Notes under the pieces: model-generated
The model's database searches: none
What the model saw: only the letters and a program-made list of their open reading frames with translations
What the model was told of the DNA's origin: nothing
Program-made: the position numbers and the translations under genes
Shown here: positions 1 through 64,000 of the stretch, piece after piece
Numbering within the stretch: the stretch's first letter is position 1
Layout of the letters: each line of letters starts with the position of its first letter
NCBI GenBank assembly: GCA_016177875.1
Contig: JACOUL010000008.1
Span: forward strand, 79,432-143,431
Reading direction: 5' to 3'
Length of the DNA stretch: 64,000 nt
Source: Burkholderiales bacterium
GTDB taxonomy: Bacteria; Pseudomonadota; Gammaproteobacteria; Burkholderiales; Burkholderiaceae_D

Positions 1-525
1 GCCGAACATGCCGTACAGTTTTTGCAGATATGTTAGCGCCGCATCGGTAGACGCCAGCACATTGCGCCGATCGTCTTTGAAAGCGCTTTGCTTCAAGTTG
101 TAATCGCGTCCGGTCGATGGAATAAATTGCCACATGCCGGCGGCCTTGGCGCTGGACAGTGCTTGCGGGTTGAACGCGGATTCGATGAAGGGCAACAGCG
201 CCAGCTCCGTCGGCATATTACGCTTCTCCAGCTCTTCTAAGACGTGGAAAAGGTAGCGCGAGGCGCGTGTCGTGGTACGTTGAATGTAATCGGGGCGCGC
301 AGTGTACCAAGCCAACTGGTTTGCGACCAGCGGATTTTCTAAATCGGGAATGCCGAAACCATTGCGGATGCGTGCCCAGACATCGATTTCTTCAATGCCC
401 AAAAGCGGATTGGTTTCGTCAGGATCGTTGTAATTGAGGGAAATATCGCCGGCGTGGGACGCTAGGGGCGAACTTGCAAGCAATACGACAAACAGACGCG
501 CAGCGGTAGCTTTCAACAGATGCAT
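1..525 (-). CDS. mltD: Membrane-bound lytic murein transglycosylase D, N-terminal part (3' end lies beyond the window start)
   Basis: Reverse-strand ATG at 523-525. Translation MHLLKATAARLFVVLLASSPLASHAG... continues to ...RNMPTELALLPFIESAFNPQALSSAKAAGMWQFIPSTGRDYNLKQ, matching the conserved MltD lytic transglycosylase core. Signal peptide present. Confidence 0.8.
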   Translation of the reverse strand, partial: MHLLKATAARLFVVLLASSPLASHAGDISLNYNDPDETNPLLGIEEIDVWARIRNGFGIPDLENPLVANQLAWYTARPDYIQRTTTRASRYLFHVLEELEKRNMPTELALLPFIESAFNPQALSSAKAAGMWQFIPSTGRDYNLKQSAFKDDRRNVLASTDAALTYLQKLYGMFG

Positions 526-872
526 GGGCACGATACAAAAAATGACCGACCCTGCATCAGTCGGTTGTTGCGTTAATGAAGCTTAGCGAAGCTTGGATTG
601 AAGCTGTAAATAAGGCGCGAACGTCCGAAATTTTCGGTACGGCATTTTACCTGCGTTCCCATGCTCTAAATCAATTTTTAAGGGGAAATTTACGCAGAGC
701 ATGACGCTTATGATTTCGATATGGCAATTTAGTTTCCCAAAAGAAGAATTATTTTTTGATTAGGCGTAAAACTTGTCTAACAAATACCATTTTTGCTGGC
801 TTGACTTGGATCAAGTGAATTTCAGACCCCCTTTGCTACATTGGCCCGTCATATTGGCGTGTCGAGGTCCCT

Positions 873-2066
873 GTGCTAAAAAACCCCTTTCGTAGCCTGC
901 AGCTAAAAGGCAAGTCTCTTCTGCCTATCGTGCAAGGCGGTATGGGGGTGGGCATTTCCGCCCATCGCTTAGCGGGTACGGTCGCGAGCCATAATGCGGT
1001 CGGCACCATTGCCAGCGTGGACCTCCGGCGTCATCACAAGGATCTGATGGCGCAGACCGGTAAATCGCGCGACAAAGAATTGATCAATCGTGTCAATTTG
1101 ATTGCGCTGGATCGTGAAATCAAAGCCGCGAAAGAACTCGCCAACGGCTTCGGGCTGATCGCCGTGAATGTAATGCGGGCGGTGTCTGAATATGCCTCCT
1201 ACGTGCGCCAAGCATGCGAAAGCGAAGCCGATGCCGTGGTAGTGGGCGCGGGCTTGCCGATGGATTTGCCGGAACTGACCGCCGATTTTCCCCGTGTCGC
1301 GCTGATTCCCATTTTGTCCGATGTGCGCGGCATTGGGCTGATTCTAAAGAAGTGGATGCGCAAGAACCGCCTGCCCGACGCGATCGCGATTGAAAATCCG
1401 CGTTATGCCGCCGGACATTTGGGCGCCGCGCGTCCGGAAGACGTCGCCGATCCGCGTTTTCATATGCCTCACGTGTTGGAAGGTACGCTTGAGCTCTTCA
1501 AGGAACTGGGCATCGAAGGCGAAAAAATTCCGCTGATCGCTGCCGGCGGCATCAACAGTCATGAGAAAGTGCGCGAAATGTTGGCGTTGGGCGCAAGCGC
1601 GGTACAACTCGGCACGCCGTTCGCCGTTACCCAGGAAGGCGATGCGCATCCCAATTTCAAAAAGATACTGGCGGACGCCAAACCGGAAGACATCGTGACC
1701 TTCATGAGCGTGGCCGGTCTGCCGGCGCGCGCGGTACGCACAACATGGCTGGCGAATTATTTGGATAAGGAAGCCAAGCTTCAGGGTAAAGCCAAGCCCA
1801 AGGAGTGCTTGATGGCGTTTGACTGTCTACAGCAATGCGGCTTGCGTGACGGCATTCCAAAAGCGGGGCAATTCTGCATCGACAACCATTTGGGTTTTGC
1901 TTTGGCCGGCGACACCAAGCGCGGCCTATTTTTCAGAGGTTCCGAGAGTCTGCCGTTCGGCAATGAGATTCGGTCGGTGAAAGAGTTGCTGCAGTACCTG
2001 TTGACCGGCGAACGTCCCGAAAACTCTAGCGAAGAACAAACCGACGGGCATTTGGTGCCCGCGTAA
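873..2066 (+). CDS. Nitronate monooxygenase (NMO / 2-nitropropane dioxygenase-like) family protein
   Basis: 397-aa ORF. PIVQGGMGVGIS FMN-binding motif near the N-terminus and a GGI...LGA TIM-barrel signature. Confidence 0.7.
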   Translation: MLKNPFRSLQLKGKSLLPIVQGGMGVGISAHRLAGTVASHNAVGTIASVDLRRHHKDLMAQTGKSRDKELINRVNLIALDREIKAAKELANGFGLIAVNVMRAVSEYASYVRQACESEADAVVVGAGLPMDLPELTADFPRVALIPILSDVRGIGLILKKWMRKNRLPDAIAIENPRYAAGHLGAARPEDVADPRFHMPHVLEGTLELFKELGIEGEKIPLIAAGGINSHEKVREMLALGASAVQLGTPFAVTQEGDAHPNFKKILADAKPEDIVTFMSVAGLPARAVRTTWLANYLDKEAKLQGKAKPKECLMAFDCLQQCGLRDGIPKAGQFCIDNHLGFALAGDTKRGLFFRGSESLPFGNEIRSVKELLQYLLTGERPENSSEEQTDGHLVPA

Positions 2067-2840
2067 TTATTTGTAGGTGTTCTTCCATTCCCTCAGCGCC
2101 GCGAATGCGGCAATGGGCACATCCTCATATAAACGTCCCTCGCTGCGCAAGCGCTGTACGATTTCCGGTTCGCGATAACGCAAGAAAGGATTGGTCGCTT
2201 TTTCCAGGCCGATCGTTGACGGTACCGTCGGCACTTCTTGATCCCGCTTCGCTTGTTCCGTTTTGATTCGTTCTTGCAAGGCGCGATTGCCCGGTTCGAC
2301 TTCGGCGGCAAAGCGCAAATTGGCCAATGTGTATTCGTGCGCGCAAAACACTTCTGTAGCATCCGGCAAGGCAGCCAGCTTGGCCAGTGACGTTGCCATT
2401 TGCTGAGGCGTGCCTTCAAACAAGCGTCCGCACCCGCCTGCAAATAAAGTATCGCCGCAAAACAGCCATTTCTGCGCTTCGCAAAAATAAGCGATATGTC
2501 CGCGCGTATGGCCGGGCACCTCGATGACAGTCAATTCCAATACGGGTTGCGAAAGCCGAACGATATTGCCTTCGTCCAAAGCTTCGGTAACGCAATCGAT
2601 ATTGTCGTGACGCGGACCATATACCGGAACTTTGAACTGCCGCAAAAGCGCAGGTACCCCGCCGATGTGGTCGGCATGGTGATGTGTCAGTAAAATAGCG
2701 GAAAGAGACAAGTTGTGCGATGCTAATGCCGCCAGGATAGGTGCAGCATCGCCCGGATCGACTACCGCCGCATGCCTGCCGTCATGGATCAGCCACAGGT
2801 AATTGTCCTTGAACGCGGGAACCGCTAATACCTTAAACAT
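2067..2840 (-). CDS. gloB: Hydroxyacylglutathione hydrolase (glyoxalase II)
   Basis: Metallo-beta-lactamase motif [10 protein letters not shown]. GloB-like end to end. Start taken at [10 protein letters not shown], consistent with the gloB-yafS-rnhA-dnaQ synteny. Confidence 0.85.
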
Positions 2841-2854
2841 AGAACATCCGCACC

Positions 2855-3634
2855 ATGCAACATCCGCCATCCGAAAAACCCATTATAGCGCTCGGCTCCT
2901 GGCTCGAGTCGCCGGCCGGCGTCTATGTCCGGCAATGGGAAGAGTCGCGGCTGGATGCATTGACGGCGGATATCTTCGGCTTCAACGCCATGCAAATCGG
3001 CTTGCCGCAAGTCGATGCGTTGCGCGCCAATCGCATGCCGCATAAGTGGCTATCCGATACCTTAATGCCTGCGCCGACTGAAAATGGGCCGCGAGCAGTC
3101 GTGGTCCATGATTTCGCCGAACTGCCGTTCGCATCGCAGAGCTTGGATTTGGTGGTGTTGCCGCATGTACTGGAATTCGCCGAAGAACCGCATCAAGTGC
3201 TGCGCGAAGTCGAGCGCGTGTTGATCCCCGAGGGCCAAGTCATCATTTGCGGATTCAATCCTGCGAGCTTGTGGGGTTTGCGCCAGGTAGCAGGGCGTTT
3301 AACCGGCGCGCACTTCTTGCCGCAAGACGGTGAATTCATCGGCATGCCGCGCATGAAGGATTGGCTCAAACTATTGAACCTGGGTGTGAATCGCGGCTAT
3401 TTCGGATGTTACGCGCCGCCGTTTCGCAAAGAGAAATGGCTGACGCGTTCCGCGTTCATGGAAAAGGCCGGCGACCGCTGGTGGCCATACTTGGGCGCGG
3501 TCTACATCGTGCAAGCGATCAAGCGCGTCAAAGGCATGCGCCTGATCGGTCCGGCATGGGTTAAGCCGAGTCCCGCAGTGACGGCGGGCATGCCTGCTAC
3601 CAACAAAATGCACAAAACGGAAGTCGATGGATAA
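2855..3634 (+). CDS. Class I SAM-dependent methyltransferase (YafS-like)
   Basis: 259-aa ORF with methyltransferase-fold motifs ([12 protein letters not shown]...[10 protein letters not shown]). Sits in the conserved gloB/rnhA position occupied by yafS in enterobacteria. Confidence 0.65.
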
Positions 3635-4061
3635 AGTTGAGATTTACACCGACGGCGCTTGCAAAGGCAATCCCGGTCCGGGTGGCTGGGGCGCGTGGCT
3701 CGTGTGCGACGGTAATGAAAAAGAACTCTTCGGCGGCGAGCGCGACACCACCAACAACCGCATGGAATTAAGAGCGGTGATTGAGGCGTTGAATGCATTG
3801 AAGCGTCCATGCGAAGTGACCGTGCATACCGACAGCGAATACGTTCACAAAGGCATCAGCGAGTGGATACACGGTTGGAAAGCGCGCGGATGGAAAACCG
3901 CGGCCAAGGCGCCGGTAAAGAATGTCGACTTGTGGCAAGCGCTCGATGAAGCGCAGGCCAAACATAAGATCGAATGGCGCTGGGTCAAGGGGCACGCCGG
4001 ACATGAAGGTAACGAGCGCGCCGATCAGCTGGCCAACCGCGGCGTTGAAACGATCCTGTGA
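3627..4061 (+). CDS. rnhA: Ribonuclease HI
   Basis: [23 protein letters not shown]...HTDSEYV...[14 protein letters not shown]: canonical RNase H catalytic residues. Confidence 0.9.
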
Positions 4062-4105
4062 ATCTCGTCCACCGCAACGCCGAACGCATCGTTACCTCTT
4101 TCTTC

Positions 4106-5506
4106 CTACTGTTCTAAAGACAACCGCCACCCCCCGCCGAGAGCTCTAAACAGATCGGCTTGCGTGGCGGCGAGCGCGCGGTGCTCATCCGCATTAGCCG
4201 CTTGCGCCGTGAGCGCGAGACGCTCGGCATTGATTACGTCGAGCCGGCTGGCTTCGCCGCCCTTGTAGCGCAGCCGCGTCAGTTCGGCAGCGCGCAGCAG
4301 CGCCTGCGCACGCCGTTCGCCGCTATCCGCGCTGCTGCGCGTCTCAGCGACCGCCGCAATCGCATTGCGTACTTCGCGGAAGGCATTGGCCACGCTGTCG
4401 CGGTAGTCGAGCTCGGCTTGCAGCTGCTGCGCTTGCACCACTTCCTTCTGCGCCGAAAGGCGTCCCCCGTTCCAGATCGGTTGCGTGATCGATCCGACCA
4501 CGTTCCACAACAGCGACGGCCCGCTCATGAGCTGCGACAGCCGCGTGCTCTCATGGCCGACCGAGCCGGTGAGGGCGATGCGCGGGAAATAAGCCGCACG
4601 CGCCGCGTCTACCTGCGCACCGGCCGCGCGCAGGCGCGCCTCGGCCGCTTGCACGTCGGGACGGCGCAGCAGCAAATCGGAAGGCAAGTCTGCGGGCAGC
4701 GCACTGCTTGCTACCACCGGCTTGCCGGCACGCGCTACCTGCTGTTCGATCATCGCCTTGGGCGAGCGCCCGAGAACGATCGCCAGCGCGCGCTCCGCTT
4801 CACCGCGGGCGCGGTCGAGCTTGGGCAGTTGCGCTTCGTTGCCGATCAGTTCGGCGTCGAGCTGGCGGATGTCCAGCTCGCCGATATCGCCGTGATTGAA
4901 GCGCAGGCGCTGCAGCTTGAGGCTCTCGCGTTGTGCTTCCACCGCCTCGCCAAATAAGCGGCGCTGCGCGTCCAGGGACTGCAGCGCGGCATACGACTGC
5001 ACCACTTGCGCGATCAGCGCGGTGCGCAGCGTCTCGCGCGCGTATTCGGTGGCGAGTAGTTCTTCGCGTGCGGCGGAGGTGGCGTTCGCAGCCCGGCCCC
5101 AGAGATCCAGCTCGTAAGCGACGTCGAGCGTGATGCGATGATCGTTGGTCACCAGCGGCGTGCCCGCCGGCAGCGGCATGGTGCCGTTCTGGCTCATGCG
5201 CTGGCGGCTATTGTTGAAGCTCGCACTCACGCTCGGCAGCTGGTCGGCGCGCGCCAGCTTGAGCGCCGCGCGCGACTCGTCGATGCGCGCCATCGCGCGC
5301 GCCAGGTCTCGGTTGTGCGCGAGCGCTTCCTCGATCAGCGCATTGAGCTGCTCGTCGCCGAACTGTTTCCACCATGCAGCGGGCACCGGTTCCATCTTGG
5401 CGCCGGCAGGCAGTTCCAACGGCGCCATGCTCTTGGGCGCTTCGCCCGGCGTTGCGCAGGCGGCCAAGGCAGCCGCCGCAGCTATCGTCAATACGAAATT
5501 TTTCAT
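4106..5506 (-). CDS. RND efflux system outer-membrane channel lipoprotein (NodT/OprM family)
   Basis: 466 aa. Lipoprotein signal LAAC. OEP-family coiled-coil repeats. 4-nt overlap with the upstream RND pump gene. Confidence 0.85.
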   Translation of the reverse strand: MKNFVLTIAAAAALAACATPGEAPKSMAPLELPAGAKMEPVPAAWWKQFGDEQLNALIEEALAHNRDLARAMARIDESRAALKLARADQLPSVSASFNNSRQRMSQNGTMPLPAGTPLVTNDHRITLDVAYELDLWGRAANATSAAREELLATEYARETLRTALIAQVVQSYAALQSLDAQRRLFGEAVEAQRESLKLQRLRFNHGDIGELDIRQLDAELIGNEAQLPKLDRARGEAERALAIVLGRSPKAMIEQQVARAGKPVVASSALPADLPSDLLLRRPDVQAAEARLRAAGAQVDAARAAYFPRIALTGSVGHESTRLSQLMSGPSLLWNVVGSITQPIWNGGRLSAQKEVVQAQQLQAELDYRDSVANAFREVRNAIAAVAETRSSADSGERRAQALLRAAELTRLRYKGGEASRLDVINAERLALTAQAANADEHRALAATQADLFRALGGGWRLSLEQ

Positions 5507-8500
5507 GCCGTTCCTCTTTCCGGCTTGGGCAGCTCGGCCTGGATTTCGCGCGTGCTGCGGTGCTCGCGCAATCGGCGAGCGGTGATGACTTTGAAGAACA
5601 TGGGTACGAAGAAGATGGCGAGGAAAGTAGCAGCGAGCATGCCGCCCATCACGCCGGTTCCGACTGAGCGCCGTGCTCCGGCGCCCGCGCCGCTGGAGAT
5701 CGCCAGCGGCAGTACGCCGAGTATGAAGGCAAGCGAAGTCATGATGATGGGACGGAAGCGCAGGCGCGCGGCTTCCAATGCCGCCGCCGAGGGCGACAAG
5801 CCTTCGTGATGCTTCAACGACGCATACTCGACGATCAGGATGGCGTTCTTCGCCGCCAGGCCCAACAGCGTGACCAAGCCGATCTGGAAGTACACGTCAT
5901 TCGTCATGCCGCGCAGCCACACGGCGGCGAACGCGCCGAAGGTTCCGAAGGGCAGGGCGAGCAGCACCGATAGCGGCAGGCTCCACTTCTCGTATTGCGC
6001 CGAGAGAATCAGGAATACCATCAGCGCGCCGAGCAGCAGCGCGATGCCCGAGGTGCCGGAAGAACGCTTCTCTTGATAGGAGGCGCCGCCCCAGTCGAAG
6101 CTGAAATCGGTCGGCAGCACTTCCTTGGCGATGCGCTCCACTTCGGCGATCGCCTGGCCCGAACTCACGCCGGGCGCGCCCTGGCCGAACAGCTTGACCG
6201 CCGGCAGGTTGTTGAAACGATCCAACGTTTCCGGGCCGGCCACGTACTTCACGCTTGCCAGCGCCGATACCGGCACCATCTCGCCGCTGCTCGAACGCAC
6301 CCACATGCGTCCGATGTCATCGGGCTGCTTGCGAAAGCGAGCGTCGGCCGACATCAGCACTTGCCAGGTGCGGCCGTACTTGTTGAAGTCGTTGACGTAA
6401 TAGCTGCCCAGCGTGGCAGATAGCGTGTCGAATACATCGTTGATCGGCACGCCGAGCGCCTTGGCGCGTTCGCGGTCGACGTCGACATATAGCTGCGGCG
6501 TAGTGGCGCGCCACAGCGTCTGTACGCCGGCCAGCTGCTTGCTCTTGGATGCCGCCGCCATGAATTGCTGCGACACTTCCTGCAGGCGCTTGGCGCCGCC
6601 TTCGCCACGGTTCTGCAGGTAGAGCTCGAAACCGCCGGCCTGGCCGAGGCCGAAAATTGGCGGCGGATTGAATGCCAGCACCAGCGCTTCCTTGATATGC
6701 CCGGTTTTCATGAACAGGTCGCCCACCAGCGCCTGCACCGGCATCGGCCGTTCCTTCCAATCTTTCTGTGTCACGAAGATGGTGGCCGCGTTGTTGCGGT
6801 AGCCGCCGCCGAGGAAGTCGAAGCCGGTGAAGGCGACCGCATCCTGGTTGTAGGGATTGGCTTTGATGATCTTCAGCACTTCGCCCACCACCTTGTCGGT
6901 GCGCTCCAGCGACGCGCCATCGGGCAGAATCACCGCCGAAATGTAGAAGCCTTGGTCTTCGTCGGGCACGAGCGAGCCGGGCGTGATGCGCCACAGTCCC
7001 ACTGCCAGCAACACCATGCCCGCGAACAGCGCGAGCCCGATGCCGGCGCGCCGTACCATGAAGCCCACGCCTTCCACATAGTGGCCGGTGGCGCGGTGGA
7101 AGAAATCGTTGAACCAGCGGAAGAAGCGGCCCGGTTGCCTGTGTTCGTGCTTCAGGATCAGCACGCACAAGCTGGGCGTGAGCGTCAGCGCGACCAAGCC
7201 GGAGATCACCACCGCGATGGCGATGGTGACGGCGAACTGGCGATACAGCTCACCCGTCAAGCCGCCGAGGAAGGCGATCGGCACGAACACCGCGCACAGC
7301 ACGAGCACGATGGCGATCACCGGACCCGACACTTCTTTCATCGCCTGGATCGCGGCGTCGCGCGCCGGCAAATGCTGCTCATGCATGATGCGCTCGACGT
7401 TCTCCAGCACGACGATGGCGTCGTCCACCACGATGCCGATCGCCAGCACCATGCCGAACAGCGTGAGCGTGTTGATGGAATAGCCGAGCACCAGCAAGCC
7501 GGCCAATGTGCCGATCAGCGACACCGGCACCGCCACCACCGGAATCAGCGTGGCGCGCCAGTTTTGCAGGAATAGGAAGACGACGGCGATCACCAGCACC
7601 ATGGCTTCCAGCAGTGTCTTCATCACTTCCGTGATCGACACTTTCACGAAGCGCGTGGTGTCATAAGGGATGGAGTAGGTGATGCCCTTGGGGAAGCGCT
7701 GCGAGAGCTTTTCCACCGTGCCGCTCACCTCTTGCGCAACGTCGAGCGCATTGGCGCCGGGCTGCAGGAAGACGCCGACCAGCGTGGCCGGCTGGCCGTT
7801 GATGCGGCCGATGAAGTCATAATCTTTCGAACCCAGTTCGACGCGCGCCACATCCTTCAAACGTACGGCGCTGCCGCCTTGATCGGCGCGCACGATGATC
7901 TGCTCGAACTGCGCCGGGTCGGCGAGGCGCCCCTGAGCGGTGATCGTGTAGACCATTTCCTGCGCGCCGCCGGTGGGCGATTGCCCAACCTTACCGGCGG
8001 CGAATTGCGCGTTCTGCTCATTGATCGCGCGCGCCACGTCGTTCGTGGTCAGATGCAATTGCGCCAGGCGATCCGGCTGCAGCCAGATGCGCATGGCATA
8101 GTCCTTGGCGCCGAAGATCTGCACGTTGGTGGTGCCGGGCACGCGCTTCAAGGAATCAAGCACGTTCAGCGTCACGTAATTGCTGATCGCGAGATCGTCC
8201 TTGCTGTTGTCGGGCGAGTAGAAGGCGAACACCTGCAGGAAACTCGACGAACCTTTTTCCACGGTGACGCCCTGGCGGCGCACTTCCTGCGGCAGCTTGG
8301 CCTCAATTTGCTTGACGCGGTTGTTGACCAGCTGCGCGGCCTGGTCGACGTTGCTGCCGATGTCGAAAGTGACTTGGATCTGCACCACGCCGTTCGAGGT
8401 GGAGGTCGAGCCCATGTAGATCATGTGCTCGACGCCGTTGATCGCGTTTTCGATCGGTGCGGCCACCGTTTGCTCGATGACTTCGGCGCTGGCGCCGGGA

Positions 8501-8649
8501 TAGACGGCGGTCACGGTAACGACTGGCGGTGCGATCTCGGGATATTGCGCAATCGGCAAGGCACGCGATGCAGCCAGGCCGGCGATCACGATGAAGATCG
8601 ACAGCACGGCGGCGAAGATCGGCCGATCAATGAAGAAGCGGGAAAACAT
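5503..8649 (-). CDS. RND multidrug efflux transporter permease (HAE1, AcrB/MexB family)
   Basis: 1048 aa. Starts MFSRFFIDRPIFAAVLSIFIV (AcrB-type N-terminus). 12-TM architecture with two large periplasmic loops. Confidence 0.9.
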   Translation of the reverse strand: MFSRFFIDRPIFAAVLSIFIVIAGLAASRALPIAQYPEIAPPVVTVTAVYPGASAEVIEQTVAAPIENAINGVEHMIYMGSTSTSNGVVQIQVTFDIGSNVDQAAQLVNNRVKQIEAKLPQEVRRQGVTVEKGSSSFLQVFAFYSPDNSKDDLAISNYVTLNVLDSLKRVPGTTNVQIFGAKDYAMRIWLQPDRLAQLHLTTNDVARAINEQNAQFAAGKVGQSPTGGAQEMVYTITAQGRLADPAQFEQIIVRADQGGSAVRLKDVARVELGSKDYDFIGRINGQPATLVGVFLQPGANALDVAQEVSGTVEKLSQRFPKGITYSIPYDTTRFVKVSITEVMKTLLEAMVLVIAVVFLFLQNWRATLIPVVAVPVSLIGTLAGLLVLGYSINTLTLFGMVLAIGIVVDDAIVVLENVERIMHEQHLPARDAAIQAMKEVSGPVIAIVLVLCAVFVPIAFLGGLTGELYRQFAVTIAIAVVISGLVALTLTPSLCVLILKHEHRQPGRFFRWFNDFFHRATGHYVEGVGFMVRRAGIGLALFAGMVLLAVGLWRITPGSLVPDEDQGFYISAVILPDGASLERTDKVVGEVLKIIKANPYNQDAVAFTGFDFLGGGYRNNAATIFVTQKDWKERPMPVQALVGDLFMKTGHIKEALVLAFNPPPIFGLGQAGGFELYLQNRGEGGAKRLQEVSQQFMAAASKSKQLAGVQTLWRATTPQLYVDVDRERAKALGVPINDVFDTLSATLGSYYVNDFNKYGRTWQVLMSADARFRKQPDDIGRMWVRSSSGEMVPVSALASVKYVAGPETLDRFNNLPAVKLFGQGAPGVSSGQAIAEVERIAKEVLPTDFSFDWGGASYQEKRSSGTSGIALLLGALMVFLILSAQYEKWSLPLSVLLALPFGTFGAFAAVWLRGMTNDVYFQIGLVTLLGLAAKNAILIVEYASLKHHEGLSPSAAALEAARLRFRPIIMTSLAFILGVLPLAISSGAGAGARRSVGTGVMGGMLAATFLAIFFVPMFFKVITARRLREHRSTREIQAELPKPERGTA

Positions 8650-8659
8650 GGCGCTCCCC

Positions 8660-9841
8660 TTACTTCGCCAACGCGACTTTGGCCGCGGGAGCGGGGGCAG
8701 GCGCGGGTGTAGAAGCGGCCACCTGGATCGGCGCGCCGGGGAAGAAGATCCGCGCCATGCCGTCGACGATCACTTCATCGCCCGCTGCCAGGCCCTGCGT
8801 GACGATCCAGCCCTCGGCCGACTGCTCGCCGACTTGCACCGGCTTAGGATTGGCTTTGCCGTTCGCTGCTACATAGACGAACTTGCCTTGCGGTCCTTCC
8901 AGCACGGCACGCGCAGGCACGCGCAAGGCTTGCGGGCGGACTGCGCCGAGCAGGCGCACGCGCACGAACTGGCCCGGACGCATGACGCCATCCGGATTCG
9001 GAACTTCAGCTTCGGCCTCGATGGTGCCGGTGGTGCGCGAGACGCGCGTGTCGGAGAACAAGAGCTTGCCTTTGCGCGGATAGACGCTGCCGTCGGCAAG
9101 CTTGACTTCTACTTCGAAGGCTTCGCGCTTAGGCAATTGCAGACGGCCCGCGGCCACCTCGCTGCGCCAGCGCATCTGGTCGGTGTCGGCGATACCGAAG
9201 CGGATCTTGATCGGATCGGTTTGTGTGACGGTAGTGAGCAGCACCTGCGGCCCGGACACCAATGTGCCCTCTGAGACTTGCGAGCGGCCCGCCATGCCGG
9301 CGATCGGCGATTCGACGCGCGTGTAGCCGAAATCCAGCGCAGCTTGCGCGCGCACTGCCTTCGCGCGTTGCAGGTCGGCGCGCGTCACCGCTTCCGCGGA
9401 CACCGCCTCGTCGTAGTCGCGCTGGCTGGTGGCCTGGGCTTCCCACAAGGGCTTCAAACGCGCAAGAGTACGCGCGGCTTGCGCATGGCGCGCCTCGGCG
9501 GCGGCCACCTCGGCGTCGGCGCGATGCAGTGTCGCGCGCAGCGGTTCAGGGTCGATGCTGTAGAGAGACTGTCCGTGCTTAACCGGCCCGCCTTCCGCGA
9601 AATTGCGCTTCAATAAAATGCCAGACACACGCGCACGCACTTCCACGTCGCGCGAGCCGGCCGTCTGGCCGACGTATTCATAAATTGCGGGCACGTCGGC
9701 AGCGGCGACCTTTTGCACGGCCACTTGCGCCGGCGGCATCCCCCCCGCGCCGGGCGAGGAACCATTGGCAGGGCTGCATGCAGCCAATACCGCCGCGATG
9801 GCCGGCGGCGTCAGAAGAAAAGCGAGGCGTTGTGCGTACAT
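8660..9841 (-). CDS. RND efflux periplasmic adaptor (membrane fusion protein, AcrA/MexA family)
   Basis: Lipoprotein-type signal (LAAC), coiled-coil hairpin and beta-barrel segments. Start chosen at MYAQRLAFLL, preceded by GGAAGAGGA. Confidence 0.85.
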   Translation of the reverse strand: MYAQRLAFLLTPPAIAAVLAACSPANGSSPGAGGMPPAQVAVQKVAAADVPAIYEYVGQTAGSRDVEVRARVSGILLKRNFAEGGPVKHGQSLYSIDPEPLRATLHRADAEVAAAEARHAQAARTLARLKPLWEAQATSQRDYDEAVSAEAVTRADLQRAKAVRAQAALDFGYTRVESPIAGMAGRSQVSEGTLVSGPQVLLTTVTQTDPIKIRFGIADTDQMRWRSEVAAGRLQLPKREAFEVEVKLADGSVYPRKGKLLFSDTRVSRTTGTIEAEAEVPNPDGVMRPGQFVRVRLLGAVRPQALRVPARAVLEGPQGKFVYVAANGKANPKPVQVGEQSAEGWIVTQGLAAGDEVIVDGMARIFFPGAPIQVAASTPAPAPAPAAKVALAK

Positions 9842-9970
9842 GGTATTCCTCTTCCTGTTATGCGGCGGCAACGGCTATGCATTCCTCTTGAATAATCTGA
9901 GGGCGAGAACCGTCGAATTTGTTAAAGACAATTGGGTTGATTAGTAATATACTGGATGAGATGTTCTTAG

Positions 9971-9985
9971 TCAAGAATGTCTTGA
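9971..9985. promoter_or_regulatory. Perfect palindrome TCAAGA-ATG-TCTTGA in the divergent marR / RND-operon intergenic region (candidate MarR operator)
   Basis: 6-3-6 inverted repeat read directly from the sequence, inside an AT-rich promoter region between the two divergent genes. Confidence 0.4.
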
Positions 9986-10020
9986 ACGGGAACAAATCGG
10001 CAAGAAAAGTGTCGGAGTGA

Positions 10021-10599
10021 TTGCACTTATCTCGACACCGAACCAAGCTGAGCTTATCCTTCGCATATGAAATGCATATGAAAAGCATGAAAAAATCGAC
10101 CGCCAAGACTTGTAGCCATGCAGCCCCGCCGCGCTGCGCAGGCCGCGTCACGCCCGAAGCCGATCTGACCTGGCTGCTGCATCGCGCTGCCCACCGCATG
10201 CGGGCGGCGATGGAGGAGCAAGTCGAGAAGCACGACATTCAACTGCGCGACTACCTCGTGCTTACCGCTCTTGGCGGAGAAGCGCAAACTACGCAGCTCG
10301 CTTTGGGACAGGCAATGGGTCTCGACAAGACTACGATGACATCGCTGCTCGATCGTCTCGAACAGGAAGGGCTGGTTGTCCGCTGCTCCGTTCCGCACGA
10401 CCGCCGTGCCCGCATACCGCAGGCGACCGACGCCGGCCGCGCTCTGCAGGCCAAGGTGGCCAACGCGCTTGCGCGCGTCGAATCCGAATTGCTTGCGGCG
10501 TTCAGCGCAGCGGAACAGCACTCCCTGCGCTCCATGCTCTGTCACATCATCCGCACCGGCGAAGGGTCCGACACCCACATTTCCGGCTCCTGCGTTTGA
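10021..10599 (+). CDS. MarR family transcriptional regulator (likely repressor of the divergent RND operon)
   Basis: Winged-helix MarR core (LRDYLVLTALGGEAQTTQLALGQAMGLDKTTMTSLLDRLEQEGLVVR...DRRA). The true start may be the internal M near 10078-10090. Confidence 0.75.
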   Translation: MHLSRHRTKLSLSFAYEMHMKSMKKSTAKTCSHAAPPRCAGRVTPEADLTWLLHRAAHRMRAAMEEQVEKHDIQLRDYLVLTALGGEAQTTQLALGQAMGLDKTTMTSLLDRLEQEGLVVRCSVPHDRRARIPQATDAGRALQAKVANALARVESELLAAFSAAEQHSLRSMLCHIIRTGEGSDTHISGSCV

Positions 10600-10632
10600 G
10601 CTGACTGTAGAGAATACGTGGCGCTGCATAAC

Positions 10633-10983
10633 TTATGCACCCGCCGCCTGATCCAAGACCAACTCCCGCACCGGCCGCACTTCGATGCTGCCGTATTTGG
10701 CAGGCGGAATGCCGCTTGCGATGCGGATCGCATCGTTCAGATCGACGGCATCTACCAGATAGAAGCCGGCGAGCTGCTCCTTGGTTTCGGCAAACGGGCC
10801 ATCGTAAAGCGATATCTGTCCGTTGCGCACCCGCACCGTGGTGGCGGTGTGGACCGGATGCAGCGGCTCGGCAGCCAGCAGCCGCTTGCTTTCCACAAGC
10901 TGCTGCGCATAGGCGGCACAGTTGGGGTCCGGGCAGGCACTCCAGTTTTCTTGATCGAGATAAACCAGGCAGAGATATTTCAT
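10633..10983 (-). CDS. YciI-like / DGPF domain protein
   Basis: MKYLCLVYLDQENW... is a typical YciI family start. AGGAG RBS upstream. Co-oriented directly downstream of the ECF sigma gene. Confidence 0.65.
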   Translation of the reverse strand: MKYLCLVYLDQENWSACPDPNCAAYAQQLVESKRLLAAEPLHPVHTATTVRVRNGQISLYDGPFAETKEQLAGFYLVDAVDLNDAIRIASGIPPAKYGSIEVRPVRELVLDQAAGA

Positions 10984-11251
10984 TGCAACTCCTAGAGTAA
11001 GCACTTGGTAGAAATTCAATCCAATGCAAACGAAGCCGTTTTCAATGGGCCGGCGCGGCGAAACACGCAATATACGACGCCGTCGCTGGTCTTCGAACAT
11101 GCAGTTACAGTCAGATAGGCGATAGGATGGGGCATGTCGGTTTCCTTTCCGTTGATAATGTGTAATTTAAGAAGCTGGGATGACTTCCTTGTTACTAGTC
11201 GAACGGCGCTGATCGATTTCGACAATGCTCCGAAAAATTTTTACGAGTTTT

Positions 11252-12484
11252 TTAAGCTTGCAGTTCGGCAAGCCGGCGGCGAATGAAACGCCGCTCCGGT
11301 TCCTGCTTGGCGAATTTGAGCGCCCGCTCGTAGGCGTCTCGTGCTGCGGCGGCGTTGCCGATGCGCCGGCAAAGATCTGCCTTGGCCGCGTGCGCCAAAT
11401 GATAGGTGGACAGCGCTTCCTGTCCAAGCAAGCTTTCCACGAGCGCCAATCCGGCTTCCGGGCCATTGCACATCGCCACCGCTACCGCGCGATTCAGTTC
11501 AACCACCGGCGACGGTTCCAATCGCAACAGTGCGTCATACAAACCGATGATCTGCGGCCAGTCCGTATCCTCTGCGCGTGCGGCCTCGGCATGGACTGCC
11601 GCAATCGCCGCCTGCAAGGCGTAAGGGCCGAAGCGGCGCGAGCGCAGCGCACTTTGCACCAAGTCGCAGCCTTCATTAATCAGCGCCGCATCCCAGCAGC
11701 TGCGATCTTGTTCATCCAGCGGGATCAGGTCGCCGCCGGCCGTGACGCGTGCAAGGCGGCGCGACTCATGCAAGAGCATCAGCGCAAGCAGTCCGGACAC
11801 TTCCGGTTCGGGCAACAGTTCCTGCACCAGGCGCGCCAGCCGAATCGCCTCGCCCGACAAATCGGCCCGCAAGACCGCATCGCCCGACGATGCGGAATAA
11901 CCTTCGTTGAATACCAGATAAATTACGCGCAATACGCTAGGCAGACGGTTGGATAATTCATCGATACCGGGCACCTGGTAGGGAATGCGCGCATCGCGAA
12001 TCTTGGCTTTGGCGCGTACGATGCGCTGGGCCAGGGTCGGCGCCGCAAGCAGGCAGGCACGTGCGATTTCTTCCGTCGTCAGGCCGCATACTTCGCGCAA
12101 GGTCAGCGCGATTCTCGAATCTTCCGCAAGACTGGGATGGCAACAGGTAAAAATCAGGCGCAGCCGGTCATCCTCCAGCTCGTGCGCCGCTTCGCCCGAC
12201 TGCGATTCATCGGCGAGATTGTCCATGTGCTCGGCAACTTCATCCCAAGGCGTGAAGCGGCGCTGACGGCGCAGTTGATCGATCGCCTTGAAGCGCCCGG
12301 CCGATACCAGCCACGCAACGGGATTGGCCGGGACGCCTTCACCGGGCCAGCGCTCGGCTGCCGCGGCGAATGCATCATGCAAAGCTTCCTCGGCAAGATC
12401 GAAGCTGCCGAGGAGCCGAACCAGCGTCGCGAAAACACGCCGGGACTCATCGCGATAAATGGATTCCAAATTTGGGGCGGTCAT
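11252..12484 (-). CDS. ECF-type RNA polymerase sigma factor with long C-terminal TPR-like extension (ECF42-like)
   Basis: Start set at MTAPNLESIYRDESRRVF (ATG at 12482-12484). Sigma-2 and sigma-4 regions (LTLREVCGLTTEEIARACLLAAPTLAQRIVRAK). ~230-aa C-terminal extension. The DGPF/YciI neighbour is the ECF42 hallmark. Confidence 0.8.
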   Translation of the reverse strand: MTAPNLESIYRDESRRVFATLVRLLGSFDLAEEALHDAFAAAAERWPGEGVPANPVAWLVSAGRFKAIDQLRRQRRFTPWDEVAEHMDNLADESQSGEAAHELEDDRLRLIFTCCHPSLAEDSRIALTLREVCGLTTEEIARACLLAAPTLAQRIVRAKAKIRDARIPYQVPGIDELSNRLPSVLRVIYLVFNEGYSASSGDAVLRADLSGEAIRLARLVQELLPEPEVSGLLALMLLHESRRLARVTAGGDLIPLDEQDRSCWDAALINEGCDLVQSALRSRRFGPYALQAAIAAVHAEAARAEDTDWPQIIGLYDALLRLEPSPVVELNRAVAVAMCNGPEAGLALVESLLGQEALSTYHLAHAAKADLCRRIGNAAAARDAYERALKFAKQEPERRFIRRRLAELQA

Positions 12485-12682
12485 GATCGCTGACGAGAGC
12501 TCGCTGAAATGGGGATGGATGTCGATCAACTGATGCGTCGCGGAGTTGAACCGATATTGTAAATCGTGTACCCAACGGCAGATTACGTTACCGAACTGCC
12601 GAAATCTGTAAAAATCTTTCAGTACCAGAAAACGCGGACTACATAATGGTATGCTTGCAGCTGAATTTTTCTGAATAAGTCC

Positions 12683-13393
12683 ATGCGCCAAATCGTCCTC
12701 GATACCGAAACTACCGGCTTGAATCCCCGCTCCGGCGACCGCATCATCGAGATCGGTTGTGTAGAGATCGTCAACCGGCGTCTGACCGGCAATAATTTTC
12801 ACCGCTACACCAATCCGGAACGCGACTCGGAAGAGGGCGCGCTCGCGGTGCACGGTTTGACCACCGAATTTCTGTCCGACAAACCCAAGTTTGCCGAGAT
12901 CGCCGACGAGTTGCGCGATTACGTCAAGGGTGCGGAAATCATCATCCATAATGCGCCGTTCGACTTGGCATTTTTGGATGCCGAATTTGAGCGGCTGGGT
13001 TTGCCGGTGTTCAAAGAGCATGTCGGCCCCGTCGTCGATACTTTAGTTCAAGCAAAGGAAATGCATCCGGGTAAGCGCAACTCCTTGGATGCGTTGTGCG
13101 ACCGCTACGGCGTGTCGAATGCCCACCGCACCTTGCACGGCGCTTTGCTCGATGCGGAGTTGCTGGCGGAAGTGTATTTGGCGATGACGCGCGGCCAAAA
13201 CAGCCTGACGATCGATTTGGCCGAGCCTGCAGCACAAGCGGCCGGCGCTGCCGCTGAAGGCGCGGCGCTGATCGAAAGCATCATCGTCTTGGCTGCGAGT
13301 GCGGAAGAGATTGCCGAGCATGAAGCGATGCTCGACAAGTTGGACAAGGAAGCCAAAGGCACTTGCGTCTGGCGCGCCGTAGCCGCGAATTGA
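12683..13393 (+). CDS. dnaQ: DNA polymerase III epsilon subunit (3'-5' proofreading exonuclease)
   Basis: MRQIVLDTETTGLNP...HNAPFDLAFL...HGALLDAELLAEVY: DEDDh Exo I-III motifs. Conserved rnhA/dnaQ neighbourhood. Confidence 0.9.
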   Translation: MRQIVLDTETTGLNPRSGDRIIEIGCVEIVNRRLTGNNFHRYTNPERDSEEGALAVHGLTTEFLSDKPKFAEIADELRDYVKGAEIIIHNAPFDLAFLDAEFERLGLPVFKEHVGPVVDTLVQAKEMHPGKRNSLDALCDRYGVSNAHRTLHGALLDAELLAEVYLAMTRGQNSLTIDLAEPAAQAAGAAAEGAALIESIIVLAASAEEIAEHEAMLDKLDKEAKGTCVWRAVAAN

Positions 13394-13431
13394 ACGCCCC
13401 AGCCATTTATGCGATAATGCCGTCCTCTATC

Positions 13432-13506
13432 GGGCGGTTAGCTCAGCGGTAGAGCACTGCCTTCACACGGCAGGGGTCACTGGTTCGAACCCAGTATCGC
13501 CCACCA
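13432..13506 (+). tRNA. tRNA-Val (anticodon CAC)
   Basis: Manual cloverleaf: acceptor stem GGGCGGT/ATCGCCC; D-arm GCTC..GAGC; anticodon stem CTGCC/GGCAG with loop TTCACAC; T-arm ACTGG-TTCGAAC-CCAGT; discriminator A; encoded CCA. Confidence 0.85.
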
Positions 13507-13514
13507 AATAAATC

Positions 13515-13548
13515 AAGGCCTTACGAGTGATCGTTTGGCCTTTTTTTT
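13515..13548 (+). terminator. Rho-independent terminator downstream of tRNA-Val
   Basis: AAGGCC...GGCCTT hairpin followed by a T8 run. Confidence 0.5.
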
Positions 13549-13605
13549 ATACGTGGAATTTGGCACATAATTGGCACAACGAGGTTTTTCCTTGGAGATC
13601 CATTT

Positions 13606-13686
13606 ATGGCGAATATTCAGAAGCGTGGAATCTATTGGCGTGCCCAGGTTAGGCGTAAGGGCTATCCTCGTACGCGAGCTGGTTAA
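13606..13686 (+). pseudogene. Remnant of a tyrosine integrase (N-terminal ~26 codons only)
   Basis: MANIQKRGIYWRAQVRRKGYPRTRAG* resembles the arm-binding N-terminus of tRNA-associated phage/island integrases (M..IRKRG..WQAQVRRKG..). No integrase-like continuation in any frame downstream. Confidence 0.5.
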
Positions 13687-13893
13687 ACATGATTGGGCTT
13701 TGACGGACAAAGTGACGCTCGCGGGATTTCCAATTCATAAGTGGACGGATATACCGCGTTCACTTGATAAGAATGGTCAGCAGCGATTTGACCTATTCGC
13801 TTTTGTTTTGAAAGAGTATTCGTCGGCGGCCAATTTTTCGATCGGCAGATAGTGAATCTCGATCCGTAAAAAAGCAGGGATTTTGGAGGAGCG

Positions 13894-14256
13894 ATGTCCG
13901 AACAGACCAAAGTGCAGCCGAGCTTTCGAGTTCACTACGAGAAGCTCGATTCGCCTGTCCGATTAATGCAGGAATTGCGAAGTGATGTCAAATTTGATGA
14001 CGACGCCTTAAACAACTTCGTTTGGATGATTTGGCCAAAATTTGAATGCGAAATAGATTCGCCGATTGAAGAAGGCATTGAGGCCGCGCCAGTCGGAACT
14101 GCAGTGATGCTGATTCTTAATCAGAACCCAGACTACAGAGCCATGCTACGAACAAGATTAAAAATAGGCGCAACTGGTTATTTTGTCGGCGGCTCAATGA
14201 AAATCGCGAAATTTGAAATAACAGAATTGCTTGGGGACGAAGCAAAGGCAAAGTGA
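13894..14256 (+). CDS. Hypothetical protein (island)
   Basis: 120-aa ORF in the low-GC island. Overlaps the next ORF by ATGA. Confidence 0.5.
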   Translation: MSEQTKVQPSFRVHYEKLDSPVRLMQELRSDVKFDDDALNNFVWMIWPKFECEIDSPIEEGIEAAPVGTAVMLILNQNPDYRAMLRTRLKIGATGYFVGGSMKIAKFEITELLGDEAKAK

Positions 14257-14723
14257 TGAGAGTAGCTGTTGAAAACATATTGAAGGAGATGTTGTCTCCT
14301 CATGGCTTCAGCCTGAATGTGTCCAAGGAAGCCAGGGAATATGTTCGAGAAAGAGCAGGACTTCTGGAAATTGTCGGAACGCGCAAGAGTCGTAAAGTCT
14401 CCGGACAGACGGCGGTATATTTTTCAGTGGAGGGAGGAAATCTCGCCGAACCGCGGACTTATGAGATTTCCCACGTCGCTCCGTTCAAGAATACATGGTG
14501 GTGGTCAAAGGGTTCATCCGAAGTTGAATGGGCCGGGCTTAGGCAACAACTTAGCTCCGTAGTGCTGCCGTATCTGGTTTCGCACGAGTCCGAATTCGAC
14601 GAAGCGCAGGCCCGTGAAGACGTTCATCAAGGTTTGTCTTTCCTTAACGCGAGCAACCCTTCATTTGAAAAAGTTGAGAATGCATATTGGCGTAAGCGCG
14701 GCAGCATTATTGATATGCAGTAA
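14253..14723 (+). CDS. Hypothetical protein (island)
   Basis: 156-aa ORF, translationally coupled to the upstream ORF. No recognisable motifs. Confidence 0.5.
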   Translation: MMRVAVENILKEMLSPHGFSLNVSKEAREYVRERAGLLEIVGTRKSRKVSGQTAVYFSVEGGNLAEPRTYEISHVAPFKNTWWWSKGSSEVEWAGLRQQLSSVVLPYLVSHESEFDEAQAREDVHQGLSFLNASNPSFEKVENAYWRKRGSIIDMQ

Positions 14724-14907
14724 ACCATACTTGACCTGGTAACCTCTGTCCGCTTTCATCGCGCATTGAAACTAGCCGAGCTTCCGAGATCAGCGAATTT
14801 CGTTCGGTAAGGCAATTATGTTATAAATTCCTCGTGGCGGCGTGCCGCAGCGATGTTAGCTACTAAAATGGCGAACACGTCACTACGCTCGCAAGCCTTC
14901 GACGTGA

Positions 14908-15663
14908 TTGAACCAGCACGTTCGGCAAATAAGAAATTTGAATTACATGAATACGACTTGGTACGAAGACGCTATGCAGTCAAGAGAGGTCGCCTTAATT
15001 GCGCGTTTTGGCCCGTACTCTCCTGAAGACAAAGTCTTTAAGCCACAAAATCAAGCGCTGGAAACAGCAATTCCAGGATTTGCCTTTCTTCGCTTTCCAC
15101 CTTCCGAAGGGCGGCCTTTTTGGCTTTATATTACGCACGGATTATCTCAACCATCCGAACCTGAGGAAAGCGAAAAACGTGATCAAGAACGTCTTTCAGG
15201 TTTTGGCATCGAGTTTGCGCTAGCTACTAGAGTTGAAGAAGCATGGCCATTTACGATGTTAGAGGCTCTGACCTCATATGCACTTCAAGGTATAAAGCCA
15301 GTGCTTCCATGGGATCGCGTTCCCTCAAGTGACCTAATGGAGAACGCGCCAGGAGGCCACCTGCTTGCACTTCAGGCGCCCGGCTATGACACCCAGATAA
15401 TCACAGCCACAGGAAAATTTCATATTGTTCACCTTGTAGGTGTGACCTCTGCGGAGGTGACGAAAGCCAAACTGCGGCCCGGCGTAGAAGGGAGCAAAGC
15501 TCTAGAGTGCGTCCTCCATCGACTAAATGTGGGCTGTGTCACTGACAGGAAACGAGAATGCTTGACTGATTCCATGGAATTTGAGGCGGCATGGGTAGCT
15601 TGCAACGAACAGCCTGCGCTCATAAATGACGAAAAAAAGAAACCATTTTGGAAAATCTGGTGA
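14908..15663 (+). CDS. SUFU-like (Suppressor-of-fused family) protein, candidate polymorphic-toxin immunity protein
   Basis: PFWLYITHGLS, GFGIEFALAT and AWPFTMLEALTSYAL align with the conserved SUFU N-domain blocks (HWHYISFGLS / GFGFELTFRL / PTWPAELMQGLARY). The true start may be MNTTWYEDA at ~14947. Confidence 0.55.
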   Translation: MNQHVRQIRNLNYMNTTWYEDAMQSREVALIARFGPYSPEDKVFKPQNQALETAIPGFAFLRFPPSEGRPFWLYITHGLSQPSEPEESEKRDQERLSGFGIEFALATRVEEAWPFTMLEALTSYALQGIKPVLPWDRVPSSDLMENAPGGHLLALQAPGYDTQIITATGKFHIVHLVGVTSAEVTKAKLRPGVEGSKALECVLHRLNVGCVTDRKRECLTDSMEFEAAWVACNEQPALINDEKKKPFWKIW

Positions 15664-15677
15664 CGCTGTGACGGAGC

Positions 15678-16409
15678 ATGAAATTGATTAGTTGTTCATG
15701 GAGGACTGGCCCAGAATTGAACGCGAAAACTCTAATTTCACTAATCCTTTGTTGGTGCATCCCCGCAGCGAACGCTTTGGCGGATGAGTTTGGCGAAGTT
15801 CAGCAATTGGCGCGAGCCTTCTTTATACGCGCAGGCACCGTAGAAGGGGACATTCAGGGCGTATATCTCAATTCACTTTCGGGCGGTTTGCCAAACAGCA
15901 AAAACGTGGAACAGGTAGCAGACGTCGCATTCCGCGTACGCGGACAAGGCACGCGCTACGTGCAGCTCTTCCAAATAGCAGGCAAATGGCAAGCGCTACG
16001 CATGCTGCCAGCTAACCAGCTGGCAGCGGCTAATCCCCAATTGATTGAGGAGTATAGACACGAGTATTGGCGCGAGACGGCACGCATGGAGCAGCGCATT
16101 GCCGCAGACTTACAGACGAGGCTGATCGCCGAGAAGAAGATCGATGATGTCAAATTCGCTCGTCCGCGCTGCTTCGTCGACTTGAAACACAACAAAGCGC
16201 TCTGCGACATCTTTTACCAGACGTGGTTGAAGCCCGAGCCGCAGTGCACCAATGCGGCTCGGCTGTTCGCACGCCATAACGGACAGTGGAGTGAAATTTC
16301 TGGCAAATATCATTCGGGGAAGCGTATCAATCCGAACAACGGCGAGGTTTTCACCATGATCTCAGAGCGGGAGAGTGCCGAATTTTGTCAAGCAAAAGGG
16401 GCACCGTGA
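15678..16409 (+). CDS. Hypothetical secreted protein (island)
   Basis: 243 aa. Hydrophobic N-terminal segment ending ...PAANALA (signal-peptide-like). Confidence 0.45.
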   Translation: MKLISCSWRTGPELNAKTLISLILCWCIPAANALADEFGEVQQLARAFFIRAGTVEGDIQGVYLNSLSGGLPNSKNVEQVADVAFRVRGQGTRYVQLFQIAGKWQALRMLPANQLAAANPQLIEEYRHEYWRETARMEQRIAADLQTRLIAEKKIDDVKFARPRCFVDLKHNKALCDIFYQTWLKPEPQCTNAARLFARHNGQWSEISGKYHSGKRINPNNGEVFTMISERESAEFCQAKGAP

Positions 16410-16936
16410 ATAAATTTTTTGTACTCCTACTGGGGTTATTCGTTTTCTGTTCGGCCGGAGCACAATCTGCCATTTCCTCGGCGAGGAGAGAGCTTTCTCC
16501 CATGATTCACTTGGAAGTAAAACGCCTATCCTCTCAAGGCGATGCATTAACAAAAAAAGGGAGCTATGCTGAAGCTATAGAGACATACTGGAAGGCATGG
16601 GACTTATTGCCTGAGCCAAAACAAGAATGGGATGCAGGTTTATGGCTTTTGGCAGCAATTGGCGACGCGAACTTCTTGAATCGAGATTATGTTGCATGTC
16701 GAGACAATCTCTCAGTAGCTATGCATTTCAGCGGTGCCATTGGTAATCCCTTTTTACACCTTCGGCTGGGACAATGCCAGTACGAACTCGGCAACATGAA
16801 GCGCGCAGCGGATGAACTCGCGAGAGCCTACCTCCTCGAAGGGAAAAAGATCTTTAAGAACGATGATCCAAAATACTTGACATTTATTAAGTCGAAGCTG
16901 AAGCCACCGCCAGGTGGATGGCCAGAAGGATGGTGA
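16406..16936 (+). CDS. Hypothetical secreted protein with TPR-like helical repeats (island)
   Basis: GTG start preceded by AAGGGG. Signal peptide MNKFFVLLLGLFVFCSAGAQS. Helical repeat content (YAEAIETYWKAW...). Confidence 0.45.
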   Translation: MNKFFVLLLGLFVFCSAGAQSAISSARRELSPMIHLEVKRLSSQGDALTKKGSYAEAIETYWKAWDLLPEPKQEWDAGLWLLAAIGDANFLNRDYVACRDNLSVAMHFSGAIGNPFLHLRLGQCQYELGNMKRAADELARAYLLEGKKIFKNDDPKYLTFIKSKLKPPPGGWPEGW

Positions 16937-17441
16937 TAAATCAAAACTTCGAACGCCCGCTTCCCGAACGTCCGACCGATTAAAATGGGTCGAACTCGGA
17001 AGTTCGCAATCTGACACATCCTGTCGGGTCAAGTCACAGCTTATACAATTGATATTGTCGACGTAGAGTTTCTCGGCGACTCGCGGTTTGCATTTTTTTA
17101 CGCCTCTGTGTGGCACCGCTCTCTTGATCGTAGCGGTCCGATTTCCTGCCCAGATGATGTGACGCGAGCTGCGTCCCAGTCGCTGGGGATTGAAGCTGTA
17201 GATCCCGTTCCGTGTACTTCACTTTTCTATGTTGGCCCGCCAAGCGATGGCGTACTGATTCCTCAGTATGCGGCACTCGAATCTGTGGCCCTCAGTCACT
17301 TCGGGAAGATAACGAAGCCGATGGATGTGTGGGGGCAAATACGCCCTGAATTTCGATATATGTTTAAGATGCCGACATAATATCGTTGCTTTCGCCAGCA
17401 AACATGGCGGCAACCTAATAAGCTTAAACTAAGGGGGGCAC

Positions 17442-18125
17442 ATGCCACCGTCAATCTGCGTTACCAAGGATAAATTACTAGAGTATGTCGTTCTTGAAGA
17501 AGACGAGGATACCGCTGTCTTACTCAAAGCCTCAAGCTTCCTATACATTGGTGCCGCCGAAAAAGAACATATTACGTATCACTACTGGAGCTACCCCACG
17601 TCTTGCGGTGTCGCATGGGTCTCGTTTTCGACCGATCTTACTATGAGAACGGAGAGTGAAGTTCCGTCTCACATTCAGTGCGCAACTCGCTCTCGCGACG
17701 AACATCCCATAAAGCAGACTGCGCCTCGCCATAAAATTCCTGTCGACCGCACACCAATAGCGAAGCCAGTTTTGATTCCCTATATGCTGGCTCCGGTCTG
17801 TGATTATTACCCGGTTTGGAACGAGAATATTCCGTTCGAAAACGCGGCCAATGCGTTCGAGGCCAAGCCAGTAACGGCGAACGTGGGGTACGTAGAATTA
17901 TCTTTCTGCGTTAAATTGTCCAGCGGACGGTTTGCACAATTGACTGCCCCAGCCCATCAGTCAAGTTCAGTATCGATTTCGCTGGAAATGTTTGAAGACG
18001 CAAGAAGTCGGGAGGACGAGAACTGCATAGGTTTTGTGCACGTTCAAGACATTAAAGAAATATTGGCGGTATTAGGGCGTGAGTACGTTGCTCCAACGGC
18101 TCGATATCCTTATGAATGGCGATAG
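17442..18125 (+). CDS. Hypothetical protein (island)
   Basis: 227-aa ORF with GGGGG RBS. Low GC. Confidence 0.45.
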   Translation: MPPSICVTKDKLLEYVVLEEDEDTAVLLKASSFLYIGAAEKEHITYHYWSYPTSCGVAWVSFSTDLTMRTESEVPSHIQCATRSRDEHPIKQTAPRHKIPVDRTPIAKPVLIPYMLAPVCDYYPVWNENIPFENAANAFEAKPVTANVGYVELSFCVKLSSGRFAQLTAPAHQSSSVSISLEMFEDARSREDENCIGFVHVQDIKEILAVLGREYVAPTARYPYEWR

Positions 18126-18200
18126 CCAGTTGACAAAAGCCTTGAGCGCGAATCCTACCAGATTCGTATTGAGCGAAATTGCAAAGGCGGAGGAGCCGAA

Positions 18201-18683
18201 ATGCTTTCGTGGATAGAACAAATGATTGGTTTGACTCCTAAGGCCAAGGAAAAGGCCAAGCAAATGGAGCAGAAGGCAAATGAGCTTGCATTGGTGTTGC
18301 CTTATGTCGTAAATCGCCAAGTTCTCGCTCTGATTCCCAAAAAAAAATGCTTCGACTGGACGAATCAGTGGAATGAACGTTCCAAAGTGGAGCGCCCTTT
18401 GGATGTGGGCCGTGATCAATGGTCTTATACCCGGTTTTATCTGGTTCACGGACAACTCAAATCGGAAGATCTGCCAGCACTTATAGCGAAACATCGAAAA
18501 TATTTCCTGAAATCTTACGTTGATGGATATGCCCCAAAATCACTGTGGCCGTGGGCGCCGACGGAAGATGAGTTTTCAGAGTGGTACGACGCTGTGCTGA
18601 TTCCAGGAAACGTTCACGATCTCGACGAGTCCTTATTAGCCAAAGAGCCGGATATTCTTAAAGCAATAACCCACCAATTTTAA
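18201..18683 (+). CDS. Hypothetical protein (island)
   Basis: 160-aa ORF. No recognisable motifs. Confidence 0.45.
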   Translation: MLSWIEQMIGLTPKAKEKAKQMEQKANELALVLPYVVNRQVLALIPKKKCFDWTNQWNERSKVERPLDVGRDQWSYTRFYLVHGQLKSEDLPALIAKHRKYFLKSYVDGYAPKSLWPWAPTEDEFSEWYDAVLIPGNVHDLDESLLAKEPDILKAITHQF

Positions 18684-18690
18684 ATAATAA

Positions 18691-19302
18691 ATGCAGAGGC
18701 TATCAATGGAGATTTCCAAGCTAATCAAAAAGATAGATGCACTGCCAAAGAGTATGTATCTTGAGTTTGACGGCAAAACTTACAAGAAGACTTATAAGCA
18801 TACGTTTTCGCCAGGGCTAAATAAAAATGATGTTGTTCAGGAATTGCTCAGGCTTTGGGTGCCTTTAGATATTTTGGAAGAAGGATGGCAGGACCTCTAC
18901 CAAATTTCAAATGGAATTAAGCTGTTCCATAGCGAAAGTGAGGATGTAGATACCGGCGAATACTTTATTCCCTCCATAGAGCTACACCCTCTAGGCAGAT
19001 TGGCGGCTGAGACGGGTTATATGCAATCTGAAGTATTCCAGGAGATTGAAGATGGGGATGATCCCCCTGTTTATTCCAAAGGCGTAGCAATAGGAGAGGC
19101 GTGTGGGACAGGTAATCGTTTTATTCTGAATAGATGGGGTGAACTGTCAGGAAATATCATTTATGCGGACCATGATCCCGACATAAACGAATGGCATACA
19201 AAGGCGTTTTCGAGTTCGCTTGTCGATTTTCTCGAGCAATTATCGTCAGATCCGTTTTCCACTCTTAGTCGCATTAGTGGTGCAGATAAAGTTTGGTTTT
19301 GA
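18691..19302 (+). CDS. SMI1/KNR4 (SUKH superfamily)-like protein, candidate immunity protein
   Basis: VAIGEACGTGNRFILNRWGELSGNIIYADHD matches the SUKH signature (I..d.gGn...d....G.V...dHe). C-terminal SLVDFLEQL is also SUKH-typical. Confidence 0.55.
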   Translation: MQRLSMEISKLIKKIDALPKSMYLEFDGKTYKKTYKHTFSPGLNKNDVVQELLRLWVPLDILEEGWQDLYQISNGIKLFHSESEDVDTGEYFIPSIELHPLGRLAAETGYMQSEVFQEIEDGDDPPVYSKGVAIGEACGTGNRFILNRWGELSGNIIYADHDPDINEWHTKAFSSSLVDFLEQLSSDPFSTLSRISGADKVWF

Positions 19303-19368
19303 TGCTAATTCGAATGGGAAAAATGAAACGCCTGATTTGGCTCTGAATGAATTGAAAAAGGGTGAGGT

Positions 19369-21009
19369 ATGGGAGCGTGGGGAACCGGCATTCTGGATAA
19401 CGATACTGTTAGAGACGTAAGAGATCAGTACAGAGATCGGATAATTGCCGGTGACTCTGATGAAGGCGCAACAAACGAAATATTTCAGGAGTGGGGAAGC
19501 ATTTTCAATGAGGATGCGGACGGTGACGTATTGCTTGGGCTAACCTACGCCAAACTTGAAACCGGACGGCTAGATGCCGCCACAAAGGAAAAGGCAATTT
19601 CTTTTCTGGAAGGCGGCGGCGACCTCGATCTTTGGGACGAAAAGGCTAAAAAACGTAGAGCTGCGGTTCTTCAGAAATTTCTAGCAAAACTTCAAGCGGT
19701 CGATATTAAAAGCCAAAAGCCCAAAAAGCTTCGCGCACCATTTCTCGCGGAGTGTGATTGGCAAGAAGGGGAATACTTGGCATATCGCTTGTCTTCAGGC
19801 GAATATCTGGTTCTGGTGGTTATCTTGTTGGTCAATGATGTGTCTATGGGCACATTTCCATCCGTTGGCATAATCGGTAGAACTTTCTCCTCTATAGATT
19901 CTTTAGATGACATTGACTTGCTTCCATTGGCGCCTTGCTCACTTAGTCCAAGTGGAGTCGAGCGGTTTCACATCTATGAGGAGCGACATGATCGAATACC
20001 GCATGACCGGGTCGTTCGGCTAAACAAAAAAAGAAATATTACCGCCGATATGAAGTCGGGGACGCATGGTGGGACATTTTGGGTCTCTTTGGAAAAGTAC
20101 ATTCACCAATACAGATTTCCCGATACCCCTGGGGTAGTGAGCCTTGGTGATCGCTTTGCTCCGGATACCTTTGGAGGCGTTATCGGTGTCTTGCGCAACA
20201 CTCAGTTTTCTGTTGAAGCCAGAACTCAACATCCGCTTGCAGGCTTTCAACAAAAATCCGTTGGAATTAGTGATGGCAAAACACCGGGAGCGATATATCA
20301 AACAATGCTCGCGAATATGGCGCTTGGCCATTGGGACAAAAGTCTTAGTTTAATTAGTGAACTCAAGCAACTTCTGCCGAAGGAAAACATGCAGTTTGAT
20401 TTGGCGATACGCGAGGCACAAGCTAATTTGCAAAAAGGTCTTCCTTTAGATGAAATAGTCAAGAGTTTAGAAGCCTGGCAGAAAAATGAAAATGTCATCG
20501 GTTTAGGTATGTATGAGGTGCGGCTAAGTGCTCTCTATTTCATAAATGGTGATTTTCAAAAAGGTTTGGCCCTTCATAGGGCTGCAATCGACTTAGGAAA
20601 GCATGACAGCATGAAGTGGCTTGATCTCGCTTTAGCTGAAGCTCAGTATGGGGATCTCGCAGCGACTGAAGATTCTTTAAGCCATGTAGAGATCAATCAG
20701 GTTGCAAATTTCGCGTTGCCATTTCTGAGTTGGGCAAGGGGTATTGTTGCATTTGGAAAGGGACAACACGCAGTCGCTTCAATGTACTTCCTTAATGCCA
20801 TAGGTCCGATATTGGCGCGTCGAACAAATCCCACAATTTGGAGTTTATTAGCGCTAATTTCTGGTTGGAGTGCACTCACATTAAAGGCGCAAGGACTAGG
20901 CGACGAAGCTAAAGCACTTACCCAAGCTGTATGGCCGGTATTAAAAGTACAGGGTTCGAAGAAATTGTTGGCATCGTTGAGCGAGGGCCAATTGACCGGA
21001 ATTATGTAG
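19369..21009 (+). CDS. Large hypothetical protein with DUF4259-like N-terminus and helical C-terminal region
   Basis: N-terminus MGAWGTGILDNDTVRDV is characteristic of DUF4259 proteins. The remaining ~430 aa are helical-repeat-like. Confidence 0.5.
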   Translation: MGAWGTGILDNDTVRDVRDQYRDRIIAGDSDEGATNEIFQEWGSIFNEDADGDVLLGLTYAKLETGRLDAATKEKAISFLEGGGDLDLWDEKAKKRRAAVLQKFLAKLQAVDIKSQKPKKLRAPFLAECDWQEGEYLAYRLSSGEYLVLVVILLVNDVSMGTFPSVGIIGRTFSSIDSLDDIDLLPLAPCSLSPSGVERFHIYEERHDRIPHDRVVRLNKKRNITADMKSGTHGGTFWVSLEKYIHQYRFPDTPGVVSLGDRFAPDTFGGVIGVLRNTQFSVEARTQHPLAGFQQKSVGISDGKTPGAIYQTMLANMALGHWDKSLSLISELKQLLPKENMQFDLAIREAQANLQKGLPLDEIVKSLEAWQKNENVIGLGMYEVRLSALYFINGDFQKGLALHRAAIDLGKHDSMKWLDLALAEAQYGDLAATEDSLSHVEINQVANFALPFLSWARGIVAFGKGQHAVASMYFLNAIGPILARRTNPTIWSLLALISGWSALTLKAQGLGDEAKALTQAVWPVLKVQGSKKLLASLSEGQLTGIM

Positions 21010-21061
21010 CAGCCGCACAAAGCGTTTTATATCAATAGCTTACTGAGTTTTTCCGCATAGC

Positions 21062-21101
21062 CAATCAGTTGGAGGAAAAATTCGCAAATTCTCAAAACTT
21101 C
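21062..21101. terminator. Imperfect hairpin between convergent genes (candidate bidirectional terminator)
   Basis: GTTGGAGGAA...TTCCTCTAAC 10-bp stem (1 mismatch) with ~20-nt loop. Confidence 0.25.
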
Positions 21102-21103
21102 CT

Positions 21104-21628
21104 CTAACTATTTTCCGCAAGCACCGGCTTCCATCCGTTTGCAGTAGCGTGCGCGTAGCAATGCCTCAATGCATGCGCATCATGCAACGCATGATGCTTC
21201 GGCCGCGCAGGGCCGAAATAGCCATCCATCACTTTCTGTAATGCCGGCTGCCAATCGTCGCCCATCGACCATGTAGTGAACTGGATTGGCCAAGCATCCA
21301 AGTTCGCCGGCCACGGCGTCAACAATCGCTTTAGCTGGCCGAAGAAATCGGCGTCAGGGCAGTCGGTAACGATTACGGCCATTTCGGGAAGTTCGTTAAT
21401 CCATGCCGTCAGCTTTTCTCGTGTGACGACCTCGGACTGGACGTATTCGCCTCGCCATAGATGCCGTACCACGTTGAAATGCACCCACTCGTTGCATTGA
21501 ACCGTCCAGTGTTCTTCGGGCAGCTCCGCGTAGAATTCGCGGCCGTCTTCGTTAACCAGGGCAATCGAAATCAAATCAGGCTTGGCCTGATTGATGCCTG
21601 TGAATTCCGTGTCCAGGAACAGTAGCAA
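21104..21628 (-). CDS. DEDDh 3'-5' exonuclease, Rv2179c-like family (paralog 2)
   Basis: LLLFLDTEFTGI...DLISIALVNEDGREFYAE...HHALHDAHAL: Exo I (D-x-E) and Exo III (H-x4-D) motifs with the Rv2179c-like N-terminal block. Start proposed at TTG 6 nt after the upstream ORF's stop. The ATG-extended ORF at 21772 would overlap the upstream ORF by 139 nt. Confidence 0.6.
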   Translation of the reverse strand: MLLFLDTEFTGINQAKPDLISIALVNEDGREFYAELPEEHWTVQCNEWVHFNVVRHLWRGEYVQSEVVTREKLTAWINELPEMAVIVTDCPDADFFGQLKRLLTPWPANLDAWPIQFTTWSMGDDWQPALQKVMDGYFGPARPKHHALHDAHALRHCYAHATANGWKPVLAENS

Positions 21629-21633
21629 TTGAA

Positions 21634-21912
21634 TTATCCGACCGCCGGTGGTGCTTCGGTGATCTCGTACATTTGCAGAATTTCGTGGCGGGCCAAGTGG
21701 CGCAAATTCGCTTCGTTCGCCAGGATACTCTTCTCCTGGTCGACTTGCGTTTCCAAGAGATCGAGATAGCAATCGGCGTCGATCATCGCCTTGACGCGAT
21801 CCGGCCAGCCAAGCATCCAGCGGTTTGCGATGGAAACTGCCATAGCGCCCATCGATTCGATTCTAGCCGCCACTTCGGTGGGGTAATTTGCTCGGTAGGT
21901 CAAATCTTCCAT
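21634..21912 (-). CDS. Small hypothetical protein upstream of exonuclease paralog 2 (possible partner/antitoxin)
   Basis: 92-aa ORF. Its stop lies 6 nt before the exonuclease TTG. No recognisable motif; not VbhA-like. Confidence 0.4.
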   Translation of the reverse strand: MEDLTYRANYPTEVAARIESMGAMAVSIANRWMLGWPDRVKAMIDADCYLDLLETQVDQEKSILANEANLRHLARHEILQMYEITEAPPAVG

Positions 21913-21952
21913 GTTATCGCTCGTTATTCAATTTAAAGGAATCTGACTACGT

Positions 21953-22411
21953 TTAAGACGCGGGCGTAAAGCCGAACTTGTTGGCTAAACTATCGTAGAG
22001 CGCATGATGTTGGCGCCCGCTCGCACAGTTCTCAATGTACCAAGTGAACTTGGCTTGATCAATTTGGTTGCGGATATCGCGCGTGGCTAACCATGCCGGC
22101 AGATCGCCAATCAAGTCGCGCAACAATGTGATATCCCTTGCCAAGTCATAGCAAAGAACTGGCGTTTCATCGGCAAACTGAAGCAGCCAGCCATTTACTT
22201 TTTGCGCCAACTCGCTTTTCGTAAATACGGAGTCGGCCTTTTGTCCGAGCTGAGGCAATACCGTGCTCTTGACGAAGGCGCTGCATCGATCAACCGAGTA
22301 ATCGTTTCGCTCGCCGTAAAACTGGCGCCCGTCTTCGCTCACCAGTCCGATGGAGATGAGTTCGGAAGGCGAGTCGAAGTCGGTGAATTCGGTATCGATG
22401 AAAATGTTCAT
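21953..22411 (-). CDS. DEDDh 3'-5' exonuclease, Rv2179c-like family (paralog 1)
   Basis: MNIFIDTEFTDFDSPSELISIGLVSEDGRQFYGE...HHALYDSLAN parallels the Rv2179c N-terminus (..FYDTEF...ELISIGVV.EDGREYYA) and has the Exo III H-x4-D motif. Its ATG overlaps the upstream TGA (ATGA). Confidence 0.7.
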   Translation of the reverse strand: MNIFIDTEFTDFDSPSELISIGLVSEDGRQFYGERNDYSVDRCSAFVKSTVLPQLGQKADSVFTKSELAQKVNGWLLQFADETPVLCYDLARDITLLRDLIGDLPAWLATRDIRNQIDQAKFTWYIENCASGRQHHALYDSLANKFGFTPAS

Positions 22412-22590
22412 TTCAATCCAAAAACTTGATCTGTCACTTCGCGAACCTCTGCGATTGTGAGTTCGCCTTTGATATACCGATCCAGTAATGTACGAAAATC
22501 CGGCTCCGGCTCAAAGCCTTCGAGCGCGGCGCTCGCCAAGGTTTGCTCAACGAATTTTTTACGATCTTCTTCGGAAGTTTCCACACTCAT
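22408..22590 (-). CDS. VbhA-family antitoxin-like small protein (class I Fic antitoxin fold) without a Fic partner
   Basis: MSVETSEEDRKKFVEQTLASAALEGFEPEPDFRTLLDRYIKGELTIAEV carries the (S/T)xxxE(G/N) inhibitory motif (SAALEG) and the EP.P / GE-T/I VbhA-family pattern. AGGTGA RBS. The ORF-track start is an upstream TTG. Confidence 0.65.
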   Translation of the reverse strand: MSVETSEEDRKKFVEQTLASAALEGFEPEPDFRTLLDRYIKGELTIAEVREVTDQVFGLK

Positions 22591-22646
22591 ATTTTCACCT
22601 ATGCGCAGTGTTATAGGCGCCAATGTCAGTTTATGCCGGCTGCCGG

Positions 22647-25600
22647 TTATGCCGCAAGCTTGCCTGATTTGATCGGAGGATGATTGATCCGCTCAAATAG
22701 CGTTTCAAGCTTATCCGAAATCTCCTGCCTGGTCTCCTTGATTTCCGCCAGCAGGCCAGCTACTCGCTGTTCCTCCTTGACGAGTAAGGCAAGCGCTTTT
22801 TCTGCCAATTCCGGTGTTTCTGGAATCAGGGGCTTTGCCTGTTCTATCTCACCAAGCGTTGTCCCTTCCGGGAAGGTCTGGAACTGCCGGCGCAGCCATT
22901 CAATTGCCAGTTCCGGCTCAGAGGGAGCGATTTGCGCAACTTCCTGCTTGCCCGAGAATAGCCGATGACCACTGCGTACCAGCTTATGCACTTTCGCACT
23001 CGGCATAGAAATATGCAGCCCCCATTTGACACGAGCACGATCAATCGAAAGCCCTGGAATGTTCGCCGGGATATTCGCTGGCGCTTGCGCCATGCTGTCA
23101 TCAATTCTCCAGCCTGCTTTGCGCAGTGGCAGAAGCATCTTTTGAATGCCACTGGCCCGTTGCGCAAGTTGCGCAATAGCCGCCATGACTGCCGGATCGT
23201 CTGGAATGGGAATCGAAATCTGCCGAAGATCGTCTGGCTGCAAGCGTCCGGCGATGGCGCTGCGGTTGACGCCATCCAGCAAGGCGCGCATCTGCTGGCT
23301 ATTCAGGAACGCCAGCACATACCAAGGATCGATCTTGGCCGAATCTGTTTCCAGCATCTCGCGAATCGGTGCGCGATGATCGAGTTGGTTGCGAATCGAC
23401 TTGTTATCTACGCCTGCGAGATGACACCAGCGCATCAACAAAAACACGGAATGATTGCACTTTAAGAATCCGCCATCGTCCCAAGTGCCATCGTCATAGG
23501 CAAAGCCGCCGAATTCCGCGACCATCAGCTTGGGGCGGTCGTACAATTCGGGGAAGGTCGGACGCCTGACTTGTGCCGGTACTCGCGTTCCAGACCCGTA
23601 TTCCAGGTAGCGTACATTGATGATGCCGAAATAATCGACATCCTTGCTTCCAGCAAATGGCGCTGGATGCGCTGAATCCATTTGATCGGCTATCAGATCA
23701 TCAATCGTAAAGGCTCCTTTATTGGTTTTTTCATTCGCGTTGAGAACCATGCCTACGGAAATGTAAAAAATGTCCTCTAATGGGATCGCCTTCACGTTAT
23801 GCGCCAATGTCAGCGTCGGCAATTCCTGCCTAAATACGCTAGTCTTGTAATGCGATTGCCGCAGGTTCTGGCTGCGAGCGTGCGACAGGCTGCCCCACTT
23901 GGGCGCGGTCTCGTGCCAGAAGCGTTCCGTATGCGTGTGGCCAGTCGGCGGTCGGTTCGTGGCAACAGTAATGGTGTTTTGCACCATCGCGTCTTCAAAC
24001 AGTTTCACGCCGGGGAAGAAATGCACTTCATCGACTGTGGCGCGATTGACGAATAATTCACGCAAGCCATCGCAATAGGGCACGGTCTCGATGGCATTGC
24101 TGGTGATGATTGCCATTTTTCCCGCCTTGCCATGTTCGGATTCCTGCTTGAGCAGGTTGAGACTGGCCGCAACGAACGGCACGAACAAATCCCACTTGAG
24201 AACCATTGTGCTGCGCACGGCTTCGCTCGGATATTCCCGCTTGATGCGGTCACGATAGGAAAGCATCGCGTCGCTTTCGTTCGCCTTGACATAAGGCGGA
24301 TTGCCGACGACGAAATCGAATTTGTCCCTCCATTGCCCGATACCCGCCTTGATTTGATCTTCCTTCGGTAAATCTTCATCGGGGAATGGCAATGTCCCGG
24401 CCTGGCTTGCCAGCGTATCGGCGCTGAACGACAGGCTATCGGAGTTATAGATATGGAAGCGTTCGATCGTCGCTGGCTGATCGCCCTTGTGCGCAATGCT
24501 GAACAGGTCAATCACCTGAATCAGCAAGTTGGTTTCCGCCAATGAGCATGCGAAGGGGTTCAGATCGACGCCATGCAGACAATCCCTGATTTCATTCAGA
24601 ACGGTTTGCACTTCCTCGGCTGGCACGTGGCTATGCCCGCGCCCACGCCAGTATTCCCGATAGGCGCTGACCAGGCGGGTTGCCGCTTCGACGAGGAAGC
24701 CGCCAGAGCCGCACGACAGGTCAATCAGCTTCTTGCCGATGATGTCCGTTCCCTTATAGCCGATACGATCTAGCATAAAGGAGACAACATCAGGCGACGT
24801 GAAGTACATCCCGCTTTCATGCTTATGCTTGGCTTCGACGTACTGGTTATAGACGGTGCCAATGATGTCTCGGTTGATGTTGCTGAGATCGAAACCGGCA
24901 AGCTTATGTAATACCCGTACTACCGCATTCCGGTCAGGAATATACCAATCCAGGACGGTGCGCTCTGCGAAGAAATGCGCGTAGATGTGTTGTGCGGAGG
25001 TATACGCCAATTCAAGCAGGAAGTCGGCGCTGCGGCCCATTGCATGCTCCAGGTAGTGCGATTCCACTTGCCTGAACCAAAGCGACACGCCGCCGTTGGT
25101 GAACATCCGGTTGACCAGCCCCTTGTCTTCCATGATGCGCACCAGGAGGATACGGATGATGACCAGGTACGCCGTCTGCGCCAGGAATTCACGCCGCAAC
25201 AATTTGGCGTCGTCGGACTGAAACACGAGAGAAGCAGTCTTCTCTTTCCAAGTCTCGATATGGTGATAGACCTTGATACTCGCCTTGTGTTGCGCCTCCA
25301 GCTTGGTGAGATAACGGTAGCGCTTTTCCGTATAAGCACGAATCCGACTAATTAGAACGTAAATAGGGTCGCGGTCTGTGCCTTTCCCGGATTTGATCGC
25401 ATGCAGGGCATAGAGACGCCGCTCAATCTGCTTTAACTCGCCCATCAAGACATCGCCGTGCATGATTTTGCGCAGCAAGCCTTCATCGTATTCCTTGGTC
25501 TCTTTATCGGCAGCCACCATCAATTGCATGGCGGTTTGAATGAGATTGTCTTCCTGTTCTTGGAGCGTCGTGTTCTCAGTTGGTATCTTCTTCGAAGCAT

Positions 25601-26282
25601 CCTTGTACGCATTGAAATCCGTCTCGACTGCGGCAAGCTGTGCGTCGGCATCATCCTCGAATTCCGAAATCAGTTCCTTGATGGCTTCGGTAAGCTGATC
25701 GGCGTTGTCATGGGTGACGGGGACGATGCGCAGGCGGCAGTATGTGTTTGTCCACGTCTTACCGTTTGGCTTGTGAGGCTTGTTATTCCCAGTCTCATTT
25801 TGAAGCGTCAAATCGTCGATGAGATTGCGTAGGCTTGCAAAGCTGCCGCGCTGGAAGCGGCGCCACAGCGCAGAGAATCGCGCAATGAAGCCACATGCAT
25901 CCAGGGCGTCGATCTTGGATTTTCCGCTGGCGAGTATATCGCCGCCCGTCCATGCATGAACCGCCTGCGCCAAGGGAATTTCGATTGCGGGCGTGTGCAG
26001 ACCGCCTTCCATTTGGTCATAAACTAGAATCGCATGGCCGTTGACGAGCATGCCGCGTGAGGCGCCGAATTGCGTCATGTAGCCTTGCAGTTGCGGACGG
26101 TGATGACGAAGGTCTAGGGCGGCCGTATTTTTATCTTCGACGATAAAGCATGCCTGGCGCGGGTATTCATCTATCTTGATGACGAAATCGGGGCGCTGCC
26201 GACCGGCTTGGGCATTGTATTCGTATTCTTGCTTGCTGTAGCCGAGCGCTTCAATCAGTAAAGCCGTGATGCGCATGTCCAC
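22647..26282 (-). CDS. Type IIG restriction-modification fusion enzyme (MmeI-like: N-terminal PD-ExK endonuclease + gamma-class N6-adenine methyltransferase + target-recognition domain)
   Basis: N-terminus RPDFVIKIDEYPRQACFIVEDK (D...ExK). Methyltransferase motif I DLSCGSGGFLVEA. Motif IV VVGNPPYV. ~400-aa C-terminal region. No helicase motifs and no brx/pgl neighbours. Start is GTG 26282 or ATG 26276; an in-frame TGA lies just upstream. Confidence 0.75.
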   Translation of the reverse strand: MDMRITALLIEALGYSKQEYEYNAQAGRQRPDFVIKIDEYPRQACFIVEDKNTAALDLRHHRPQLQGYMTQFGASRGMLVNGHAILVYDQMEGGLHTPAIEIPLAQAVHAWTGGDILASGKSKIDALDACGFIARFSALWRRFQRGSFASLRNLIDDLTLQNETGNNKPHKPNGKTWTNTYCRLRIVPVTHDNADQLTEAIKELISEFEDDADAQLAAVETDFNAYKDASKKIPTENTTLQEQEDNLIQTAMQLMVAADKETKEYDEGLLRKIMHGDVLMGELKQIERRLYALHAIKSGKGTDRDPIYVLISRIRAYTEKRYRYLTKLEAQHKASIKVYHHIETWKEKTASLVFQSDDAKLLRREFLAQTAYLVIIRILLVRIMEDKGLVNRMFTNGGVSLWFRQVESHYLEHAMGRSADFLLELAYTSAQHIYAHFFAERTVLDWYIPDRNAVVRVLHKLAGFDLSNINRDIIGTVYNQYVEAKHKHESGMYFTSPDVVSFMLDRIGYKGTDIIGKKLIDLSCGSGGFLVEAATRLVSAYREYWRGRGHSHVPAEEVQTVLNEIRDCLHGVDLNPFACSLAETNLLIQVIDLFSIAHKGDQPATIERFHIYNSDSLSFSADTLASQAGTLPFPDEDLPKEDQIKAGIGQWRDKFDFVVGNPPYVKANESDAMLSYRDRIKREYPSEAVRSTMVLKWDLFVPFVAASLNLLKQESEHGKAGKMAIITSNAIETVPYCDGLRELFVNRATVDEVHFFPGVKLFEDAMVQNTITVATNRPPTGHTHTERFWHETAPKWGSLSHARSQNLRQSHYKTSVFRQELPTLTLAHNVKAIPLEDIFYISVGMVLNANEKTNKGAFTIDDLIADQMDSAHPAPFAGSKDVDYFGIINVRYLEYGSGTRVPAQVRRPTFPELYDRPKLMVAEFGGFAYDDGTWDDGGFLKCNHSVFLLMRWCHLAGVDNKSIRNQLDHRAPIREMLETDSAKIDPWYVLAFLNSQQMRALLDGVNRSAIAGRLQPDDLRQISIPIPDDPAVMAAIAQLAQRASGIQKMLLPLRKAGWRIDDSMAQAPANIPANIPGLSIDRARVKWGLHISMPSAKVHKLVRSGHRLFSGKQEVAQIAPSEPELAIEWLRRQFQTFPEGTTLGEIEQAKPLIPETPELAEKALALLVKEEQRVAGLLAEIKETRQEISDKLETLFERINHPPIKSGKLAA

Positions 26283-26623
26283 GATACTGGCTTCATCGCC
26301 CGTTCGCTGTTCGGGCGGCGTGGAGAGATAGGCGTTTAGATTTCCCTCAGTGCTAAAGCTCGGGCTGGCGAGATGGCCCAGGAAGCGGTCGAGGAACTTT
26401 TCAAATGACGCATCTGTCGAAGGCTGCTGGCTGCTGGCTCATGCTATCGCCGCTCTCATTTTTATCCATCAGTTTTCCTCTAAGCGATTCATTTTTTGCT
26501 GAGCATCTTCATGCCATCCGGGAAGGGCACGAAGCTCGGCGCGTTCTTCTTTAATGAATTTGGGTTGGATAGTAAGACTTTTGCTGCAACTTCAAATTTG
26601 ATTTTGAGCCGCAGAATTTTCCG

Positions 26624-27217
26624 TTATCGAGAAGGCCCAATATCTTTAGATTGATTCAGTGACAGGACTTTGCCATCACCATCCCCGTTATAAGTAATTT
26701 CAACACTGGCGCCAACCGCCGGAATGCAATCCAACTTGCCTACATGATGCGCGACTAATTTTCCTCTTCCCGTATCTTGTAAGACGCGATCAGGCGTTGT
26801 CGCACTGACGATCTTCCCAATATAGGTACGGCCTGGTTGTGCCTCTGGAATGGCCTCATCCTGCATTGCCTGTTCGCTTTGCAAAGCGGGCAGTTGCTTC
26901 AATAAGTCAGGCAGCGCTTTTTGCACTGTGTCCCATACCACATCAAGATTGATATCGAAATATCCATGAGCGATACGGTTGCGCATGCCGCGCATGCTAC
27001 GCCAGGGTACTTCTGCGTGTTGATTGGCAAATTCGGCATACTCTCCCATCACCTTGGTCGCGGCCTCGCCAATGATGATAAGACTCATGACCACGGCTTG
27101 TTGCGTCCGCTTGTCGGCCATGAATTCGCTTTTACTCAGGCCGGCAACGAAGCTGCACGCATCCGATGCGGCTTGCTGCATGTGGTCGATATAGTCGGGA
27201 AGGCGGTTCTCGCTCAT
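26624..27217 (-). CDS. hepT: HepT-like (DUF86) RNase toxin with ~70-aa C-terminal extension
   Basis: R-x4-H-x-Y motif (RNRIAHGYF) inside a HepT-like N-terminal ~120 aa. The extra C-terminal segment (TYIGKIVSATTPDRVLQDTGRGKLVAHH...) is of unknown family. Overlaps mntA by 4 nt. Confidence 0.7.
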   Translation of the reverse strand: MSENRLPDYIDHMQQAASDACSFVAGLSKSEFMADKRTQQAVVMSLIIIGEAATKVMGEYAEFANQHAEVPWRSMRGMRNRIAHGYFDINLDVVWDTVQKALPDLLKQLPALQSEQAMQDEAIPEAQPGRTYIGKIVSATTPDRVLQDTGRGKLVAHHVGKLDCIPAVGASVEITYNGDGDGKVLSLNQSKDIGPSR

Positions 27218-27504
27218 ACCGGCTTTGCTTCTGCAAGCACCTTGGCCCGAAATTTCGCTGGCAAGTCTGCCGGCGTTAAAAGATCAACGTGGACGCCAAG
27301 CAAATCTTCGAGTTCGGCTTGCAAACCACCCAAATCGAACAAGGTTGCGCCAGGAAGGGCATCTACGAGAATATCCAGATCGCTATTGTCGCCATCTGTG
27401 CCGTGCAATGCTGATCCAAAGACACGCGGATTGACGGCCCGATAGCGTGCAGTAACGGCTCGAATGGCCTCACGCTTTTTTTCCAGAATGATGGATGGTC
27501 TCAT
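27214..27504 (-). CDS. mntA: MntA-type nucleotidyltransferase antitoxin
   Basis: GSALHGTDGDNSDLDILV: minimal nucleotidyltransferase G-S-x9-13-D-x-D motif. Classic MntA-HepT pairing. Confidence 0.75.
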   Translation of the reverse strand: MRPSIILEKKREAIRAVTARYRAVNPRVFGSALHGTDGDNSDLDILVDALPGATLFDLGGLQAELEDLLGVHVDLLTPADLPAKFRAKVLAEAKPV

Positions 27505-27528
27505 ACGCTTTCCATGTCGGTTCCGGTA

Positions 27529-27822
27529 TCAGGAGTTTTGCTGCAATTCCAAATCGGTTTTGGATCCGCCGAACTTCCCTTTCGCCGCGCCGCCACGCGG
27601 CTTGCTTGCTTCGAATTCAATTCGGCTGAGCGTTGCGCGAAAATCGAGGCCAGCCTCTGCCATATCGCCCATCAGCGCGGCGACAATCGCCAGATGAGGC
27701 GGCACCTCTCCCTGCGTGGAGTAGTTCGTGATGGAGTTGGGCGTTTGCTTGATCAGGTCGGCAAAGGCTTTGATGGTCAATCCCGCCTTGCCAAGCTGAC
27801 GCCGAAATTCTTCATAGGTCAT
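27529..27822 (-). CDS. Small HTH DNA-binding protein upstream of mntA-hepT
   Basis: XRE-like HTH (LGKAGLTIKAFADLIKQTPNSITNY) and a lysine/glycine-rich tail. 24-nt gap to mntA on the same strand. Confidence 0.5.
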   Translation of the reverse strand: MTYEEFRRQLGKAGLTIKAFADLIKQTPNSITNYSTQGEVPPHLAIVAALMGDMAEAGLDFRATLSRIEFEASKPRGGAAKGKFGGSKTDLELQQNS

Positions 27823-27849
27823 ATCTTCATCATATCAGCTGGATGGAGA

Positions 27850-29070
27850 AAATCACATCAATAGACAAGTTATGCACATTAAAAAATGCGTTAAATACTG
27901 CAAATAATGTGCTTTTCACTTGAAACACATAATTCTATGTGTATAATGAACACATAATTTGATGTGTTTCTCCGGCGAATGTCTCATAAACAACACTTCC
28001 TGCTCTCTGCCAAAGCCCGCACGCTGTCCGTGCGGCAGGTGTTTGAGCTGACGGAAGCTCAAGCCTTTGAGACGTTCAAGGAAGTGCGTTGGGGAACGGG
28101 CAATGTCACATGCCCTTGCTGCGGATCGGTATCGAAGCACTATTTCATCCGCGTGCGCCGCCAATGGCGGTGCCGTGATTGCAACCATACGTTCTCGGTC
28201 ACGTCGGGCACCATCTTCGCCTTCCATAAGCTCTCGCTGAAGGTCTACCTGGCTGCCATTGCGATCTATACCAATGCGGTCAAGGGCATCTCTGCCTTGC
28301 AACTCGGCCGCGATCTCGGCGTGCAGTACAAGACGGCATTCGTGCTGGCGCATAAAATCCGTGAGTCCTTGATGGAGCAGCGCGACGAAGCGCAATTGTC
28401 CGGCGAAGTGCAGATCGACGGCGCCTATGTGAACGGCCATATCCGGCCCAGGAACAAGAAGGCAGACCGGATCGATCGTCGTTTAGCCATCCATCAAAGA
28501 GCCAGCAAGCGTTGCGTGCTGGTCTATCGCCAAAAAGCGCTTCCGGCCGCATTACAGGCTGCCATCAACGACAATGAGGGTAAGGATGAGCCGATCGTCT
28601 CTGGAGCCAACAAGACCATTACATTCGTCGTGAAGGCCGAGAACCAGGCCGATATCGTCAGCTTGACGGATCGCGTGGTGAAACGTGGCAGTATCGTATG
28701 CGCGGATGAAAACTCGGCTTACGATCCTTTGCACGCTCGGTATGACACGCGCCGCGTGAATCATCAGATTGAATACGCCGCCGATGACGGCACCACCAAC
28801 AATCTTGCGGAAAGCTACTTTGCGCGTTTCCGCCGCATGCAACTCGGCCAGATGCATAAATTCGGCAATCTCTATCTGGACAACTATGCCAACGAGGCGG
28901 CGTATCGCGAGGATACGCGCCGCTGGTCGAACGGAAAAATCTTTACCGACATCCTAACCAAGTGCATGCGCACCCGCACGCATCACGACTGGTGCGGCTA
29001 CTGGCAGGGGAATAAGCGCCAGTCCGAACGGCTGGCGGCGTAGACGACCATTAAATTGCCAGGGATAGTG
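27850..29070 (+). mobile_element. IS1595-family insertion sequence (ends approximate)
   Basis: Single transposase ORF preceded by an AT-rich leader carrying a TATAAT box and short inverted repeats (GAAACACAT...ATGTGTTTC; ACACATA-ATTC-TATGTGT). Terminal IRs and target duplications could not be delimited by eye. Confidence 0.45.
27964..29043 (+). CDS. IS1595-family transposase
   Basis: N-terminal transposase zinc ribbon (CPCCGS...CRDCNH) and a DDE_Tnp_IS1595-type core (LAAIAIY...QIDGAYVNG...VCADENSAYD). Confidence 0.8.
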   Translation: MFLRRMSHKQHFLLSAKARTLSVRQVFELTEAQAFETFKEVRWGTGNVTCPCCGSVSKHYFIRVRRQWRCRDCNHTFSVTSGTIFAFHKLSLKVYLAAIAIYTNAVKGISALQLGRDLGVQYKTAFVLAHKIRESLMEQRDEAQLSGEVQIDGAYVNGHIRPRNKKADRIDRRLAIHQRASKRCVLVYRQKALPAALQAAINDNEGKDEPIVSGANKTITFVVKAENQADIVSLTDRVVKRGSIVCADENSAYDPLHARYDTRRVNHQIEYAADDGTTNNLAESYFARFRRMQLGQMHKFGNLYLDNYANEAAYREDTRRWSNGKIFTDILTKCMRTRTHHDWCGYWQGNKRQSERLAA

Positions 29071-29079
29071 GCGCAGAAT

Positions 29080-29571
29080 TCATTTCCACAGTTCTCTGCG
29101 TGTGGCGCCCAGCTGGTCTGCCAAATGCGCGACGTGAGACCAAATAGCAGATGGCGGCATACGCTCAAGCTGCGCCGTCTCCTCCACTGCCATGACAACG
29201 ATCGGTATCGGCGTCTCGTCAATGAAATGAGCAATAGTGGCCTCACATCCAACAGGGATTTGCCCAGTTGCCAGCGCCTTCCGAAGCATTTCTTCAGACA
29301 GCTTATGTTTGTAGCTAACACTTGAAGTATTAGCGGCCATCCACAGGCCGGGCTTCTTCTCCCGTGCCGCGATTGATGGCCCGTCGATGGTCAATCCAAG
29401 AACATTCAGTATGCGTAATAGACGATTAAAGCTTAGATCCTCGATCGTGCCAGCCTCCAACCGCTGCACCGTTTGGCGCGACAAGTTAGCCAGGCGCGCG
29501 AGGCGCACTTGCGTCAGGCCGACCGCCTTGCGGCGAGCCTGGATATCCTTGCCGATCGTTTGAATGTACAT
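29080..29571 (-). CDS. XRE-family HTH protein with ~100-aa C-terminal domain (island regulator or antitoxin-like)
   Basis: N-terminal HTH_XRE (GLTQVRLARLANLSRQTVQRLEAG). C-terminal domain not recognised. Confidence 0.5.
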   Translation of the reverse strand: MYIQTIGKDIQARRKAVGLTQVRLARLANLSRQTVQRLEAGTIEDLSFNRLLRILNVLGLTIDGPSIAAREKKPGLWMAANTSSVSYKHKLSEEMLRKALATGQIPVGCEATIAHFIDETPIPIVVMAVEETAQLERMPPSAIWSHVAHLADQLGATRRELWK

Positions 29572-29652
29572 TGCCGGTTCCCCTCAAAGGTACAATATAT
29601 TGTACTTTCCGTAATGTGTTTTTGAACGATAGGCAGTCGATTGTGCCGAGTC

Positions 29653-30090
29653 TCAGTTCAGCTTCCACTTCAACGCTTCGCCATCTTTTTTCACTTGCTT
29701 TACCGTCTTATTCTTCTCCAACCGATACAAAATCGCGAGGACATTCTTTTGAATGCGCGCCGTAACTTCGGCGTCGGCATCAATGCCTTTGCGTTTCAGG
29801 AGTGCGTCGGTAATCTCCCGGCTGCATACCAAGCCTTTCGCGTCGCGCATCGTCTCCAGCGTCATGCGCTGCGCTTCACCCTTGATGAAATATTGATTGC
29901 GCCTGCGACGTGCGCGCGATTTAATCTGCCGAAGATCGACATCAGGCGCAAAGAGCTTTATCGTACTGTCCAGGTGCGATAATGCCGCTTGTAAATGCTT
30001 GATTTCGGTTTGGTAGGATTCGATTTGACCGGCGATTTCGCTGCGCTTGGCAACGAGGCCGGATACGACATGCGATTGCGCCATGTGCAT
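29653..30090 (-). CDS. Hypothetical basic protein with a predicted coiled-coil (island)
   Basis: 145-aa ORF with a heptad-rich N-terminus and a basic stretch (RARRRRNQYF). Family not recognised. Confidence 0.4.
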   Translation of the reverse strand: MHMAQSHVVSGLVAKRSEIAGQIESYQTEIKHLQAALSHLDSTIKLFAPDVDLRQIKSRARRRRNQYFIKGEAQRMTLETMRDAKGLVCSREITDALLKRKGIDADAEVTARIQKNVLAILYRLEKNKTVKQVKKDGEALKWKLN

Positions 30091-30333
30091 TCCCTTTCAT
30101 GTTGGTCATGAAGGAATGGTAGGCATTAGTTCACAGAAGAGCTTGTGCGGTTGCTACATAATTCCGCAATTGACCCCATTGGGTTGAGACTAACGATAAA
30201 TTCAGATGGCACAAATCTGGCACAGTTGCCGTTAAATATTGCGGGATCTTGCGGTACGTATTCAGCGTTGAAGTTATTGATTAATAATGGTATTTTTAAG
30301 TACCTCGTTGATTTTAAATGCCTTAATTTTGTT

Positions 30334-30378
30334 TTCACACGGCAGGGGTCACTGGTTCGATCCCAGTATCGCCCACCA
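30334..30378 (+). repeat. 45-bp direct repeat of the tRNA-Val 3' end (island right-hand att site)
   Basis: TTCACACGGCAGGGGTCACTGGTTCGATCCCAGTATCGCCCACCA equals tRNA positions 13462-13506 with a single mismatch (A->T in the T-loop). Confidence 0.85.
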
Positions 30379-30383
30379 CATTC

Positions 30384-30412
30384 AAAGCCCTGCGAATTTT
30401 CGCGGGGCTTTT
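30384..30412 (+). terminator. Hairpin plus T-run after the right-hand repeat (likely the original tRNA terminator)
   Basis: AGCCCTGCG-AATTTT-CGCGGGGCT stem (1 mismatch) followed by TTTTTCATTT. Confidence 0.4.
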
Positions 30413-30505
30413 TCATTTGAGCTTTGGAAAATGATCGCGCGCAGAAGCGCGTTTTGCCTCTCATGGTAAGGTATCGTTTCGAGACGCCTTGTGGGAGATC
30501 GCGAA

Positions 30506-30748
30506 ATGGCCATCAAGTACTTCAAACCCGACGTCATGATCGATACGCGCTGCGAACATTGCGGCGCCGAGCACAAGGAAACCTTGGAACGCTTGTATTC
30601 GACCGAAGTATTGATTTGCGTTTCCTGCGGCGAAGAGCATACCGCCGACCGCAGCGAATTCCGGCGAACCGTCGACGAGACCGAAGCGCTGTTGGACAAG
30701 CTGCCGGATATACCGTGGTTAGAGGACGACGAGGCAGACTATAAATAA
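30506..30748 (+). CDS. Small zinc-ribbon protein (hypothetical)
   Basis: CEHCG...CVSCGEEH pair of CxxC motifs. ATG start MAIKYF; the track uses an upstream GTG. Confidence 0.45.
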   Translation: MAIKYFKPDVMIDTRCEHCGAEHKETLERLYSTEVLICVSCGEEHTADRSEFRRTVDETEALLDKLPDIPWLEDDEADYK

Positions 30749-30817
30749 GCGCCTCTTTTGTTAGAGGCATAAATATTGCACAGCTTAAGAAGTTTCCAAT
30801 TTTTCTTAATGTGTGCC

Positions 30818-31306
30818 ATGAAAACCTATTCTTTTCTTCTCGCATCGGTAATTTTTACGGTGGCAAATACAGCGCATGCTGTGACTATTTATAAGTACGT
30901 TTTGCCGAACGGAACGGTCCTTTATTCCCAAACCGAATTGAAAAAAACCAAGCCTGTGAAGGTCTTGCGTTTGCAATCGGAAACAAGCATCGCTAAGCAG
31001 GAGCAACGCAACGCGCGTCGCGAGTTGGAGCGTTTACAGGTAAGGGCTGATCGGTTGTCGCTCCTGTCGGCCGCCAAAGAGATGGCGGATAACGCTGCTT
31101 GCTCGCCGCCTTCCTCAGTTGCGCCGCCGACGATTTCGCCCAGCGTATTGACTCCGCTTCCCGGTGAACGCACGGGCACGGTCGGCGGCGGCTCGCGACT
31201 GAATGATGCGTACTGGGACCGCATGCGTTCTACGCTCGGGCCGCGTTACGAATCGCGCGAACAGCTCGATCAAGCCTTAGCCGCTGCCGGCATCTCCCCG
31301 CAGTAA
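30818..31306 (+). CDS. DUF4124 domain-containing secreted protein
   Basis: Signal peptide MKTYSFLLASVIFTVANTAHA followed by IYKYVLPNGTVLYSQ (DUF4124 signature). Confidence 0.6.
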   Translation: MKTYSFLLASVIFTVANTAHAVTIYKYVLPNGTVLYSQTELKKTKPVKVLRLQSETSIAKQEQRNARRELERLQVRADRLSLLSAAKEMADNAACSPPSSVAPPTISPSVLTPLPGERTGTVGGGSRLNDAYWDRMRSTLGPRYESREQLDQALAAAGISPQ

Positions 31307-31423
31307 GGTCAACTCTCCGAAATCGATGTGAATACTCCACATATTTCGTATGTAATCCCTCGGCTTACAAAGAGCGGTTTCTTCCTACAATGAGCTCAAG
31401 TAGAGCGAATTTAGGAGACCATC

Positions 31424-32578
31424 ATGTTATCCATACCGTGGGTTTACTTTCTAAAGGACGGCGAGCAGCTTCTCATCGAAACGCCGACGCGCCGCCGCGT
31501 GTTGAATGGTCCTTGCGTCGCCACGGTGGGCCCGCTTGAGAAAGCCACCAAGCGCGAAGGCATCTGCATCGGCCCGACTTTCTACGCAAGAGTGTGCGAC
31601 AAAGGCAGCGGCAAGTTGCGCAATGAAATCGGCCCGAAGATGCTGTTTCTCGGCCCGAACGATGTGCTGGAGCGGATGATGCAGCTGATTCCGTTGAAGA
31701 GTAATGAATACGTAAAAATCGTCGACCGCGCCACCGGCGTGATTCGCGTCGTACGCGGGGAGTCGAGCGTCATCCTGGAACCGACCGAGTCTTTGCTGGG
31801 TGAAGTGGCGCAGGGCATTTCGGTCGATGAACATACCGCTGTCGTGGTGCGCAATATCCGCGACGGCGAGTTGAAGCTCATCACGGAACATCAGTTGTTC
31901 GTGCCGGCTGCCGATCAGGAAGTGGTGGAGATACGCAAGTGCGTTCTCCTGGACGACCATGAAGCAGTCGTCATACGCGATCGCGATGGGTGTCATTCCG
32001 TGCATACCGTTAGCGATGCGGGTCACTCGTTCTTCCTTGATCCCTATTCGTCGCTGGTGCAGTTCCGCTGGTCGACCGGCCTCCATAAAGATACGCGCAG
32101 CTTGGAATTCACCCACTTGGATCAGCGTCCGAAATTCATGCAGCATTCCGTCACGGTGCGCACGCAAGACGATGTGGAGGTGGAGCTGGGTATCACGGTG
32201 TTTTGGCAGGTCGAGAATATCGAAGCCATGCTTCATACCACGGAAGACGCGCCGGCGGATTTGTGCTGGCGTGCGCGCAGCGCCATCATGCAAGCGGCCT
32301 CGAATCGGACGCTGGAAGAGTTTCGCAGTTCTTCCAACAGCATCGTGGCGGATGCCGTGTTCAGCGACGGCAAGTTTTATGCTGAGCGCGGTCTCCGCTT
32401 GCATGCCATCGAAGTGCGTTCGGTACAGTGTCGTGGAGAGAAATCGCCGCTGGAAGATCTTTCGCCTTTGGATACGTTCCACGGCGAAGATGTGCCGCTT
32501 GAGCTCTCCAACGGCTGGCCGCAGTTGTGTTTCGCGCCGGATCAGGTTAATTTAAGCATTGAACCTCGGGCTGCATAA
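31424..32578 (+). CDS. Major-vault-protein (MVP) repeat / SPFH (band-7)-like protein
   Basis: Four ~45-aa repeats of pattern V-x-[DN]-x-x-[DS]-G-x-x-[RK]-x-[VI]-x-G-x-x-x-x-[FIL]-L-x-P-x-E (e.g. YVKIVDRATGVIRVVRGESSVILEPTESLL). These are followed by an SPFH-like shoulder segment (ITVFWQVENIEAM...RSAIMQAASNRTLEEF). Confidence 0.5.
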   Translation: MLSIPWVYFLKDGEQLLIETPTRRRVLNGPCVATVGPLEKATKREGICIGPTFYARVCDKGSGKLRNEIGPKMLFLGPNDVLERMMQLIPLKSNEYVKIVDRATGVIRVVRGESSVILEPTESLLGEVAQGISVDEHTAVVVRNIRDGELKLITEHQLFVPAADQEVVEIRKCVLLDDHEAVVIRDRDGCHSVHTVSDAGHSFFLDPYSSLVQFRWSTGLHKDTRSLEFTHLDQRPKFMQHSVTVRTQDDVEVELGITVFWQVENIEAMLHTTEDAPADLCWRARSAIMQAASNRTLEEFRSSSNSIVADAVFSDGKFYAERGLRLHAIEVRSVQCRGEKSPLEDLSPLDTFHGEDVPLELSNGWPQLCFAPDQVNLSIEPRAA

Positions 32579-32626
32579 CAACTATTCATTACACCGCCCC
32601 GGCCGCTCTGGCCGGGTTTTATTTAC

Positions 32627-33148
32627 ATGTCCAAACTTTCTGTCCGCCTTTCTCACGCAGCGGCGCGCAAGCTGCGTCAAACGCCATGGCTGCGTTGGTG
32701 CATCGCTGCGTTCCTTTGGTTGGCGGCGCTGATGGTTGTCGTCGTAGGCGGCTTAGAGCTTCGCGAAGATGTTAAGAGTACATCGTGGCCTACCACCGAA
32801 GGCGTGGTCACCGACGATGCGCGCGTTTACAGCAATCGCCGCAAGACGGTATGGGGCGTCTCGGTGCATTACCACTATCGGGTAGCAAACGAGGCTCACA
32901 CTTCGGACCGTATTCGGCGCAGCAGCGCACGGCAAGATGATTACTACTTTGAAAGCAAGGCGCGCGATGTCGCGGCGGGTCTGCCTAAAGGAAAACGCGT
33001 GACGGTCTTTTATCCGCCGGATAAACCTTATCTTGGAATTCTCAATCCCGGCGTTCAAGCACTGTCCGTTTTCATGATTGTGTTTGGTTTGTTGCTGGCG
33101 CTGTGGGCATTTGTACTGAGCATCTCCAAAAAAGATAATGCAGAATAA
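32627..33148 (+). CDS. DUF3592 family membrane protein
   Basis: TM helix, then TEGVVTD...YHYRV core, then C-terminal TM helix. Confidence 0.5.
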   Translation: MSKLSVRLSHAAARKLRQTPWLRWCIAAFLWLAALMVVVVGGLELREDVKSTSWPTTEGVVTDDARVYSNRRKTVWGVSVHYHYRVANEAHTSDRIRRSSARQDDYYFESKARDVAAGLPKGKRVTVFYPPDKPYLGILNPGVQALSVFMIVFGLLLALWAFVLSISKKDNAE

Positions 33149-33244
33149 ATTGACAAAAAAATCACAGGCTTGCGGTTATTAAATCTTGGATTTACCATGA
33201 CTTACGCGTCCTATCGGCGCGTTTTATAACTCAGGGAGACAACA

Positions 33245-33508
33245 ATGAAACGTATCGCTATTGCCGGCGTAAGCGGCCTTCTGTTTTTTAGCGCATCTGC
33301 ATTTGCAGGCGTCAAGCTTGTCAATAAAGACAGCGCTTCGCACGAGGTCAAAATCAAGTGTTCGTCCACTGCCATCAGCAGTATCGGCGGCAATTCCACC
33401 CGCGACCTCGGCAATGGGCCTTGCACCGTCACCGTAACGAAGACGGGCGCATCGGCCACCAGTAGCGGCGGTACGCTCACCATCAAGAACGGCGGCATTT
33501 CCTCTTAA
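33245..33508 (+). CDS. Small secreted protein
   Basis: Signal peptide MKRIAIAGVSGLLFFSASAFA. Ser/Thr/Gly-rich mature part. TAATG overlap with the next ORF. Confidence 0.45.
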   Translation: MKRIAIAGVSGLLFFSASAFAGVKLVNKDSASHEVKIKCSSTAISSIGGNSTRDLGNGPCTVTVTKTGASATSSGGTLTIKNGGISS

Positions 33509-34509
33509 TGCAAAAAAACGTCGAACTGCTCGAACCCCGCGGGGATTGCGAGCAGTTCATCATCGACGTCGATTGCCGGCGGCGCGGCTTGCCGCCGTGC
33601 GAGCGCGAATGGGTATGTCAGCATTCCTGCGCGCCTGAAACCATTCCCGACTGTCAGGACATGAATTGCGAAGGCACGACCGTCGTTAATAGCGCCTGCA
33701 TTGCGGCGGTATGCGATCAAGCGGCGCGCGGGGATTTTGCAAGCTTCGATGCGACTCAGGTGCGCTTACGCTTCAACGTGGATGCATCGGTGGTTGCCGA
33801 GCTCGAAAAGGCGGCTTCCGATGCGGACCTTTTGCCCGGCGTAGAGAAAGAAGGCGCGACATTTGTCGCCACGGGTTCTCTGCTGGCTTTTGCACGATAT
33901 TGCGCGCTGCGGATCAACCAGGACTTGTCGGAATCCGCGCGCGCTGTGCTCATGGAAACCGAGCACATATTGGCAAGCCAGTTTTATCGTGCTGGGGCTG
34001 CCTTGTTTCAGCAGCGCCATGTCGATTTGCGGACCGATCGCGCCAGCCGCGGCAATGTCATTTTATTTTTAGGCAGCGGCGTGTGGCCTGTGCGTGCTCT
34101 GGTGGGCTGGGAAGTGCCCGAGCGTTATTCGCGTCGCTATCCCGCACCGGCGAATCCCGCGCCGAATCGGGGATTCGGTTTGCGTTTAGAAGGAAAGGCT
34201 TTTTGTCTCGGGCCGATCGATTCCGGATTGCATGAAGTGCCCGGCGATTTGTATGGGCCGCAGACACATTTGGAATTTCGCGTCGATCAAGCTGTGGCCG
34301 ACCGCGTTATCGCCTTGTGCAATGAATACGCGACCGCGGTTCCGGAAAATGAACTGGCCGATACGGCGCTTGGATTCATGCGGGCCGTTGTGCACGAACT
34401 TGGTTTGCCTATCCCGGTAATGCCGCCTGCGCACGGCGATGAAGAGGGCGTCTGTGTTCGCCCCGCCCAATTCATCCGCCGCTTGTTGCTGGCACAGCAT
34501 CTTGGCTGA
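33508..34509 (+). CDS. Hypothetical protein (Cys-rich N-terminus)
   Basis: 333-aa ORF translationally coupled to the upstream small secreted protein. Confidence 0.45.
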   Translation: MQKNVELLEPRGDCEQFIIDVDCRRRGLPPCEREWVCQHSCAPETIPDCQDMNCEGTTVVNSACIAAVCDQAARGDFASFDATQVRLRFNVDASVVAELEKAASDADLLPGVEKEGATFVATGSLLAFARYCALRINQDLSESARAVLMETEHILASQFYRAGAALFQQRHVDLRTDRASRGNVILFLGSGVWPVRALVGWEVPERYSRRYPAPANPAPNRGFGLRLEGKAFCLGPIDSGLHEVPGDLYGPQTHLEFRVDQAVADRVIALCNEYATAVPENELADTALGFMRAVVHELGLPIPVMPPAHGDEEGVCVRPAQFIRRLLLAQHLG

Positions 34510-34511
34510 TG

Positions 34512-34823
34512 CTATTGGTGACAGCAGCATCCCTGGTCTTCGCCTGTACCCGCGCCGGCTTCGGTCGCCACTAAAAAATCGATGACGATCGCACCCGGTT
34601 CGCGCTGCACATACGAGATTTTGACGCGCGGACCGAAATATCCGTTGATCTGGGAAAGCAGCGGCAGCGGATCGTGGTCATTGCAGAAGCGCATGGTCTC
34701 GCCGGGCTCCAATGCTTCCAGCGCACCGAATATCGCCGCATGCCGAAAACGTTTCGCGATGCCGCGCGCGTCGAACGGGTAGACGCCGTTGGAGATGGTG
34801 GGAAGAGAACAATCGTGTGCCAT
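34512..34823 (-). CDS. DUF2249-like protein (NO-stress cluster accessory)
   Basis: FDARGI...LEPGETMRFCNDHDPLPLL pattern. Position adjacent to norB. Confidence 0.45.
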   Translation of the reverse strand: MAHDCSLPTISNGVYPFDARGIAKRFRHAAIFGALEALEPGETMRFCNDHDPLPLLSQINGYFGPRVKISYVQREPGAIVIDFLVATEAGAGTGEDQGCCCHQ

Positions 34824-34905
34824 GGTAAAACTCCTTTAGGGTCGGGATTTAAATAAGACCGGCGCTTAACCGGTCTTGTTACGAGGTCGGTAAATCCTCA
34901 ATCGA

Positions 34906-37185
34906 TCAGACTTTCGCGCCTTGCGCTTGCGGCAATTCCTTGGCATCGCGATGCAGGCCTGCCGCCAACAGGCGATAAGCAAACAAGCCAAGGAATATGA
35001 CGCCCACGGCGAATACCACGTCGCCGGGAACGCGCAGCCACACCATGGTTTCCATGAAGGGCGAGTGAATCACTTCCGGCGAGCGTGCGTACCACATGCC
35101 CTTGCTGATGCTGGCGACCGCTTGGTAAATGCCTGCCGGCACCAGCGAGATGAAGACCATCATCGCCAAGCCGATGTTGAGCAGCCAGAAAGCCGGGGCA
35201 AGCAAACGATCCGGCCAGACGGCACGTGCAAACAAGCCGCGCAGGCAGAACAGCATCAAGCCGATGCCGAGCATGCCGTACACGCCGAACAGCGCTGCGT
35301 GGCCGTGCGCCGCCGTCATGTTCAAGCCCTGCATGTAGTACAGCGCGACCGGCGTATTGATCGAGAAGCCGAGCAAGCCGGCGCCGACCGTGTTCCAGAA
35401 GCCGACGGCGATGAAGCACAAGATCGGCCACTTGTAGGTTTGCACCCAGGGTGCGGCTTTGGAACGCTGGTAGTTGCGATAAGCCTCGATGCCGATCATC
35501 GTCAAGGGCACCACTTCCAGCGCGGAGAACATGGCGCCGATGGCGATGACGAAAGTCGGGGTGCCGGTGAAATACAAATGGTGCAGGGTGCCGAGTATGC
35601 CGCCGAACAGGAACACGATGGTTTCCAGCACGATCGCGCTGTTGGCGGTAGCGGTGCGGATCAAGCCCAAGCGGGTGAACAGCAAGGCGATCACCGCGGT
35701 GGCGAACACCTCGAAGAAGCCTTCCACCCACAGGTGCACCAGCCACCAGCGCCAGTATTCGACCATCGAGTAATGCGTATGCTTATCCCAGGTCAGCGAG
35801 GTGGCATAGAAACCGCCGATGCACATCGCAGCCAGGAACACCATGGCGATCAAGCCGCGGCTTTCCGACGGTTTTTTGAGTGCGGGCCACAAACCGCGGC
35901 CGAGCAGCGCTACCCAAATCAAGAGGCCGACGAACAGCAGGTATTGCCAGATGCGGCCCATGCTGGTGAATTCCAGCCCTTGGTTACCGATCCAGAAAGT
36001 ATAGTCCGTGCCCATGCGCTGCAGCGTACCCAGCCAGCCGCTGACGGTCGAACCGACTACGATGAACAAGAGAGCGTAGAACAGCAGGTTGACGCCCAGC
36101 TTCTGAAATTTCGGCTCATGGCCGGAAATGGCCGGGGCGATATACAAGCCGGTCGCGAGCCATGCGGTGGCGATCCACAGTACGGCGAACTGCGTGTGCA
36201 GAGTGCGGCTGACCGTGAACGGCAGGATTTGCGCGAGCGGTATGCCGAAGAAGCTTTGGCCCTCGACGGCATAGTGCGCAGTGATGACACCCATGCCGAC
36301 TTGCGCCAATATCAGGCCGACGACGACAAAGAAGTATTTCTTGGTCGCCTGCATCGACGGCGTGGGCTTCAGGTTCAACAGGGGATCGGCTTTGGGCGGC
36401 ACCGGATCGTCTTCTTCCTTTTGCGAAGAATGATAGAAAATCATGCCGGCGATGGCAGCGATCATCAGGATCACGCTGGCGATCGACCAGATGCCGGTGC
36501 CGGCGGTGGGCGTGTTGCCGACCAGCGGCTCGTGCGGCCAGTTGCTGGTATAGCTGAGATTCTCTTCGCCGGGCCGGTCGGTCGTTGCGGACCAAGCCGA
36601 CCAGAAAAAGAAGGCGGTTAAGGCTTGACGGTCTGCCGTGTCGGCCAGCGAACCCGCTTTCATCGCGTATTGCTCACGCAATTTATCGAGTGAACGTTCA
36701 TCGCCGAACAAGTCTTCGTAATGACGCGCGACTTCCTGCACGGCGGCGGCGCGTTGCGCGCTCAAGGTGAGTTGGCCGGATTGCGCATCATAAGTGTTGC
36801 GGCGCATTTCCTCTTTCAGTTGACCGTTGAGCTGCGCCTGCTGGCCCGCATTGAGCTGGGCAAACGGCTTGCCGAAATCGCGTTGCGCATGCATCTCGCG
36901 CAGCGCCAACGCTTCACGGTGCAGCCAGTCGGCCGACCAGTCCGGCGCCAGGTAACTGCCGTGGCCCCAGACGCTGCCGAGTTGCTGGCCGCCGGCCGCC
37001 AGCCATGCTTGTTGTCCCTGTTGCACTTGTGCGGCGGAGAACAGGACCTCGCCTTTGTCGCTCATGACTTGTTTGGGAATCGGCGGAGCTTTGAGATAGA
37101 TTTCGGTCCCGACCCAGCCGAGAACCGAGAACGATAAGAGACAGATGATGGCTAGCCAAGTCCATAATTTGCGTGTTGCATGCAT
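34906..37185 (-). CDS. norB: Quinol-dependent nitric oxide reductase (qNOR, single-subunit NorZ/NorB)
   Basis: 759 aa. N-terminal periplasmic extension fused to a 12-TM haem-copper oxidase-like core with conserved His ligands. Confidence 0.85.
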   Translation of the reverse strand: MHATRKLWTWLAIICLLSFSVLGWVGTEIYLKAPPIPKQVMSDKGEVLFSAAQVQQGQQAWLAAGGQQLGSVWGHGSYLAPDWSADWLHREALALREMHAQRDFGKPFAQLNAGQQAQLNGQLKEEMRRNTYDAQSGQLTLSAQRAAAVQEVARHYEDLFGDERSLDKLREQYAMKAGSLADTADRQALTAFFFWSAWSATTDRPGEENLSYTSNWPHEPLVGNTPTAGTGIWSIASVILMIAAIAGMIFYHSSQKEEDDPVPPKADPLLNLKPTPSMQATKKYFFVVVGLILAQVGMGVITAHYAVEGQSFFGIPLAQILPFTVSRTLHTQFAVLWIATAWLATGLYIAPAISGHEPKFQKLGVNLLFYALLFIVVGSTVSGWLGTLQRMGTDYTFWIGNQGLEFTSMGRIWQYLLFVGLLIWVALLGRGLWPALKKPSESRGLIAMVFLAAMCIGGFYATSLTWDKHTHYSMVEYWRWWLVHLWVEGFFEVFATAVIALLFTRLGLIRTATANSAIVLETIVFLFGGILGTLHHLYFTGTPTFVIAIGAMFSALEVVPLTMIGIEAYRNYQRSKAAPWVQTYKWPILCFIAVGFWNTVGAGLLGFSINTPVALYYMQGLNMTAAHGHAALFGVYGMLGIGLMLFCLRGLFARAVWPDRLLAPAFWLLNIGLAMMVFISLVPAGIYQAVASISKGMWYARSPEVIHSPFMETMVWLRVPGDVVFAVGVIFLGLFAYRLLAAGLHRDAKELPQAQGAKV

Positions 37186-37231
37186 GGCAGTTCCTTAGAG
37201 ATGAATAAATGGGGTGGAGTAATCTTGCATT

Positions 37232-37254
37232 TAAGATGCATTGTATATGCATCT
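37232..37254. promoter_or_regulatory. NsrR operator (AAGATGCATT-N3-AATGCATCTT) between divergent norB and nsrR
   Basis: AAGATGCATTGTATATGCATCTT matches the proteobacterial NsrR inverted-repeat consensus. Located in the norB/nsrR divergent intergenic region. Confidence 0.7.
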
Positions 37255-37345
37255 TTTAAAAGATTCAAATAAAATGTATGTTTATGCGCATGTAAAGACG
37301 CGACATCGCCAAGCGGGGAAAATAAACATATAAAATGGACATACG

Positions 37346-37840
37346 ATGAGACTGACTTCCTACACCGACTATGCTTTGCGCACGCTGATGTATCTCGCGG
37401 TGAATCGCGATCGGCTGGTGACCATTCAAGACATCGCGGATTTGCACGGCATCGCCAAGAACCACTTGACGAAGGTGGTGCATCAATTGGGGCAGCTGGG
37501 CGTAGTAGAAACCGTGCGCGGCCGCAGCGGCGGATTGCGGCTCGGTAAAGAGCCGAGCGACATCAATATCGGCGAGGTGGTCAGGCAGACCGAAAGCGAT
37601 TTCATGATGGCCGAATGTTTTGATCGGGACAACGCCAGTTGTGCGTATTCATCCGCATGCGTACTTAAAGGCGTGTTGAGTTCGGCGACCGCAGCCTACC
37701 TGGCCGTGCTCGATGGCGTTACCTTGGAAAATTTGGTCAAGAAAGGCAGCGTCCTTGGCGGTAATGCAAACGCGATCGGCAAGCCGTTGCGGTTTCAAGC
37801 GGTAGCCAGGGCAAAAAGATCAGCAAATGAGGGCAAGTAA
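37346..37840 (+). CDS. nsrR: NO-sensing Rrf2-family transcriptional repressor
   Basis: MRLTSYTDYALRTLMYLA...: Rrf2 HTH. C-terminal Cys cluster (C..C.....C) for the Fe-S centre. Confidence 0.8.
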   Translation: MRLTSYTDYALRTLMYLAVNRDRLVTIQDIADLHGIAKNHLTKVVHQLGQLGVVETVRGRSGGLRLGKEPSDINIGEVVRQTESDFMMAECFDRDNASCAYSSACVLKGVLSSATAAYLAVLDGVTLENLVKKGSVLGGNANAIGKPLRFQAVARAKRSANEGK

Positions 37841-38521
37841 ATGAGCGTCGGAAAAATCAGGCCGCAAGACTTCCTTTCCAAGCTGCCGCTATTTAATGAA
37901 ATGGGGGAAGCCGAGCTCGACCGTATTGCGGCGGGCGCAACTGAAGTACGCGCAATGCGCGGCGATACCTTGTTTCGCCGCGGCGATCCTTGCGTCGGGT
38001 TTCATACCGTGGTCTATGGCCAAATTAAACTGGCGTTCACCTCGCCGCAGGGCGACGAAAAAGTGGTGGAATTGATCGGCCCGGGACATAGCTTCGGCGA
38101 AGCGCTGATGTTCATGGAAAAGCCGTATATCGTTACCGCGCAAGCGTTGGCAGATAGTCTTTTGCTGCACGTTTCAAAAACCGTCGTGTTCGATGAGATC
38201 GAACGCGATCCCAAATTCGCCCGCAAAATGTTGGCGGGCATGAGCCGGCGCTTGCATGGCTTGATGAGCGACGTCGAAGCGTATTCGCTGCGCTCCGGCA
38301 CCGAGCGCGTGATCGGCTATTTGTTGAAGGATGAAGCGCAGGGCGATGGCGCGACCGTCACGTTGCAGGCGAATAAAGCGGTGATTGCTTCGCGCTTGAA
38401 TCTCACGCCGGAACATTTTTCACGCGTATTGCAGGTCTTATCGTCGCGTAACCTCATCAGCGTAAGCGGCAAGGAAATCACGATCCTGGATGTTGAAAAG
38501 CTGCGTAATTATCAGGAATAG
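37841..38521 (+). CDS. Crp/Fnr-family transcriptional regulator (Dnr/NnrR-like, no N-terminal Fe-S Cys cluster)
   Basis: cNMP-binding-like sensor domain plus C-terminal HTH (RLNLTPEHFSRVLQVL). Lacks FNR-type cysteines. Confidence 0.75.
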   Translation: MSVGKIRPQDFLSKLPLFNEMGEAELDRIAAGATEVRAMRGDTLFRRGDPCVGFHTVVYGQIKLAFTSPQGDEKVVELIGPGHSFGEALMFMEKPYIVTAQALADSLLLHVSKTVVFDEIERDPKFARKMLAGMSRRLHGLMSDVEAYSLRSGTERVIGYLLKDEAQGDGATVTLQANKAVIASRLNLTPEHFSRVLQVLSSRNLISVSGKEITILDVEKLRNYQE

Positions 38522-39816
38522 CTTGGCAGCAGATGAGTGCGGATGAATTGGCGATAGCTGCTTGCCGCGCGCAGCAGATTCCAGCCAAGGAAACCCGACG
38601 AAATGCCAAGTGCCAAACCGGCCGGCCGCGCCAGCATCTCAGGCCAGATGACCGCCCCCGTCAACATGAGCACCGCGACAAGATGCGCGCAAAATTGGTT
38701 GAAGGCAGCCGGCTCTGAAATGACGTCTCGTACATTGGGCGCTCTTATGCGTCGATCGGTAATCTGATTTTGTAGGTGATACCACACTAAGAACGGCACG
38801 ATTTTGTATAGCATCCCATTGACTATCGATAATACAAAGCCGGCGATGAATAGCACACCCAAGAGCAAGGGGTAAGCTGCAGTTTGCTGTAGATGCGGGG
38901 CGAACTGGCCGGTCATCCAAATCGCGCCGCAGATCGCCAGAAAAATCATGCCGCATACCCAAAAATACGTCGTCGCATCCGGTGGGCGCTTGCGGCTCTT
39001 TAGCAAGCGGAGGGTGACGATGGCAAATGCAAGATAGGCGACAGCCGCCGGCAGCATAAACGCATCGAGTGAATCGCCCTCGGCATTTGTGCCCCATGCA
39101 AAGGCGAGGGTCCCCGCGGCAAGAATGCCGAAAATCGACCGCGCAAGCCATTGCGTCATCGCAGCGGGATAGAGCGGTGTTACTTGGAACATGGGTAAAA
39201 CTTGATAGGCGACGCCGACGATCAAAAGCCCGACCCAGCCGAGCAAGCCCCAACCGGCATGTAGATTGACGAGAGGCACCAGCGGCAATGCAACTTGCCA
39301 GGCGAAGATGGCGGCAACACTTGCGCCGAGCAGTATCGTGATCGCCAACGCCATGAGTGCCATGCGGATAGCGGATACGGTTGCGCTTAGCTCTCGTAAG
39401 CGCCGCATACCGCGCACGCACGCGGCTAAAAGAATAACGAAAGCGGTTGGAAGGATCAGGATGGCCAGCTTGAACATCCACGCTTCGGACGAGAGAAAGG
39501 CAGCACATAAAAGCAGCGTGCCGAGCGTCAGTAATACGTGTGTGGCTGAAGCCGTAAGGCGCAACTGCGGTAATGCGACGCCGGCAACGACATGCAGGAT
39601 TTGTATCAAGGCCCCAATCATTGTCATCGCGAGAAAGCCGAGTGTCAATAGATGGGTAAGCGCAAGCGTGCCGGGCGACCAACGCGATACAAACAGATCC
39701 TGGCCCTGCCAAACGATCAATAAAGAGGCAAGAATTGCGAAGAAAGGTGCCGTAAGGAAGAAACGCAGCGGGATAGATAGGGCAGGCGCTTGATCCAAGG
39801 ACAATACACGCTGCAT
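38512..39816 (-). CDS. nnrS: NnrS family haem-copper membrane protein
   Basis: 434-aa polytopic membrane protein with conserved His residues. Typical partner of nor/nsrR loci. Confidence 0.7.
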   Translation of the reverse strand: MQRVLSLDQAPALSIPLRFFLTAPFFAILASLLIVWQGQDLFVSRWSPGTLALTHLLTLGFLAMTMIGALIQILHVVAGVALPQLRLTASATHVLLTLGTLLLCAAFLSSEAWMFKLAILILPTAFVILLAACVRGMRRLRELSATVSAIRMALMALAITILLGASVAAIFAWQVALPLVPLVNLHAGWGLLGWVGLLIVGVAYQVLPMFQVTPLYPAAMTQWLARSIFGILAAGTLAFAWGTNAEGDSLDAFMLPAAVAYLAFAIVTLRLLKSRKRPPDATTYFWVCGMIFLAICGAIWMTGQFAPHLQQTAAYPLLLGVLFIAGFVLSIVNGMLYKIVPFLVWYHLQNQITDRRIRAPNVRDVISEPAAFNQFCAHLVAVLMLTGAVIWPEMLARPAGLALGISSGFLGWNLLRAASSYRQFIRTHLLPSYS

Positions 39817-40052
39817 TAGGTTTGGCCGTCTTTCCAGATCAAGATTTCAAAGAGATAGTCGGGACGCGCTTCGGCCTTGAATTGGTAGCCGTTGTTTTCC
39901 AGGAGGCGATACAAAGGGCGCGGCTCGCGGTCGATCAGCATGCATAACTCCTGTTGCGGCTGCAGAGCCGAAAGTGCGTTGAGCACACGCTCAAGCGGCT
40001 CGGGCGGCTCCAGCCCGCAGACGTCGATATGCACGCGCTCCCTTTCACTCAT
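39816..40052 (-). CDS. DUF2249 domain protein
   Basis: HIDVCGLEPPEPLERVLNAL...LIDREPRPLY: DUF2249 signature. 78 aa. Confidence 0.55.
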   Translation of the reverse strand: MSERERVHIDVCGLEPPEPLERVLNALSALQPQQELCMLIDREPRPLYRLLENNGYQFKAEARPDYLFEILIWKDGQT

Positions 40053-40498
40053 GCTACAACCCCCAAGCGACTCATCGCTTCCATGATTTCATCCTGCATA
40101 TCGAACAGTACTTGCTCCGTCATCGGGTAAAGGATGTTTTCTTCCTTCATATTGTGTTGCTGGAGCATGATGTTGAGTGTATCCGCAAATCCAAGAAAAG
40201 ACGCGCAGTTTTGCGTGCTTAATGCTTCGTTCAAGTCGTCCAGTATATTGCGGATTTCCCGATGCTCGCTGCGCATCACGCAAGTAGGGCCGCGTGTATT
40301 GCCGGTCTTTTTTTCGAATGCGGGGAACAGCACTTCCTCCTCCATGGAAAGATGGCGCGTGGTGGCTTCATAAAATTCCCGAAAACTCGTTTCGACCTGT
40401 TGCCATTCATTTTTCGAAGCCGCAATTTCCGCTTCCGCCAATAGTTCATCGCAATGACGGTGCTCGCCTGTTAAAAAATCGGTAAGGCCTTTGCTCAT
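40049..40498 (-). CDS. Hemerythrin-like (HHE cation-binding) domain protein
   Basis: H..E...H...E pattern (EHRHCDELL...HLSMEEEVLFP...EHREI). Confidence 0.65.
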   Translation of the reverse strand: MSKGLTDFLTGEHRHCDELLAEAEIAASKNEWQQVETSFREFYEATTRHLSMEEEVLFPAFEKKTGNTRGPTCVMRSEHREIRNILDDLNEALSTQNCASFLGFADTLNIMLQQHNMKEENILYPMTEQVLFDMQDEIMEAMSRLGVVA

Positions 40499-40553
40499 TC
40501 TGTTCTCCTAAGATGATGGCTGCATTGTTGCAGTCGCGGCGAAGCCGTTACCT

Positions 40554-40567
40554 TGATTCAAATTAAG
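40554..40567. promoter_or_regulatory. FNR/Dnr-type box candidate (TTGAT-TCAA-ATTAA, one mismatch to TTGAT-N4-ATCAA)
   Basis: Located in the divergent hemerythrin / ubiU intergenic region. Confidence 0.35.
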
Positions 40568-40729
40568 TATTTTTTGGCTCGGAAACGCTTGATCTCGATC
40601 AATCAAATTCCGTTTCCGCTTTGCTACAGTGCATCGCGTAAGTTCGTTTTTAACTCCCGATCTCTTCTCATGTCAGCGGCTGTTACGCCTTTTCCCACTC
40701 GTGGCCAGGTTGCGCCTGCAACGGCGGCT

Positions 40730-41725
40730 ATGGAATTGGTATGCCCTGCAGGCAGTCTTCCGGCATTAAAGGCGGCAGTCGACAATGGCGCGGATTGCGT
40801 CTATCTGGGTTTTAAGGATGCGACCAACGCCCGCAATTTCGCCGGCCTGAATTTCGACGAAGCGGCGATTCAAGAAGGCGTACGCTACGCACACGACCGC
40901 CGCCGCAAGGTTTTGCTGGCCTTGAATACCTATCCGCAAGCTACGCATTGGGGCATGTGGAAGGCCGCTATCGATCATGCCGGCCGTGTTGGCGTGGATG
41001 CCGTGATCTTGGCCGACCCCTCGTTGATGGAATACGCCGCGACAAATCATCCGCAGCTGCGTCTGCATTTGTCGGTGCAAGGATCGGCGACCAATTACGA
41101 ATCGATCAATTTTTATCATCGGCGCTTCGGCATCGCGCGCGCCGTATTGCCGCGTGTTTTGTCCTTATCGCAGGTGGAGCATGTCGCCGAAAACACGCCG
41201 GTGGAAATTGAAGTGTTCGGCTTCGGCAGTTTATGCGTCATGGTGGAAGGCCGTTGCGCACTTTCCTCCTACGTGACAGGTGAAGCACCGAATACGGCGG
41301 GCGTGTGTTCGCCGGCCAAAGCGGTGCGCTGGCAGCACACGCCCAAGGGATTGGAGTCGCGCCTCAACGGCGTGTTGATCGACCGCTATGCCGACGGCGA
41401 AAACGCCGGCTATCCGACGATATGCAAGGGGCGCTTCGATGTCGCCGATGAAAATTACTACGCGATCGAAGAACCGACCAGCTTGAACACCCTTGAGCTA
41501 CTGCCGCAGCTGATGAAAATCGGCATACGTGCCATCAAGATAGAAGGACGCCAGCGCAGCCCGGCCTATGTCGCCCAAGTCACGCAAGTATGGCGGCAGG
41601 CGATCGATCAATGCCTCGACAGCCAGCAGCGTTATTCGGTCAAGCCGTCGTGGATGAATGATTTGAACAAGGTGGCCGAAGGGCAGCAGCATACGCTCGG
41701 CGCCTATCACCGGCCGTGGAAATGA
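40730..41725 (+). CDS. ubiU: O2-independent ubiquinone biosynthesis protein UbiU (U32 peptidase family)
   Basis: MELVCPAGSLPALKAAVDNGADCVYLGFKDATNARNFAGLNF: UbiU/YhbU-like. Four conserved Cys for the Fe-S cluster. Confidence 0.75.
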   Translation: MELVCPAGSLPALKAAVDNGADCVYLGFKDATNARNFAGLNFDEAAIQEGVRYAHDRRRKVLLALNTYPQATHWGMWKAAIDHAGRVGVDAVILADPSLMEYAATNHPQLRLHLSVQGSATNYESINFYHRRFGIARAVLPRVLSLSQVEHVAENTPVEIEVFGFGSLCVMVEGRCALSSYVTGEAPNTAGVCSPAKAVRWQHTPKGLESRLNGVLIDRYADGENAGYPTICKGRFDVADENYYAIEEPTSLNTLELLPQLMKIGIRAIKIEGRQRSPAYVAQVTQVWRQAIDQCLDSQQRYSVKPSWMNDLNKVAEGQQHTLGAYHRPWK

Positions 41726-42612
41726 AGCTCTCACTCGGCCCACTCCTGTACTACTGGTCGCGTGACGCGGTATTTCAGTTTTATGGCGACATGGTGGATG
41801 CGCCGGTCGATATCGTGCATCTCGGCGAAGCGGTTTGCTCACGGCGCCATGAATTGCGTTTGTCCGACTGGTTGGAGATCGCGGAACACCTTGCCGCTGC
41901 CGGCAAGGAAGTCGTGTTGTCGACCCAAGTTTTGCTGGAGTCCAAGAGCGATTTGTCGACTCTGCGCCGGATGACCGACAACGGCAAGTTCGGCGTGGAA
42001 GCCAACGACATCGGCGCGGTCAATTGCATTGCCGGACAGGCACCATTCGTCGCCGGCCCGCACCTGAATATCTATAACGCGCATACGCTTGATTTTTTTG
42101 CCAAGACCGGCGCCAAGCGCTGGGTCATGCCCTTGGAAATGTCGCGCGACAGTCTTGCGCATATTCTGCGCGAAGCGAAACAAGCACCGGAAACGGAAGT
42201 GTTTTCTTATGGCCGCATGCCCTTGGCATTTTCCGCACGCTGCTTCACCGCGCGTCATCGCAACCTGCCCAAGGACGATTGCCAATTCAGCTGTCTCGAT
42301 TATCCGGACGGCTTGCTGATGAAAACGCGGGAGAGCGAAAACTTCCTGGTCTTGAACGGCATTCAAACGCAATCTGCCTTGGTGTACAACTTGATCGATC
42401 AGCTCGATGCCATGCGCGAGTTGGGCGTAGGTGTCGTGCGCTTAAGTCCGCAGTCGCAATACATGCCGCGCATTGTCGAGCTTTTTAAAGGCGTGATGTC
42501 CGGCCAGCTGGCAGCGGACGCAGCGGCGCGGGAATTGCAGCCCTTGATGCCGGACGGCGCCTGCAACGGCTATTGGCACGGCAAGCCCGGTTTGGAACGA
42601 TTGGTAGCGTAG
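41716..42612 (+). CDS. ubiV: Ubiquinone biosynthesis protein UbiV (U32 family partner)
   Basis: MKLSLGPLLYYW...IVHLGEAVCSRR: UbiV/YhbV-like. Overlaps ubiU. Confidence 0.75.
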   Translation: MEMKLSLGPLLYYWSRDAVFQFYGDMVDAPVDIVHLGEAVCSRRHELRLSDWLEIAEHLAAAGKEVVLSTQVLLESKSDLSTLRRMTDNGKFGVEANDIGAVNCIAGQAPFVAGPHLNIYNAHTLDFFAKTGAKRWVMPLEMSRDSLAHILREAKQAPETEVFSYGRMPLAFSARCFTARHRNLPKDDCQFSCLDYPDGLLMKTRESENFLVLNGIQTQSALVYNLIDQLDAMRELGVGVVRLSPQSQYMPRIVELFKGVMSGQLAADAAARELQPLMPDGACNGYWHGKPGLERLVA

Positions 42613-42620
42613 GAGAAAAA

Positions 42621-43094
42621 ATGAGTCAATCGCGTTTTCAAGTTCCCGGTCCGGTTGGACGCATGCTCTCGTTGCTGCCTCCCTATCCCGGCTCATTTTT
42701 GTTTGCGACGGCGCTTAATCTGGTGTTGAAGCGCAGCTTGCCGGCCGACGTCTTGCAGTCGCTGCACGGCAAACGCCTGCGCATCAAGGTCATCGACGCG
42801 CAACTCGCATTCGATTTTCAATGGACCAATGCCGGCTTTTCCGCCTGCGGTTCAGGAAGCGCACCCGATTTATTGATCGGCGCAAGCGCGCACGACTTTG
42901 TACTGCTCGCGCGTCGCCAGGAAGATCCCGATACGCTCTTCTTCAGCCGGCGCTTGATCATGGAAGGCGATACGGAGCTCGGACTTCTGGTTAAAAACAC
43001 GCTGGACGCCATTGAATTACCGCCGTTTGAACCGGCGCAATTAGCACCTGCACGCGTCTTCGGTCGCTTGCGTGCGGGATTGCGGAGAAACTAA
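42621..43094 (+). CDS. ubiT: Ubiquinone biosynthesis accessory protein UbiT (SCP2 domain)
   Basis: AGGAG RBS. SCP2-like sterol-carrier fold sequence following ubiU-ubiV. Confidence 0.65.
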   Translation: MSQSRFQVPGPVGRMLSLLPPYPGSFLFATALNLVLKRSLPADVLQSLHGKRLRIKVIDAQLAFDFQWTNAGFSACGSGSAPDLLIGASAHDFVLLARRQEDPDTLFFSRRLIMEGDTELGLLVKNTLDAIELPPFEPAQLAPARVFGRLRAGLRRN

Positions 43095-43102
43095 GGTGAA
43101 AC

Positions 43103-43498
43103 ATGGAAATTATCGAAAAATCTTTACCGCTGGTGTATTCCTGCTCAGGCTGTTCAAGCGCCGCGCAGGCGGCAAACTTCATCGCGCTTCAACTTGACCG
43201 TCGCGGCATGGCGGAGATGTCATGCATTGCCGGCGTCGGCGGCGACGTGCCGCATTTGCTGAAGATCGCAAAATCCGGCCGCCAGATCATCGCGCTCGAT
43301 GGTTGCGCGCTGGCGTGCACCAAGAGCTGCTTAGCGCGCCACGATTTGAAGCCAGACCAGTATTACCAATTGCAGGATTACGGCGTCAAGAAGCGCTTCC
43401 GTGCCGATTTTGACCGTGTGCGCGCCGACGCCGTTGTCGAAACCATCGCCGCTATCCTGCCTGCCTCTAGCAAAACACCGCAGCGGCGCATGTTGTAA
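43103..43498 (+). CDS. DGC-domain putative zinc-binding protein
   Basis: ALDGCALAC motif (DGC domain) and several conserved Cys. Confidence 0.5.
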   Translation: MEIIEKSLPLVYSCSGCSSAAQAANFIALQLDRRGMAEMSCIAGVGGDVPHLLKIAKSGRQIIALDGCALACTKSCLARHDLKPDQYYQLQDYGVKKRFRADFDRVRADAVVETIAAILPASSKTPQRRML

Positions 43499-43503
43499 GG
43501 CGC

Positions 43504-44094
43504 TTATTTGATCGGCGCCATCAAATGCTGGTACGGCGTGCCCGGCCACATCACATATGGCACGGCGGTATCAGGATCGGCTGCTTTCGGATACATATCA
43601 TAAAAGCTCGGATCGGCGCCCACGATCATTACGTGCGGCCCGGTCTTAATCCAGTGGTTGCCGGGTTCCGGCTTGGTGGCGTACGGATCGGTGTTGCTGG
43701 CATCCGTGCCGCCCGACAGCATATACATGAACCCGACTTTGCCGCTCGGTGGCGTCTTATGTTCCATCCACGCGTTTGCCCACTCTAGCGCCGCCTTATC
43801 CATGCACATCGGATCTTTGCTCGGCGTGGCCGGATTGTCCGGCATGCATGTAAAACCGTTCTTGCCTTCTCGAATCGTCCGCATTTTTCCATCAGGACCA
43901 GGAGCGATGATCGTTGCGCCTGCACCGACCTTCGGCGGCGCCGCATCCATCGCGCTCTTGATTAATTCCTTGTCGCTTGGCATGCGGCCGGTTGGTTTAG
44001 CATGTTGCATGGGCTGGTCCGCCGCAAGCGAAACTTGCGCAAGAGAAGCGATGAAGATCGACAACACAGAAGCGATCGCGGATAGTTTGGCCAT
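43504..44094 (-). CDS. Secreted hypothetical protein
   Basis: Signal peptide MAKLSAIASVLSIFIASLAQVSLAA. Pro/Gly-rich mature protein. Confidence 0.5.
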   Translation of the reverse strand: MAKLSAIASVLSIFIASLAQVSLAADQPMQHAKPTGRMPSDKELIKSAMDAAPPKVGAGATIIAPGPDGKMRTIREGKNGFTCMPDNPATPSKDPMCMDKAALEWANAWMEHKTPPSGKVGFMYMLSGGTDASNTDPYATKPEPGNHWIKTGPHVMIVGADPSFYDMYPKAADPDTAVPYVMWPGTPYQHLMAPIK

Positions 44095-44343
44095 TGCGTT
44101 CTCCTAAAGTGCTGGTTCAATGTTTTTAGGAGGAGGCGGCGATGGTGTCAATTTAAGCGTCGGAAAATCTGCGCGGGCGCAAAGTGGATTGCTGGTGAGT
44201 CAGCGTTCGGGGCGGCAAGAGCACGCTTGACTGGCTACTTACTTAGTGCCGAACGCTTTGTTAATTCGCAAGCTCCGATTATGCTTGCAAATCTCCACAA
44301 ATTTGCGTAATGTGTCTATACGCAGATTGCGTATATTTTATCC

Positions 44344-44688
44344 ATGAAAGCACTTTTCGTCGAACTGCCCCCATTTGAACGTTTTCGCGCGATTTATCTT
44401 GACGATGCTGCTTATCAAGACTTGCAAAAGACCTTGATAGCCAATCCAGAATCGGGCGACGTCATTGAAGGAACCGGCGGTTTGCGAAAAATGCGGTATT
44501 CCGATGCCCGGCGTGGCAAAGGCAAGCGTGGTGGCTTGCGAATCATTTATTACTGGTGGGTAGGTGGTTCCCAGTTCTGGCTCTTCACTTTATACGACAA
44601 AGATGAGATGGACGATTTAAGCGCTGACGACCGTAAAAAACTCAAGGCCATGCTGAAGCGCGAAATTGAAGTAAGGAGTAAAAAATGA
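44344..44688 (+). CDS. RelE/ParE-superfamily (HigB-like) toxin
   Basis: GGLRIIYYWWVGGSQFWLFTLYDKDEMDDL matches the HigB/Gp49-like killer family. ATGA overlap with the downstream HTH gene. Confidence 0.65.
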   Translation: MKALFVELPPFERFRAIYLDDAAYQDLQKTLIANPESGDVIEGTGGLRKMRYSDARRGKGKRGGLRIIYYWWVGGSQFWLFTLYDKDEMDDLSADDRKKLKAMLKREIEVRSKK

Positions 44689-44996
44689 AACGTAATTTGA
44701 TGGCGGAGCTGACCGAAGGTTTTGATGCGCTGGCCGCCGAGCGTAAGGGAAAAATCACCCTGAAACATCAGGCCGTCAATATCAATCCTGCGCCGGTCGT
44801 GACGGCGGAAGAGCTTCTCAAGCTGCGCGAAAAACTTCATCTGTCGCGTGGCGTATTCGCGCGCTATTTACGCACGAATGAACGTACTCTGGAAAATTGG
44901 GAGCAAGGACGCGCAAAACCCAATGCGCAAGCCGCGCTTCTCATTCGTATGGTGGAACTGTACCCAGATACCGTGGAGCGGCTTGCCTTGATTTAG
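44685..44996 (+). CDS. XRE-family HTH antitoxin (HigA-like)
   Basis: LSRGVFARYLRTNERTLENWEQGRAKP: HTH_XRE. Toxin-first gene order typical of HigBA. Confidence 0.65.
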   Translation: MKRNLMAELTEGFDALAAERKGKITLKHQAVNINPAPVVTAEELLKLREKLHLSRGVFARYLRTNERTLENWEQGRAKPNAQAALLIRMVELYPDTVERLALI

Positions 44997-45041
44997 GTTG
45001 GCTGATGTGAATGTGCGTTGTCAATATGCGAGACGTTAAAC

Positions 45042-45506
45042 ATGGAGGCCTTTTTTACGGCGTTACTTCTCTTAGCTCTTGCGCTTCCATTTCTTTTTGT
45101 CGGGATTGGAAATTTAATCCGCGTGAGAAAAGTATCGAGGTGGTCGACCGTAAAGGGCGTAATAGACTCAGCGGATTTTCAACGACCGGAAGTGCCTTCC
45201 GATGTAGATACCACTTTCCGGCCGAAGATTTGCTTTTCCTGGACATTCAATGGACACCGGTATCAATCAACCAGGCCGGGCATACATGAAAACAGCTTTG
45301 ATCACTTTAGCGAGAGCTCTGTTCGAAAATTTCTGAATCAACTTCCTATCGGCGGTGAAGTCTTGTTACTTATGGACCCAAGTGATCCATCGCGCAGTGT
45401 AGTCCGGCCGGGTATTTCAGCGCCGAGGCGTAGCCACTATTTGGCGCTGATCGCCGCAGGAGTCATTCTGTTGATTTGCGCATCAACGCTATTTGCTTTG
45501 CAGTAG
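45042..45506 (+). CDS. DUF3592-like membrane protein
   Basis: N-terminal TM helix, VKGVIDSAD...Y core, C-terminal TM helix. Same architecture as the ORF at 32627. Confidence 0.45.
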   Translation: MEAFFTALLLLALALPFLFVGIGNLIRVRKVSRWSTVKGVIDSADFQRPEVPSDVDTTFRPKICFSWTFNGHRYQSTRPGIHENSFDHFSESSVRKFLNQLPIGGEVLLLMDPSDPSRSVVRPGISAPRRSHYLALIAAGVILLICASTLFALQ

Positions 45507-45509
45507 CGA

Positions 45510-45881
45510 CTACTTCTCCTTATGCACAATAATCGCCCCGCCGCAATTCACAAAGCAAGTCCGGTAATCTTCCTCGCAGCGATAAGTCGATTCAAGTCCC
45601 CAGCAGCTACGCTTGTCATGGTCCTTTTCGCATGCCTTGACTTCCTCTTTGCCGGAGGCTTTTGCCAAGCAGGCGCGGAAATGCGATTCATTGGAGCGCT
45701 CGCAGCTGGCCTTTTCTCTTTGCGCGCGCTGGATTTCATTGCCGCGGCAGGTCTCTTTAATGGCGGCGCATTGGGTGATGCACATCCGTCCTTGGTCGGT
45801 TACCGGCGGCCGGTATTCGTAACGGATGGTCTCACAGGCAGATAGTAGGAGTAGGGCGAGTAATCCAAGGAAGCGAATCAT
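45510..45881 (-). CDS. Cysteine-rich lipoprotein (hypothetical)
   Basis: Lipobox LLSAC. 14 Cys in 123 aa. Confidence 0.45.
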   Translation of the reverse strand: MIRFLGLLALLLLSACETIRYEYRPPVTDQGRMCITQCAAIKETCRGNEIQRAQREKASCERSNESHFRACLAKASGKEEVKACEKDHDKRSCWGLESTYRCEEDYRTCFVNCGGAIIVHKEK

Positions 45882-45963
45882 GGCGTTTAATGTGTTGGTT
45901 TATCCATCTTGGCAATTCTAACTTGCTTGTTTAATTGCACCACGTATTTCAGAAAATTTCGTG

Positions 45964-46827
45964 TCACTGCGATTCTTTATCGATGAGCTCGTACTGCGCG
46001 ATCACCTGCGCACCGAACAGCAGCAAGGTCGCCACCACTTCCAAGCTCAGCAGCGCGACAATCGCGGTGGTGAGGGTGCCGTACACCACACTCGCTTGCG
46101 ACAGATTTGAAAAATACCATAACAAAATATGGCGGGTGATTTCCCACAGGATGGCGGCCGTCACGCCGCCGATGATCGCGTGCCGAAATTGCAGCCGGCC
46201 GACCGGCATCATCCAGTAAATCAGCGTGAACATGAGGATCTCGCCGCCCAGCCCGAGCAGATAGAGTAAGACGCCGGACACGCCTGCAAGACTCCACGCA
46301 TGGTTTCCTAAAACAAGATTGTGCTGGCCGAGCGCTTCCAGCAGATTGGATACCACCGTCAACACCAGCAGGCCTGCACCGAGAATGAGAATGACGCTGT
46401 ACGGAATCAAAGCGGATATCAGGAAATGACGTTTTCGCTTGAGGAAGCGGTGATAAAAAATGACCGACATCGCCTGGTTTAATCCGGAGAAAGCAAGCGA
46501 GCTGAAAAAGATCATGGTGATGAGCAGCGTCCAGCCGATCGCCGTGCGGTTCTCCAGAAAAATCGCAAGCTCATTCACCACGGCTTTGGATTGGCTCGGC
46601 ACCAGCCATTCGAGATAACGTCCAAGCGTGTGCAGCAATTCCGCTTGGCTGACGATATGCGACAGCGCAATAAAGCTCAGGATGAGCAAAGGAACGATCG
46701 ACAGCAAGGCGTAGTAAGCGAGCGCGCCTGCGAGCAGGAGGCCATTGTTCGCGCTGAAATTTTTGACGGCATCCAGAAAAAATTTCCCCGGATGCTTCAT
46801 GACATAGGCAAGGTTTGGGCTGAGCAT
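45964..46827 (-). CDS. YihY/BrkB family inner-membrane protein
   Basis: LLLAGALAYYALLSIVPLLIL: YihY signature. Six TM segments. Confidence 0.7.
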   Translation of the reverse strand: MLSPNLAYVMKHPGKFFLDAVKNFSANNGLLLAGALAYYALLSIVPLLILSFIALSHIVSQAELLHTLGRYLEWLVPSQSKAVVNELAIFLENRTAIGWTLLITMIFFSSLAFSGLNQAMSVIFYHRFLKRKRHFLISALIPYSVILILGAGLLVLTVVSNLLEALGQHNLVLGNHAWSLAGVSGVLLYLLGLGGEILMFTLIYWMMPVGRLQFRHAIIGGVTAAILWEITRHILLWYFSNLSQASVVYGTLTTAIVALLSLEVVATLLLFGAQVIAQYELIDKESQ

Positions 46828-46886
46828 GCAAACGCTATCATCCAACGAAAGTGCAAACTTTAACACTTTCGAGAATGATGATTGCC

Positions 46887-47627
46887 TTAGCTTTTTCTGA
46901 ACGTAAACTTTGGAAATAATTTCGACACGCGTGCGATCGTGTCGGCGGACGGATAGCCGGCCGTGGTGGCGGCCTTGAGTTTGTCGTCCGTGCATCCTTG
47001 CGTTCGAAATAACTGCAAGGCGTAATTGTTGACGCCCATCGACGCCAAGGTCGATGCAAGCTCGACGATTTCTTCTTCATCCAACAGTGTGGGATGGATG
47101 GTGGTACGGACTTCGTAATCAATGCCGCTTTCAAGCATGGCGTCAATGCTGGCTTGCGCCAGCTTGCCGCTGTCTGGAATGCCGGTGATCTTTTCATAGC
47201 GATCGAACGGCGCCTTGATATCCAGGCCTACCCAATCCACCCAAGGCAATACCTCGGCCAAGCGCCGAGGATAAATGCCGGCGCTATGCAGGCCGATGGC
47301 GAAGCCCATCTTGCGCACGCTCCAGATCGCTTCATTGAGCGCCGGGTCGATCGCCGGCTCGCCGCCGCTGAAGACGACGCCGTCGATCAATTCGCTGCGC
47401 CGATATAGAAAATGCAGCACATCCGACCATGCAATTGCGCTTTCCTGGGTACGCGGCTGCAGATGCGGATTGTGGCAGTAGCCGCAGCGCCAGGGACAAC
47501 CCTGGACGAAAAGCACTGCGGCCAGCATGCCGGGATAATCCGTTGCGCTGAACGGCGTCATCCCCCCGATTTTCAGCGTATCAGCAGTGCTGTTCGGCGG
47601 CGCATTCAGTGAAATATTGGCGCTCAT
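46887..47627 (-). CDS. nrdG: Anaerobic ribonucleotide reductase activating protein (radical SAM)
   Basis: FVQGCPWRCGYCHNP radical-SAM cluster motif. NrdG-like N-terminus (LKIGGMTPFSATDYPG). Confidence 0.85.
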   Translation of the reverse strand: MSANISLNAPPNSTADTLKIGGMTPFSATDYPGMLAAVLFVQGCPWRCGYCHNPHLQPRTQESAIAWSDVLHFLYRRSELIDGVVFSGGEPAIDPALNEAIWSVRKMGFAIGLHSAGIYPRRLAEVLPWVDWVGLDIKAPFDRYEKITGIPDSGKLAQASIDAMLESGIDYEVRTTIHPTLLDEEEIVELASTLASMGVNNYALQLFRTQGCTDDKLKAATTAGYPSADTIARVSKLFPKFTFRKS

Positions 47628-47775
47628 GGAACTCTCCTTTTTTACCGATGTTGAACGAGGAGACGGGGCGGTGATACCCCATCACGCGCGTCCAAATTTC
47701 GCAGCGTTGGCGCTCTGCGTCGGTCAGGATAATTTGTTTGGTGGATAAGGCGTTTTGATTGCTCAGATCGGTCAT
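47581..47775 (-). CDS. Stand-alone glycyl-radical domain protein (NrdD C-terminal module encoded separately)
   Basis: TRVMGYHRPVSSFNIGKKGEFHERQY aligns with the NrdD glycyl-radical tail (RRVCGYLG...FNAGKKEEVKRRV). GAAAAGGAG RBS before ATG (MTDLSNQ...). Overlaps nrdG by 47 nt. Confidence 0.6.
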   Translation of the reverse strand: MTDLSNQNALSTKQIILTDAERQRCEIWTRVMGYHRPVSSFNIGKKGEFHERQYFTECAAEQHC

Positions 47776-47801
47776 GGCGGTCTCCTTTTCGGGTGGGTAA
47801 A

Positions 47802-49817
47802 TCAAGCAAGCTCTTGGGTTTTGCGGGCGATGAGCTCTTCATCGCATTTCGGGCAGAATTCATGGCTGCCTTTGAGATAGCCATGCTTCGGACAAATCGA
47901 GAACGTCGGCGTCACCGTGATGTAAGGCAGGCGGAAGCGGCTCAGCGCGCGCTTGACCAGCGTGCGGCATGCCTGCGAATTCGACAGCGATTCGGTCATG
48001 TACAAATGCAGCACGGTGCCGCCGGTGTATTTGCGCTGCAATTCATCCTGACGCTCCAATGCTTCGAACGGGTCGTCGGTAAAGCCGACCGGCAACTGCG
48101 ATGAGTTGGTGTAGTAAGGCATGTCTGGCGTACCGGCCTGGATAATGTCCGTGAAGCGCTTCTTGTCTTCCTTGGCAAAGCGGTAGGTCGTGCCTTCTGC
48201 GGGCGTGGCTTCCAGGTTGTACATATTGCCGGTCTCATCCTGGAAGGCGAGCATGCGGCTGCGCACATGGTCCAGCAAACGTACGGCAAATGCATGGCCC
48301 CACTCGGTGGTGAGGTCGTGCTCGTCGCGCGTGAAATTACGGATCATCTCGTTGATGCCGTTCACGCCCAGCGTCGAGAAGTGATTGCGCAGCGTGCCGA
48401 GATAGCGCTTGGTGTACGGGAACAAACCGTTATCCATATGACGCTGGATGACCTTGCGCTTGATTTCCAAGCTGTTCTTGCCCAGCTCCATCAACTGATC
48501 GAGGCGATTCATCAATGCTTCTTCGTCGCCGCGATGCAGATAACCCAGGCGTGCGCAATTGACGGTCACCACGCCGAGCGAACCGGTTTGTTCCGCCGAA
48601 CCGAACAAGCCGTTGCCGCGCTTGAGCAGTTCGCGCAAATCCAGCTGCAAGCGGCAGCACATCGAGCGGATCATGTTGGGCTTTAATTCCGAATTCACGA
48701 AGTTCTGGAAGTAGGGCAAGCCATACTTGGCCGTCATCTCGAACAAGAGCTCAGCGTTGGGGCTGGTCCAATCGAAATCCGCCGTGATGTTGTAGGTCGG
48801 AATCGGAAAGGTGAAGACGCGTCCCTTCGCGTCGCCCGCCATCATGATCTCGATGTAAGCGCGGTTGATCATGTCCATCTCGGCCTGCAGTTCGCCGTAG
48901 CTGAACGGCATCTCGACGCCGCCGACCACCGGCACTTGTTCGCGCAAGTCTTCCGGGCAGATCCAGTCGAAGGTGAGGTTGGTGAACGGCGTTTGCGTAC
49001 CCCAGCGCGACGGCACGTTGAGGTTATAAATCAGCTCCTGCATGTACTGCTTGACTTCCACGTAGTCCAAATTGTCTTTGCGGATGTAAGGCGCCATGTA
49101 GGTATCGAAGGAGCTGAAGGCTTGCGCGCCGGCCCATTCGTTTTGCAGCGTGCCCAGGAAGTTGACGATCTGGCCGATGGCGGAAGACATATGCTTGGGC
49201 GGGCTCGATTCCACCTTGCCCGGTACGCCGTTCAAACCTTCATGCAAGAGCGTGCGCAGCGACCAGCCGGCGCAGTAACCCGCCAGCATGTCGAGGTCAT
49301 GAATGTGAATGTCTGCATTGCGATGCGCTTCGCCGACTTCCGGCGGATAGACGTGGTTCAGCCAATAGTTGGCGATGACTTTGCCGGAAACGTTCAGGAT
49401 CAGGCCTCCCAGCGAATAACCCTGGTTGGCGTTGGCGTTGACGCGCCAGTCGAGCTGCTGCAGGTATTCATTCATCGATGATTCGACATCGACCAGGGTT
49501 TGCTTATCGCTGCGCAGCTTCTTGTGCTGTTCGCGATACACCACATAGGCGCGCAAGGTATTGCGATAGCCGGCATCGAACAGGACGGACTCGACCACGT
49601 CCTGGATTTGTTCGACAAGCGGCGCTTCCGCGCCGTTTAACTGCACGCGGCGCATGACGACTTTGAGCGTCAGCTCCTCAGCTTCTTCGAAACCGTATTC
49701 GCCGCTGGCCTGTCCGGCACGCACGACGGCTGAGAGAATTTTGCGGGAATCGAAGGGGGCAATGCTGCCGTCGCGCTTGATGATATGGGTAAGAAAGGAA
49801 ATCGCTTGTGGTGTCAT
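47802..49817 (-). CDS. nrdD: Anaerobic ribonucleoside-triphosphate reductase large subunit, lacking the glycyl-radical tail
   Basis: N-terminal ATP cone (IIKRDGSIAPFDSRKI). Class III RNR core. C-terminal zinc ribbon CPKHGY...CPKC. Ends 15 residues after the ribbon with no RxxGY motif. Confidence 0.85.
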   Translation of the reverse strand: MTPQAISFLTHIIKRDGSIAPFDSRKILSAVVRAGQASGEYGFEEAEELTLKVVMRRVQLNGAEAPLVEQIQDVVESVLFDAGYRNTLRAYVVYREQHKKLRSDKQTLVDVESSMNEYLQQLDWRVNANANQGYSLGGLILNVSGKVIANYWLNHVYPPEVGEAHRNADIHIHDLDMLAGYCAGWSLRTLLHEGLNGVPGKVESSPPKHMSSAIGQIVNFLGTLQNEWAGAQAFSSFDTYMAPYIRKDNLDYVEVKQYMQELIYNLNVPSRWGTQTPFTNLTFDWICPEDLREQVPVVGGVEMPFSYGELQAEMDMINRAYIEIMMAGDAKGRVFTFPIPTYNITADFDWTSPNAELLFEMTAKYGLPYFQNFVNSELKPNMIRSMCCRLQLDLRELLKRGNGLFGSAEQTGSLGVVTVNCARLGYLHRGDEEALMNRLDQLMELGKNSLEIKRKVIQRHMDNGLFPYTKRYLGTLRNHFSTLGVNGINEMIRNFTRDEHDLTTEWGHAFAVRLLDHVRSRMLAFQDETGNMYNLEATPAEGTTYRFAKEDKKRFTDIIQAGTPDMPYYTNSSQLPVGFTDDPFEALERQDELQRKYTGGTVLHLYMTESLSNSQACRTLVKRALSRFRLPYITVTPTFSICPKHGYLKGSHEFCPKCDEELIARKTQELA

Positions 49818-49831
49818 CTCGTCTCCGTTGA

Positions 49832-49878
49832 AACACTATATGTTGGTGCGAAAGCTAGGGTAGGCACTAAATATAGTG
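49832..49878. promoter_or_regulatory. Tandem NrdR boxes upstream of nrdD
   Basis: ACACTATATGTTGGTG and GCACTAAATATAGTGG resemble the 16-bp NrdR palindrome (acaCwAtATaTwGtgt). Starts are 31 bp apart (three helical turns). Confidence 0.6.
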
Positions 49879-50296
49879 GGGTCAACGGCGTGCGAGGATT
49901 TTTTTGAAATTCTTGATCTAGGTTGGTTTTTTGAATTTGGAGGGAAAGGCGGCGTTCAAATCGGCTAGAAGTTTTTCTGTTCGTTGCTCTGGATACTTCT
50001 GTGTTGATTTTGCAATATTTTCATGTCAGGATGGTTGGAAGTTGCCGATGAAGAATTTAATGAAAAGAGGCGCCGCATTCATGAGCCGGCCGCTTTCGCG
50101 CTCGGTAACCCAAATGGATTCTTTGCCCACTGAAACTGTGACTGCAGGCGCGGCAATTTCTTTCGACGCGAAGCACTCTTCAGGCGTATGCAAGCCACGG
50201 TTCGCCTCGCTTAGTTCTTGTACTTCCGAACCGGTGAAGGCCACCCAGGCATATGGCGAGTCGGGAGCGCTGTGTTCCATGGATAGGCGAAGGGAA

Positions 50297-50830
50297 TTAC
50301 TTTGGCAAGAGTATGGAAAGTATGAGCTTAAGCTGCTTTTCGGTGGTGACTGGTCCATCAAGCGCAGCATAGCCAACCCATGCGCAATATGCCCATTGTC
50401 CTAAAGTCAGCGCTTCGTCTTTTGACCAGCCGACGCCCCGCAATAGTTTGGCGAGATAGTTGATTCTTTCCAGATCGACTCGCGCACGCACTTCTCGCAC
50501 AGCGGGATTATTCAATGACCATGACCGGATCGCTCGGTCTAATTTGAAATCCGAATAGGCGGCGCCAATAATCCATGTGCGCAATTTTGTGTGCGGGTCG
50601 TTGTTATCTTTCTCCAGGCATTGAATCGCTTCTTGCGTATAGCTCTGTTCCCATTCTTCCAGCAATGCTGTCCGGTACTCTTCAAGATTTTTGAAATGCC
50701 AATAAAAACTGCCTTTGGTGACACCCAGCTGCTCGGCAATCGGCATGATCCGGAGTCCTTCCGGCCCTTCTTCGGCAAGGGCTTGCAAGCCGGCAGTTAG
50801 CCAGCGCTGTCGATTCAATTTCTCGTCCAT
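50297..50830 (-). CDS. TetR/AcrR family transcriptional regulator
   Basis: N-terminal HTH (GLRIMPIAEQLGVTKGSFYWHF). Start at MDEKLNRQRW. Confidence 0.7.
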   Translation of the reverse strand: MDEKLNRQRWLTAGLQALAEEGPEGLRIMPIAEQLGVTKGSFYWHFKNLEEYRTALLEEWEQSYTQEAIQCLEKDNNDPHTKLRTWIIGAAYSDFKLDRAIRSWSLNNPAVREVRARVDLERINYLAKLLRGVGWSKDEALTLGQWAYCAWVGYAALDGPVTTEKQLKLILSILLPK

Positions 50831-50917
50831 GATGTCACCATACCGCAAGGTATTGACAAGCGCAATCGTTGATGTGATTATGTCCATACCGAATGGTATG
50901 GAAAATGGGAGAGCGCA

Positions 50918-51634
50918 GTGGAGTCTATTCGTATTGCAGGCATGCGGCCTGTCTGGGGATTGCCGAGCCCAAGTCCTTTTTGTCTCAAGCTGGAAACTTG
51001 GCTGCGCTTCGAAGGGATTCCATACAGCCAAGTCATCTTAAATAAGCCGCCTCAATCCAAGACCGGAAAAGTGCCTTACTTATTGCGTGCTGACGGCAGT
51101 ACGCTAGCCGACAGCAACGTCATCATCGAGACGCTTGCAAAGGAGCGCGGCATCGATCTCGGCTATGGATGCACGCCTGAAGAACAGGCACGAGCCCATG
51201 CCGTTCTGCGCATGATCGAAGAGAGCCTCTATTTTGCGGCCGTATGGGAGCGGTGGATGGATGCCAAATTTTGGCCGACGACGCGGGAAGGGTACTTTGG
51301 CCATCTGCCTGCCGGACTAAGCAAGCTGATCGCGGGGATGATACGCAAAAAAGTCCGGACCGCGCTGCATGGTCAAGGCATATCCCGGCATGAGCCAGCG
51401 CGCATTGCTGCCTTCGGCGGGGCAGATGTGAAGGTACTATCTTCAGCGCTGGGAAATCGGTCATTCTTCAGCGGCGAAAGACCGGGTGTGGTCGATGCTT
51501 CCGCCTACGGCACATTGGCCAATCTTTTGGGATTTCCGGAATCTACACCTCTAAAGGCGGTCGTTGAAGCACATCCCAATTTGGTGGAATTCTGTCGCCG
51601 TATTAAGAGCGGTTACTGGCGTGAGGAGGGCTGA
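50918..51634 (+). CDS. Glutathione S-transferase-like (thioredoxin-fold N-domain) protein
   Basis: GST N-terminal-like region (PFCLKLETWLRFEGIPY...GKVPYLL) plus a helical C-domain. Confidence 0.55.
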   Translation: MESIRIAGMRPVWGLPSPSPFCLKLETWLRFEGIPYSQVILNKPPQSKTGKVPYLLRADGSTLADSNVIIETLAKERGIDLGYGCTPEEQARAHAVLRMIEESLYFAAVWERWMDAKFWPTTREGYFGHLPAGLSKLIAGMIRKKVRTALHGQGISRHEPARIAAFGGADVKVLSSALGNRSFFSGERPGVVDASAYGTLANLLGFPESTPLKAVVEAHPNLVEFCRRIKSGYWREEG

Positions 51635-51637
51635 AAC

Positions 51638-52000
51638 ATGGCAAAAATTATTGCGTGGGCGATGTTCATATTAGGCATTGGGCATATCGTATTTGGCATT
51701 GTCAGATTTCATGGGCCGCTTGCAGATGCTGTTTCTGCAGGCTTTATCGGCCAGTTCATAGAGCCTGAGGTTAGACGTACGGCATTTTGGTTCCTATTGT
51801 GCGGACCCTTAATCATGCTGATGGGGCATTTGGCAATACGAGCGGTTGCGGCTGATGATAGGGCAATGCTTAAAATCGGCGGCGCCTACGGCTTTATTAC
51901 ATCCGCGATCGGCGTGGCGGCATTTCCGGTATCGCCATTGTGGGCGCCGCTGGTGCTTTCATTGCTGCTTCTTGCGGTTGGGTATCGATGGATTAAATAA
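51638..52000 (+). CDS. Small membrane protein (hypothetical)
   Basis: Three or four hydrophobic helices. Confidence 0.4.
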   Translation: MAKIIAWAMFILGIGHIVFGIVRFHGPLADAVSAGFIGQFIEPEVRRTAFWFLLCGPLIMLMGHLAIRAVAADDRAMLKIGGAYGFITSAIGVAAFPVSPLWAPLVLSLLLLAVGYRWIK

Positions 52001-52017
52001 CTTCTGATTCGCCTATT

Positions 52018-52455
52018 ATGAAAAGCATTTTGCTGCCGCTGCATCTTGTGTTCGCCGGCCTCTGGCTGGGGTGCGTGCTGACCGAAGCGTTGTTTGAACG
52101 TGCATTGCTTGGAACAGGCCGCGATAAGGAGCTGATCTTGGCCAAGCTTCATAAGAAGGTGGATATCTTTATTGAGATTCCGGCGTTTTTACTGGTTTTG
52201 ATAACCGGCGGATTTATGTTGCACAGTGCGCCGCATAGCATGGCTCTCTTGGCAAAGATCGGCTTTGGCGGCTTGGCGTTAGTCGCTAACGTATATTGCG
52301 TATGCTTGGTATTTAAGCGCGTTCGTTATGCATCCGATGGGCATTGGAAAGCATTTGAAATTGCGGATCACCTGCAGCATAAAATCGGCGCGCTTGTCTT
52401 GATCGGCATTTTGGGCGCCTTCGGATTGGGGTTGTATCTCTATGCGCTTAGCTAG
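52018..52455 (+). CDS. Membrane protein (hypothetical)
   Basis: Four predicted TM helices. Confidence 0.4.
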   Translation: MKSILLPLHLVFAGLWLGCVLTEALFERALLGTGRDKELILAKLHKKVDIFIEIPAFLLVLITGGFMLHSAPHSMALLAKIGFGGLALVANVYCVCLVFKRVRYASDGHWKAFEIADHLQHKIGALVLIGILGAFGLGLYLYALS

Positions 52456-52562
52456 GGCAGGGAGCATGGAAGTTCGAAACGCTCGCTGTAGCCTAAAGAA
52501 TTTTCGCACGCTGTAGAATTGCATTTTTTCTATCTTTTGCGATTCTTCTTTGTGAGAAAAAA

Positions 52563-52982
52563 ATGACCGCATCTGCACTTGCACTGTTTGGTTACATTGG
52601 ATGGACACTGCTTTTAGTTCTTGCGATGGAAGGCATGCGGACACTATTGGTGCTTCGCGGGAAAAAGGTGGCTTCCGATTTTAAGCCTGACGGAACGGAT
52701 GTATCGCCATTTGCTCATCGATTGGCGCGGGCACATGCCAATTGTTATGAACATTTTCCGATTATCGGGGGTCTTCTGATTTTAGGGCTGGCGACAGGAA
52801 AGTCGTCGATTACCGATCCGCTCGCACTCTGGATGTTAGCGGCGCGAATTGCGCAATCATCGGTGCACCTTGTATCTATAAGCAATAGAGCGCTTCAAAT
52901 TCGCTTCTTTTTCTTCGCGGTTCAGTTAGTCATAGCGGTGTGGTGGTCCTTGCGGTTTTTAGGAATATGGATGGCAACCTAA
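52563..52982 (+). CDS. MAPEG-family membrane protein
   Basis: HANCYEHFP motif typical of MAPEG. Four TM helices. Confidence 0.55.
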   Translation: MTASALALFGYIGWTLLLVLAMEGMRTLLVLRGKKVASDFKPDGTDVSPFAHRLARAHANCYEHFPIIGGLLILGLATGKSSITDPLALWMLAARIAQSSVHLVSISNRALQIRFFFFAVQLVIAVWWSLRFLGIWMAT

Positions 52983-53050
52983 CGGAACGTTAGACTGTGG
53001 AAGGCAACAGGTATACTAGCCAGTTGTATTCCCTTCGCAACGAGTATTCA

Positions 53051-54337
53051 ATGACTTCCAGAAATGAAATTTTGATGGCGCGTGCCCAGGCTACCACGCC
53101 GGGCGGCGTCAATTCTCCCGTGCGCGCTTTCCGCTCCGTGGGTGGCACGCCGCGCTTTATCACGCATGCCGAAGGCCCGTATTTTTGGGATGCGGACGGC
53201 AAGCGCTACATCGATTACATCGGCTCATGGGGGCCGGCGATTGTCGGGCACGCGCATCCGGAAGTCGTGCGCGCGGTGCAAGAAGCCGCTGCGCGCGGCT
53301 TGTCCTTCGGTGCGCCGACCGAAGGCGAAATCGACATGGCGGAAGAGATTTGCAAGCTGGTGCCTTCTGTCGAGCAAGTGCGCTTGGTTTCTTCCGGCAC
53401 CGAAGCGACCATGAGTGCATTGCGCTTGGCGCGCGGGGCCACCGGCCGCGACAAGATCATCAAATTTGAAGGCTGCTACCACGGCCACGCCGATTCGCTG
53501 CTGGTGAAGGCGGGCAGCGGCTTGCTCACCTTTGGCAATCCGACTTCCGCCGGGGTGCCGGCCGATTTCGCCAAGCATACCCTGGTGCTGGACTATAACA
53601 ATACGCAGCAACTCGAAGACGCCTTCAAGCAATATGGCGATGCGATTGCCTGCGTGATTGTCGAACCTGTGGCCGGCAATATGAACCTGGTGCGCGCGAC
53701 GCCGGAATTTTTGCAGGCCATGCGGCGCTTGTGTACGCAGCACGGTGCAGTGTTGATTTTCGATGAAGTCATGTCGGGCTTCCGTGTGGCGCTCGGCGGC
53801 GCCCAATCGCTCTTCGGCATTCGGCCGGATTTGACTGCTTTGGGCAAAGTGATCGGCGGCGGCTTGCCGGTTGCCGCATACGGCGGGCGCGCCGATTTGA
53901 TGAAGCAAATGGCGCCGCTCGGTCCGGTGTATCAAGCCGGCACCTTGTCCGGCAACCCAGTCGCGGTGGCTGCCGGCATGAGCACCCTGAAATTGATCCA
54001 AGCACCGGGTTTCTATGAGTCGCTTGCCGCGCAAACCAAAAAATTGATGCAAGGCTTGGCCGATGCCGCAAAAGCGGCGGGCATCGTGTTTTGCGCCGAT
54101 TCGGTGGGCGGCATGTTCGGCGTTTATTTTGCCCAAGCCGTTCCGGGCAGCTTTGCCGAGATGATGGCGTGCGACAAAGAGCGCTTCAATTCTTTCTTCC
54201 ATGCGATGCTCAATGAAGGTGTTTATCTGGCACCATCCGCGTTTGAGGCGGGATTTGTGTCGGCAAAGCATGACGACGCCGTGATTGCGGAAACGATAAA
54301 TGCTGCGCGCAAGGCATTTTCTGCTGTACCACGCTAA
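53051..54337 (+). CDS. hemL: Glutamate-1-semialdehyde 2,1-aminomutase
   Basis: PLP aminotransferase class III. Sequence matches GSA aminomutase along its length ([18 protein letters not shown]..., [16 protein letters not shown]). Start at MTSRNEI. Confidence 0.9.
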
Positions 54338-54451
54338 TTCGAAGCAGCCCGGTCAATTTTGACTTGAATCAAGGAACTTGCGTATTGGGGTCCGTAGACT
54401 GCAAAGTCGTCGGGTCCTCATTTTTTTACTCGCCCGGCGCCGGAGTACACA

Positions 54452-55882
54452 ATGGCAGCCTTGGCAAAAACCTCACTCGTTACCTCTTCCGTCGAATTCG
54501 ATGCGCAACTGATTAAGAAACTCAGTCAGCTCGGTCCGCGCTATACCTCGTATCCGACGGCGGATCGGTTCACCGACGCCTTCACCGTAGAAGATTATCG
54601 GCAAGCGGTGGCGCGTGTGCGCGAACGAGGCGCGCCTAGTCCGCTTTCGCTGTATCTGCATATCCCGTTTTGCAACACCGTTTGCTATTACTGCGGCTGC
54701 AATAAGATCGTGACGAAAGATCGCAGCAAGGCGGAGATTTATCTCGGCTACTTGAAGCGGGAAATCGATATGCAGGCCGAGCTGCTTGCCGGCATGAACC
54801 ATGTCGAGCAATTGCATTTCGGCGGCGGTACGCCGACTTATCTCTCGGATGAGCAGATGGACGACTTGCTCTTGTATTTGCACAGGAGCTTCAAGTTTGC
54901 GCCGGATGAAGTAGGGGAGTATTCGATCGAAGTCGATCCGCGCACCGTGACACCGGAGCGCGTGCATACTTTGCGCCGCCAAGGATTCAACCGTATCAGC
55001 CTGGGTGTGCAGGACTTCGATCCTGTCGTGCAAAAAGCGGTCAATCGCATCCAGCCGGAAGAACAAACTTTTGCGGTGATCGAGGCGGCGCGCGAGGCGG
55101 GCTTCCGTTCGATCAGCATCGACTTGATCTACGGTTTGCCGAAGCAAAACCTGGTGACGATGTCGCAGACGATCGATAAAGTGATTGCCGCCAATCCGGA
55201 TCGTCTTGCCATTTACAACTACGCGCATTTGCCGCATTTGTTCAAGCCGCAGCGCCGCATCGCCGAGGAAGATTTGCCGAGCGCCGACACCAAGCTCGAT
55301 ATGCTTGCCTTGTGCATCAAGCGTTTGACCGAGGCGGGCTATGTCTACATCGGCATGGACCATTTCGCCAAGCCGACCGATGATTTGGCGGTCGCGCAAA
55401 GAGAAGGGCGCTTGCATCGCAACTTCCAAGGATATTCCACGCATGCCGATGCCGATTTGGTGTCGTGCGGCGTATCGGCCATTAGCGCCATGGGGAATAC
55501 CTACAGCCAGAACGTCAAAACGCTGGATGAATATTATGCGCGCTTGGATGCGGGTGAATTGCCGATTTCGCGCGGCATCAAGCTGGGCATGGATGACATT
55601 TTGCGCCGGACGATAATTCAAATGCTGATGTGCCATTTCGAATTGTCGGTGGATGCCGTCGAAGACCTCTTTCCGATCAGCTTCCATTCTTACTTCGCCT
55701 CCGAGCTTGAAAAACTGCGAGCCTTTGAAGCGGACGGCCTGGTCACCGTCGATCAGGATCGTATCTTCGTGCCTTTGAAGGGACGTTTGTTGATCCGCAA
55801 TATTTGCATGGTATTCGACCGCTATTTGAGTTTGCCCAGAGTGTTGGAAGCGCAGCCCATGCGGTTTTCGAAGACGATTTGA
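54452..55882 (+). CDS. hemN: Oxygen-independent coproporphyrinogen III oxidase (radical SAM)
   Basis: LYLHIPFCNTVCYYCGCNK CxxxCxxC motif. Full-length HemN architecture (476 aa). Confidence 0.85.
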   Translation: MAALAKTSLVTSSVEFDAQLIKKLSQLGPRYTSYPTADRFTDAFTVEDYRQAVARVRERGAPSPLSLYLHIPFCNTVCYYCGCNKIVTKDRSKAEIYLGYLKREIDMQAELLAGMNHVEQLHFGGGTPTYLSDEQMDDLLLYLHRSFKFAPDEVGEYSIEVDPRTVTPERVHTLRRQGFNRISLGVQDFDPVVQKAVNRIQPEEQTFAVIEAAREAGFRSISIDLIYGLPKQNLVTMSQTIDKVIAANPDRLAIYNYAHLPHLFKPQRRIAEEDLPSADTKLDMLALCIKRLTEAGYVYIGMDHFAKPTDDLAVAQREGRLHRNFQGYSTHADADLVSCGVSAISAMGNTYSQNVKTLDEYYARLDAGELPISRGIKLGMDDILRRTIIQMLMCHFELSVDAVEDLFPISFHSYFASELEKLRAFEADGLVTVDQDRIFVPLKGRLLIRNICMVFDRYLSLPRVLEAQPMRFSKTI

Positions 55883-55913
55883 TCGGGCGTACGTACATAT
55901 AAGGACGGCATCG

Positions 55914-56207
55914 ATGATGAGCAAGGATTCCGGAAATTGGCTGTCGGCGCAACAAGCGGTGCAGCCGGACGGTACGGTGGTGGAGAATCTCCCCCTGGTC
56001 AATAAGAAGTTGCCGCCGCTGGTGCCGCAGGCGGAACCAGTGATCACCGTCACCTTACCTGCCGCCGGCATCCAAGCGTTGACGTCGGTACTGGCGCATT
56101 TGCGAGCAGAGGACTTGCGCAAGCTGGTATCAAGCGACGCGGAAGCGCGCGCCGCCTTGTCGGCAGCCGGCTTGCTGCAAGCAGCGCTGGAGGATTATTT
56201 TTCTTAG
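55914..56207 (+). CDS. Hypothetical protein
   Basis: 97-aa ORF downstream of hemN. Confidence 0.35.
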   Translation: MMSKDSGNWLSAQQAVQPDGTVVENLPLVNKKLPPLVPQAEPVITVTLPAAGIQALTSVLAHLRAEDLRKLVSSDAEARAALSAAGLLQAALEDYFS

Positions 56208-56277
56208 GGGGCGTTCCTAACTCCAAGCTGACCTGCTCGAGCGCCTCGAACGCGAAGTGACGGAGTCTAGCTTCATG

Positions 56278-56691
56278 TTAGACCAGCATTTCTCTAAGAT
56301 TTCTGACTATCGATGTGAGCTGGTCTTGCGCAACATCGAAGCCACCAGTAAATGCAAAGGGTGTGTTTGGATTTTTATATCCGGCAAACGCATCTCCTAT
56401 GCGGAAGCGGATGCTAACACTTGAACTTACACCAACGAATTCAAGGTAACTGTCGTATGTTCCTGACAGTTTTGGTTGAAGAGATCGATCAAGTATAAAT
56501 GCATCCAATTCCTCAACGAAGAACTGAAAATTGAAGAAGTTGATATCCTTATTAACGGCTTTGAACATCCCATGACCGATATTTACTGATGCGCCAAAAG
56601 TGAACGAAGCATAGTCCGGCGTCTCATAGCCATCATATTCAATCTCAATACTGCATTTCGCTTGTGTATCGACAATTTGCATGATGCCCAA
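56278..56691 (-). CDS. Hypothetical protein in a short low-GC islet
   Basis: 137-aa ORF. Local GC is clearly lower than the flanks. Confidence 0.4.
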   Translation of the reverse strand: MGIMQIVDTQAKCSIEIEYDGYETPDYASFTFGASVNIGHGMFKAVNKDINFFNFQFFVEELDAFILDRSLQPKLSGTYDSYLEFVGVSSSVSIRFRIGDAFAGYKNPNTPFAFTGGFDVAQDQLTSIVRNLREMLV

Positions 56692-57053
56692 ATTCTAATC
56701 AGGTTTTATAAAACCTATCCCATTAGGTATGAATAACACGCCCCAAGAAAACAGGATAAGCAGTTGATCTTCAAGATTTTATTCCATCACCTGTCCACCT
56801 AACGCTTTCCCAGCAAACCCGGCAAGCCGGACAGGTTTCATCATCATGCAGTGTATGGCCAACAATATCGCTTTGCAATCGAGCCGGCCGCCGCTTATAC
56901 GCCTTTAGTACTAGTTGCCGTCGCCGCCACTTAGCCCTTCCGGCTGAAATTGCTAGCCTGATTGCTCTGCCGAGATAACCCTCCGGCGAATGGTGTTAAG
57001 CAAGGCCGGCGCGTACTCTTCTCTCATCGTGTGTCAATTGTGAGGGGTGTATC

Positions 57054-58304
57054 GTGGCTTCAAACCAGGGCAGGCAAATATCCGTTTTAGCCAGCAGCAC
57101 TTTCGCGTTCACTATCTGCTTTGCAGTGTGGATGATGTTTGCAGTGCTCGGTATTCCGATCAAGGCCCAGCTGGGGCTGAACGAAACACAGTTTGGTCTA
57201 TTGGCGGCGACGCCGGTGTTGACCGGCTCGCTGGTGCGGGTGCCGCTCGGCATTTGGACCGATCGCTTCGGCGGCAGAATCGTCCTGTTTGTCCTGATGC
57301 TGTCGACCGTGGTGCCGATCTACTTGATCAGCTACGCGACCGAATACTGGCATTTCCTGGTGCTCGGCTTATTCGTCGGTGTCGCGGGCGGTTCGTTTTC
57401 GGTGGGGACGCCTTACGTTGCGCGCTGGTTCCCGAAAAACCGCCAAGGCTTGGCGATGGGGATATTCGGTGCAGGCAATTCCGGTTCGGCCCTGACCAAG
57501 TTCGTTGCGCCTTCCATCATCGCCGCATTCGGCTGGCAATTTCTTCCCAAGGTATATGCGGTCGCGATGCTGGTCACCGCCGTGGTGTTCTGGCTTTTTT
57601 CCTTCAGCGATAAATCCCACACGGTTACTTCCAATGTGTCCTTCATGGAGCAAATGAAGGTATTGAAGGACCCGCGCGTTTGGCGCTATTGCCAGTATTA
57701 CTCGGTCGTGTTCGGCGGCTATGTGGCCTTGGCGCTGTGGATGACCAAGTACTACGTATCCGAATACGGCTTCGACATGAAGCTGGCCGCGCTGCTCGCC
57801 GCTTGCTTCTCCTTACCGGGCGGCGTGCTGCGCGCGCTCGGCGGCTGGATCGCCGACAAATACGGCGCCTACAAGGTGACCTGGTGGGTGATGTGGGTGT
57901 GCTGGGTGTGCTTCTTCTTGCTGTCGTATCCGCAGACCGACATGGTGATCCGGACCGTGAAAGGCGAGATGAACGTGCACATCGGCGTTTCCCCCGTGAT
58001 GTTCACCGTGCTGCTGTTTGTCGTCGGCGTCGCTACCGCCATCGGCAAGGCATCGGTCTTCAAGTTCATTTCGGATGACTTCACCCACAACATCGGCGCC
58101 GTTTCCGGCGTGGTGGGCTTAGCCGGTGGCTTGGGCGGCTTCATTTTGCCGATCATGTTCGGCGCGCTGGTGGACATCACCGGCGTGCGGTCCAGCGCAT
58201 TCATGCTGCTGTACGGAACCGTGTGCGTGTCGCTGGTGTGGATGCATTACTCGTTTAGGCCGGAACGCGCGATGGCTGCGCGCGCCGCCCATGCAATGGT
58301 ATAG
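57054..58304 (+). CDS. narK: Nitrate/nitrite transporter NarK (MFS), first of two
   Basis: 12-TM MFS transporter. GTG start with GAGGGG RBS. NarK-type motifs (GxxxDRxGGR). Confidence 0.8.
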   Translation: MASNQGRQISVLASSTFAFTICFAVWMMFAVLGIPIKAQLGLNETQFGLLAATPVLTGSLVRVPLGIWTDRFGGRIVLFVLMLSTVVPIYLISYATEYWHFLVLGLFVGVAGGSFSVGTPYVARWFPKNRQGLAMGIFGAGNSGSALTKFVAPSIIAAFGWQFLPKVYAVAMLVTAVVFWLFSFSDKSHTVTSNVSFMEQMKVLKDPRVWRYCQYYSVVFGGYVALALWMTKYYVSEYGFDMKLAALLAACFSLPGGVLRALGGWIADKYGAYKVTWWVMWVCWVCFFLLSYPQTDMVIRTVKGEMNVHIGVSPVMFTVLLFVVGVATAIGKASVFKFISDDFTHNIGAVSGVVGLAGGLGGFILPIMFGALVDITGVRSSAFMLLYGTVCVSLVWMHYSFRPERAMAARAAHAMV

Positions 58305-58333
58305 CAAATAAAGATCTTTTCAGGAGAACCAAC

Positions 58334-59719
58334 GTGAGTAAATATGTGCTTACCCAATGGGAACCCGAAGCGCCGTCTTTCTGGGCTTCTTCGGGCAAAT
58401 CGACGGCCAATCGCAATCTGTGGATTTCGATCCCGGCGTTGTTGCTGGCATTCGCAGTGTGGATGGTGTGGAGCGTGGTGGTAGTGAACTTGCCCAGTAT
58501 CGGCTTCCAGTACAGCACCAACCAATTGTTTTGGCTCGCCGCCTTGCCGGGCTTGTCCGGCGCGACGCTGCGGATTTTCTATTCGTTCATGGTGCCGATT
58601 TTCGGCGGACGCAAGTGGACGACGATCTCCACGGCATCTCTGCTGATCCCGGCGATCGGCATCGGCTTCGCGGTGCAAGACCCCAACACGAGCTACCCGA
58701 CCATGCTGCTGTTGGCCTTGCTGTGCGGTTTCGGCGGCGGCAACTTCGCTTCCTCGATGGCCAACATCAGCTTCTTCTTTCCGAAAGCGCAAAAGGGTTA
58801 TGCGCTCGGCATGAATGCCGGCCTGGGTAACCTGGGCGTGTCGGCGGTGCAGTTTGTGGTGCCGATCGTGATCACTTTCGCCGCCTTCGGCGCGCTCGGC
58901 GGTGCGCCGCAATCCATGACCAAGGCGGGACAGGTCCAGCAAATCTGGTTGCAAAATGCAGGCTTCATCTGGGTGCCATTTATCGCGATTACCACCTTGG
59001 CTGCTTGGTTCGGCATGAACGACATTGCCTCCGCCAAAGCATCGTTCAGTGAGCAAGCGGTTATATTCAAGCGCAAGCATAATTGGCTGATGTGCTGGCT
59101 GTATGTAGGCACCTTCGGTTCCTTCATCGGTTACTCCGCCGGTTTTCCGCTGCTGACCAAAACGCAATTCCCGGACGTCAATCCGCTGCAATACGCTTTC
59201 CTCGGTCCTTTGGTCGGTGCGCTGGCGCGCGTGGCGGGCGGTTGGATTTCCGACAAACTGGGCGGCGCGATCGTCACGTTCTGGACTTTCATCGTGATGA
59301 TCATTGCTGTCTTCGGTGTCCTGAATTTCTTGCCGCATAACGGCGTCGCCGGCAACTTTACCGGCTTCTTCTGGATGTTCATGCTGTTGTTCGCCGGCAC
59401 CGGCGTCGGCAATGCATCCACCTTCCGCATGATTCCGGTGATCTTCTTGACCGAACGTCAACGCGCCGCAGCCGGCAAGGGGGCGCAAGCGCAACATCAA
59501 GCAATCGCCGATGCCAACAAGGAAGGCGCTGCCGTATTGGGCTTCACCTCTGCCGTGGCTGCTTATGGCGCCTTCTTCATTCCGAAGAGCTACGGCACGT
59601 CGATCGCCATGACCGGCAGCCCGAATGCGGCGCTGTATTGCTTCATCGGTTTCTACGTGACATGCGTCGTCATCACTTGGTGGTTCTATTCGCGCAAGGG
59701 CGCGGAAATGCCTTGTTAA
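58334..59719 (+). CDS. narK: Nitrate/nitrite antiporter NarK2 (MFS)
   Basis: Second NarK-family transporter immediately upstream of narG. Confidence 0.8.
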   Translation: MSKYVLTQWEPEAPSFWASSGKSTANRNLWISIPALLLAFAVWMVWSVVVVNLPSIGFQYSTNQLFWLAALPGLSGATLRIFYSFMVPIFGGRKWTTISTASLLIPAIGIGFAVQDPNTSYPTMLLLALLCGFGGGNFASSMANISFFFPKAQKGYALGMNAGLGNLGVSAVQFVVPIVITFAAFGALGGAPQSMTKAGQVQQIWLQNAGFIWVPFIAITTLAAWFGMNDIASAKASFSEQAVIFKRKHNWLMCWLYVGTFGSFIGYSAGFPLLTKTQFPDVNPLQYAFLGPLVGALARVAGGWISDKLGGAIVTFWTFIVMIIAVFGVLNFLPHNGVAGNFTGFFWMFMLLFAGTGVGNASTFRMIPVIFLTERQRAAAGKGAQAQHQAIADANKEGAAVLGFTSAVAAYGAFFIPKSYGTSIAMTGSPNAALYCFIGFYVTCVVITWWFYSRKGAEMPC

Positions 59720-59868
59720 AAACTTTCAGTTAAAGCATCTACGCCTTAATGACTAGTCGGGCTAGTTCCAATCTCCGGGGCTGGCCCGACTTAGGACGAA
59801 TATCAAGCAAAGCCGGTAGTCCGTAGACTTCTTCTCATAGACACGAACCGCCAGTACAAGAGGAAAAC

Positions 59869-62800
59869 ATGAGTCACTTTCTGGATCGATTAAAGTTTTT
59901 CAGCAAGACGAAAGAAACCTTTTCCAACGGCCACGGCGCCGTGGTGCAGGAAGATCGCACCTGGGAAAACGCTTATCGCCAGCGCTGGCAGCATGACAAG
60001 ATCGTGCGTTCCACCCATGGTGTGAACTGCACCGGCTCATGCAGCTGGAAAGTCTATGTGAAGAACGGCTTGATCACATGGGAAACGCAGCAAACCGACT
60101 ATCCGCGCACGCGCCCGGATTTGCCCAACCATGAACCGCGCGGCTGCCCGCGCGGCGCTTCGTATTCCTGGTACGTGTATTCCGCCCAGCGCGTGAAATA
60201 CCCGATGGTGCGCGGCCGCTTGATGGAGATGTGGCGCGAAGCGCGTCTGACCATGGACCCGATCAAGGCATGGGAATATATCAGTCAAAACCCGGAGCGG
60301 GCGAAGAAATATAAATCGGTGCGCGGGCAGGGCGGCTTCGTGCGCGCCAAGTGGGATGAAGTCAACGAAATCATTGCCGCCGCCAATGCATTTACGGTCA
60401 AGAAATTCGGTCCCGACCGCGTGGTCGGCTTCTCGCCGATTCCCGCCATGTCGATGGTCAGTTACGCGGCCGGTTCGCGCTACCTTTCCCTGATCGGCGG
60501 CGTGCCGCTCTCCTTCTACGATTGGTATTGCGATTTGCCGCCGTCTTCGCCGCAAATTTGGGGCGAGCAAACCGACGTGCCGGAATCGGCCGATTGGTAC
60601 AACTCGACCTACCTGATGGTGTGGGGCTCCAACATCCCGATGACCCGCACGCCCGACGCCCACTTCTACACCGAGGTGCGCTACAAGGGCACCAAGACGG
60701 TTGCCGTGTCTTCCGATTTCGGCGAGATGGCCAAGTTTGGCGACATCTGGCTGGCGCCCAAGCAAGGCACGGATGCCGCACTGGCGATGGCGATGGGGCA
60801 CGTGATCCTGAAGGAATTCCATGTCAGCGGCAAGTCGCAATACTTCCGCGACTATGCGCGTCAATACACGGACTTCCCGATGCTGGTGGTCTTGAAGGAA
60901 AAAGATGAAACGCTGATTCCCGATTACTTCCTGCGTGCATCGAACCTGGCCAACAATCTGGATGAAGCCAACAACCCGGAATGGAAAACCCTGGTGATCG
61001 ACGATGCCACCGGCCAGATCGTCGCGCCGGCCGGCACCATCGGTTTCCGTTGGGGCGAGTCCGGCAAATGGAATTTGGAATTGAAAGAAGGCGGCAGCGG
61101 CAAGCCCATCACGCCCCGTCTGTCGTTGATTGATTGCCGCGATGACGTGGCGACGGTCGGCTTCCCCTATTTCGGCGGCCAGGATGCGAAAGATCTATTG
61201 CATCGCCGCGTGCCGGTCAAGCGCGTGCAATTGGCCGACGGCAGCGAAGTGCTGGTGGTGACCGTCTATGATTTGTCGATCGCCAACTACGGCATCGATC
61301 GCGGCTTGGGCGGCAACAACGTCGCCAAGGATTACGACGACGACGTTCCATATACGCCGAAGTGGCAAGAGAAGCATACCGGCGTCAAAGCCGCCGACGT
61401 GATCACCGTCGCCCGCGAATTCGCCGATAACGCCGACAAGACGCGCGGAAAAAGCATGGTCATCGTCGGCGCCGCGTTGAATCACTGGTATCACATGGAC
61501 ATGACGTATCGCGGCATCATCAACATGTTGATGATGTGCGGTTGCGTCGGTCAATCCGGCGGCGGCTGGGCACACTACGTGGGCCAGGAAAAGCTGCGTC
61601 CGCAAACCGGCTGGACCCCGCTCGCATTCGCACTCGACTGGCACCGTCCTTCGCGCCAGATGAACGGCACCTCGTTCTTCTATGCGCATACCAGCCAATG
61701 GCGTCACGAGAAACTCCATACCTCGGAAATTCTGTGCCCGACAGCGGACAAGCATGTCGGACAGATGGCGCTGATCGACTTTAACGCCAAAGCCGAACGC
61801 ATGGGTTGGCTGCCTTCGGCGCCGCAATTGGAAACCAATCCATTGGAAATCACGCGCGCCGCCCATGCGGCCGGCCAGGATCCGGTGCAATACGCCGTCG
61901 AGCAAATCAAGAATAAAAAGCTGCATTTTTCTTGTGACGATCCGGACAATCCGGCCAACTTTCCGCGCAATATGTTTGTGTGGCGCTCCAATATTCTCGG
62001 CAGTTCGGGTAAGGGGCATGAATACTTCCTCAAGTATTTGCTCGGCACCCAGAACGCGGTGATGAGCGAGGAAGAAGGCTGCGTCAAGCCCAAGCACGTC
62101 AAACTGCGTCCGGCTGCGGAAGGCAAGCTTGATCTGATGGTGGTGCTGGACTTCCGCATGTCGACCACCTGCTTGTACGGCGACGTCGTATTGCCGACCG
62201 CGACCTGGTACGAGAAGGATGACTTGAATACGTCCGACATGCATCCTTTTATTCATCCGCTGTCGGAAGCGGTGCAGCCGTTGTGGCAATCCAAATCGGA
62301 TTGGGAAATTTACAAAGGCATCGCGAAGAAATTTACCGAAATCGCCGGCGATTATCTCGGCACGCAACAGGATTTGGTGTTGACGCCGCTGATGCATGAC
62401 ACGCCGGGCGAACTCGGCCAGCCTTTCGACCCGAAAGATTGGCGCGCAGGCGAATGCGAGCCTATCCCCGGCAAGACCATGCCGAGCATGACGGTGGTGG
62501 AGCGCAATTATCGCGACGTCTACAAGAAGTTCACCTCGGTCGGCCCCTTGCTGGAAAAAGTGGGCAACGGCGGCAAAGGCATCTCCTGGAAAACGGCGCA
62601 TGAAGTCGATGTGCTGCGCGGCTTGAACCGCGTGGTGACGGAAGAAGGTGTCTCGCAAGGATTGCCGCAATTGAATACCGCTATCGACGCAGCTGAAATG
62701 ATCTTGACGCTCGCCCCGGAAACCAACGGCCACGTGGCGGTCAAGGCATGGGATGCATTGTCGAAGATTACCGGCCGCGACCATACGCACCTGGCCATTC

Positions 62801-63681
62801 CGCGCGAGCACGATTCCATCCGCTTCCGCGACGTGCAGGCGCAGCCGCGCAAGATCATCTCGTCGCCGACTTGGTCCGGTCTGGAATCGGAAGAAGTCAG
62901 CTACAACGCCGGCTACACCAACGTGCATGAACTGATTCCTTGGAGGACCTTGACCGGTCGCCAGCAGTTCTACCAAGACCACTTGTGGATGCGTGAATTC
63001 GGCGAAGGCTTCTGTGTGTATAAGCCGGCGATCAATACCAAGACCACGGCGTCGGTGTTGAACAGCAAGCCGAACGGCAACAAGGAAATTGCGCTGAACT
63101 GGATCACGCCGCATCAGAAGTGGGGCATCCACTCCACCTACTCGGACAACCTGCGCATGCTGACCTTGTCGCGCGGCGGCCCGCACGTGTGGCTCTCGGA
63201 AATCGATGCCAAGACAGCCGGCATTGTCGACAACGACTGGATCGAGGTATTCAACGTCAACGGCACCCTGACGGCCAGAGCAGTGGTCAGCCAGCGAGTC
63301 CCGGTTGGCATGACATTGATGTACCACGCCCAGGAGAAGATCGTGAATGCGCCGGGCGCGGAAATGTCCGGCAAGCGCGGCGGTATCCATAACTCGGTCA
63401 CGCGTGCGGTCACCAAGCCGACCCACATGATCGGCGGCTATGCGCAGCTTTCATACGGCTTCAATTACTACGGCACTGTCGGCTCCAACCGCGACGAGTT
63501 TGTGTTGATTCGCAAGATGAACAAGGTCGATTGGCTGGAGGGGCCGCTCGTGGAAGAGCCGGAAAGCAAGACGACGACGCCTTCATCCGGCGAACACGGC
63601 GCGGTAGCGAAACCGCATGTGTCGAGCACGGAACGCGAAGAAGCCGCAGTGACGATGAAAACATCGCCCAAGGGCGTGTAA
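59869..63681 (+). CDS. narG: Respiratory nitrate reductase alpha subunit
   Basis: 1270 aa. N-terminal H/CxxxC...C [4Fe-4S] motif (HGVNCTGSCSWKVY). Molybdopterin-binding domains. Confidence 0.9.
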   Translation: MSHFLDRLKFFSKTKETFSNGHGAVVQEDRTWENAYRQRWQHDKIVRSTHGVNCTGSCSWKVYVKNGLITWETQQTDYPRTRPDLPNHEPRGCPRGASYSWYVYSAQRVKYPMVRGRLMEMWREARLTMDPIKAWEYISQNPERAKKYKSVRGQGGFVRAKWDEVNEIIAAANAFTVKKFGPDRVVGFSPIPAMSMVSYAAGSRYLSLIGGVPLSFYDWYCDLPPSSPQIWGEQTDVPESADWYNSTYLMVWGSNIPMTRTPDAHFYTEVRYKGTKTVAVSSDFGEMAKFGDIWLAPKQGTDAALAMAMGHVILKEFHVSGKSQYFRDYARQYTDFPMLVVLKEKDETLIPDYFLRASNLANNLDEANNPEWKTLVIDDATGQIVAPAGTIGFRWGESGKWNLELKEGGSGKPITPRLSLIDCRDDVATVGFPYFGGQDAKDLLHRRVPVKRVQLADGSEVLVVTVYDLSIANYGIDRGLGGNNVAKDYDDDVPYTPKWQEKHTGVKAADVITVAREFADNADKTRGKSMVIVGAALNHWYHMDMTYRGIINMLMMCGCVGQSGGGWAHYVGQEKLRPQTGWTPLAFALDWHRPSRQMNGTSFFYAHTSQWRHEKLHTSEILCPTADKHVGQMALIDFNAKAERMGWLPSAPQLETNPLEITRAAHAAGQDPVQYAVEQIKNKKLHFSCDDPDNPANFPRNMFVWRSNILGSSGKGHEYFLKYLLGTQNAVMSEEEGCVKPKHVKLRPAAEGKLDLMVVLDFRMSTTCLYGDVVLPTATWYEKDDLNTSDMHPFIHPLSEAVQPLWQSKSDWEIYKGIAKKFTEIAGDYLGTQQDLVLTPLMHDTPGELGQPFDPKDWRAGECEPIPGKTMPSMTVVERNYRDVYKKFTSVGPLLEKVGNGGKGISWKTAHEVDVLRGLNRVVTEEGVSQGLPQLNTAIDAAEMILTLAPETNGHVAVKAWDALSKITGRDHTHLAIPREHDSIRFRDVQAQPRKIISSPTWSGLESEEVSYNAGYTNVHELIPWRTLTGRQQFYQDHLWMREFGEGFCVYKPAINTKTTASVLNSKPNGNKEIALNWITPHQKWGIHSTYSDNLRMLTLSRGGPHVWLSEIDAKTAGIVDNDWIEVFNVNGTLTARAVVSQRVPVGMTLMYHAQEKIVNAPGAEMSGKRGGIHNSVTRAVTKPTHMIGGYAQLSYGFNYYGTVGSNRDEFVLIRKMNKVDWLEGPLVEEPESKTTTPSSGEHGAVAKPHVSSTEREEAAVTMKTSPKGV

Positions 63682-63698
63682 GAGGAACAGGAGCAAAC

Positions 63699-64000
63699 AT
63701 GAAAATCAGAGCGCAAATCGGCATGGTGTTGAATCTGGATAAGTGCATCGGTTGCCACACCTGTTCTATCACGTGCAAAAACGTCTGGACCAGCCGCGAC
63801 GGTGTCGAATACGCATGGTTCAACAACGTTGAAACCAAGCCCGGCATCGGTTATCCGAAAGAATGGGAAAACCAGGACAAGTGGAACGGCGGCTGGAAGC
63901 GTAATGCCGCCGGCAAGCTGGAGCCGCGCCAAGGCAGCCGCTTGAAAATCCTGGCCAACATTTTTGCGAATCCGAACCTGCCGTCCATCGACGAGTACTA
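63699..64000 (+). CDS. narH: Respiratory nitrate reductase beta subunit (5' part; continues past the window end)
   Basis: MKIRAQIGMVLNLDKCIGCHTCSITCKNVW: ferredoxin-like CxxCxxC NarH N-terminus. Confidence 0.85.
   Translation, partial: MKIRAQIGMVLNLDKCIGCHTCSITCKNVWTSRDGVEYAWFNNVETKPGIGYPKEWENQDKWNGGWKRNAAGKLEPRQGSRLKILANIFANPNLPSIDEY

Follow-up and report, generated by a model that had tools for sequence, protein, structure and literature searches.

CIMEs are elements that have lost their integration and transfer genes and have kept attL and attR, and some of them are mobilised by ICEs (PMC6323972, ICEberg 2.0). Here we describe a locus of similar organization in a window of 64,000 nucleotides (the whole stretch of DNA analysed) from the metagenome-assembled genome of an uncultured betaproteobacterium of soil or groundwater. 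Like a CIME, the island holds neither an integration gene nor transfer genes, and it retains attL and attR together with one pair of 7-mers per arm (Table 1). By contrast, CIMEs have been described mainly in Firmicutes, derive from known ICEs and have been shown to be mobilised by accretion (PMC6323972), whereas this island displays no visible relaxase, oriT or T4SS remnant and still carries a 21-codon remnant of int. It is an ordinary non-autonomous tRNA island of ~16.9 kb, a common and well-understood kind of feature. We consider it very probable that 13507-30378 is an integrative element that was put into tRNA-Val(CAC) by a tyrosine recombinase, has since lost its integrase and is now CIME-like.

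Table 1. Features of the tRNA-Val(CAC) island and its immediate surroundings, in window coordinates
Feature	Coordinates	Strand	Support or remarks
dnaQ (DNA polymerase III epsilon), conserved on the left of the target tRNA	12683-13393	+	Pfam RNase_T 1.6e-35
Promoter-like site 5' of tRNA-Val	13390-13418		
tRNA-Val(CAC), intact, T-loop TTCGAAC	13432-13506	+	ARAGORN; Rfam tRNA 67 bits
attL core, proximal repeat copy, anticodon loop to CCA	13462-13506	+	
Interrupted hairpin with T8, putative element-borne terminator for the rebuilt tRNA	13515-13548	+	Read from sequence
Left-arm 7-mer pair TGGCACAtaatTGGCACA, candidate arm-type integrase binding site	13561-13578	+	
Integrase stub, 26 codons	13606-13686	+	MANIQKRGIYWRAQVRRKGYPRTRAG, then stop
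Nine low-GC genes, candidate orphan-immunity array	13894-21009	+	Gene calls from Logan contig; order: 120 aa, 155 aa, SUFU (14947-15663; Pfam SUFU 9.8e-13), 230 aa, TPR (16502-16936), 227 aa, 160 aa, 198 aa, 546-aa two-module fusion
DEDDh exonuclease	21104-21628	-	Pfam; PADLOC DEDDh
92-aa ORF between the two DEDDh exonuclease genes	within 21104-22623	-	
Rv2179c-like DEDDh exonuclease	21953-22411	-	Pfam; PADLOC DEDDh
VbhA-like small protein, 4-nt overlap with the Rv2179c-like exonuclease	22408-22590/22623	-	Pfam
Type IIG-like R-M enzyme, 1209/1211 aa, Eco57I-type gamma N6-adenine methyltransferase	22647-26282	-	Pfam Eco57I 3.7e-18, N6_Mtase 7e-12
HepT with C-terminal KfrB domain	26624-27217	-	Pfam HepT-like 1e-27, KfrB 1.4e-11
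MntA	27214-27504	-	Pfam NTP_transf_2 3.6e-9; PADLOC PDC-S09 1.3e-27
97-aa HTH-like protein	27529-27822	-	Weak HTH_3, E 0.03; gene call in Logan contig
IS1595-family transposase, full length	27964-29043	+	Pfam DDE_Tnp_IS1595 1.5e-42, Zn_ribbon_IS1595 6e-16
HTH_3 regulator	29080-29571	-	Pfam HTH_3 1.8e-11
145-aa protein, right island end	29653-30090	-	
Right-arm 7-mer pair TGGCACAaatcTGGCACA, motif, spacing and strand as in the left-arm pair	30207-30224	+	
attR core, distal repeat copy with the displaced 3' end of the ancestral tRNA, T-loop TTCGATC	30334-30378	+	
Strong intrinsic terminator, 12-bp stem and T-run, directly 3' of the displaced tRNA end	30384-30411	+	

The island is bounded by the direct repeat that the original prediction had described: the last 45 nt of tRNA-Val recur at the right end with one mismatch (A 13489 versus T 30361; 44/45 identical), and a second match to the 45-mer appeared in 0 of 100 dinucleotide-preserving shuffles. 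Each copy opens with the first anticodon-loop base and closes with CCA, and the repeat is exactly 45 nt long because the bases immediately 5' of the copies are unlike (cc versus tt). A repeat forming part of a duplicated tRNA had been named as one of the findings that would speak against an island. ARAGORN and Rfam identify a single tRNA in the region, the distal copy is partial and does not lie within a second tRNA, and the 64 kb contain no further partial tRNA copy besides 30334-30378. We strongly disfavour a local tRNA duplication or a pseudogene, with no mobile element involved, as the origin of the 45-mer. That a partial tRNA copy exists at all fits such an origin, but nothing more does: the extent from anticodon loop to CCA is matched by that of the 47-nt repeat flanking the integrase-bearing insert of N. 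autotrophicum, 100 nt separate the tRNA from a remnant of a tRNA-Val-associated integrase family, matched 7-mer pairs occur at both ends, and the contents are foreign.

In an independent Logan assembly of SRR12113422, the island is a single contig of 16,881 bp (window 13482-30362). The Logan contigs break inside the tRNA sequence (end 13459, start 13482, end 30362, start 30349), so that the connection of the left flank to the island depends on the original assembly. An assembly chimera, in which the left flank of one organism would have been joined at the conserved tRNA-Val to the island and right flank of another, is nevertheless very improbable. Compatible with it are the metagenomic source, the breaking of Logan contigs in tRNA sequence common to several species, and the T-loop A of the functional tRNA, which is typical of other Burkholderiales lineages and deviant here, the T of the distal copy being lineage-typical, as in the closest relatives. 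However, the core genes on the left (1-4100 and dnaQ) and 29 kb on the right share a tetranucleotide signature (r 0.942), the unusual acceptor 3' strand GTATCGCCC is common to both repeat copies and pairs with the local 5' half, and the longest exact identity between the copies is 27 nt, less than one sequencing read. Even with a false left join, the island would remain a repeat-bounded insertion in tRNA-Val.

The site itself, dnaQ followed by tRNA-Val, is an integration hot spot. The window DnaQ is 83-89% identical to Noviherbaspirillum-type DnaQ, and tRNA-Val(CAC) lies directly 3' of dnaQ in 22 of the 30 Burkholderiales loci scanned. The proposed search for an empty site, run among genus-level relatives, returned both states: N. 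autotrophicum (L087) has a 2,287-bp integrase-bearing insert bounded by a perfect 47-nt repeat, and its sister strain Noviherbaspirillum sp. UKPF54 has an unoccupied site. That insert matches ours in its tRNA-Val site, in repeat register (anticodon stem/loop to CCA) and in being a decayed remnant; it differs in its intact integrase, which is P4-like with Arm-DNA-bind_3 and is encoded on the opposite strand, at the far end of the insert, and in its cargo of phage head-tail remnants. Other counterparts are the islands of Ralstonia (L092/L093) and of Pandoraea horticolens (L027), where an intact ~340-aa tyrosine integrase follows dnaQ and tRNA-Val(CAC) ~150 nt downstream. These islands share with ours the target tRNA, gene order and strand, and the succession of terminator, paired 7-mers and int start. 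Unlike ours they have kept the integrase body; their cargo is unrelated (tblastx shares the stub only) and their 7-mers read TGGTGCA or TGGCGCA rather than TGGCACA. Queries with 20 predicted island proteins gave no homolog in any of 84 related loci. The right flank (30.4-64 kb) shows no synteny with genus-level relatives, whose YgiQ and minCDE are absent from the window; the ancestral junction is thus deduced from the repeat, an empty site of the same species with this right flank not having been found.

The 26-codon ORF is a true integrase remnant, ~100 nt from the tRNA, although the stub of the original prediction proved slightly shorter than its ORF: family homology covers codons 1-21 only, ending at 13668, beyond which five codons and the stop consist of junction sequence. 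Over these 21 residues, the stub is 71-76% identical to the integrases of L027, L092 and L094, shares 13-16 residues with each of 59 family members, and keeps all of their consensus positions (MA.I.KRG.YWRA.[IV]RR.GYP). The family comprises ~340-aa Burkholderiales tyrosine integrases (2605 PF00589 proteins). The search for the missing body, also proposed beforehand, found no integrase-like sequence beyond the stub in the 64-kb window. What had been called 'degraded' is a single clean deletion or replacement rather than gradual erosion; the core sites and 7-mer pairs are intact.

TGGCACA-N4-TGGCACA has two exact occurrences in the 64 kb, one inside each island end. The left pair is located where the relatives hold analogous, co-varying pairs (TGGTGCA or TGGCGCA, likewise spaced by 11 nt and placed between terminator and int start), and clear hairpin and T-run terminators occupy the matching place in L092, L027 and L094. 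The 7-mers are candidate arm-type sites for the integrase. The island had been called probably immobile and hence domesticated. Autonomous mobility appears to have been lost with the integrase body, but core sites that are 44/45 identical and intact 7-mer pairs make the island non-autonomous rather than demonstrably immobile. A cognate integrase (with an RDF), encoded at another locus of the genome or brought in by an incoming element, could in principle excise or co-mobilise it, as ICEs do some CIMEs (PMC6323972); if so, both labels would be wrong. This reading, which we regard as unlikely, draws on the near-identical cores, on the exact and matched 7-mer pairs and on an integrase family that is large and common in Burkholderiales. 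Against it, a second integrase is absent from the 64 kb, attP/attB junction contigs were not recovered from three Logan assemblies (the graphs of which break at the tRNA anyway), and the 7-mers differ among the elements compared, so that a helper integrase might need matching specificity.

For the favoured explanation, an integration followed by loss of the integrase, we propose the following course. The attP of the element would have held its own version of the tRNA segment that spans anticodon loop to CCA, and its integrase belonged to the ~340-aa family that repeatedly occupies this site. Crossover in or near the anticodon loop would have rebuilt a working tRNA, with the 3' part, the terminator and the T-loop A supplied by the element, and would have pushed the original 3' end with its T-loop T 16,872 bp downstream. 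A later deletion or replacement would then have removed everything beyond codon 21 of int; a compositionally alien, immunity-like block of 7.4 kb now adjoins the stub. What remains is an island with no excision recombinase of its own, its core sites and the 7-mer pair of each arm intact.

Composition bears out part of the lower GC claimed for the interval. Island GC is 0.503 against a backbone of ~0.55; the sharper contrast on the left (0.62-0.66), however, is due to another insertion, of 8.5 kb, that separates rnhA from dnaQ. Foreign composition is clear only in the left 7.5 kb (13.5-21 kb), where the low-GC block has a GC of 0.46-0.49 and a tetranucleotide r of 0.33-0.58. The right 9.3 kb is nearly backbone-like (r 0.906 versus a null of 0.91-0.96). 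Such a profile leaves room for a composite, a tentative possibility in which the interval, perhaps with 30379-34830, results from accretion of two or more successive elements at this tRNA. The low-GC block (13.7-21 kb) would have come in later and destroyed int, and the block right of attR would be an older island with a decayed repeat; this is compatible with the main explanation, not exclusive of it. It accounts for three compositional segments (the low-GC block, the right part of the island with GC 0.52-0.53 and r 0.88, and region E, the hypothetical genes right of attR at 30379-34830), for the missing right flank of the relatives, and for an MVP/SPFH-like gene (31424-32578), shorter than its homologs, of which there are only 33 (nearest 47-54% identical; the named ones belong to Chloroflexi and Elusimicrobia). 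Yet region E lies inside the backbone range (GC 0.556), only one partial tRNA copy is present in 64 kb, no repeats or microhomology were seen at the 13669 and ~21050 boundaries, and the 7-mer pairs are identical at both ends, an argument for a single element to which the two ends belong.

With the repeat, the stub, the matched 7-mer pairs and foreign cargo all in place, the predicted genomic island at tRNA-Val(CAC) is well supported. Its low-GC block is a candidate immunity-like gene array. Acquired interbacterial defence clusters are one point of comparison for tandem orphan immunity genes. SUKH/SuFu proteins are immunity proteins of polymorphic toxin systems (PMC3113570), and the block resembles tandem orphan genes of this kind in its nine small same-strand genes with a bona fide SUFU protein and TPR proteins, in the absence of an adjacent toxin gene and in its position on mobile DNA. 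The likeness is sequence-based, and it has limits: only SUFU exceeds a curated threshold, the TPR matches fall below the Pfam cutoff (best E 2.2e-05), and the block has neither a toxin partner nor a recombinase-associated repeat structure. The links to DUF4259 and SUKH are weak and indirect, coming from 2 homologs of the 546-aa protein with weak DUF4259 and SMI1_KNR4 matches; its 1643 homologs separate into N and C modules. Apart from the SUFU and TPR genes, the block genes had no match in Pfam, PADLOC, NCBIfam or PHROGs.

The right part recalls defence islands, in which anti-phage systems cluster on DNA that is or was mobile, with a Type IIG-like R-M enzyme, MntA/HepT (PADLOC candidate PDC-S09) and DEDDh nucleases within 6.5 kb. 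It differs from them in that only two systems are recognisable, both predicted, and defence databases give no match for half of the island. Inverted-repeat searches revealed no terminal inverted repeats and no target duplication around the IS1595 transposase, and the HTH_3 regulator and the 145-aa protein have no relatives in viral contigs. Domain matches were obtained for all of the cargo originally listed (Type IIG R-M, MntA/HepT, exonucleases, IS1595 transposase and regulators). For the Type IIG-like enzyme, the PADLOC PglX, MTase_II and REase_MTase_IIG matches run through the methyltransferase core only and the PDB matches are all methyltransferases; its translation also contains an N-terminal PD-x16-EDK nuclease motif.

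The sole tRNA gene of the window is a tRNA-Val(CAC) (ARAGORN; 67 bits in Rfam), and no other RNA family was found by Rfam between positions 13300 and 30600. The 3′ part of this tRNA recurs in a distal copy that is identical at 44 of 45 positions (A at 13489 versus T at 30361), the two copies being spaced 16,872 bp start to start. None of 100 dinucleotide-preserving shuffles produced a second match to the 45-mer. The bases immediately 5′ of the copies differ (cc versus tt), and the repeat thus begins exactly at base 1 of the anticodon loop (ttcacac), extending to the CCA end. This register is classical for tRNA-targeting tyrosine integrases. The 45-bp direct repeat with one mismatch described in the original prediction was therefore borne out by tRNA detection, by the Rfam match and by the shuffles. 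Neither a 25-nt probe nor short-word BLAST with the whole tRNA revealed a third copy, even a degenerate one, in the 64 kb, and decayed tRNA fragments of the kind that tandem islands would leave behind are absent from the window. With its insertion on the 3′ side of the tRNA gene and flanking copies of the tRNA's 3′ part in direct orientation, the feature is an ordinary tRNA island, a new instance of a well-known feature; the observation is confirmed and its interpretation supported with the corrections described below (coordinates are collected in the table).

Beside the att site stands only a remnant of an integrase. The short ORF downstream of the tRNA encodes MANIQKRGIYWRAQVRRKGYPRTRAG before its stop codon. 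In Pandoraea horticolens, an ORF starting VASISKRGNYWRAFVRRKDYP and carrying a Phage_integrase domain lies 154 nt past the dnaQ-linked tRNA-Val, and in two Ralstonia loci dnaQ and tRNA-Val(CAC) are followed, after 153 nt and in the same orientation, by an integrase of the same family as the stub. A chimeric query, made of the stub and the body of the Pandoraea integrase, retrieved 2605 proteins with PF00589, about 340 aa in length, whose sources include Ralstonia, Burkholderia, Paraburkholderia and Cupriavidus. Among the 120 proteins listed from this total of 2605, 59 have an N terminus that can be aligned in register with the stub; they share 13–16 of its first 21 residues, with one exception at 11, and the stub matches every consensus position of MA.I.KRG.YWRA.[IV]RR.GYP. 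Past this point the family continues with xQxRT and then, in the members examined, F.TK. The stub departs from the family after P21, which places the breakpoint at 13668/13669 and leaves 21 homologous codons, beginning 100 nt after the tRNA. The ORF ends after 26 codons, without the C-terminal catalytic domain (Phage_integrase) of its family. The reduction of the integrase to a stub, as originally proposed, is correct, and the missing body does not lie nearby: the integrases of Pandoraea and N. autotrophicum, run by tblastn against all 64 kb, matched nothing but the stub. The Pandoraea integrase (11237–12268 of its locus), the nearest to the stub, itself departs from the family past LHFH; it appears to be frameshifted near its C terminus, and decay may also be under way in the Pandoraea element.

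The ends of the element share a layout with those of its relatives, where the tRNA and the start of int are separated first by a hairpin and T-run and then by two 7-mers whose starts are 11 nt apart. Ralstonia has the 7-mers TGGTGCAaaagTGGTGCA, Pandoraea has TGGTGCAaaagCGGTGCA, and a further related locus (L094) has TGGCGCAaaagTGGCGCA. In the window, the left-arm pair is identical to a second pair near the right end, and these are the only exact occurrences in the 64 kb; with two mismatches allowed, 0.4 occurrences are expected. We infer that the pairs are candidate arm-type integrase-binding sites from the two arms of one attP. If so, a single element supplied both ends, and the att sites have kept their structure.

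Features and composition of the tRNA-Val(CAC) island and its surroundings (tetranucleotide r against 34.8–64 kb unless stated)
Feature	Positions	GC	Tetranucleotide r	Details
Backbone	1–4100 and 34.8–64 kb	about 0.55	0.94 (two parts against each other)	
Nitronate-monooxygenase-like gene	873–2066			397 aa; between SLT transglycosylase gene and gloB; relatives have only a ~200-nt spacer
Left-flank insertion	4106–12600	0.627	0.895	8.5 kb between rnhA (3627–4055) and dnaQ; outer-membrane efflux protein, AcrB-type RND pump, membrane-fusion protein, MarR, YCII, ECF sigma factor with DUF6596
tRNA-Val(CAC)	13432–13506			+ strand
Repeat, tRNA copy	13462–13506			
Whole island	13507–30378	0.503	0.83 (combined backbone reference)	
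Left part	13.5–21 kb	0.46–0.49 (0.47)	0.49	
Interrupted hairpin and T8	13515–13548			after functional tRNA
7-mer pair, left arm	13561–13578			TGGCACAtaatTGGCACA
Integrase stub	13606–13686			+ strand
Left array	13894–21009			nine low-GC same-strand genes
546-aa protein	19369–21009			
Right part	21–30.3 kb	0.52–0.53	0.906	
DEDDh exonuclease	21104–21628			
VbhA-like/DEDDh pair	21953–22623			4-nt overlap; exonuclease 152 aa, Rv2179c-like
HepT ORF	26624–27217			KfrB domain at residues 131–184
Palindrome	27922–27970			21-nt arms (GAAACACATAATTCTATGTGT / ACACATAATTTGATGTGTTTC); just upstream of IS1595 transposase gene
7-mer pair, right arm	30207–30224			TGGCACAaatcTGGCACA; same strand as left pair, 110 nt inside right end
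Repeat, distal copy	30334–30378			
Terminator	30384–30411			12-bp stem; after distal copy
Genes right of attR	30506–34509			80-aa CxxC, 162-aa, 384-aa MVP-shoulder/SPFH-like, DUF3592, 87-aa and 333-aa hypotheticals
Anaerobic-respiration cluster	34512–64000			

The single mismatch falls in the T-loop, which reads TTCGAAC in the functional tRNA and TTCGATC in the distal copy. The closest relatives have T at this base (TTCGATC in L083, TTCAATC in the Noviherbaspirillum loci), and TTCGAAC is found in other Burkholderiales lineages. The distal fragment would thus most simply be the displaced 3′ end of the host tRNA, and the 3′ part of the present tRNA would most simply have arrived with the element, in which case the crossover lay 5′ of 13489. 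The most likely course of events begins with the entry of an integrative element of the Burkholderiales tyrosine-integrase family into tRNA-Val(CAC). A later deletion or replacement would have taken out int past codon 21, the low-GC block of 7.4 kb (13.7–21 kb) standing in place of the integrase body, sparing the core sites and the two 7-mer pairs. A recent loss of int in one step, as opposed to erosion, is indicated by two observations: the distal core has no decay beyond one, probably pre-integration, difference, and the stub retains its start codon and ribosome-binding site. Neither boundary of the low-GC block showed microhomology of at least 9 nt.

Among the predicted proteins of the island there is no relaxase, no T4SS domain and no integrase body, and the only recombinase is the IS1595 DDE transposase. 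This loss of integration and transfer genes is shared with CIMEs, as is the retention of attL and attR, which is seen here at the sequence level (cores identical at 44 of 45 positions, with a matched 7-mer pair in each arm). The island had been proposed to be immobile, that is, domesticated. Lacking an integrase body, it is indeed non-autonomous, but immobility itself does not follow, the core sites and 7-mer pairs being intact, and nothing found speaks for or against domestication. As such, the island would provide a clean example of one turned non-autonomous through a single deletion and not through slow erosion. Our understanding of genomic islands in general stays as it was.

The island was also recovered independently of the original assembly. 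Three contigs of Logan run SRR12113422 are 100% identical to the window, covering 11969–13459, 13482–30362 and 30349–35059. The second, checked from both ends, is a single piece of 16,881 bp that spans the interval from repeat to repeat, and the island therefore assembles independently. The left break falls inside the tRNA, so that the join between the left flank and the island rests on the original assembly. We rejected the break points as a sign of excision, as they fall in tRNA sequence shared across species of the metagenome. No contig with an attP or attB junction was seen in the Logan assemblies.

The interval had also been described as visibly lower in GC than its flanks. Equal-size chunks of backbone give a null range of tetranucleotide r of 0.91–0.96. 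Against this range only 13.5–21 kb is clearly foreign, and the right 9.3 kb of the island lies just under it. The deviation in composition is strong for the left part and marginal for the right. The GC-rich left flank is, relative to Noviherbaspirillum, a second, repeat-less insertion adjoining the hot spot, because rnhA and dnaQ are only 66–93 nt apart in the Noviherbaspirillum relatives. With the flank itself inserted, the GC argument is only partly valid, and GC contrast alone can mislead.

The nearest DnaQ proteins (83–89% identical in a protein search) are those of Noviherbaspirillum and of allied, uncultured Oxalobacteraceae; in a DnaQ scan of genome contigs the best match was 75% identical and its flanks were not syntenic. 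A tRNA-Val(CAC) directly follows dnaQ in 22 of the 30 Burkholderiales loci scanned. In Noviherbaspirillum sp. UKPF54 the order is SLT, gloB, methyltransferase, rnhA, dnaQ, tRNA-Val, a 45-aa ORF, a YgiQ-type radical SAM gene and minEDC; this arrangement is an empty site. N. autotrophicum has the same order, but with a 2,287-bp mini-island after the tRNA (10777–13110 of its locus), which combines a P4-like integrase with phage remnants (head-completion and connector) and whose two ends carry a perfect 47-nt repeat that agrees in register with the one in the window. The site is differently occupied in L083 as well. Empty in UKPF54 and differently filled in N. autotrophicum, dnaQ-tRNA-Val(CAC) is thus a hot spot of repeated integration in the Burkholderiales. 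For annotation, the value of the finding lies in tying this hot spot to an integrase family of ~340 aa with a recognisable attP layout. The expected empty site in relatives was found at the genus level only, in UKPF54; the right flank of the window is non-syntenic with the relatives, and their YgiQ and minCDE genes are absent from the window. In an empty site with the window's own right flank, CATTCAAAGCCCTGCG would come immediately after tRNA-Val(CAC), and the region from 30379 onward would then be native. None of the 20 predicted island proteins that were run against 84 related loci had a homolog there; tblastx against the regions downstream of tRNA-Val in five related loci (L010, L027, L083, L092 and L094) found only the stub in common; megablast detected no relatives of the island among plasmids; viral contigs held no relatives of the right-end genes; and an exact search of JGI metagenomes gave no match to the attR/right-flank junction.

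Domain matches bore out the cargo named in the original prediction (defence and toxin–antitoxin genes, an IS1595 transposase and regulator-like genes), identifying SUFU, two DEDDh exonucleases, a VbhA-like protein, an Eco57I-type methyltransferase, MntA/HepT, the IS1595 transposase and an HTH_3 regulator. The large enzyme (1209/1211 aa) is an Eco57I-type methyltransferase for which profile and PDB support covers the methyltransferase core only; a PD-x16-EDK motif at residues 31–51, read from the translation, is the sole support for a nuclease. NCBIfam BREX PglX models all scored below their cut-offs on this protein, which is plausibly a Type IIG R-M enzyme. The MntA/HepT pair is formed by adjacent NTP_transf_2 and HepT-like genes that overlap by 4 nt, MntA matching the PADLOC candidate system PDC-S09. 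HepT carries an extra C-terminal KfrB domain. KfrB being a plasmid-associated domain, HepT–KfrB may be a fusion made by a deletion. A FIC toxin is the usual partner of the antitoxin VbhA; here FIC genes are absent, and the VbhA-like gene could form, with its overlapping DEDDh partner, an uncharacterised toxin–antitoxin or defence pairing. The IS1595 transposase is full length, and no terminal inverted repeats or target duplication were found for it. The palindrome just upstream overlaps the best promoter-like site. The 145-aa right-end gene had no match in PADLOC, NCBIfam, PHROGs or permissive Pfam searches.

Within the left array, one protein matches SUFU at 48.8 bits against a Pfam cut-off of 25, and the neighbouring gene has TPR matches below cut-off. 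Seven of the nine genes gave no match in Pfam (permissive), PADLOC, NCBIfam or PHROGs, and single-sequence AlphaFold returned no usable model for a 203-aa protein (pLDDT 34). Two widespread modules, found separately in many genomes, are fused in the 546-aa protein (1643 homologs). Its N-terminal module (residues 1–245) matches proteins of ~250 aa, and its C-terminal module (310–540) matches the TPR-like C-terminal part of proteins of ~370 aa. It begins MGAWGTGILDND, a start that we take to be DUF4259-like, and two of its homologs have sub-threshold matches to DUF4259 and SMI1_KNR4. It has been proposed that SuFu proteins of bacteria confer immunity in polymorphic toxin systems (PMC3113570), which raises the idea, at low confidence, that 13.9–21 kb might be an orphan-immunity array. 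A broader and rather unlikely reading is that the 7.4-kb block is an acquired array of orphan genes for immunity to interbacterial toxins; in that case the island would join this anti-bacterial defence to an anti-phage one (the Type IIG-like R-M enzyme and MntA/HepT), being integrase-less but recombination-competent and mobilisable by a related element. If true, the island would parallel, in a betaproteobacterium, the acquired interbacterial defence clusters. Potentially new biology is confined to the uncharacterised cargo, that is, the immunity-like array and the VbhA-like/DEDDh pair.

The genes directly right of attR are possibly an older accessory region, though backbone-like in composition. 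A set of 5.8 billion proteins contains just 33 homologs of their MVP-like protein, the nearest of them 47–54% identical; the named homologs come from Chloroflexi and Elusimicrobia, and the protein in the window is ~80 aa shorter. Beyond, where relatives have YgiQ and minCDE, lies a large anaerobic-respiration cluster with DUF2249, qNor, NsrR, Dnr/Crp, UbiU/UbiV-like U32 peptidases, SCP2 (UbiT-like), NrdD, HemN, two NarK-type MFS transporters and NarG.

Follow-up and report, generated by a model that had tools for sequence, protein, structure and literature searches.

A nine-gene array in a decayed tRNA-Val island of an uncultured Burkholderiales bacterium resembles heterogeneous polyimmunity loci

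The 64-kb window, that is, the whole stretch of DNA analyzed here, contains a 16.9-kb island (13507–30378) that belongs to the MAG of an uncultured Burkholderiales bacterium and adjoins a tRNA-Val gene. The tRNA-Val(CAC) gene (13432–13506, forward strand) was identified by ARAGORN and matches the Rfam tRNA model at 67 bits. Its 3′-terminal 45 nt (13462–13506, forward strand) constitute attL. Pattern search and sequence reading revealed a 45-bp copy of this 3′ end with one mismatch at 30334–30378 on the same strand, which represents attR, the right boundary of the island; the repeat gave two pattern matches compared with zero expected. Directly 3′ of the tRNA gene, direct reading detected a 25-codon integrase remnant, MANIQKRGIYWRAQVRRKGYPRTRAG* (13606–13683, forward strand), which we take to resemble the N-terminal sequence typical of tRNA-associated tyrosine integrases. 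Neither Pfam searches nor independent gene calls revealed an integrase domain anywhere in the island. The element is therefore a decayed integrative island at tRNA-Val and, because its integrase has been cut down to 25 codons, it would no longer be able to excise by itself. The right arm carries a 1211-aa Eco57I/PglX-like type IIG enzyme, HepT/MNT, VbhA and IS1595, and two DEDDh exonuclease-like genes are also present within the island.

The left arm consists of nine forward-strand ORFs (O1–O9, 13894–21009). A preliminary description of this DNA, made from the sequence alone, had reported nine same-strand, low-GC genes following an integrase remnant, and our analysis agrees on each point. The remnant lies directly past tRNA-Val(CAC), an independent gene caller returned the identical nine genes on a Logan contig, and the GC content of the array is 0.44–0.50 versus 0.57–0.66 in the flanks. 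Likewise, GC3 is 0.41–0.60 versus 0.70–0.84 for core genes, and by both measures the array is foreign to the host genome. The genes form three tight clusters (O1–O2, O3–O5 and O6–O9), with gaps between them that measure 223 and 505 bp. No paralogy was found among them, and none of the nine matches a numbered Pfam Imm family. All array proteins except O5 are singletons at the level of 90% clusters, and in a word-indexed search of 5.8 billion proteins O8 and O9 each matched only itself.

The presence of the type IIG enzyme, HepT/MNT, VbhA and the two DEDDh exonuclease-like genes in the same island could be taken to mean that the array represents undescribed anti-phage defense or counter-defense systems clustered in a defense island. 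However, we consider this very unlikely: none of the nine genes matches PADLOC or PHROGs, none encodes an enzymatic or NTPase domain, and those that can be classified appear to belong to families providing immunity to antibacterial toxins.

One such gene is O3 (14908–15663, forward strand; 238–251 aa), a SUFU-family protein, putatively of the Imm-SuFu type. It matches Pfam PF05076 at E = 9.8e-13 and 48.8 bits (cut-off 25) over model positions 7–171 of 172, so that the SUFU assignment proposed earlier holds over nearly the whole model, and NCBI names the protein 'suppressor of fused domain protein'. The sole plasmid homolog of O3 comes from Novosphingobium, where it lies under no annotated feature. 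No toxin genetically linked to O3 was found in the island or in the 64-kb window.

O8 (18691 or 18706 to 19302, forward strand; 198 aa, acidic) had likewise been assigned to the SUKH (SMI1/KNR4) superfamily, and the support that we obtained is indirect. By itself, O8 shows no Pfam match even at E ≤ 10, and a survey of 185,579 species genomes turned up no close relative. Searches of 1.84 billion cluster representatives yielded 16 homologs. When O8 was aligned with 14 homologs related to it at E-values from 4e-65 to 7e-4, SMI1_KNR4 was matched by 10 of the 15 aligned sequences (best E = 5.9e-8) and SUKH_6 by eight. The AF2 model of O8 (pLDDT 94.8, pTM 0.90) was compared with PDB structures using Foldseek. 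All top nine matches were SUKH proteins (SMI1/KNR4 BF1740, Knr4, FBXO3, YobK and Syd), led by 3d5p (E = 3.8e-4, probability 1.0), and nothing below rank nine scored better than E = 1. The NCBI name is 'SMI1/KNR4 family protein'. Judging from the transitive Pfam matches and the predicted fold, O8 is a member of the SUKH superfamily. In one of four homolog contigs, an O8 homolog (48% identical) is located directly 3′ of a Ribonuclease_T2 gene with a signal peptide; the remaining three contigs are only 1–2 kb long.

O4 (15678–16409, forward strand; 230–243 aa) and O5 (16406–16936, forward strand; 176 aa) are closely connected, as the GTG start of O5 at position 16406, with an AAGGGG Shine-Dalgarno sequence, overlaps the O4 stop codon (GTGA). 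O4 has a Sec-like N-terminus (…KTLISLILCWCIPAANALA/DEF), recognized from hydropathy and direct reading, and no match in Pfam, NCBIfam, PADLOC, PHROGs or other libraries, nor among plasmids. O5 has a predicted Sec-like signal peptide, which requires the GTG start, followed by a TPR-like domain supported by weak TPR matches and plasmid homologs. The signal peptides attributed earlier to some of the products can thus be retained for O4 and O5 as hydrophobic N-termini judged by eye and from hydropathy. O5 was not singled out in the preliminary description.

Homologs of O5 were present in 108 plasmid records at 42–55% identity, and an alignment with them was constructed. In the array of Bacillus mycoides p397, the O5 homolog immediately follows a GH-E nuclease cassette, and the same array includes HNH–SMI1/KNR4, AHH–SUFU, Tdi1 and YezG pairs. 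On Ralstonia megaplasmids, the homologs are encoded 3′ of genes for VgrG, DUF1795 and a protein of 1521 aa, while on a Hymenobacter plasmid they are found among HINT-type polymorphic-toxin cassettes beside tssD. Two of the six contexts contain no toxin. Overall, there is good evidence, from homologs and their neighborhoods, that O5 probably represents a TPR-like family of polymorphic-toxin/T6SS cassette arrays occurring in three phyla (Ralstonia, Bacillus and Hymenobacter).

O9 (19369–21009, forward strand; 546 aa) can be divided into three regions on the basis of homologs, alignments and an AF2 model: a DUF4259-related five-helix domain (residues 1 to about 120; O9-N), a middle domain common to Planococcus and Arthrobacter homologs (about 130–300) and a helical, TPR-like region (about 320–546). 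The DUF4259 motif noticed earlier, MGAWGTGILDND, does align to positions 1–23 of 133 in DUF4259 (PF14078), but the direct match is below the gathering score (E = 0.096, 14 bits, cut-off 22.8), and full-length O9 has no match at E ≤ 1. A profile of O9-N and its plasmid homologs finds 90 proteins, seven of them with a precomputed PF14078 match, and half of the aligned family members (25 of 50) match DUF4259, the best at E = 1.1e-6. Three members also match Imm3 weakly (E = 0.018). Since homologs match PF14078, O9-N belongs to the DUF4259 superfamily, as a sister group or an outlier. The O9 model (pLDDT 83.6) gave no significant structural match.

The view of DUF4259 as an established immunity family had to be abandoned: our literature search found no documented immunity role for it, and the papers that it turned up on DUF4259 do not concern immunity. 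The genomic contexts of O9-N homologs are mixed. On Bacillus toyonensis plasmids, they are located at the distal end of a Pfam-checked Rhs-barnase/barstar locus, which also holds orphan Rhs fragments and YxiJ. On Bacillus chromosomes, they occur among housekeeping genes, and no toxin was found near them either there or on Planococcus, Shinella and Arthrobacter plasmids. Taken together, good evidence places three of the nine genes, O3, O5 and O8, in toxin-immunity families; weaker and mixed contextual evidence makes O9-N a fourth immunity-type candidate.

To describe all nine as immunity-protein-like ORFs was an overstatement, as O1, O2, O4, O6 and O7 show no immunity family in Pfam, NCBIfam, PHROGs or PADLOC. 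O1 (13894–14256, forward strand; 120 aa) has no assigned function. Relatives detected by tblastn against plasmids (48 records) include a hypothetical gene cassette flanked by dfrA1 and aadA5 in class 1 integrons, 41% identical over the full length, and a Leptospira plasmid gene (32% identical); no toxin is found near either of these closest relatives. The start of O2 (14253–14723, forward strand; 155–156 aa), a gene that was also called independently, overlaps the O1 stop, and its product has no match in Pfam, NCBIfam, PADLOC, PHROGs, PDB sequences or plasmids. The acidic O6 (17442–18125, forward strand; 227 aa) has no match anywhere, including a JGI metagenome scan, and the Trp-rich O7 (18201–18683, forward strand; 160 aa) has none in the searched libraries.

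The similarity of O1 to an integron cassette, along with the co-orientation and mutual unrelatedness of the genes, might suggest an integron-type cassette array (CALIN), with promoterless small genes captured one by one. Yet attC sites between the genes were looked for and none was found: the RYYYAAC-N40-130-GTTRRRY pattern does not occur on either strand of 13507–21200, where 1.8 matches are expected by chance. Moreover, several genes overlap, four gene junctions being either overlaps or shorter than 25 bp and so too short for attC, and there is no IntI gene. Such an origin is extremely improbable.

The same resemblance of O1, the five genes without a family, the two gaps that divide the array into three units and the unrelated modules of the right arm are all in line with a different explanation, namely that the array is miscellaneous cargo. 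It would then comprise accidental accessory genes of a decaying element, among them two or three immunity-type passengers, with no common function. Although possible, this explanation appears doubtful to us. Among the four or five classifiable genes, toxin immunity is indicated for three or four, which is more than random expectation, and tandem runs of small, mutually unrelated genes on one strand, with neither enzymes nor transporters among them, are the stated hallmark of heterogeneous polyimmunity loci (PMC3482391).

No polymorphic toxin, PAAR or VgrG gene had been noticed in the window, and this observation was corroborated. Pfam searches found no Rhs, CdiA, PAAR or VgrG in any of the 30 ORFs that span 150 aa or more between position 21104 and the window end, reading the translations of the upstream ORFs (873–13393) revealed no toxin, and YD, VENN and PxxxxDPxGL motifs are absent from all six frames. 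Thus, of the earlier proposal of an orphan immunity stockpile on a mobile island, the island, some immunity-type genes and the lack of a nearby toxin stand, but its extension to all nine genes and the term "orphan" claim more than the data support. Orphan status is something we infer, because the window represents only 64 kb of the MAG and a matching toxin may be encoded elsewhere in the genome.

The genes could serve as cognate or back-up immunity genes for polymorphic toxins encoded elsewhere in the genome or for a toxin lost with the integrase deletion. The window is part of a 165-kb contig, truncation of the integrase to 25 codons implies that adjacent DNA was deleted, and polyimmunity loci have been described as reservoirs whose range extends to toxins of the organism itself (Zhang et al., PMC3482391). 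On the other hand, the foreign composition, the clean att ends and the absence of a toxin inside the island argue against this possibility. In addition, cognate immunity genes are normally located directly 3′ of the toxin, as in the B. toyonensis and B. mycoides loci. We therefore regard a non-orphan array as unlikely.

Heterogeneous polyimmunity loci have been described as tandem same-strand genes for structurally unrelated small proteins, including Imm-SuFu and Imm-SUKH (Zhang, de Souza, Anantharaman, Iyer and Aravind 2012, PMC3482391). Some members have TPR repeats, some have signal peptides, and often there is no adjacent full-length toxin (PMC3482391). The array shares with these loci its tandem, same-strand organization, SuFu and SUKH members, TPR-like regions, predicted signal peptides and lack of enzymes or complex subunits. 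The lack of paralogy among the nine genes also fits the definition of Zhang et al. (2012, PMC3482391), and the array would include three or four unrelated immunity-type families (SuFu, SUKH, the TPR-like family of O5 and possibly a DUF4259-like family). Unlike those loci (PMC3482391), it has only three or four of nine genes tied to immunity families, its sequences are extremely rare, and the tRNA island in which it is situated has no working integrase.

Orphan toxin/immunity cassette arrays located downstream of Rhs, WapA or T6SS effectors also include homologs of O5 and O9-N, together with SUFU and SMI1/KNR4 genes; we examined such arrays on p397 of B. mycoides, on plasmids of B. toyonensis and Hymenobacter and on Ralstonia megaplasmids. 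However, those arrays retain the main toxin and orphan toxin C-terminal fragments between immunity genes, and the array in the window has neither. Another parallel is provided by the acquired interbacterial defense systems AID-1 and the recombinase-associated rAID of gut Bacteroidales, which are presented as mobile orphan immunity arrays whose cognate effector is absent from the genome (PMC12247911). Like them, our array combines a mobile element with a divergent SUKH gene; unlike them, it comes from a different phylum and has no active recombinase or repeated intergenic structure.

Considering all the evidence, we read the array, at least in part, as a heterogeneous polyimmunity (orphan-immunity) locus carried as cargo in the left arm of the decayed island, with a probability of roughly 0.55. 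The locus is of a known kind; what we infer beyond this is that each of the nine genes confers immunity and that the set is orphan. Several observations count against the polyimmunity reading: five of the nine genes are unlinked to immunity families, two of the six O5 contexts are toxin-free, the closest relatives of O1 have no toxin near them, the Bacillus chromosomal homologs of O9-N occur among housekeeping genes, and no immunity role was found documented for DUF4259. SUKH and SuFu domains also serve outside immunity, for example in Syd, Knr4 and eukaryotic SUFU.

If the polyimmunity reading is correct, O3 and O8 would be acidic cytoplasmic proteins from the two superfamilies that neutralize the broadest spectrum of toxin domains, nucleases included. 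O5 would be a TPR-like binder, with relatives that follow toxin cassettes; translationally coupled to the predicted-exported O4, it may act with it as a pair in the periplasm. With its DUF4259-like domain and TPR-like repeats, O9 may be a multi-domain binder, and O1, O2, O6 and O7 may either represent immunity families not yet described or be cargo unrelated to immunity. In Bacteroidales, experiments have shown that orphan SUKH genes carried on mobile elements are protective (PMC12247911); for the array described here, protection is a prediction. Judging from the families involved, the host would produce each of these small binding proteins constitutively, and each would bind a single class of toxin domain from neighboring bacteria and block it, whether the toxin arrives by way of T6SS, CDI or Rhs systems or is secreted.

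An array of nine same-strand genes (O1-O9) fills positions 13894-21009 on the plus strand, as stated in the preliminary description. An independent gene caller, run on a Logan contig from this organism (L001), returned these nine genes as well and placed the starts of O2, O3, O4, O5 and O8 slightly differently. They fall into three clusters (O1-O2, O3-O4-O5 and O6-O9) with spacings of 223 and 505 bp, and no paralogy was found among them when tested. The O5-O6 spacer (16937-17441, 505 bp) contains no called gene and holds an uncalled 90-aa ORF at 17108-17380; the spacer DNA showed neither plasmid similarity nor an Rfam match, and the ORF had no plasmid match by tblastn. We rejected an integron cassette array or CALIN as a description of the locus, because attC sites are absent and several of the genes overlap.

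The array forms the left arm of a larger segment. The window belongs to a metagenome-assembled Burkholderiales genome. The host contig (165,172 bp, of which the window covers 64 kb; genes carry NCBI locus tags beginning with HYS18_) encodes tRNA-Val(CAC) at 13432-13506, and the final 45 nt of this gene are repeated with one mismatch at 30334-30378 (two matches in a pattern search against none expected). Across the 16.9 kb between the repeat copies GC content is 0.44-0.54, compared with 0.57-0.66 outside, and GC3 is 0.41-0.60 in O1-O9 as opposed to 0.70-0.84 in dnaQ, the RND pump, norB, nrdD and narG. The tRNA-Val repeat, the low GC content and the divergent GC3 therefore identify the segment as a tRNA-integrated genomic island. 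Next to the tRNA gene, at 13606-13683, reading of the sequence revealed an integrase stub with 25 codons left (MANIQKRGIYWRAQVRRKGYPRTRAG, then stop). L001 (16,881 bp, from SRR12113422) begins and ends within the two att copies, at window positions 13482 and 30362, so the assembly graph branches exactly at the island ends; we infer that the sample may also contain tRNA-Val alleles that lack the island or are occupied differently.

The right arm of the island (21104-29571, mostly minus strand) forms a block of defence and toxin-antitoxin genes. Its contents are a 1211-aa Eco57I/N6_Mtase enzyme of type IIG or PglX-like character, a pair of DEDDh exonuclease-like genes (one RNase_T, one Rv2179c-like), a VbhA antitoxin-like gene without an adjoining Fic toxin, a HepT/MNT pair whose HepT carries a fused KfrB domain, an HTH_3 regulator and an IS1595 transposase. 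Farther along, at 38512-39816 on the minus strand, a 434-aa multi-pass membrane protein without a Pfam match at E<=0.01 adjoins norB and Rrf2/Crp regulator genes, and the AT skew of the kilobase around it is unusual, at 0.26.

Direct profile searches (Pfam, NCBIfam, PADLOC and PHROGs) bore out the proposed immunity families in part: they recovered SUFU for O3 (14908-15663) and otherwise only weak, sub-threshold TPR matches (Pfam) for O5 (16406-16936). The possibility that the array consists of anti-phage defence genes finds no support here, as none of O1-O9 matched PADLOC or PHROGs, and we consider it very unlikely. O3 matches the SUFU model PF05076 at E 9.8e-13 with near-complete coverage and is named "suppressor of fused domain protein" by NCBI; the profile evidence places it in the SUFU family.

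The motif-based assignment of O8 (18706-19302) to the SUKH superfamily proved right by a less direct route. O8 itself had no Pfam match even at E<=10, and a word-indexed search of 5.8 billion proteins returned only O8. Sixteen homologs, the best of them 55% identical, emerged from a full HMMER search against 1.84 billion cluster representatives. In an alignment of O8 with 14 of them, SMI1_KNR4 was matched by 10 of the 15 sequences and SUKH_6 by 8. The AlphaFold model derived from this alignment is confident (pLDDT 94.8, pTM 0.90), and its nine top PDB matches all belong to the SUKH superfamily (BF1740, Knr4, FBXO3, YobK and Syd), with no other match better than E 1. Homology and predicted fold together thus mark O8 as a SUKH-family protein. 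Two scans of 185,579 species genomes detected no close relative of its clade. On L014, a 2.8-kb metagenomic contig, the gene for a protein 48% identical to O8 (P0004) lies directly downstream of a Ribonuclease_T2 gene encoding 266 aa with a signal peptide. This pair (L014 559-2005) may encode a secreted RNase and an intracellular protein that inhibits it. The adjacency was seen in one of four contigs with O8 homologs, the other three being too short to judge, and we found no report of RNase T2 together with SUKH in the literature searched.

O5 revealed more than the preliminary description had realised. Its family, seen here in toxin-cassette and T6SS arrays, matches no Pfam or NCBIfam immunity family, and 108 homologs (42-55% identity) occur on plasmids and chromids. 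In B. mycoides p397, the O5 homolog follows a "GH-E family nuclease" cassette, starting 13 nt beyond it, within an array of HNH-SMI1/KNR4, AHH-SUFU, Tdi1 and endonuclease-YezG pairs. Ralstonia megaplasmids carry a VgrG-like gene, a DUF1795 gene, genes for a 1521-aa and a 192-aa protein, and then the O5 homolog. On a Hymenobacter plasmid the homolog sits amid polymorphic-toxin HINT cassettes, DUF1629 and SMI1/KNR4, with tssD adjoining. No toxin was seen in the two contexts from Burkholderia and Paraburkholderia. Since the family is toxin-linked in four of six contexts spanning three phyla, there is good evidence, by guilt by association, that it is an immunity family.

The conserved O5 domain starts upstream of the ATG chosen by NCBI, with invariant L37 preceding M40. 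The sole start codons upstream of that ATG are GTG at 16406 and TTG at 16385; the former overlaps the O4 stop (GTGA) and is preceded by an AAGGGG Shine-Dalgarno sequence. Initiation at this GTG gives O5 a Sec-like signal peptide that its homologs lack, and O4 also has a Sec-like N-terminus; both assignments come from visual inspection and hydropathy. O5 has a counterpart of at least 90% identity (P0116, 176 aa including a signal peptide), which is encoded on a 1330-bp contig from JGI sample 3300056388, next to a gene of the LprI lysozyme-inhibitor family, in a neighborhood unlike that of the window. Another contig, L018, was rejected as a carrier of an O5 variant: it is 100% identical to the window and therefore represents the window's own organism, sampled a second time in a sister sample.

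For O9 (19369-21009), the proposed DUF4259 start stood in modified form. The N-terminal MGAWGTGILDND aligns to DUF4259 positions 1-23 below threshold (E 0.096, 14 bits), and here too the word-indexed protein search (5.8 billion entries) returned only the query. Residues 1-146 are nonetheless a real conserved domain, found by tblastn on plasmids of Bacillus toyonensis, Planococcus, Shinella and Arthrobacter with E down to 6e-10. A profile of this domain found 90 proteins, and 25 of the 50 aligned members matched DUF4259. By these sequence criteria the domain is related to DUF4259 through transitive homology and falls short of membership under the Pfam threshold. The domain was modelled as a bundle of five helices (pLDDT 83.6), for which structural comparison gave no informative neighbor. 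The middle region of O9 is shared with the Planococcus and Arthrobacter homologs, and the C-terminal third is TPR-like. The context evidence is mixed: on B. toyonensis plasmids, homologs of the N-terminal domain occupy the distal end of an Rhs-barnase/barstar locus, checked with Pfam, that has an orphan Rhs fragment and YxiJ, and those in Bacillus chromosomes and three other plasmids have no toxin nearby. We regard the link of the DUF4259-like domain to toxin loci as tentative.

O1 (13894-14256) shares 41% identity along its entire length with an uncharacterised cassette that class 1 integrons carry between dfrA1 and aadA5 (L012, 5935-6399). Such cassettes occur on IncC and other enterobacterial resistance plasmids, with 48 plasmid records in all. 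O1 also shares 32% identity with a Leptospira plasmid gene adjoining an RHH-PIN pair. O2, O4, O6 and O7 had no match in Pfam, NCBIfam, PADLOC, PHROGs, PDB sequences or plasmids (tblastn), and O6 had no relative in a JGI metagenome scan either. No useful match came from PDB sequence searches with any of the nine ORFs or with the O8 and O9 N-terminal profiles. Apart from that of O5, all 90% clusters are singletons; the sequences of the array are extremely rare.

The earlier statement that the window lacks a toxin was upheld. Between 21104 and the end of the window, Pfam searches covered the 30 ORFs that reach 150 aa or more and found ordinary genes only, including the type IIG/PglX-like enzyme, HepT/MNT, VbhA, the IS1595 transposase, NorB, NrdD and NarG. 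On reading of their translations, the ORFs upstream of the array look like housekeeping genes, an RND efflux system among them, and six-frame searches of the window for Rhs YD repeat, VENN and PxxxxDPxGL motifs found none. A cognate toxin encoded elsewhere would mean that the genes are not orphan; the 64 kb seen are one part of a larger genome, and we consider such a toxin improbable.

The best-supported interpretation of O1-O9 is a heterogeneous polyimmunity locus sensu Zhang et al. 2012 (PMC3482391). In that study Imm-SuFu and Imm-SUKH were the two most versatile immunity superfamilies, and tandem arrays of unrelated immunity genes were viewed as back-ups against toxins of non-kin strains. 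The mobile-element setting of the AID/rAID systems of Bacteroidales, whose divergent orphan SUKH proteins were protective in experiments (PMC12247911), is paralleled by the island described here. Immunity proteins of the array would bind incoming toxins, and the five unclassified genes may do likewise; for these five, random island cargo is a plausible alternative. A more far-reaching version of the polyimmunity interpretation, a stockpile of mostly undescribed immunity families, has in our estimate roughly one chance in seven of holding jointly. In it, O2, O4, O6, O7 and the middle domain of O9 would represent new immunity families, DUF4259-like domains would constitute a previously unrecognised immunity superfamily, the O8 SUKH clade would neutralise secreted RNase T2-type toxins, and O4 and O5, coupled and exported, would together protect the periplasm.

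The orphan-immunity concept is well established, so the value of these findings is incremental, and none of them overturns current understanding. They offer testable hypotheses, which pair the O5 family with GH-E or T6SS-Rhs toxins and the O8 clade with RNase T2. Experimental work on such arrays has been done mainly in gut Bacteroidales. If functional, the locus would supply several very rare candidate immunity proteins and would extend island-borne orphan-immunity arrays to environmental Betaproteobacteria.

Follow-up and report, generated by a model that had tools for sequence, protein, structure and literature searches.

A small acidic protein gene and a DEDDh exonuclease gene on a tRNA-Val island as candidate portable accessory genes of mobile elements

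The stretch of DNA analysed here (the window, 64,000 nucleotides from a Burkholderiales bacterium) carries, on its reverse strand, two exonuclease genes that are each directly preceded by a small open reading frame. The first-pass annotation saw in this arrangement an array of toxin/antitoxin or toxin/immunity cassettes, with each small protein acting as the cognate modulator of its nuclease. The question raised by the locus is whether the second pair, here called orf92 and exo2, is indeed such a module, or whether these genes are found together for some other reason.

The orf92 and exo2 genes

Both orf92 and exo2 are real, tightly linked genes, and NCBI also predicts them, as HYS18_02115 and HYS18_02110 (174 aa), respectively. 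Among the matches listed for exo2, 120 homologues are mostly 167-175 aa in length; the listed homologues leave the N-terminal part of the 222-aa open reading frame uncovered, aligning with its C-terminal 76-78%, and their own N-termini line up at M-x-x-F-L-D-T-E-F. Taken together with the NCBI call, these lengths and aligned termini place the start of exo2 at TTG 21628, as first annotated. The alternative start once considered, an ATG at 21772, must be discarded, as the codon at that position is itself TTG and the roughly 120 homologues of 167-175 aa reject a start there.

The two genes had been described as 6 nt apart, a figure that is correct when counted from base to base; the spacer itself has 5 nt. 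The exo2 TTG is preceded at 8 nt by a GGA, and such a layout would allow termination-reinitiation coupling, which may operate here. The genes are packed as for co-translation, with this short gap and with an ATGA overlap between the stop codon of the VbhA-family gene and the ATG of exo1, the paralogous exonuclease gene further upstream. It is probably through such tight coupling that orf92 and exo2 are expressed together. Scans for promoters and terminators were uninformative, the sites being fewer than those in shuffled sequence.

The exo2 protein begins with MLLFLDTEFTG and also contains DLISIALVNEDGREFYAE and HHALHDA. The three motifs that define the DEDDh superfamily, namely Exo I D-x-E, Exo II D and Exo III H-x4-D, are all present, and D6, E8, D94, H145 and D150 are invariant in an alignment of 44 sequences that includes both exo2 and exo1. 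The AF2 model (pLDDT 95.2) has the RNase H-like alpha/beta fold, and Foldseek returned 85 PDB matches to it at E<=1e-3. The best 50 of these 85 are all DEDDh enzymes (RNase AS, RNase T, Orn, Cap18 and TREX), with the RNase AS structures 4OKE and 6S0M being closest (E ~1e-9, TM 0.64-0.76, probability 1.00). The same two structures also come out on top of sequence searches with the exonucleases, at 3e-9 for exo1. Family models place exo2 in the RNase_T family of Pfam (24.2 bits, cut-off 24) and in PHROG 2259 (9.5e-24). The curated thresholds for RNase AS and Rv2179c-like proteins are not reached, with exo2 scoring 17.2 bits against a cut-off of 27 for PF16473, and 31.8 against a threshold of 200 (1.6e-7) for NCBIfam RNase_AS NF033638. 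The exo1 protein passes PF16473 (31 bits, cut-off 27) and falls under the equivalog cut-off of NCBIfam RNase_AS (1.1e-13). Pairwise alignment gives 27% identity between exo1 and exo2 (E=2e-12), which makes them distant paralogues and, with the family scores, upholds the claim that another Rv2179c/RNase AS-like DEDDh exonuclease, paralogous to the first, lies downstream on the same strand.

RNase AS (Rv2179c; PF16473; 4OKE, 6S0M) is a homodimeric, poly(A)-specific 3'-5' exoribonuclease, to which exo2 is likened by its sequence and model. The catalytic D-x-E, D and H-x4-D residues are common to RNase AS, exo2 and exo1, and the N-terminal block FxDTEF...LISIG/A...DGREFYA is kept as well, but identity to RNase AS is just ~22-24%. 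Furthermore, RNase AS is a chromosomal housekeeping or virulence gene, whereas genes of the exo2/exo1 type are found on mobile elements, often in tandem. From these features we predict that exo2 has a competent active site and works, in dependence on metal, as a 3'-5' exo(ribo)nuclease of the RNase AS clade.

The protein encoded by orf92 has a net charge of -7 across its 92 residues, and has no family match in Pfam, NCBIfam, PADLOC or PHROGs. The family itself is well populated, with homologues that share 40-70% identity and form 77 clusters, almost all of ~90-96 aa, 128 representatives at 50% identity, and 73 species-level genome loci. The residues Y10, A29-N-R-W32, G35-W-P37, Q56, L73, E77 and P88-P89 are invariant in the family, and every one is present in the orf92 of the window. 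Substitutions are most frequent at third codon positions, then first, then second (2231/1505/1113), which is a coding-type pattern. The earlier expectation that orf92 should be conserved in relatives is thus confirmed, and these are undescribed small acidic helical proteins, carried by mobile elements of Beta- and Gammaproteobacteria. Structure comparison found no recognisable fold relative for orf92, and no known chaperone or antitoxin fold. A small helical protein is known to partner a DEDDh exonuclease in the epsilon-theta complex of DNA polymerase III (DnaQ-HolE) and in phage P1 Hot; structure comparison of orf92 does not support a likeness of orf92-exo2 to epsilon-theta.

The gene string and its island

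The genes of interest belong to a string in the order Eco57I-type methylase, orphan VbhA, exo1, orf92 and exo2 (Table 1). The methylase at its head matches Pfam Eco57I (3.7e-18), N6_Mtase (7e-12) and, weakly, HSDR_N_2, as well as PglX and REase_MTase_IIG in PADLOC. Its N-terminus has a PD-(D/E)xK-like region, and PDFVI...VEDK can be seen in the translation.

Table 1. Features of the gene string and the surrounding island, with positions in the window.
Feature	Position	Strand	Description
tRNA-Val(CAC)	13432..13509	+	ARAGORN prediction
Left direct repeat	13462..13509		48 nt
exo2	21104..21628	-	174-aa DEDDh 3'-5' exonuclease, RNase AS/Rv2179c clade; start TTG 21628, stop 21106-21104
Spacer	21629..21633	-	5 nt, TTCAA, from orf92 stop to exo2 TTG; read from sequence
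orf92	21634..21912	-	92 aa, acidic (pI 4.6), five-helix; start ATG 21912, stop TAA 21636-21634
exo1	21953..22411	-	152-aa Rv2179c-like DEDDh exonuclease, paralogue of exo2
Orphan VbhA-family antitoxin-like gene	22408..22623	-	Pfam PF18495, 1.3e-13; ORF from TTG 22623
Eco57I/MmeI-type N6-adenine methylase	22647..26282	-	1211 aa, type IIG-like; heads the string
HepT RNase-KfrB fusion	27217..26624	-	MntA/HepT toxin-antitoxin pair
MntA-like nucleotidyltransferase	27504..27214	-	MntA/HepT toxin-antitoxin pair
Right direct repeat	30334..30381	+	48 nt, 96% identical to left copy; far end of island

The VbhA-family gene is called by NCBI as a 60-aa 'antitoxin VbhA family protein' starting at ATG 22590, and it contains the VbhA inhibitory motif (S/T)xxxE(G/N) in the form S-A-A-L-E-G. 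The gene downstream of it is exo1, with no adjacent Fic-domain toxin, and the Fic motif HxFx(D/E/N)GNGR is absent from every frame of the window. We found no similarity between orf92 and the 71-aa VbhA-like open reading frame upstream of exo1, in agreement with the earlier remark that the two small upstream genes are unrelated. At another locus (L005) a VbhA gene occurs without an exonuclease partner. A protein search with VbhA brought back the query alone and a tblastn search of plasmids gave one weak match, so the frequency with which VbhA pairs with an exonuclease is known from few loci.

The entire string is enclosed in an island of ~16.9 kb, which lies between the direct repeats at tRNA-Val and has a GC content of 0.44-0.54, against 0.57-0.60 outside. 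An IS1595 transposase and the HepT-KfrB protein (Pfam HepT-like 1e-27, KfrB 1.4e-11) are also carried here, the latter behind a 96-aa open reading frame that overlaps the HepT start and shows the GS...DxD nucleotidyltransferase motif; its assignment as MntA is based on motif and position rather than on a scan. The island has no integrase and no relaxase. As a relaxase is missing from the window, the local string is a rearranged remnant, which may have lost a function seen on active elements.

Companions of orf92 and the exonucleases elsewhere

At related loci, where genes were called mechanically, an exonuclease gene comes next after orf92 in ~16-17 of 71 species-level cases (about 23-27%). 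The exonuclease is the commonest single neighbour family of orf92, and the start and stop codons often overlap, so a physical or regulatory interaction is possible. At ~12 loci orf92 has a co-oriented relaxase gene upstream, and most of these loci also have an exonuclease downstream; relaxase-orf92-exonuclease is a recurrent layout on mobilisable elements. The nearest large neighbours are enriched in LPD7 (7), Metallophos (7), KfrB (5) and Relaxase (4), and plasmid copies adjoin LPD1, cytosine-methylase and N6-methylase genes; on pACP4.3 the neighbour is the giant methylase. By its recurrent neighbours and its nesting in giant genes, the orf92 family belongs with the polyvalent-protein-associated genes of conjugative elements and phages. 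We also see that relatives swap partners, with one (L007, 67% identity) lying in a giant methylase gene and another (L008, 67%) before an exonuclease. None of the long orf92-family members is an exonuclease fusion, their extensions being unrelated sequences.

At roughly one locus in four, among them L029 of Variovorax paradoxus NBRC 15149, orf92 occupies a different reading frame within giant genes for DarB-like polyvalent anti-restriction proteins, and it is likewise nested out of frame in a giant gene of Pseudomonas phage 8P that is annotated as structural. The host open reading frames combine SLT/InPase/C5-methylase, Eco57I-methylase and SNF2-helicase regions, and the giant-gene frame stays open across the nested orf92 (joint chance ~1e-32). 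In phage JC1, DarB-like giant proteins were identified as virion proteins by proteomics, P1 DarB function requires small accessory proteins such as Ulx, and accessory proteins of the Ulx type have no known homologues in other DarB-like phages (PMC9144972, PMC12810830). If the nested overlap is expressed, it would be a clean case of dual coding in mobile elements, and orf92 would be a candidate for the missing accessory factor of DarB-like systems.

Among known systems, the polyvalent/Dar anti-restriction toolkit of phages and conjugative elements (PMC5512222; P1 DarB) invites comparison with orf92 relatives, as they adjoin LPD7-bearing relaxases, KfrB, LPD1 and large methylases, and also lie within giant methylase-helicase open reading frames. 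The window differs in that the neighbour is the 1211-aa type IIG-like methylase and the polyvalent protein itself is absent; all that it has of such neighbours is the KfrB-domain protein and the large methylase. Searches of Iyer et al. 2017 (PMC5512222) for terms other than orf92 did not bring up the orf92 domain, which is absent from Pfam, and they showed DEDDh exonucleases named in the reference list only, not discussed as components.

Viewed from the exonuclease side, the association is much sparser. An orf92 is present in 1 of 80 exonuclease-seeded metagenomic loci and at 1 of 9 evaluable close orthologues of exo2. On plasmids, exo1-like genes occur on 51 and orf92 on only 2, and neither of these orf92 copies adjoins an exonuclease. 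Orthologues that share 61-68% identity with exo2 are either solitary or have other genes beside them. The settings of exo2 orthologues include a solitary position by mraZ, a Tn7-like transposon and exo-exo tandems, and such tandems without small open reading frames are common. Genes for RNase AS-like exonucleases are widely distributed across plasmids, integrative elements, transposons and phages, often as multiple tandem copies by metallophosphoesterase and HAD genes. Plasmid copies, as on pPNAP06 and the MobQ plasmids of Xanthomonas, are found downstream of TraI, MobA or MobQ relaxases, and their immediate upstream neighbours vary (HAD, a 138-aa hypothetical protein, or none). The literature searched offered no role for these enzymes on mobile elements; searches on Rv2179c, on VbhA and on leading-region anti-defence turned up no description of a module made of a small open reading frame and an exonuclease, and exonucleases go unmentioned in the Nature 2024 leading-region paper.

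Readings of the pair

Because orf92 travels on mobile elements with shifting payload partners, the pair is best read, with moderate confidence, as co-transcribed portable accessory genes serving a mobile element, and not as a self-contained poison/antidote module. The two are the final genes of a five-gene string on a decayed, integrase-less island. Typically, orf92 directly follows a MOBP/MOBQ relaxase gene and stands immediately ahead of, or inside, the gene for a 'payload' nucleic-acid enzyme, this being a DEDDh exonuclease in about a quarter of loci and a DarB-like polyvalent methylase-helicase in another quarter. The service of the pair to the element would probably be nucleic-acid processing or counter-defence while it enters a cell and becomes established. 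The protein encoded by orf92 would then be a generic small partner or accessory factor, with no role as a nuclease-specific antidote. About half of orf92 loci, for example in Nitrosospira, have neither an exonuclease nor a giant methylase, and the payload-partner idea leaves these unexplained.

A more specific version, which we offer only tentatively, is that orf92 represents a new small-partner family for enzymes delivered by mobile elements, overprinted (+1) in DarB-like giant genes with both frames under selection, free-standing beside DEDDh exonucleases, and able to bind or assist exo2.

It is rather unlikely that orf92 is a dedicated, partner-flexible helper (a chaperone, adaptor or packaging factor) of enzymes delivered by the element, with exonucleases carried over by conjugation and DarB-like proteins in virions, an idea drawn by analogy from VirE1 with VirE2 or the P1 Dar accessory proteins. 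Consistent with such a role, orf92 is small, acidic and helical, adjoins the relaxase, and is always directly 5' of an enzyme gene or nested in one, in the enzyme's -1 frame. The structural annotation in phage 8P, the JC1 virion proteins and the dependence of P1 DarB on small accessory proteins (PMC9144972, PMC12810830) also fit. Against this, translocation of the exonucleases is purely putative, some half of orf92 loci have neither partner, and orf92 is structurally unlike known chaperones.

The cassette proposal holds that exo2 is a growth-inhibiting nuclease neutralised by orf92, with VbhA-exo1 as a second pair, and we now consider it improbable. Its appeal is clear, as the locus does resemble type II toxin-antitoxin systems such as VbhA/VbhT and MntA/HepT: a small acidic gene lies upstream of the nuclease, co-oriented and tightly coupled, on a mobile island; exo1 has a VbhA-family gene ahead of it; the layout occurs twice with differing small partners; the same island holds an MntA-HepT pair; and the exonuclease is the favourite neighbour of orf92. 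However, pairing is unconserved in both directions, which undermines the idea of cognate modulators, and close relatives of orf92 lie within giant methylase genes. DEDDh exonucleases of the exo2 clade stand alone in many genomes, unlike type II modules, and in PADLOC the exonucleases of the window match only a generic Cas-associated DEDDh model. No DNA-binding or other antitoxin domain is found in orf92, and Fic, the known target class of VbhA, is missing. Polymorphic toxin cassettes differ again, since there the toxin gene precedes the immunity gene, and the exonucleases here are complete, with native N-termini and no trafficking domain found. The comparative data thus give no support to a cassette array, and the label of a nuclease toxin with a small antidote is removed from the window; in its place stands a tRNA-Val island with accessory genes of the kind that relaxase operons and polyvalent-protein loci typically carry.

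We are equally doubtful that orf92 acts alone as an anti-restriction or anti-defence inhibitor, either a DNA mimic or an enzyme blocker, and is merely co-transcribed with establishment genes. Its low pI, the solo copies, and the presence of DNA methylases, polyvalent proteins and LPD domains in its neighbourhood would suit such a role, but orf92 matches no known anti-restriction family or fold, its charge is modest for a DNA mimic, and in the window it lies at the end of a string whose first gene encodes a putative restriction-modification enzyme, on a remnant that is not mobile.

Lastly, that orf92 and exo2 are decaying cargo, now functionless in this genome, is very improbable: the island indeed has neither integrase nor relaxase and bears an IS1595 insertion, but both open reading frames are intact and full-length, and the catalytic residues of exo2 and the invariant residues of orf92 are all kept.

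The gene string and its island

The genes for the 92-aa protein (orf92) and for the 174-aa exonuclease that follows it (exo2) close a five-gene minus-strand string, methylase–VbhA–exo1–orf92–exo2, in which exo1 encodes a 152-aa paralogue of exo2. The intergenic gaps along the string are 23, −4, 40 and 5 nt, the last being the spacer TTCAA between the orf92 stop and the exo2 TTG, so it looks like a single transcription unit. No convincing internal promoter or terminator was seen within the string in a consensus scan, itself weak evidence.

A tRNA-Val gene and a pair of direct repeats flank the region, and GC content between the repeats falls to 0.44–0.54 from about 0.58–0.60; we therefore place the string within a 16.9-kb integrated island. 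Other island genes include an IS1595 transposase and an XRE regulator. In the part of its ORFs that was scanned, neither an integrase nor a relaxase was recognised. The HepT–KfrB fusion is an unusual union of a toxin-antitoxin toxin with a plasmid-type domain, and KfrB-domain proteins also recur near orf92 elsewhere (5/119 neighbours). The plus-strand run at 13894-21009 gave no or weak family matches, with ORFs of 160, 203 and 546 aa lacking any Pfam match, and looks like an orphan immunity-type gene array that converges on exo2.

The ORF preceding exo1 (71/60 aa) belongs to the VbhA family (1.3e-13) and has an intact inhibitory S-x-x-x-E-G motif. Since the Fic motif is absent from every frame of the 64-kb window, this gene is an orphan; it is probably translationally coupled to exo1. 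At another locus a VbhA gene lies downstream of an exonuclease and is not paired with it. Xanthomonas plasmids have been reported to carry an N6-methylase and an orphan VbhA (PMC10878067).

Coordinates of the features discussed, in window positions unless another locus (L-number) is named
Feature	Position	Strand	Remarks
tRNA-Val	13432-13506	plus	Left end of island
48-nt direct repeat	13462-13509 and 30334-30381		96% identical; from 3' half (last 48 nt) of tRNA-Val
SUFU-domain protein	14908-15663	plus	
TPR protein	16385-16936	plus	
exo2	TTG 21628 to 21104	minus	174-codon ORF
orf92	ATG 21912 to TAA 21636-21634	minus	92-codon ORF
exo1	22411..21953	minus	
VbhA-family ORF	22623/22590..22408	minus	Stop overlaps exo1 ATG (ATGA)
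Eco57I/MmeI-type methylase	26282..22647	minus	1211 aa; PD-(D/E)xK-like N-terminus
MntA-like nucleotidyltransferase ORF and HepT RNase fused to C-terminal KfrB	26624-27504	minus	MntA-like ORF overlaps HepT start
Phage 8P orf92	L176 6001-6273 = MT152150 31545-31817		Own ATG and stop
Other nested orf92 copies	L007, L018, L026, L029, L030, L032, L035, L037, L042, L044, L045, L056, L062, L068, L069, L070, L074, L080, L081		

orf92, exo2 and their predicted products

The first-pass annotation allowed for an alternative exo2 start at ATG 21772. The codon there is TTG, and the exo2 frame is open upstream to it. The start was checked by a homologue search queried with a 222-aa upstream-extended version of the protein. 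Among the 120 homologues listed, most are 167–175 aa long and cover only the last 76–78% of the query; their N-termini align at M-x-x-F-L-D-T-E-F, and the NCBI annotation of the MAG calls exo2 at 174 aa. All of this speaks against the upstream start, and exo2 starts at TTG 21628.

Homologues of orf92 form 77 clusters at 40–70% identity, nearly all 90–96 aa long, and an exhaustive profile search gives 128 representatives at the 50% level. The gene occurs in 73 species-level genome loci, in Beta- or Gammaproteobacteria nearly throughout. Residues Y10, A29-N-R-W32, G35-W-P37, Q56, L73, E77 and P88-P89 are invariant. Against 40 homologues, differences at codon positions 3/1/2 number 2231/1505/1113, as expected of a translated gene, and orf92 is also called in the NCBI annotation of the MAG (Burkholderiales bacterium HYS18). 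By its conservation, orf92 is a real gene. As exo2 does not start at 21772 and orf92 is conserved in relatives, the earlier observation of two adjacent genes stands. The orf92 protein has no match in Pfam, NCBIfam, PADLOC, PHROGs or PDB sequences; it is acidic (pI 4.6), with a confidently predicted five-helix bundle (pLDDT 88, pTM 0.80).

Every exonuclease motif quoted in the first-pass annotation was found in exo2, and its paralogy with exo1 was borne out by pairwise comparison (27% identity, E=2e-12). The DEDDh residues D6, E8, D94, H145 and D150 do not vary among 44 aligned sequences, and exo2 is a predicted DEDDh exonuclease with all catalytic residues present. By Pfam it scores marginally (RNase_T 24.2, cut-off 24; Rv2179c-like 17.2, cut-off 27). 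The AlphaFold model is confident (pLDDT 95.2), and its top PDB matches are RNase AS/Rv2179c (4OKE and 6S0M, TM 0.70–0.76), followed by RNase T, Orn, Cap18 and TREX. By modelled structure exo2 groups with RNase AS, and would work like it, but it falls below the curated sequence thresholds of that family, and ‘RNase AS-like DEDDh exonuclease’ is the most fitting name for it. The clearer family member is exo1 (PF16473 at 31 bits; 3e-9 to 6S0M), and both proteins match phage family PHROG 2259. An exo2-related subgroup has ORFs of ~370–410 codons (L116, L117, L119, L124-L126, L129-L132, L138, L139), with the exonuclease domain C-terminal to ~200–250 extra residues; either they are fused to a domain of unknown identity or the mechanical ORF caller has read through.

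Copies of orf92 nested in giant genes

In Pseudomonas phage 8P, a tblastn match to orf92 lies inside an annotated 5145-aa ‘structural protein’, in a different frame. Exactly over 6000-6300 the third-position GC signal switches to the frame of orf92 from that of the giant, which itself stays open there. When genome loci were re-examined with ORFs overlapping orf92 kept, orf92 was found inside a giant ORF homologous to that of 8P, or at its 5' end, in 17 genome loci, probably also in L025, and likewise on plasmid pACP4.3 and a Cupriavidus plasmid. Upstream modules of the giants are of the SLT, InPase or C5-methylase type; downstream come an Eco57I-type N6-methylase and an SNF2/ResIII helicase. 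By the definition of Iyer et al. 2017 (PMC5512222) they count as DarB-like polyvalent proteins. The start of the giant ORF in L042 and L074 is 50–170 nt upstream of orf92, and both share the N-terminus MKNxxQxxLFG.

Relative to orf92, the giant ORF is read in the −1 frame at every such locus. The giant frame is stop-free across orf92 in 20/20 nested loci, including genomes of 39–48% GC, and in 17/56 others; the +1 frame is open in 0/20 and 1/56, respectively. When codons are synonymously recoded to local usage, 0.7–5.7 stops per locus are expected, and the joint chance of an open giant frame everywhere is about 1e-32 if loci are independent, which they are only in part. Taken with the GC3 frame switch, these results indicate that nested orf92 and the giant frame are probably dual coding. 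Shine-Dalgarno-like motifs precede at least 9/20 nested orf92 starts, against 14% of random positions, although start picking was crude. It is this nested-gene behaviour of orf92 relatives that would surprise a specialist. The window copy is free-standing, and exo2 lies in its −1 frame, as the giants do.

Changing partners and the role of the pair

Gene calls in the related loci are mechanical ORFs, and the loci are phylogenetically related. An exonuclease directly follows orf92 in about 16–17 of 71 non-redundant genome loci and in 3/3 distinct metagenomic contexts looked up, frequently with overlapping starts and stops, and is the sole family recurring beside orf92 when ORFs overlapping it are left out of neighbour clustering. 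A MobA/TraI-type relaxase, in several cases with an LPD7 domain, lies upstream on the same strand in about 12 loci, most of which run relaxase–orf92–exonuclease(s); in three loci orf92 begins before the relaxase gene has ended. On plasmids, orf92 is present in only two cases, with no exonuclease beside either copy, and no orf92–exonuclease fusion was seen among longer family members. We consider orf92 a hitherto undescribed family whose surroundings are those of polyvalent proteins and relaxases.

Among close exo2 orthologues with sufficient upstream sequence, 1/9 has orf92. Orthologues at 61–68% identity occur solo beside mraZ, after a metallophosphoesterase in a Tn7-like transposon, and as exo–exo pairs in ParA-bearing elements, none of them with orf92. 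Genes like exo1 occur on 51 plasmids, typically downstream of TraI/MobA/MobQ relaxases, with variable upstream neighbours or none. Exonuclease genes often stand in tandem with no small ORF between them (four in one Polaromonas locus). Upstream of 103 exonuclease genes we see a larger ORF (31), another small ORF (26), an exonuclease (15), orf92 (11, inflated as many of those loci were selected through orf92), nothing (11) or an N-terminally extended ORF (9).

We lean towards orf92 and exo2 being co-transcribed accessory genes of a mobile element, a kind already known, and not a poison/antidote pair. Both genes are intact within a mobile island, exo2 has its full catalytic set, orf92 is conserved, small, acidic and helical, and both families recur beside relaxases and other mobile-element enzymes (metallophosphoesterase, HAD, methylases). 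The exonuclease would trim RNA or single-stranded DNA from the 3' end to the element's benefit, and orf92 may be a generic accessory factor made along with whatever enzyme comes next.

That orf92 is instead a specific helper seems rather unlikely. P1 DarB requires small accessory proteins, of which other DarB-like phages have no identified counterparts (PMC9144972, PMC12810830); by analogy this would make such a role plausible.

The first-pass annotation proposed that the small proteins are cognate modulators of each nuclease, in toxin/antitoxin or toxin/immunity fashion. The pairing is conserved from neither side: just 1/80 metagenomic loci seeded with the exo2 family has orf92, and close orf92 relatives alternate contexts, with L007 (67% identity) in a methylase gene and L008 (67%) before an exonuclease. 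A self-poison needing its own antidote is not expected alone this often, nor is a dedicated antidote expected to swap partners. The pair thus differs from toxin/antitoxin modules in their key feature, conserved pairing, and its layout does not fit polymorphic-toxin cassettes; we regard a toxin/antitoxin or toxin/immunity pair as improbable, while a looser functional link is compatible with the data. A role for orf92 as an independent anti-defence inhibitor is no more probable, and dead cargo is very improbable.

Relaxase-proximal clusters of 2–4 DEDDh exonuclease genes (L013 5887-9845, a Polaromonas MAG; L063 and L073 6001-9000; L085 4069-6265) also contain, between the exonucleases, genes for a metallophosphoesterase and a HAD-like protein and small ORFs of unknown kind; the stop of one gene often overlaps the start of the next. 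Together they form a nucleotide- or nucleic-acid-processing set of genes that recurs on mobilisable elements. After the first exonuclease of L013 comes a 121-aa ORF (6873-7238; motif R-A-L-A-x-I-G-A-G-L-L-M-R-H) homologous to the C-terminal extension of P0198, a 194-aa orf92-family protein; this may be a further recurrent neighbour family. In several Nitrosospira genomes, solo orf92 copies (L053 2592-5400; L046 4608-4893; L050 835-1126) lie downstream of a tRNA-Gly/tRNA-Cys pair, at distances between a few hundred bases and about 5 kb; in L053 the pair belongs to a uvrC–pgsA–tRNA-Gly–tRNA-Cys cluster. This placement suggests that the solo copies mark the edge of integrated elements there.
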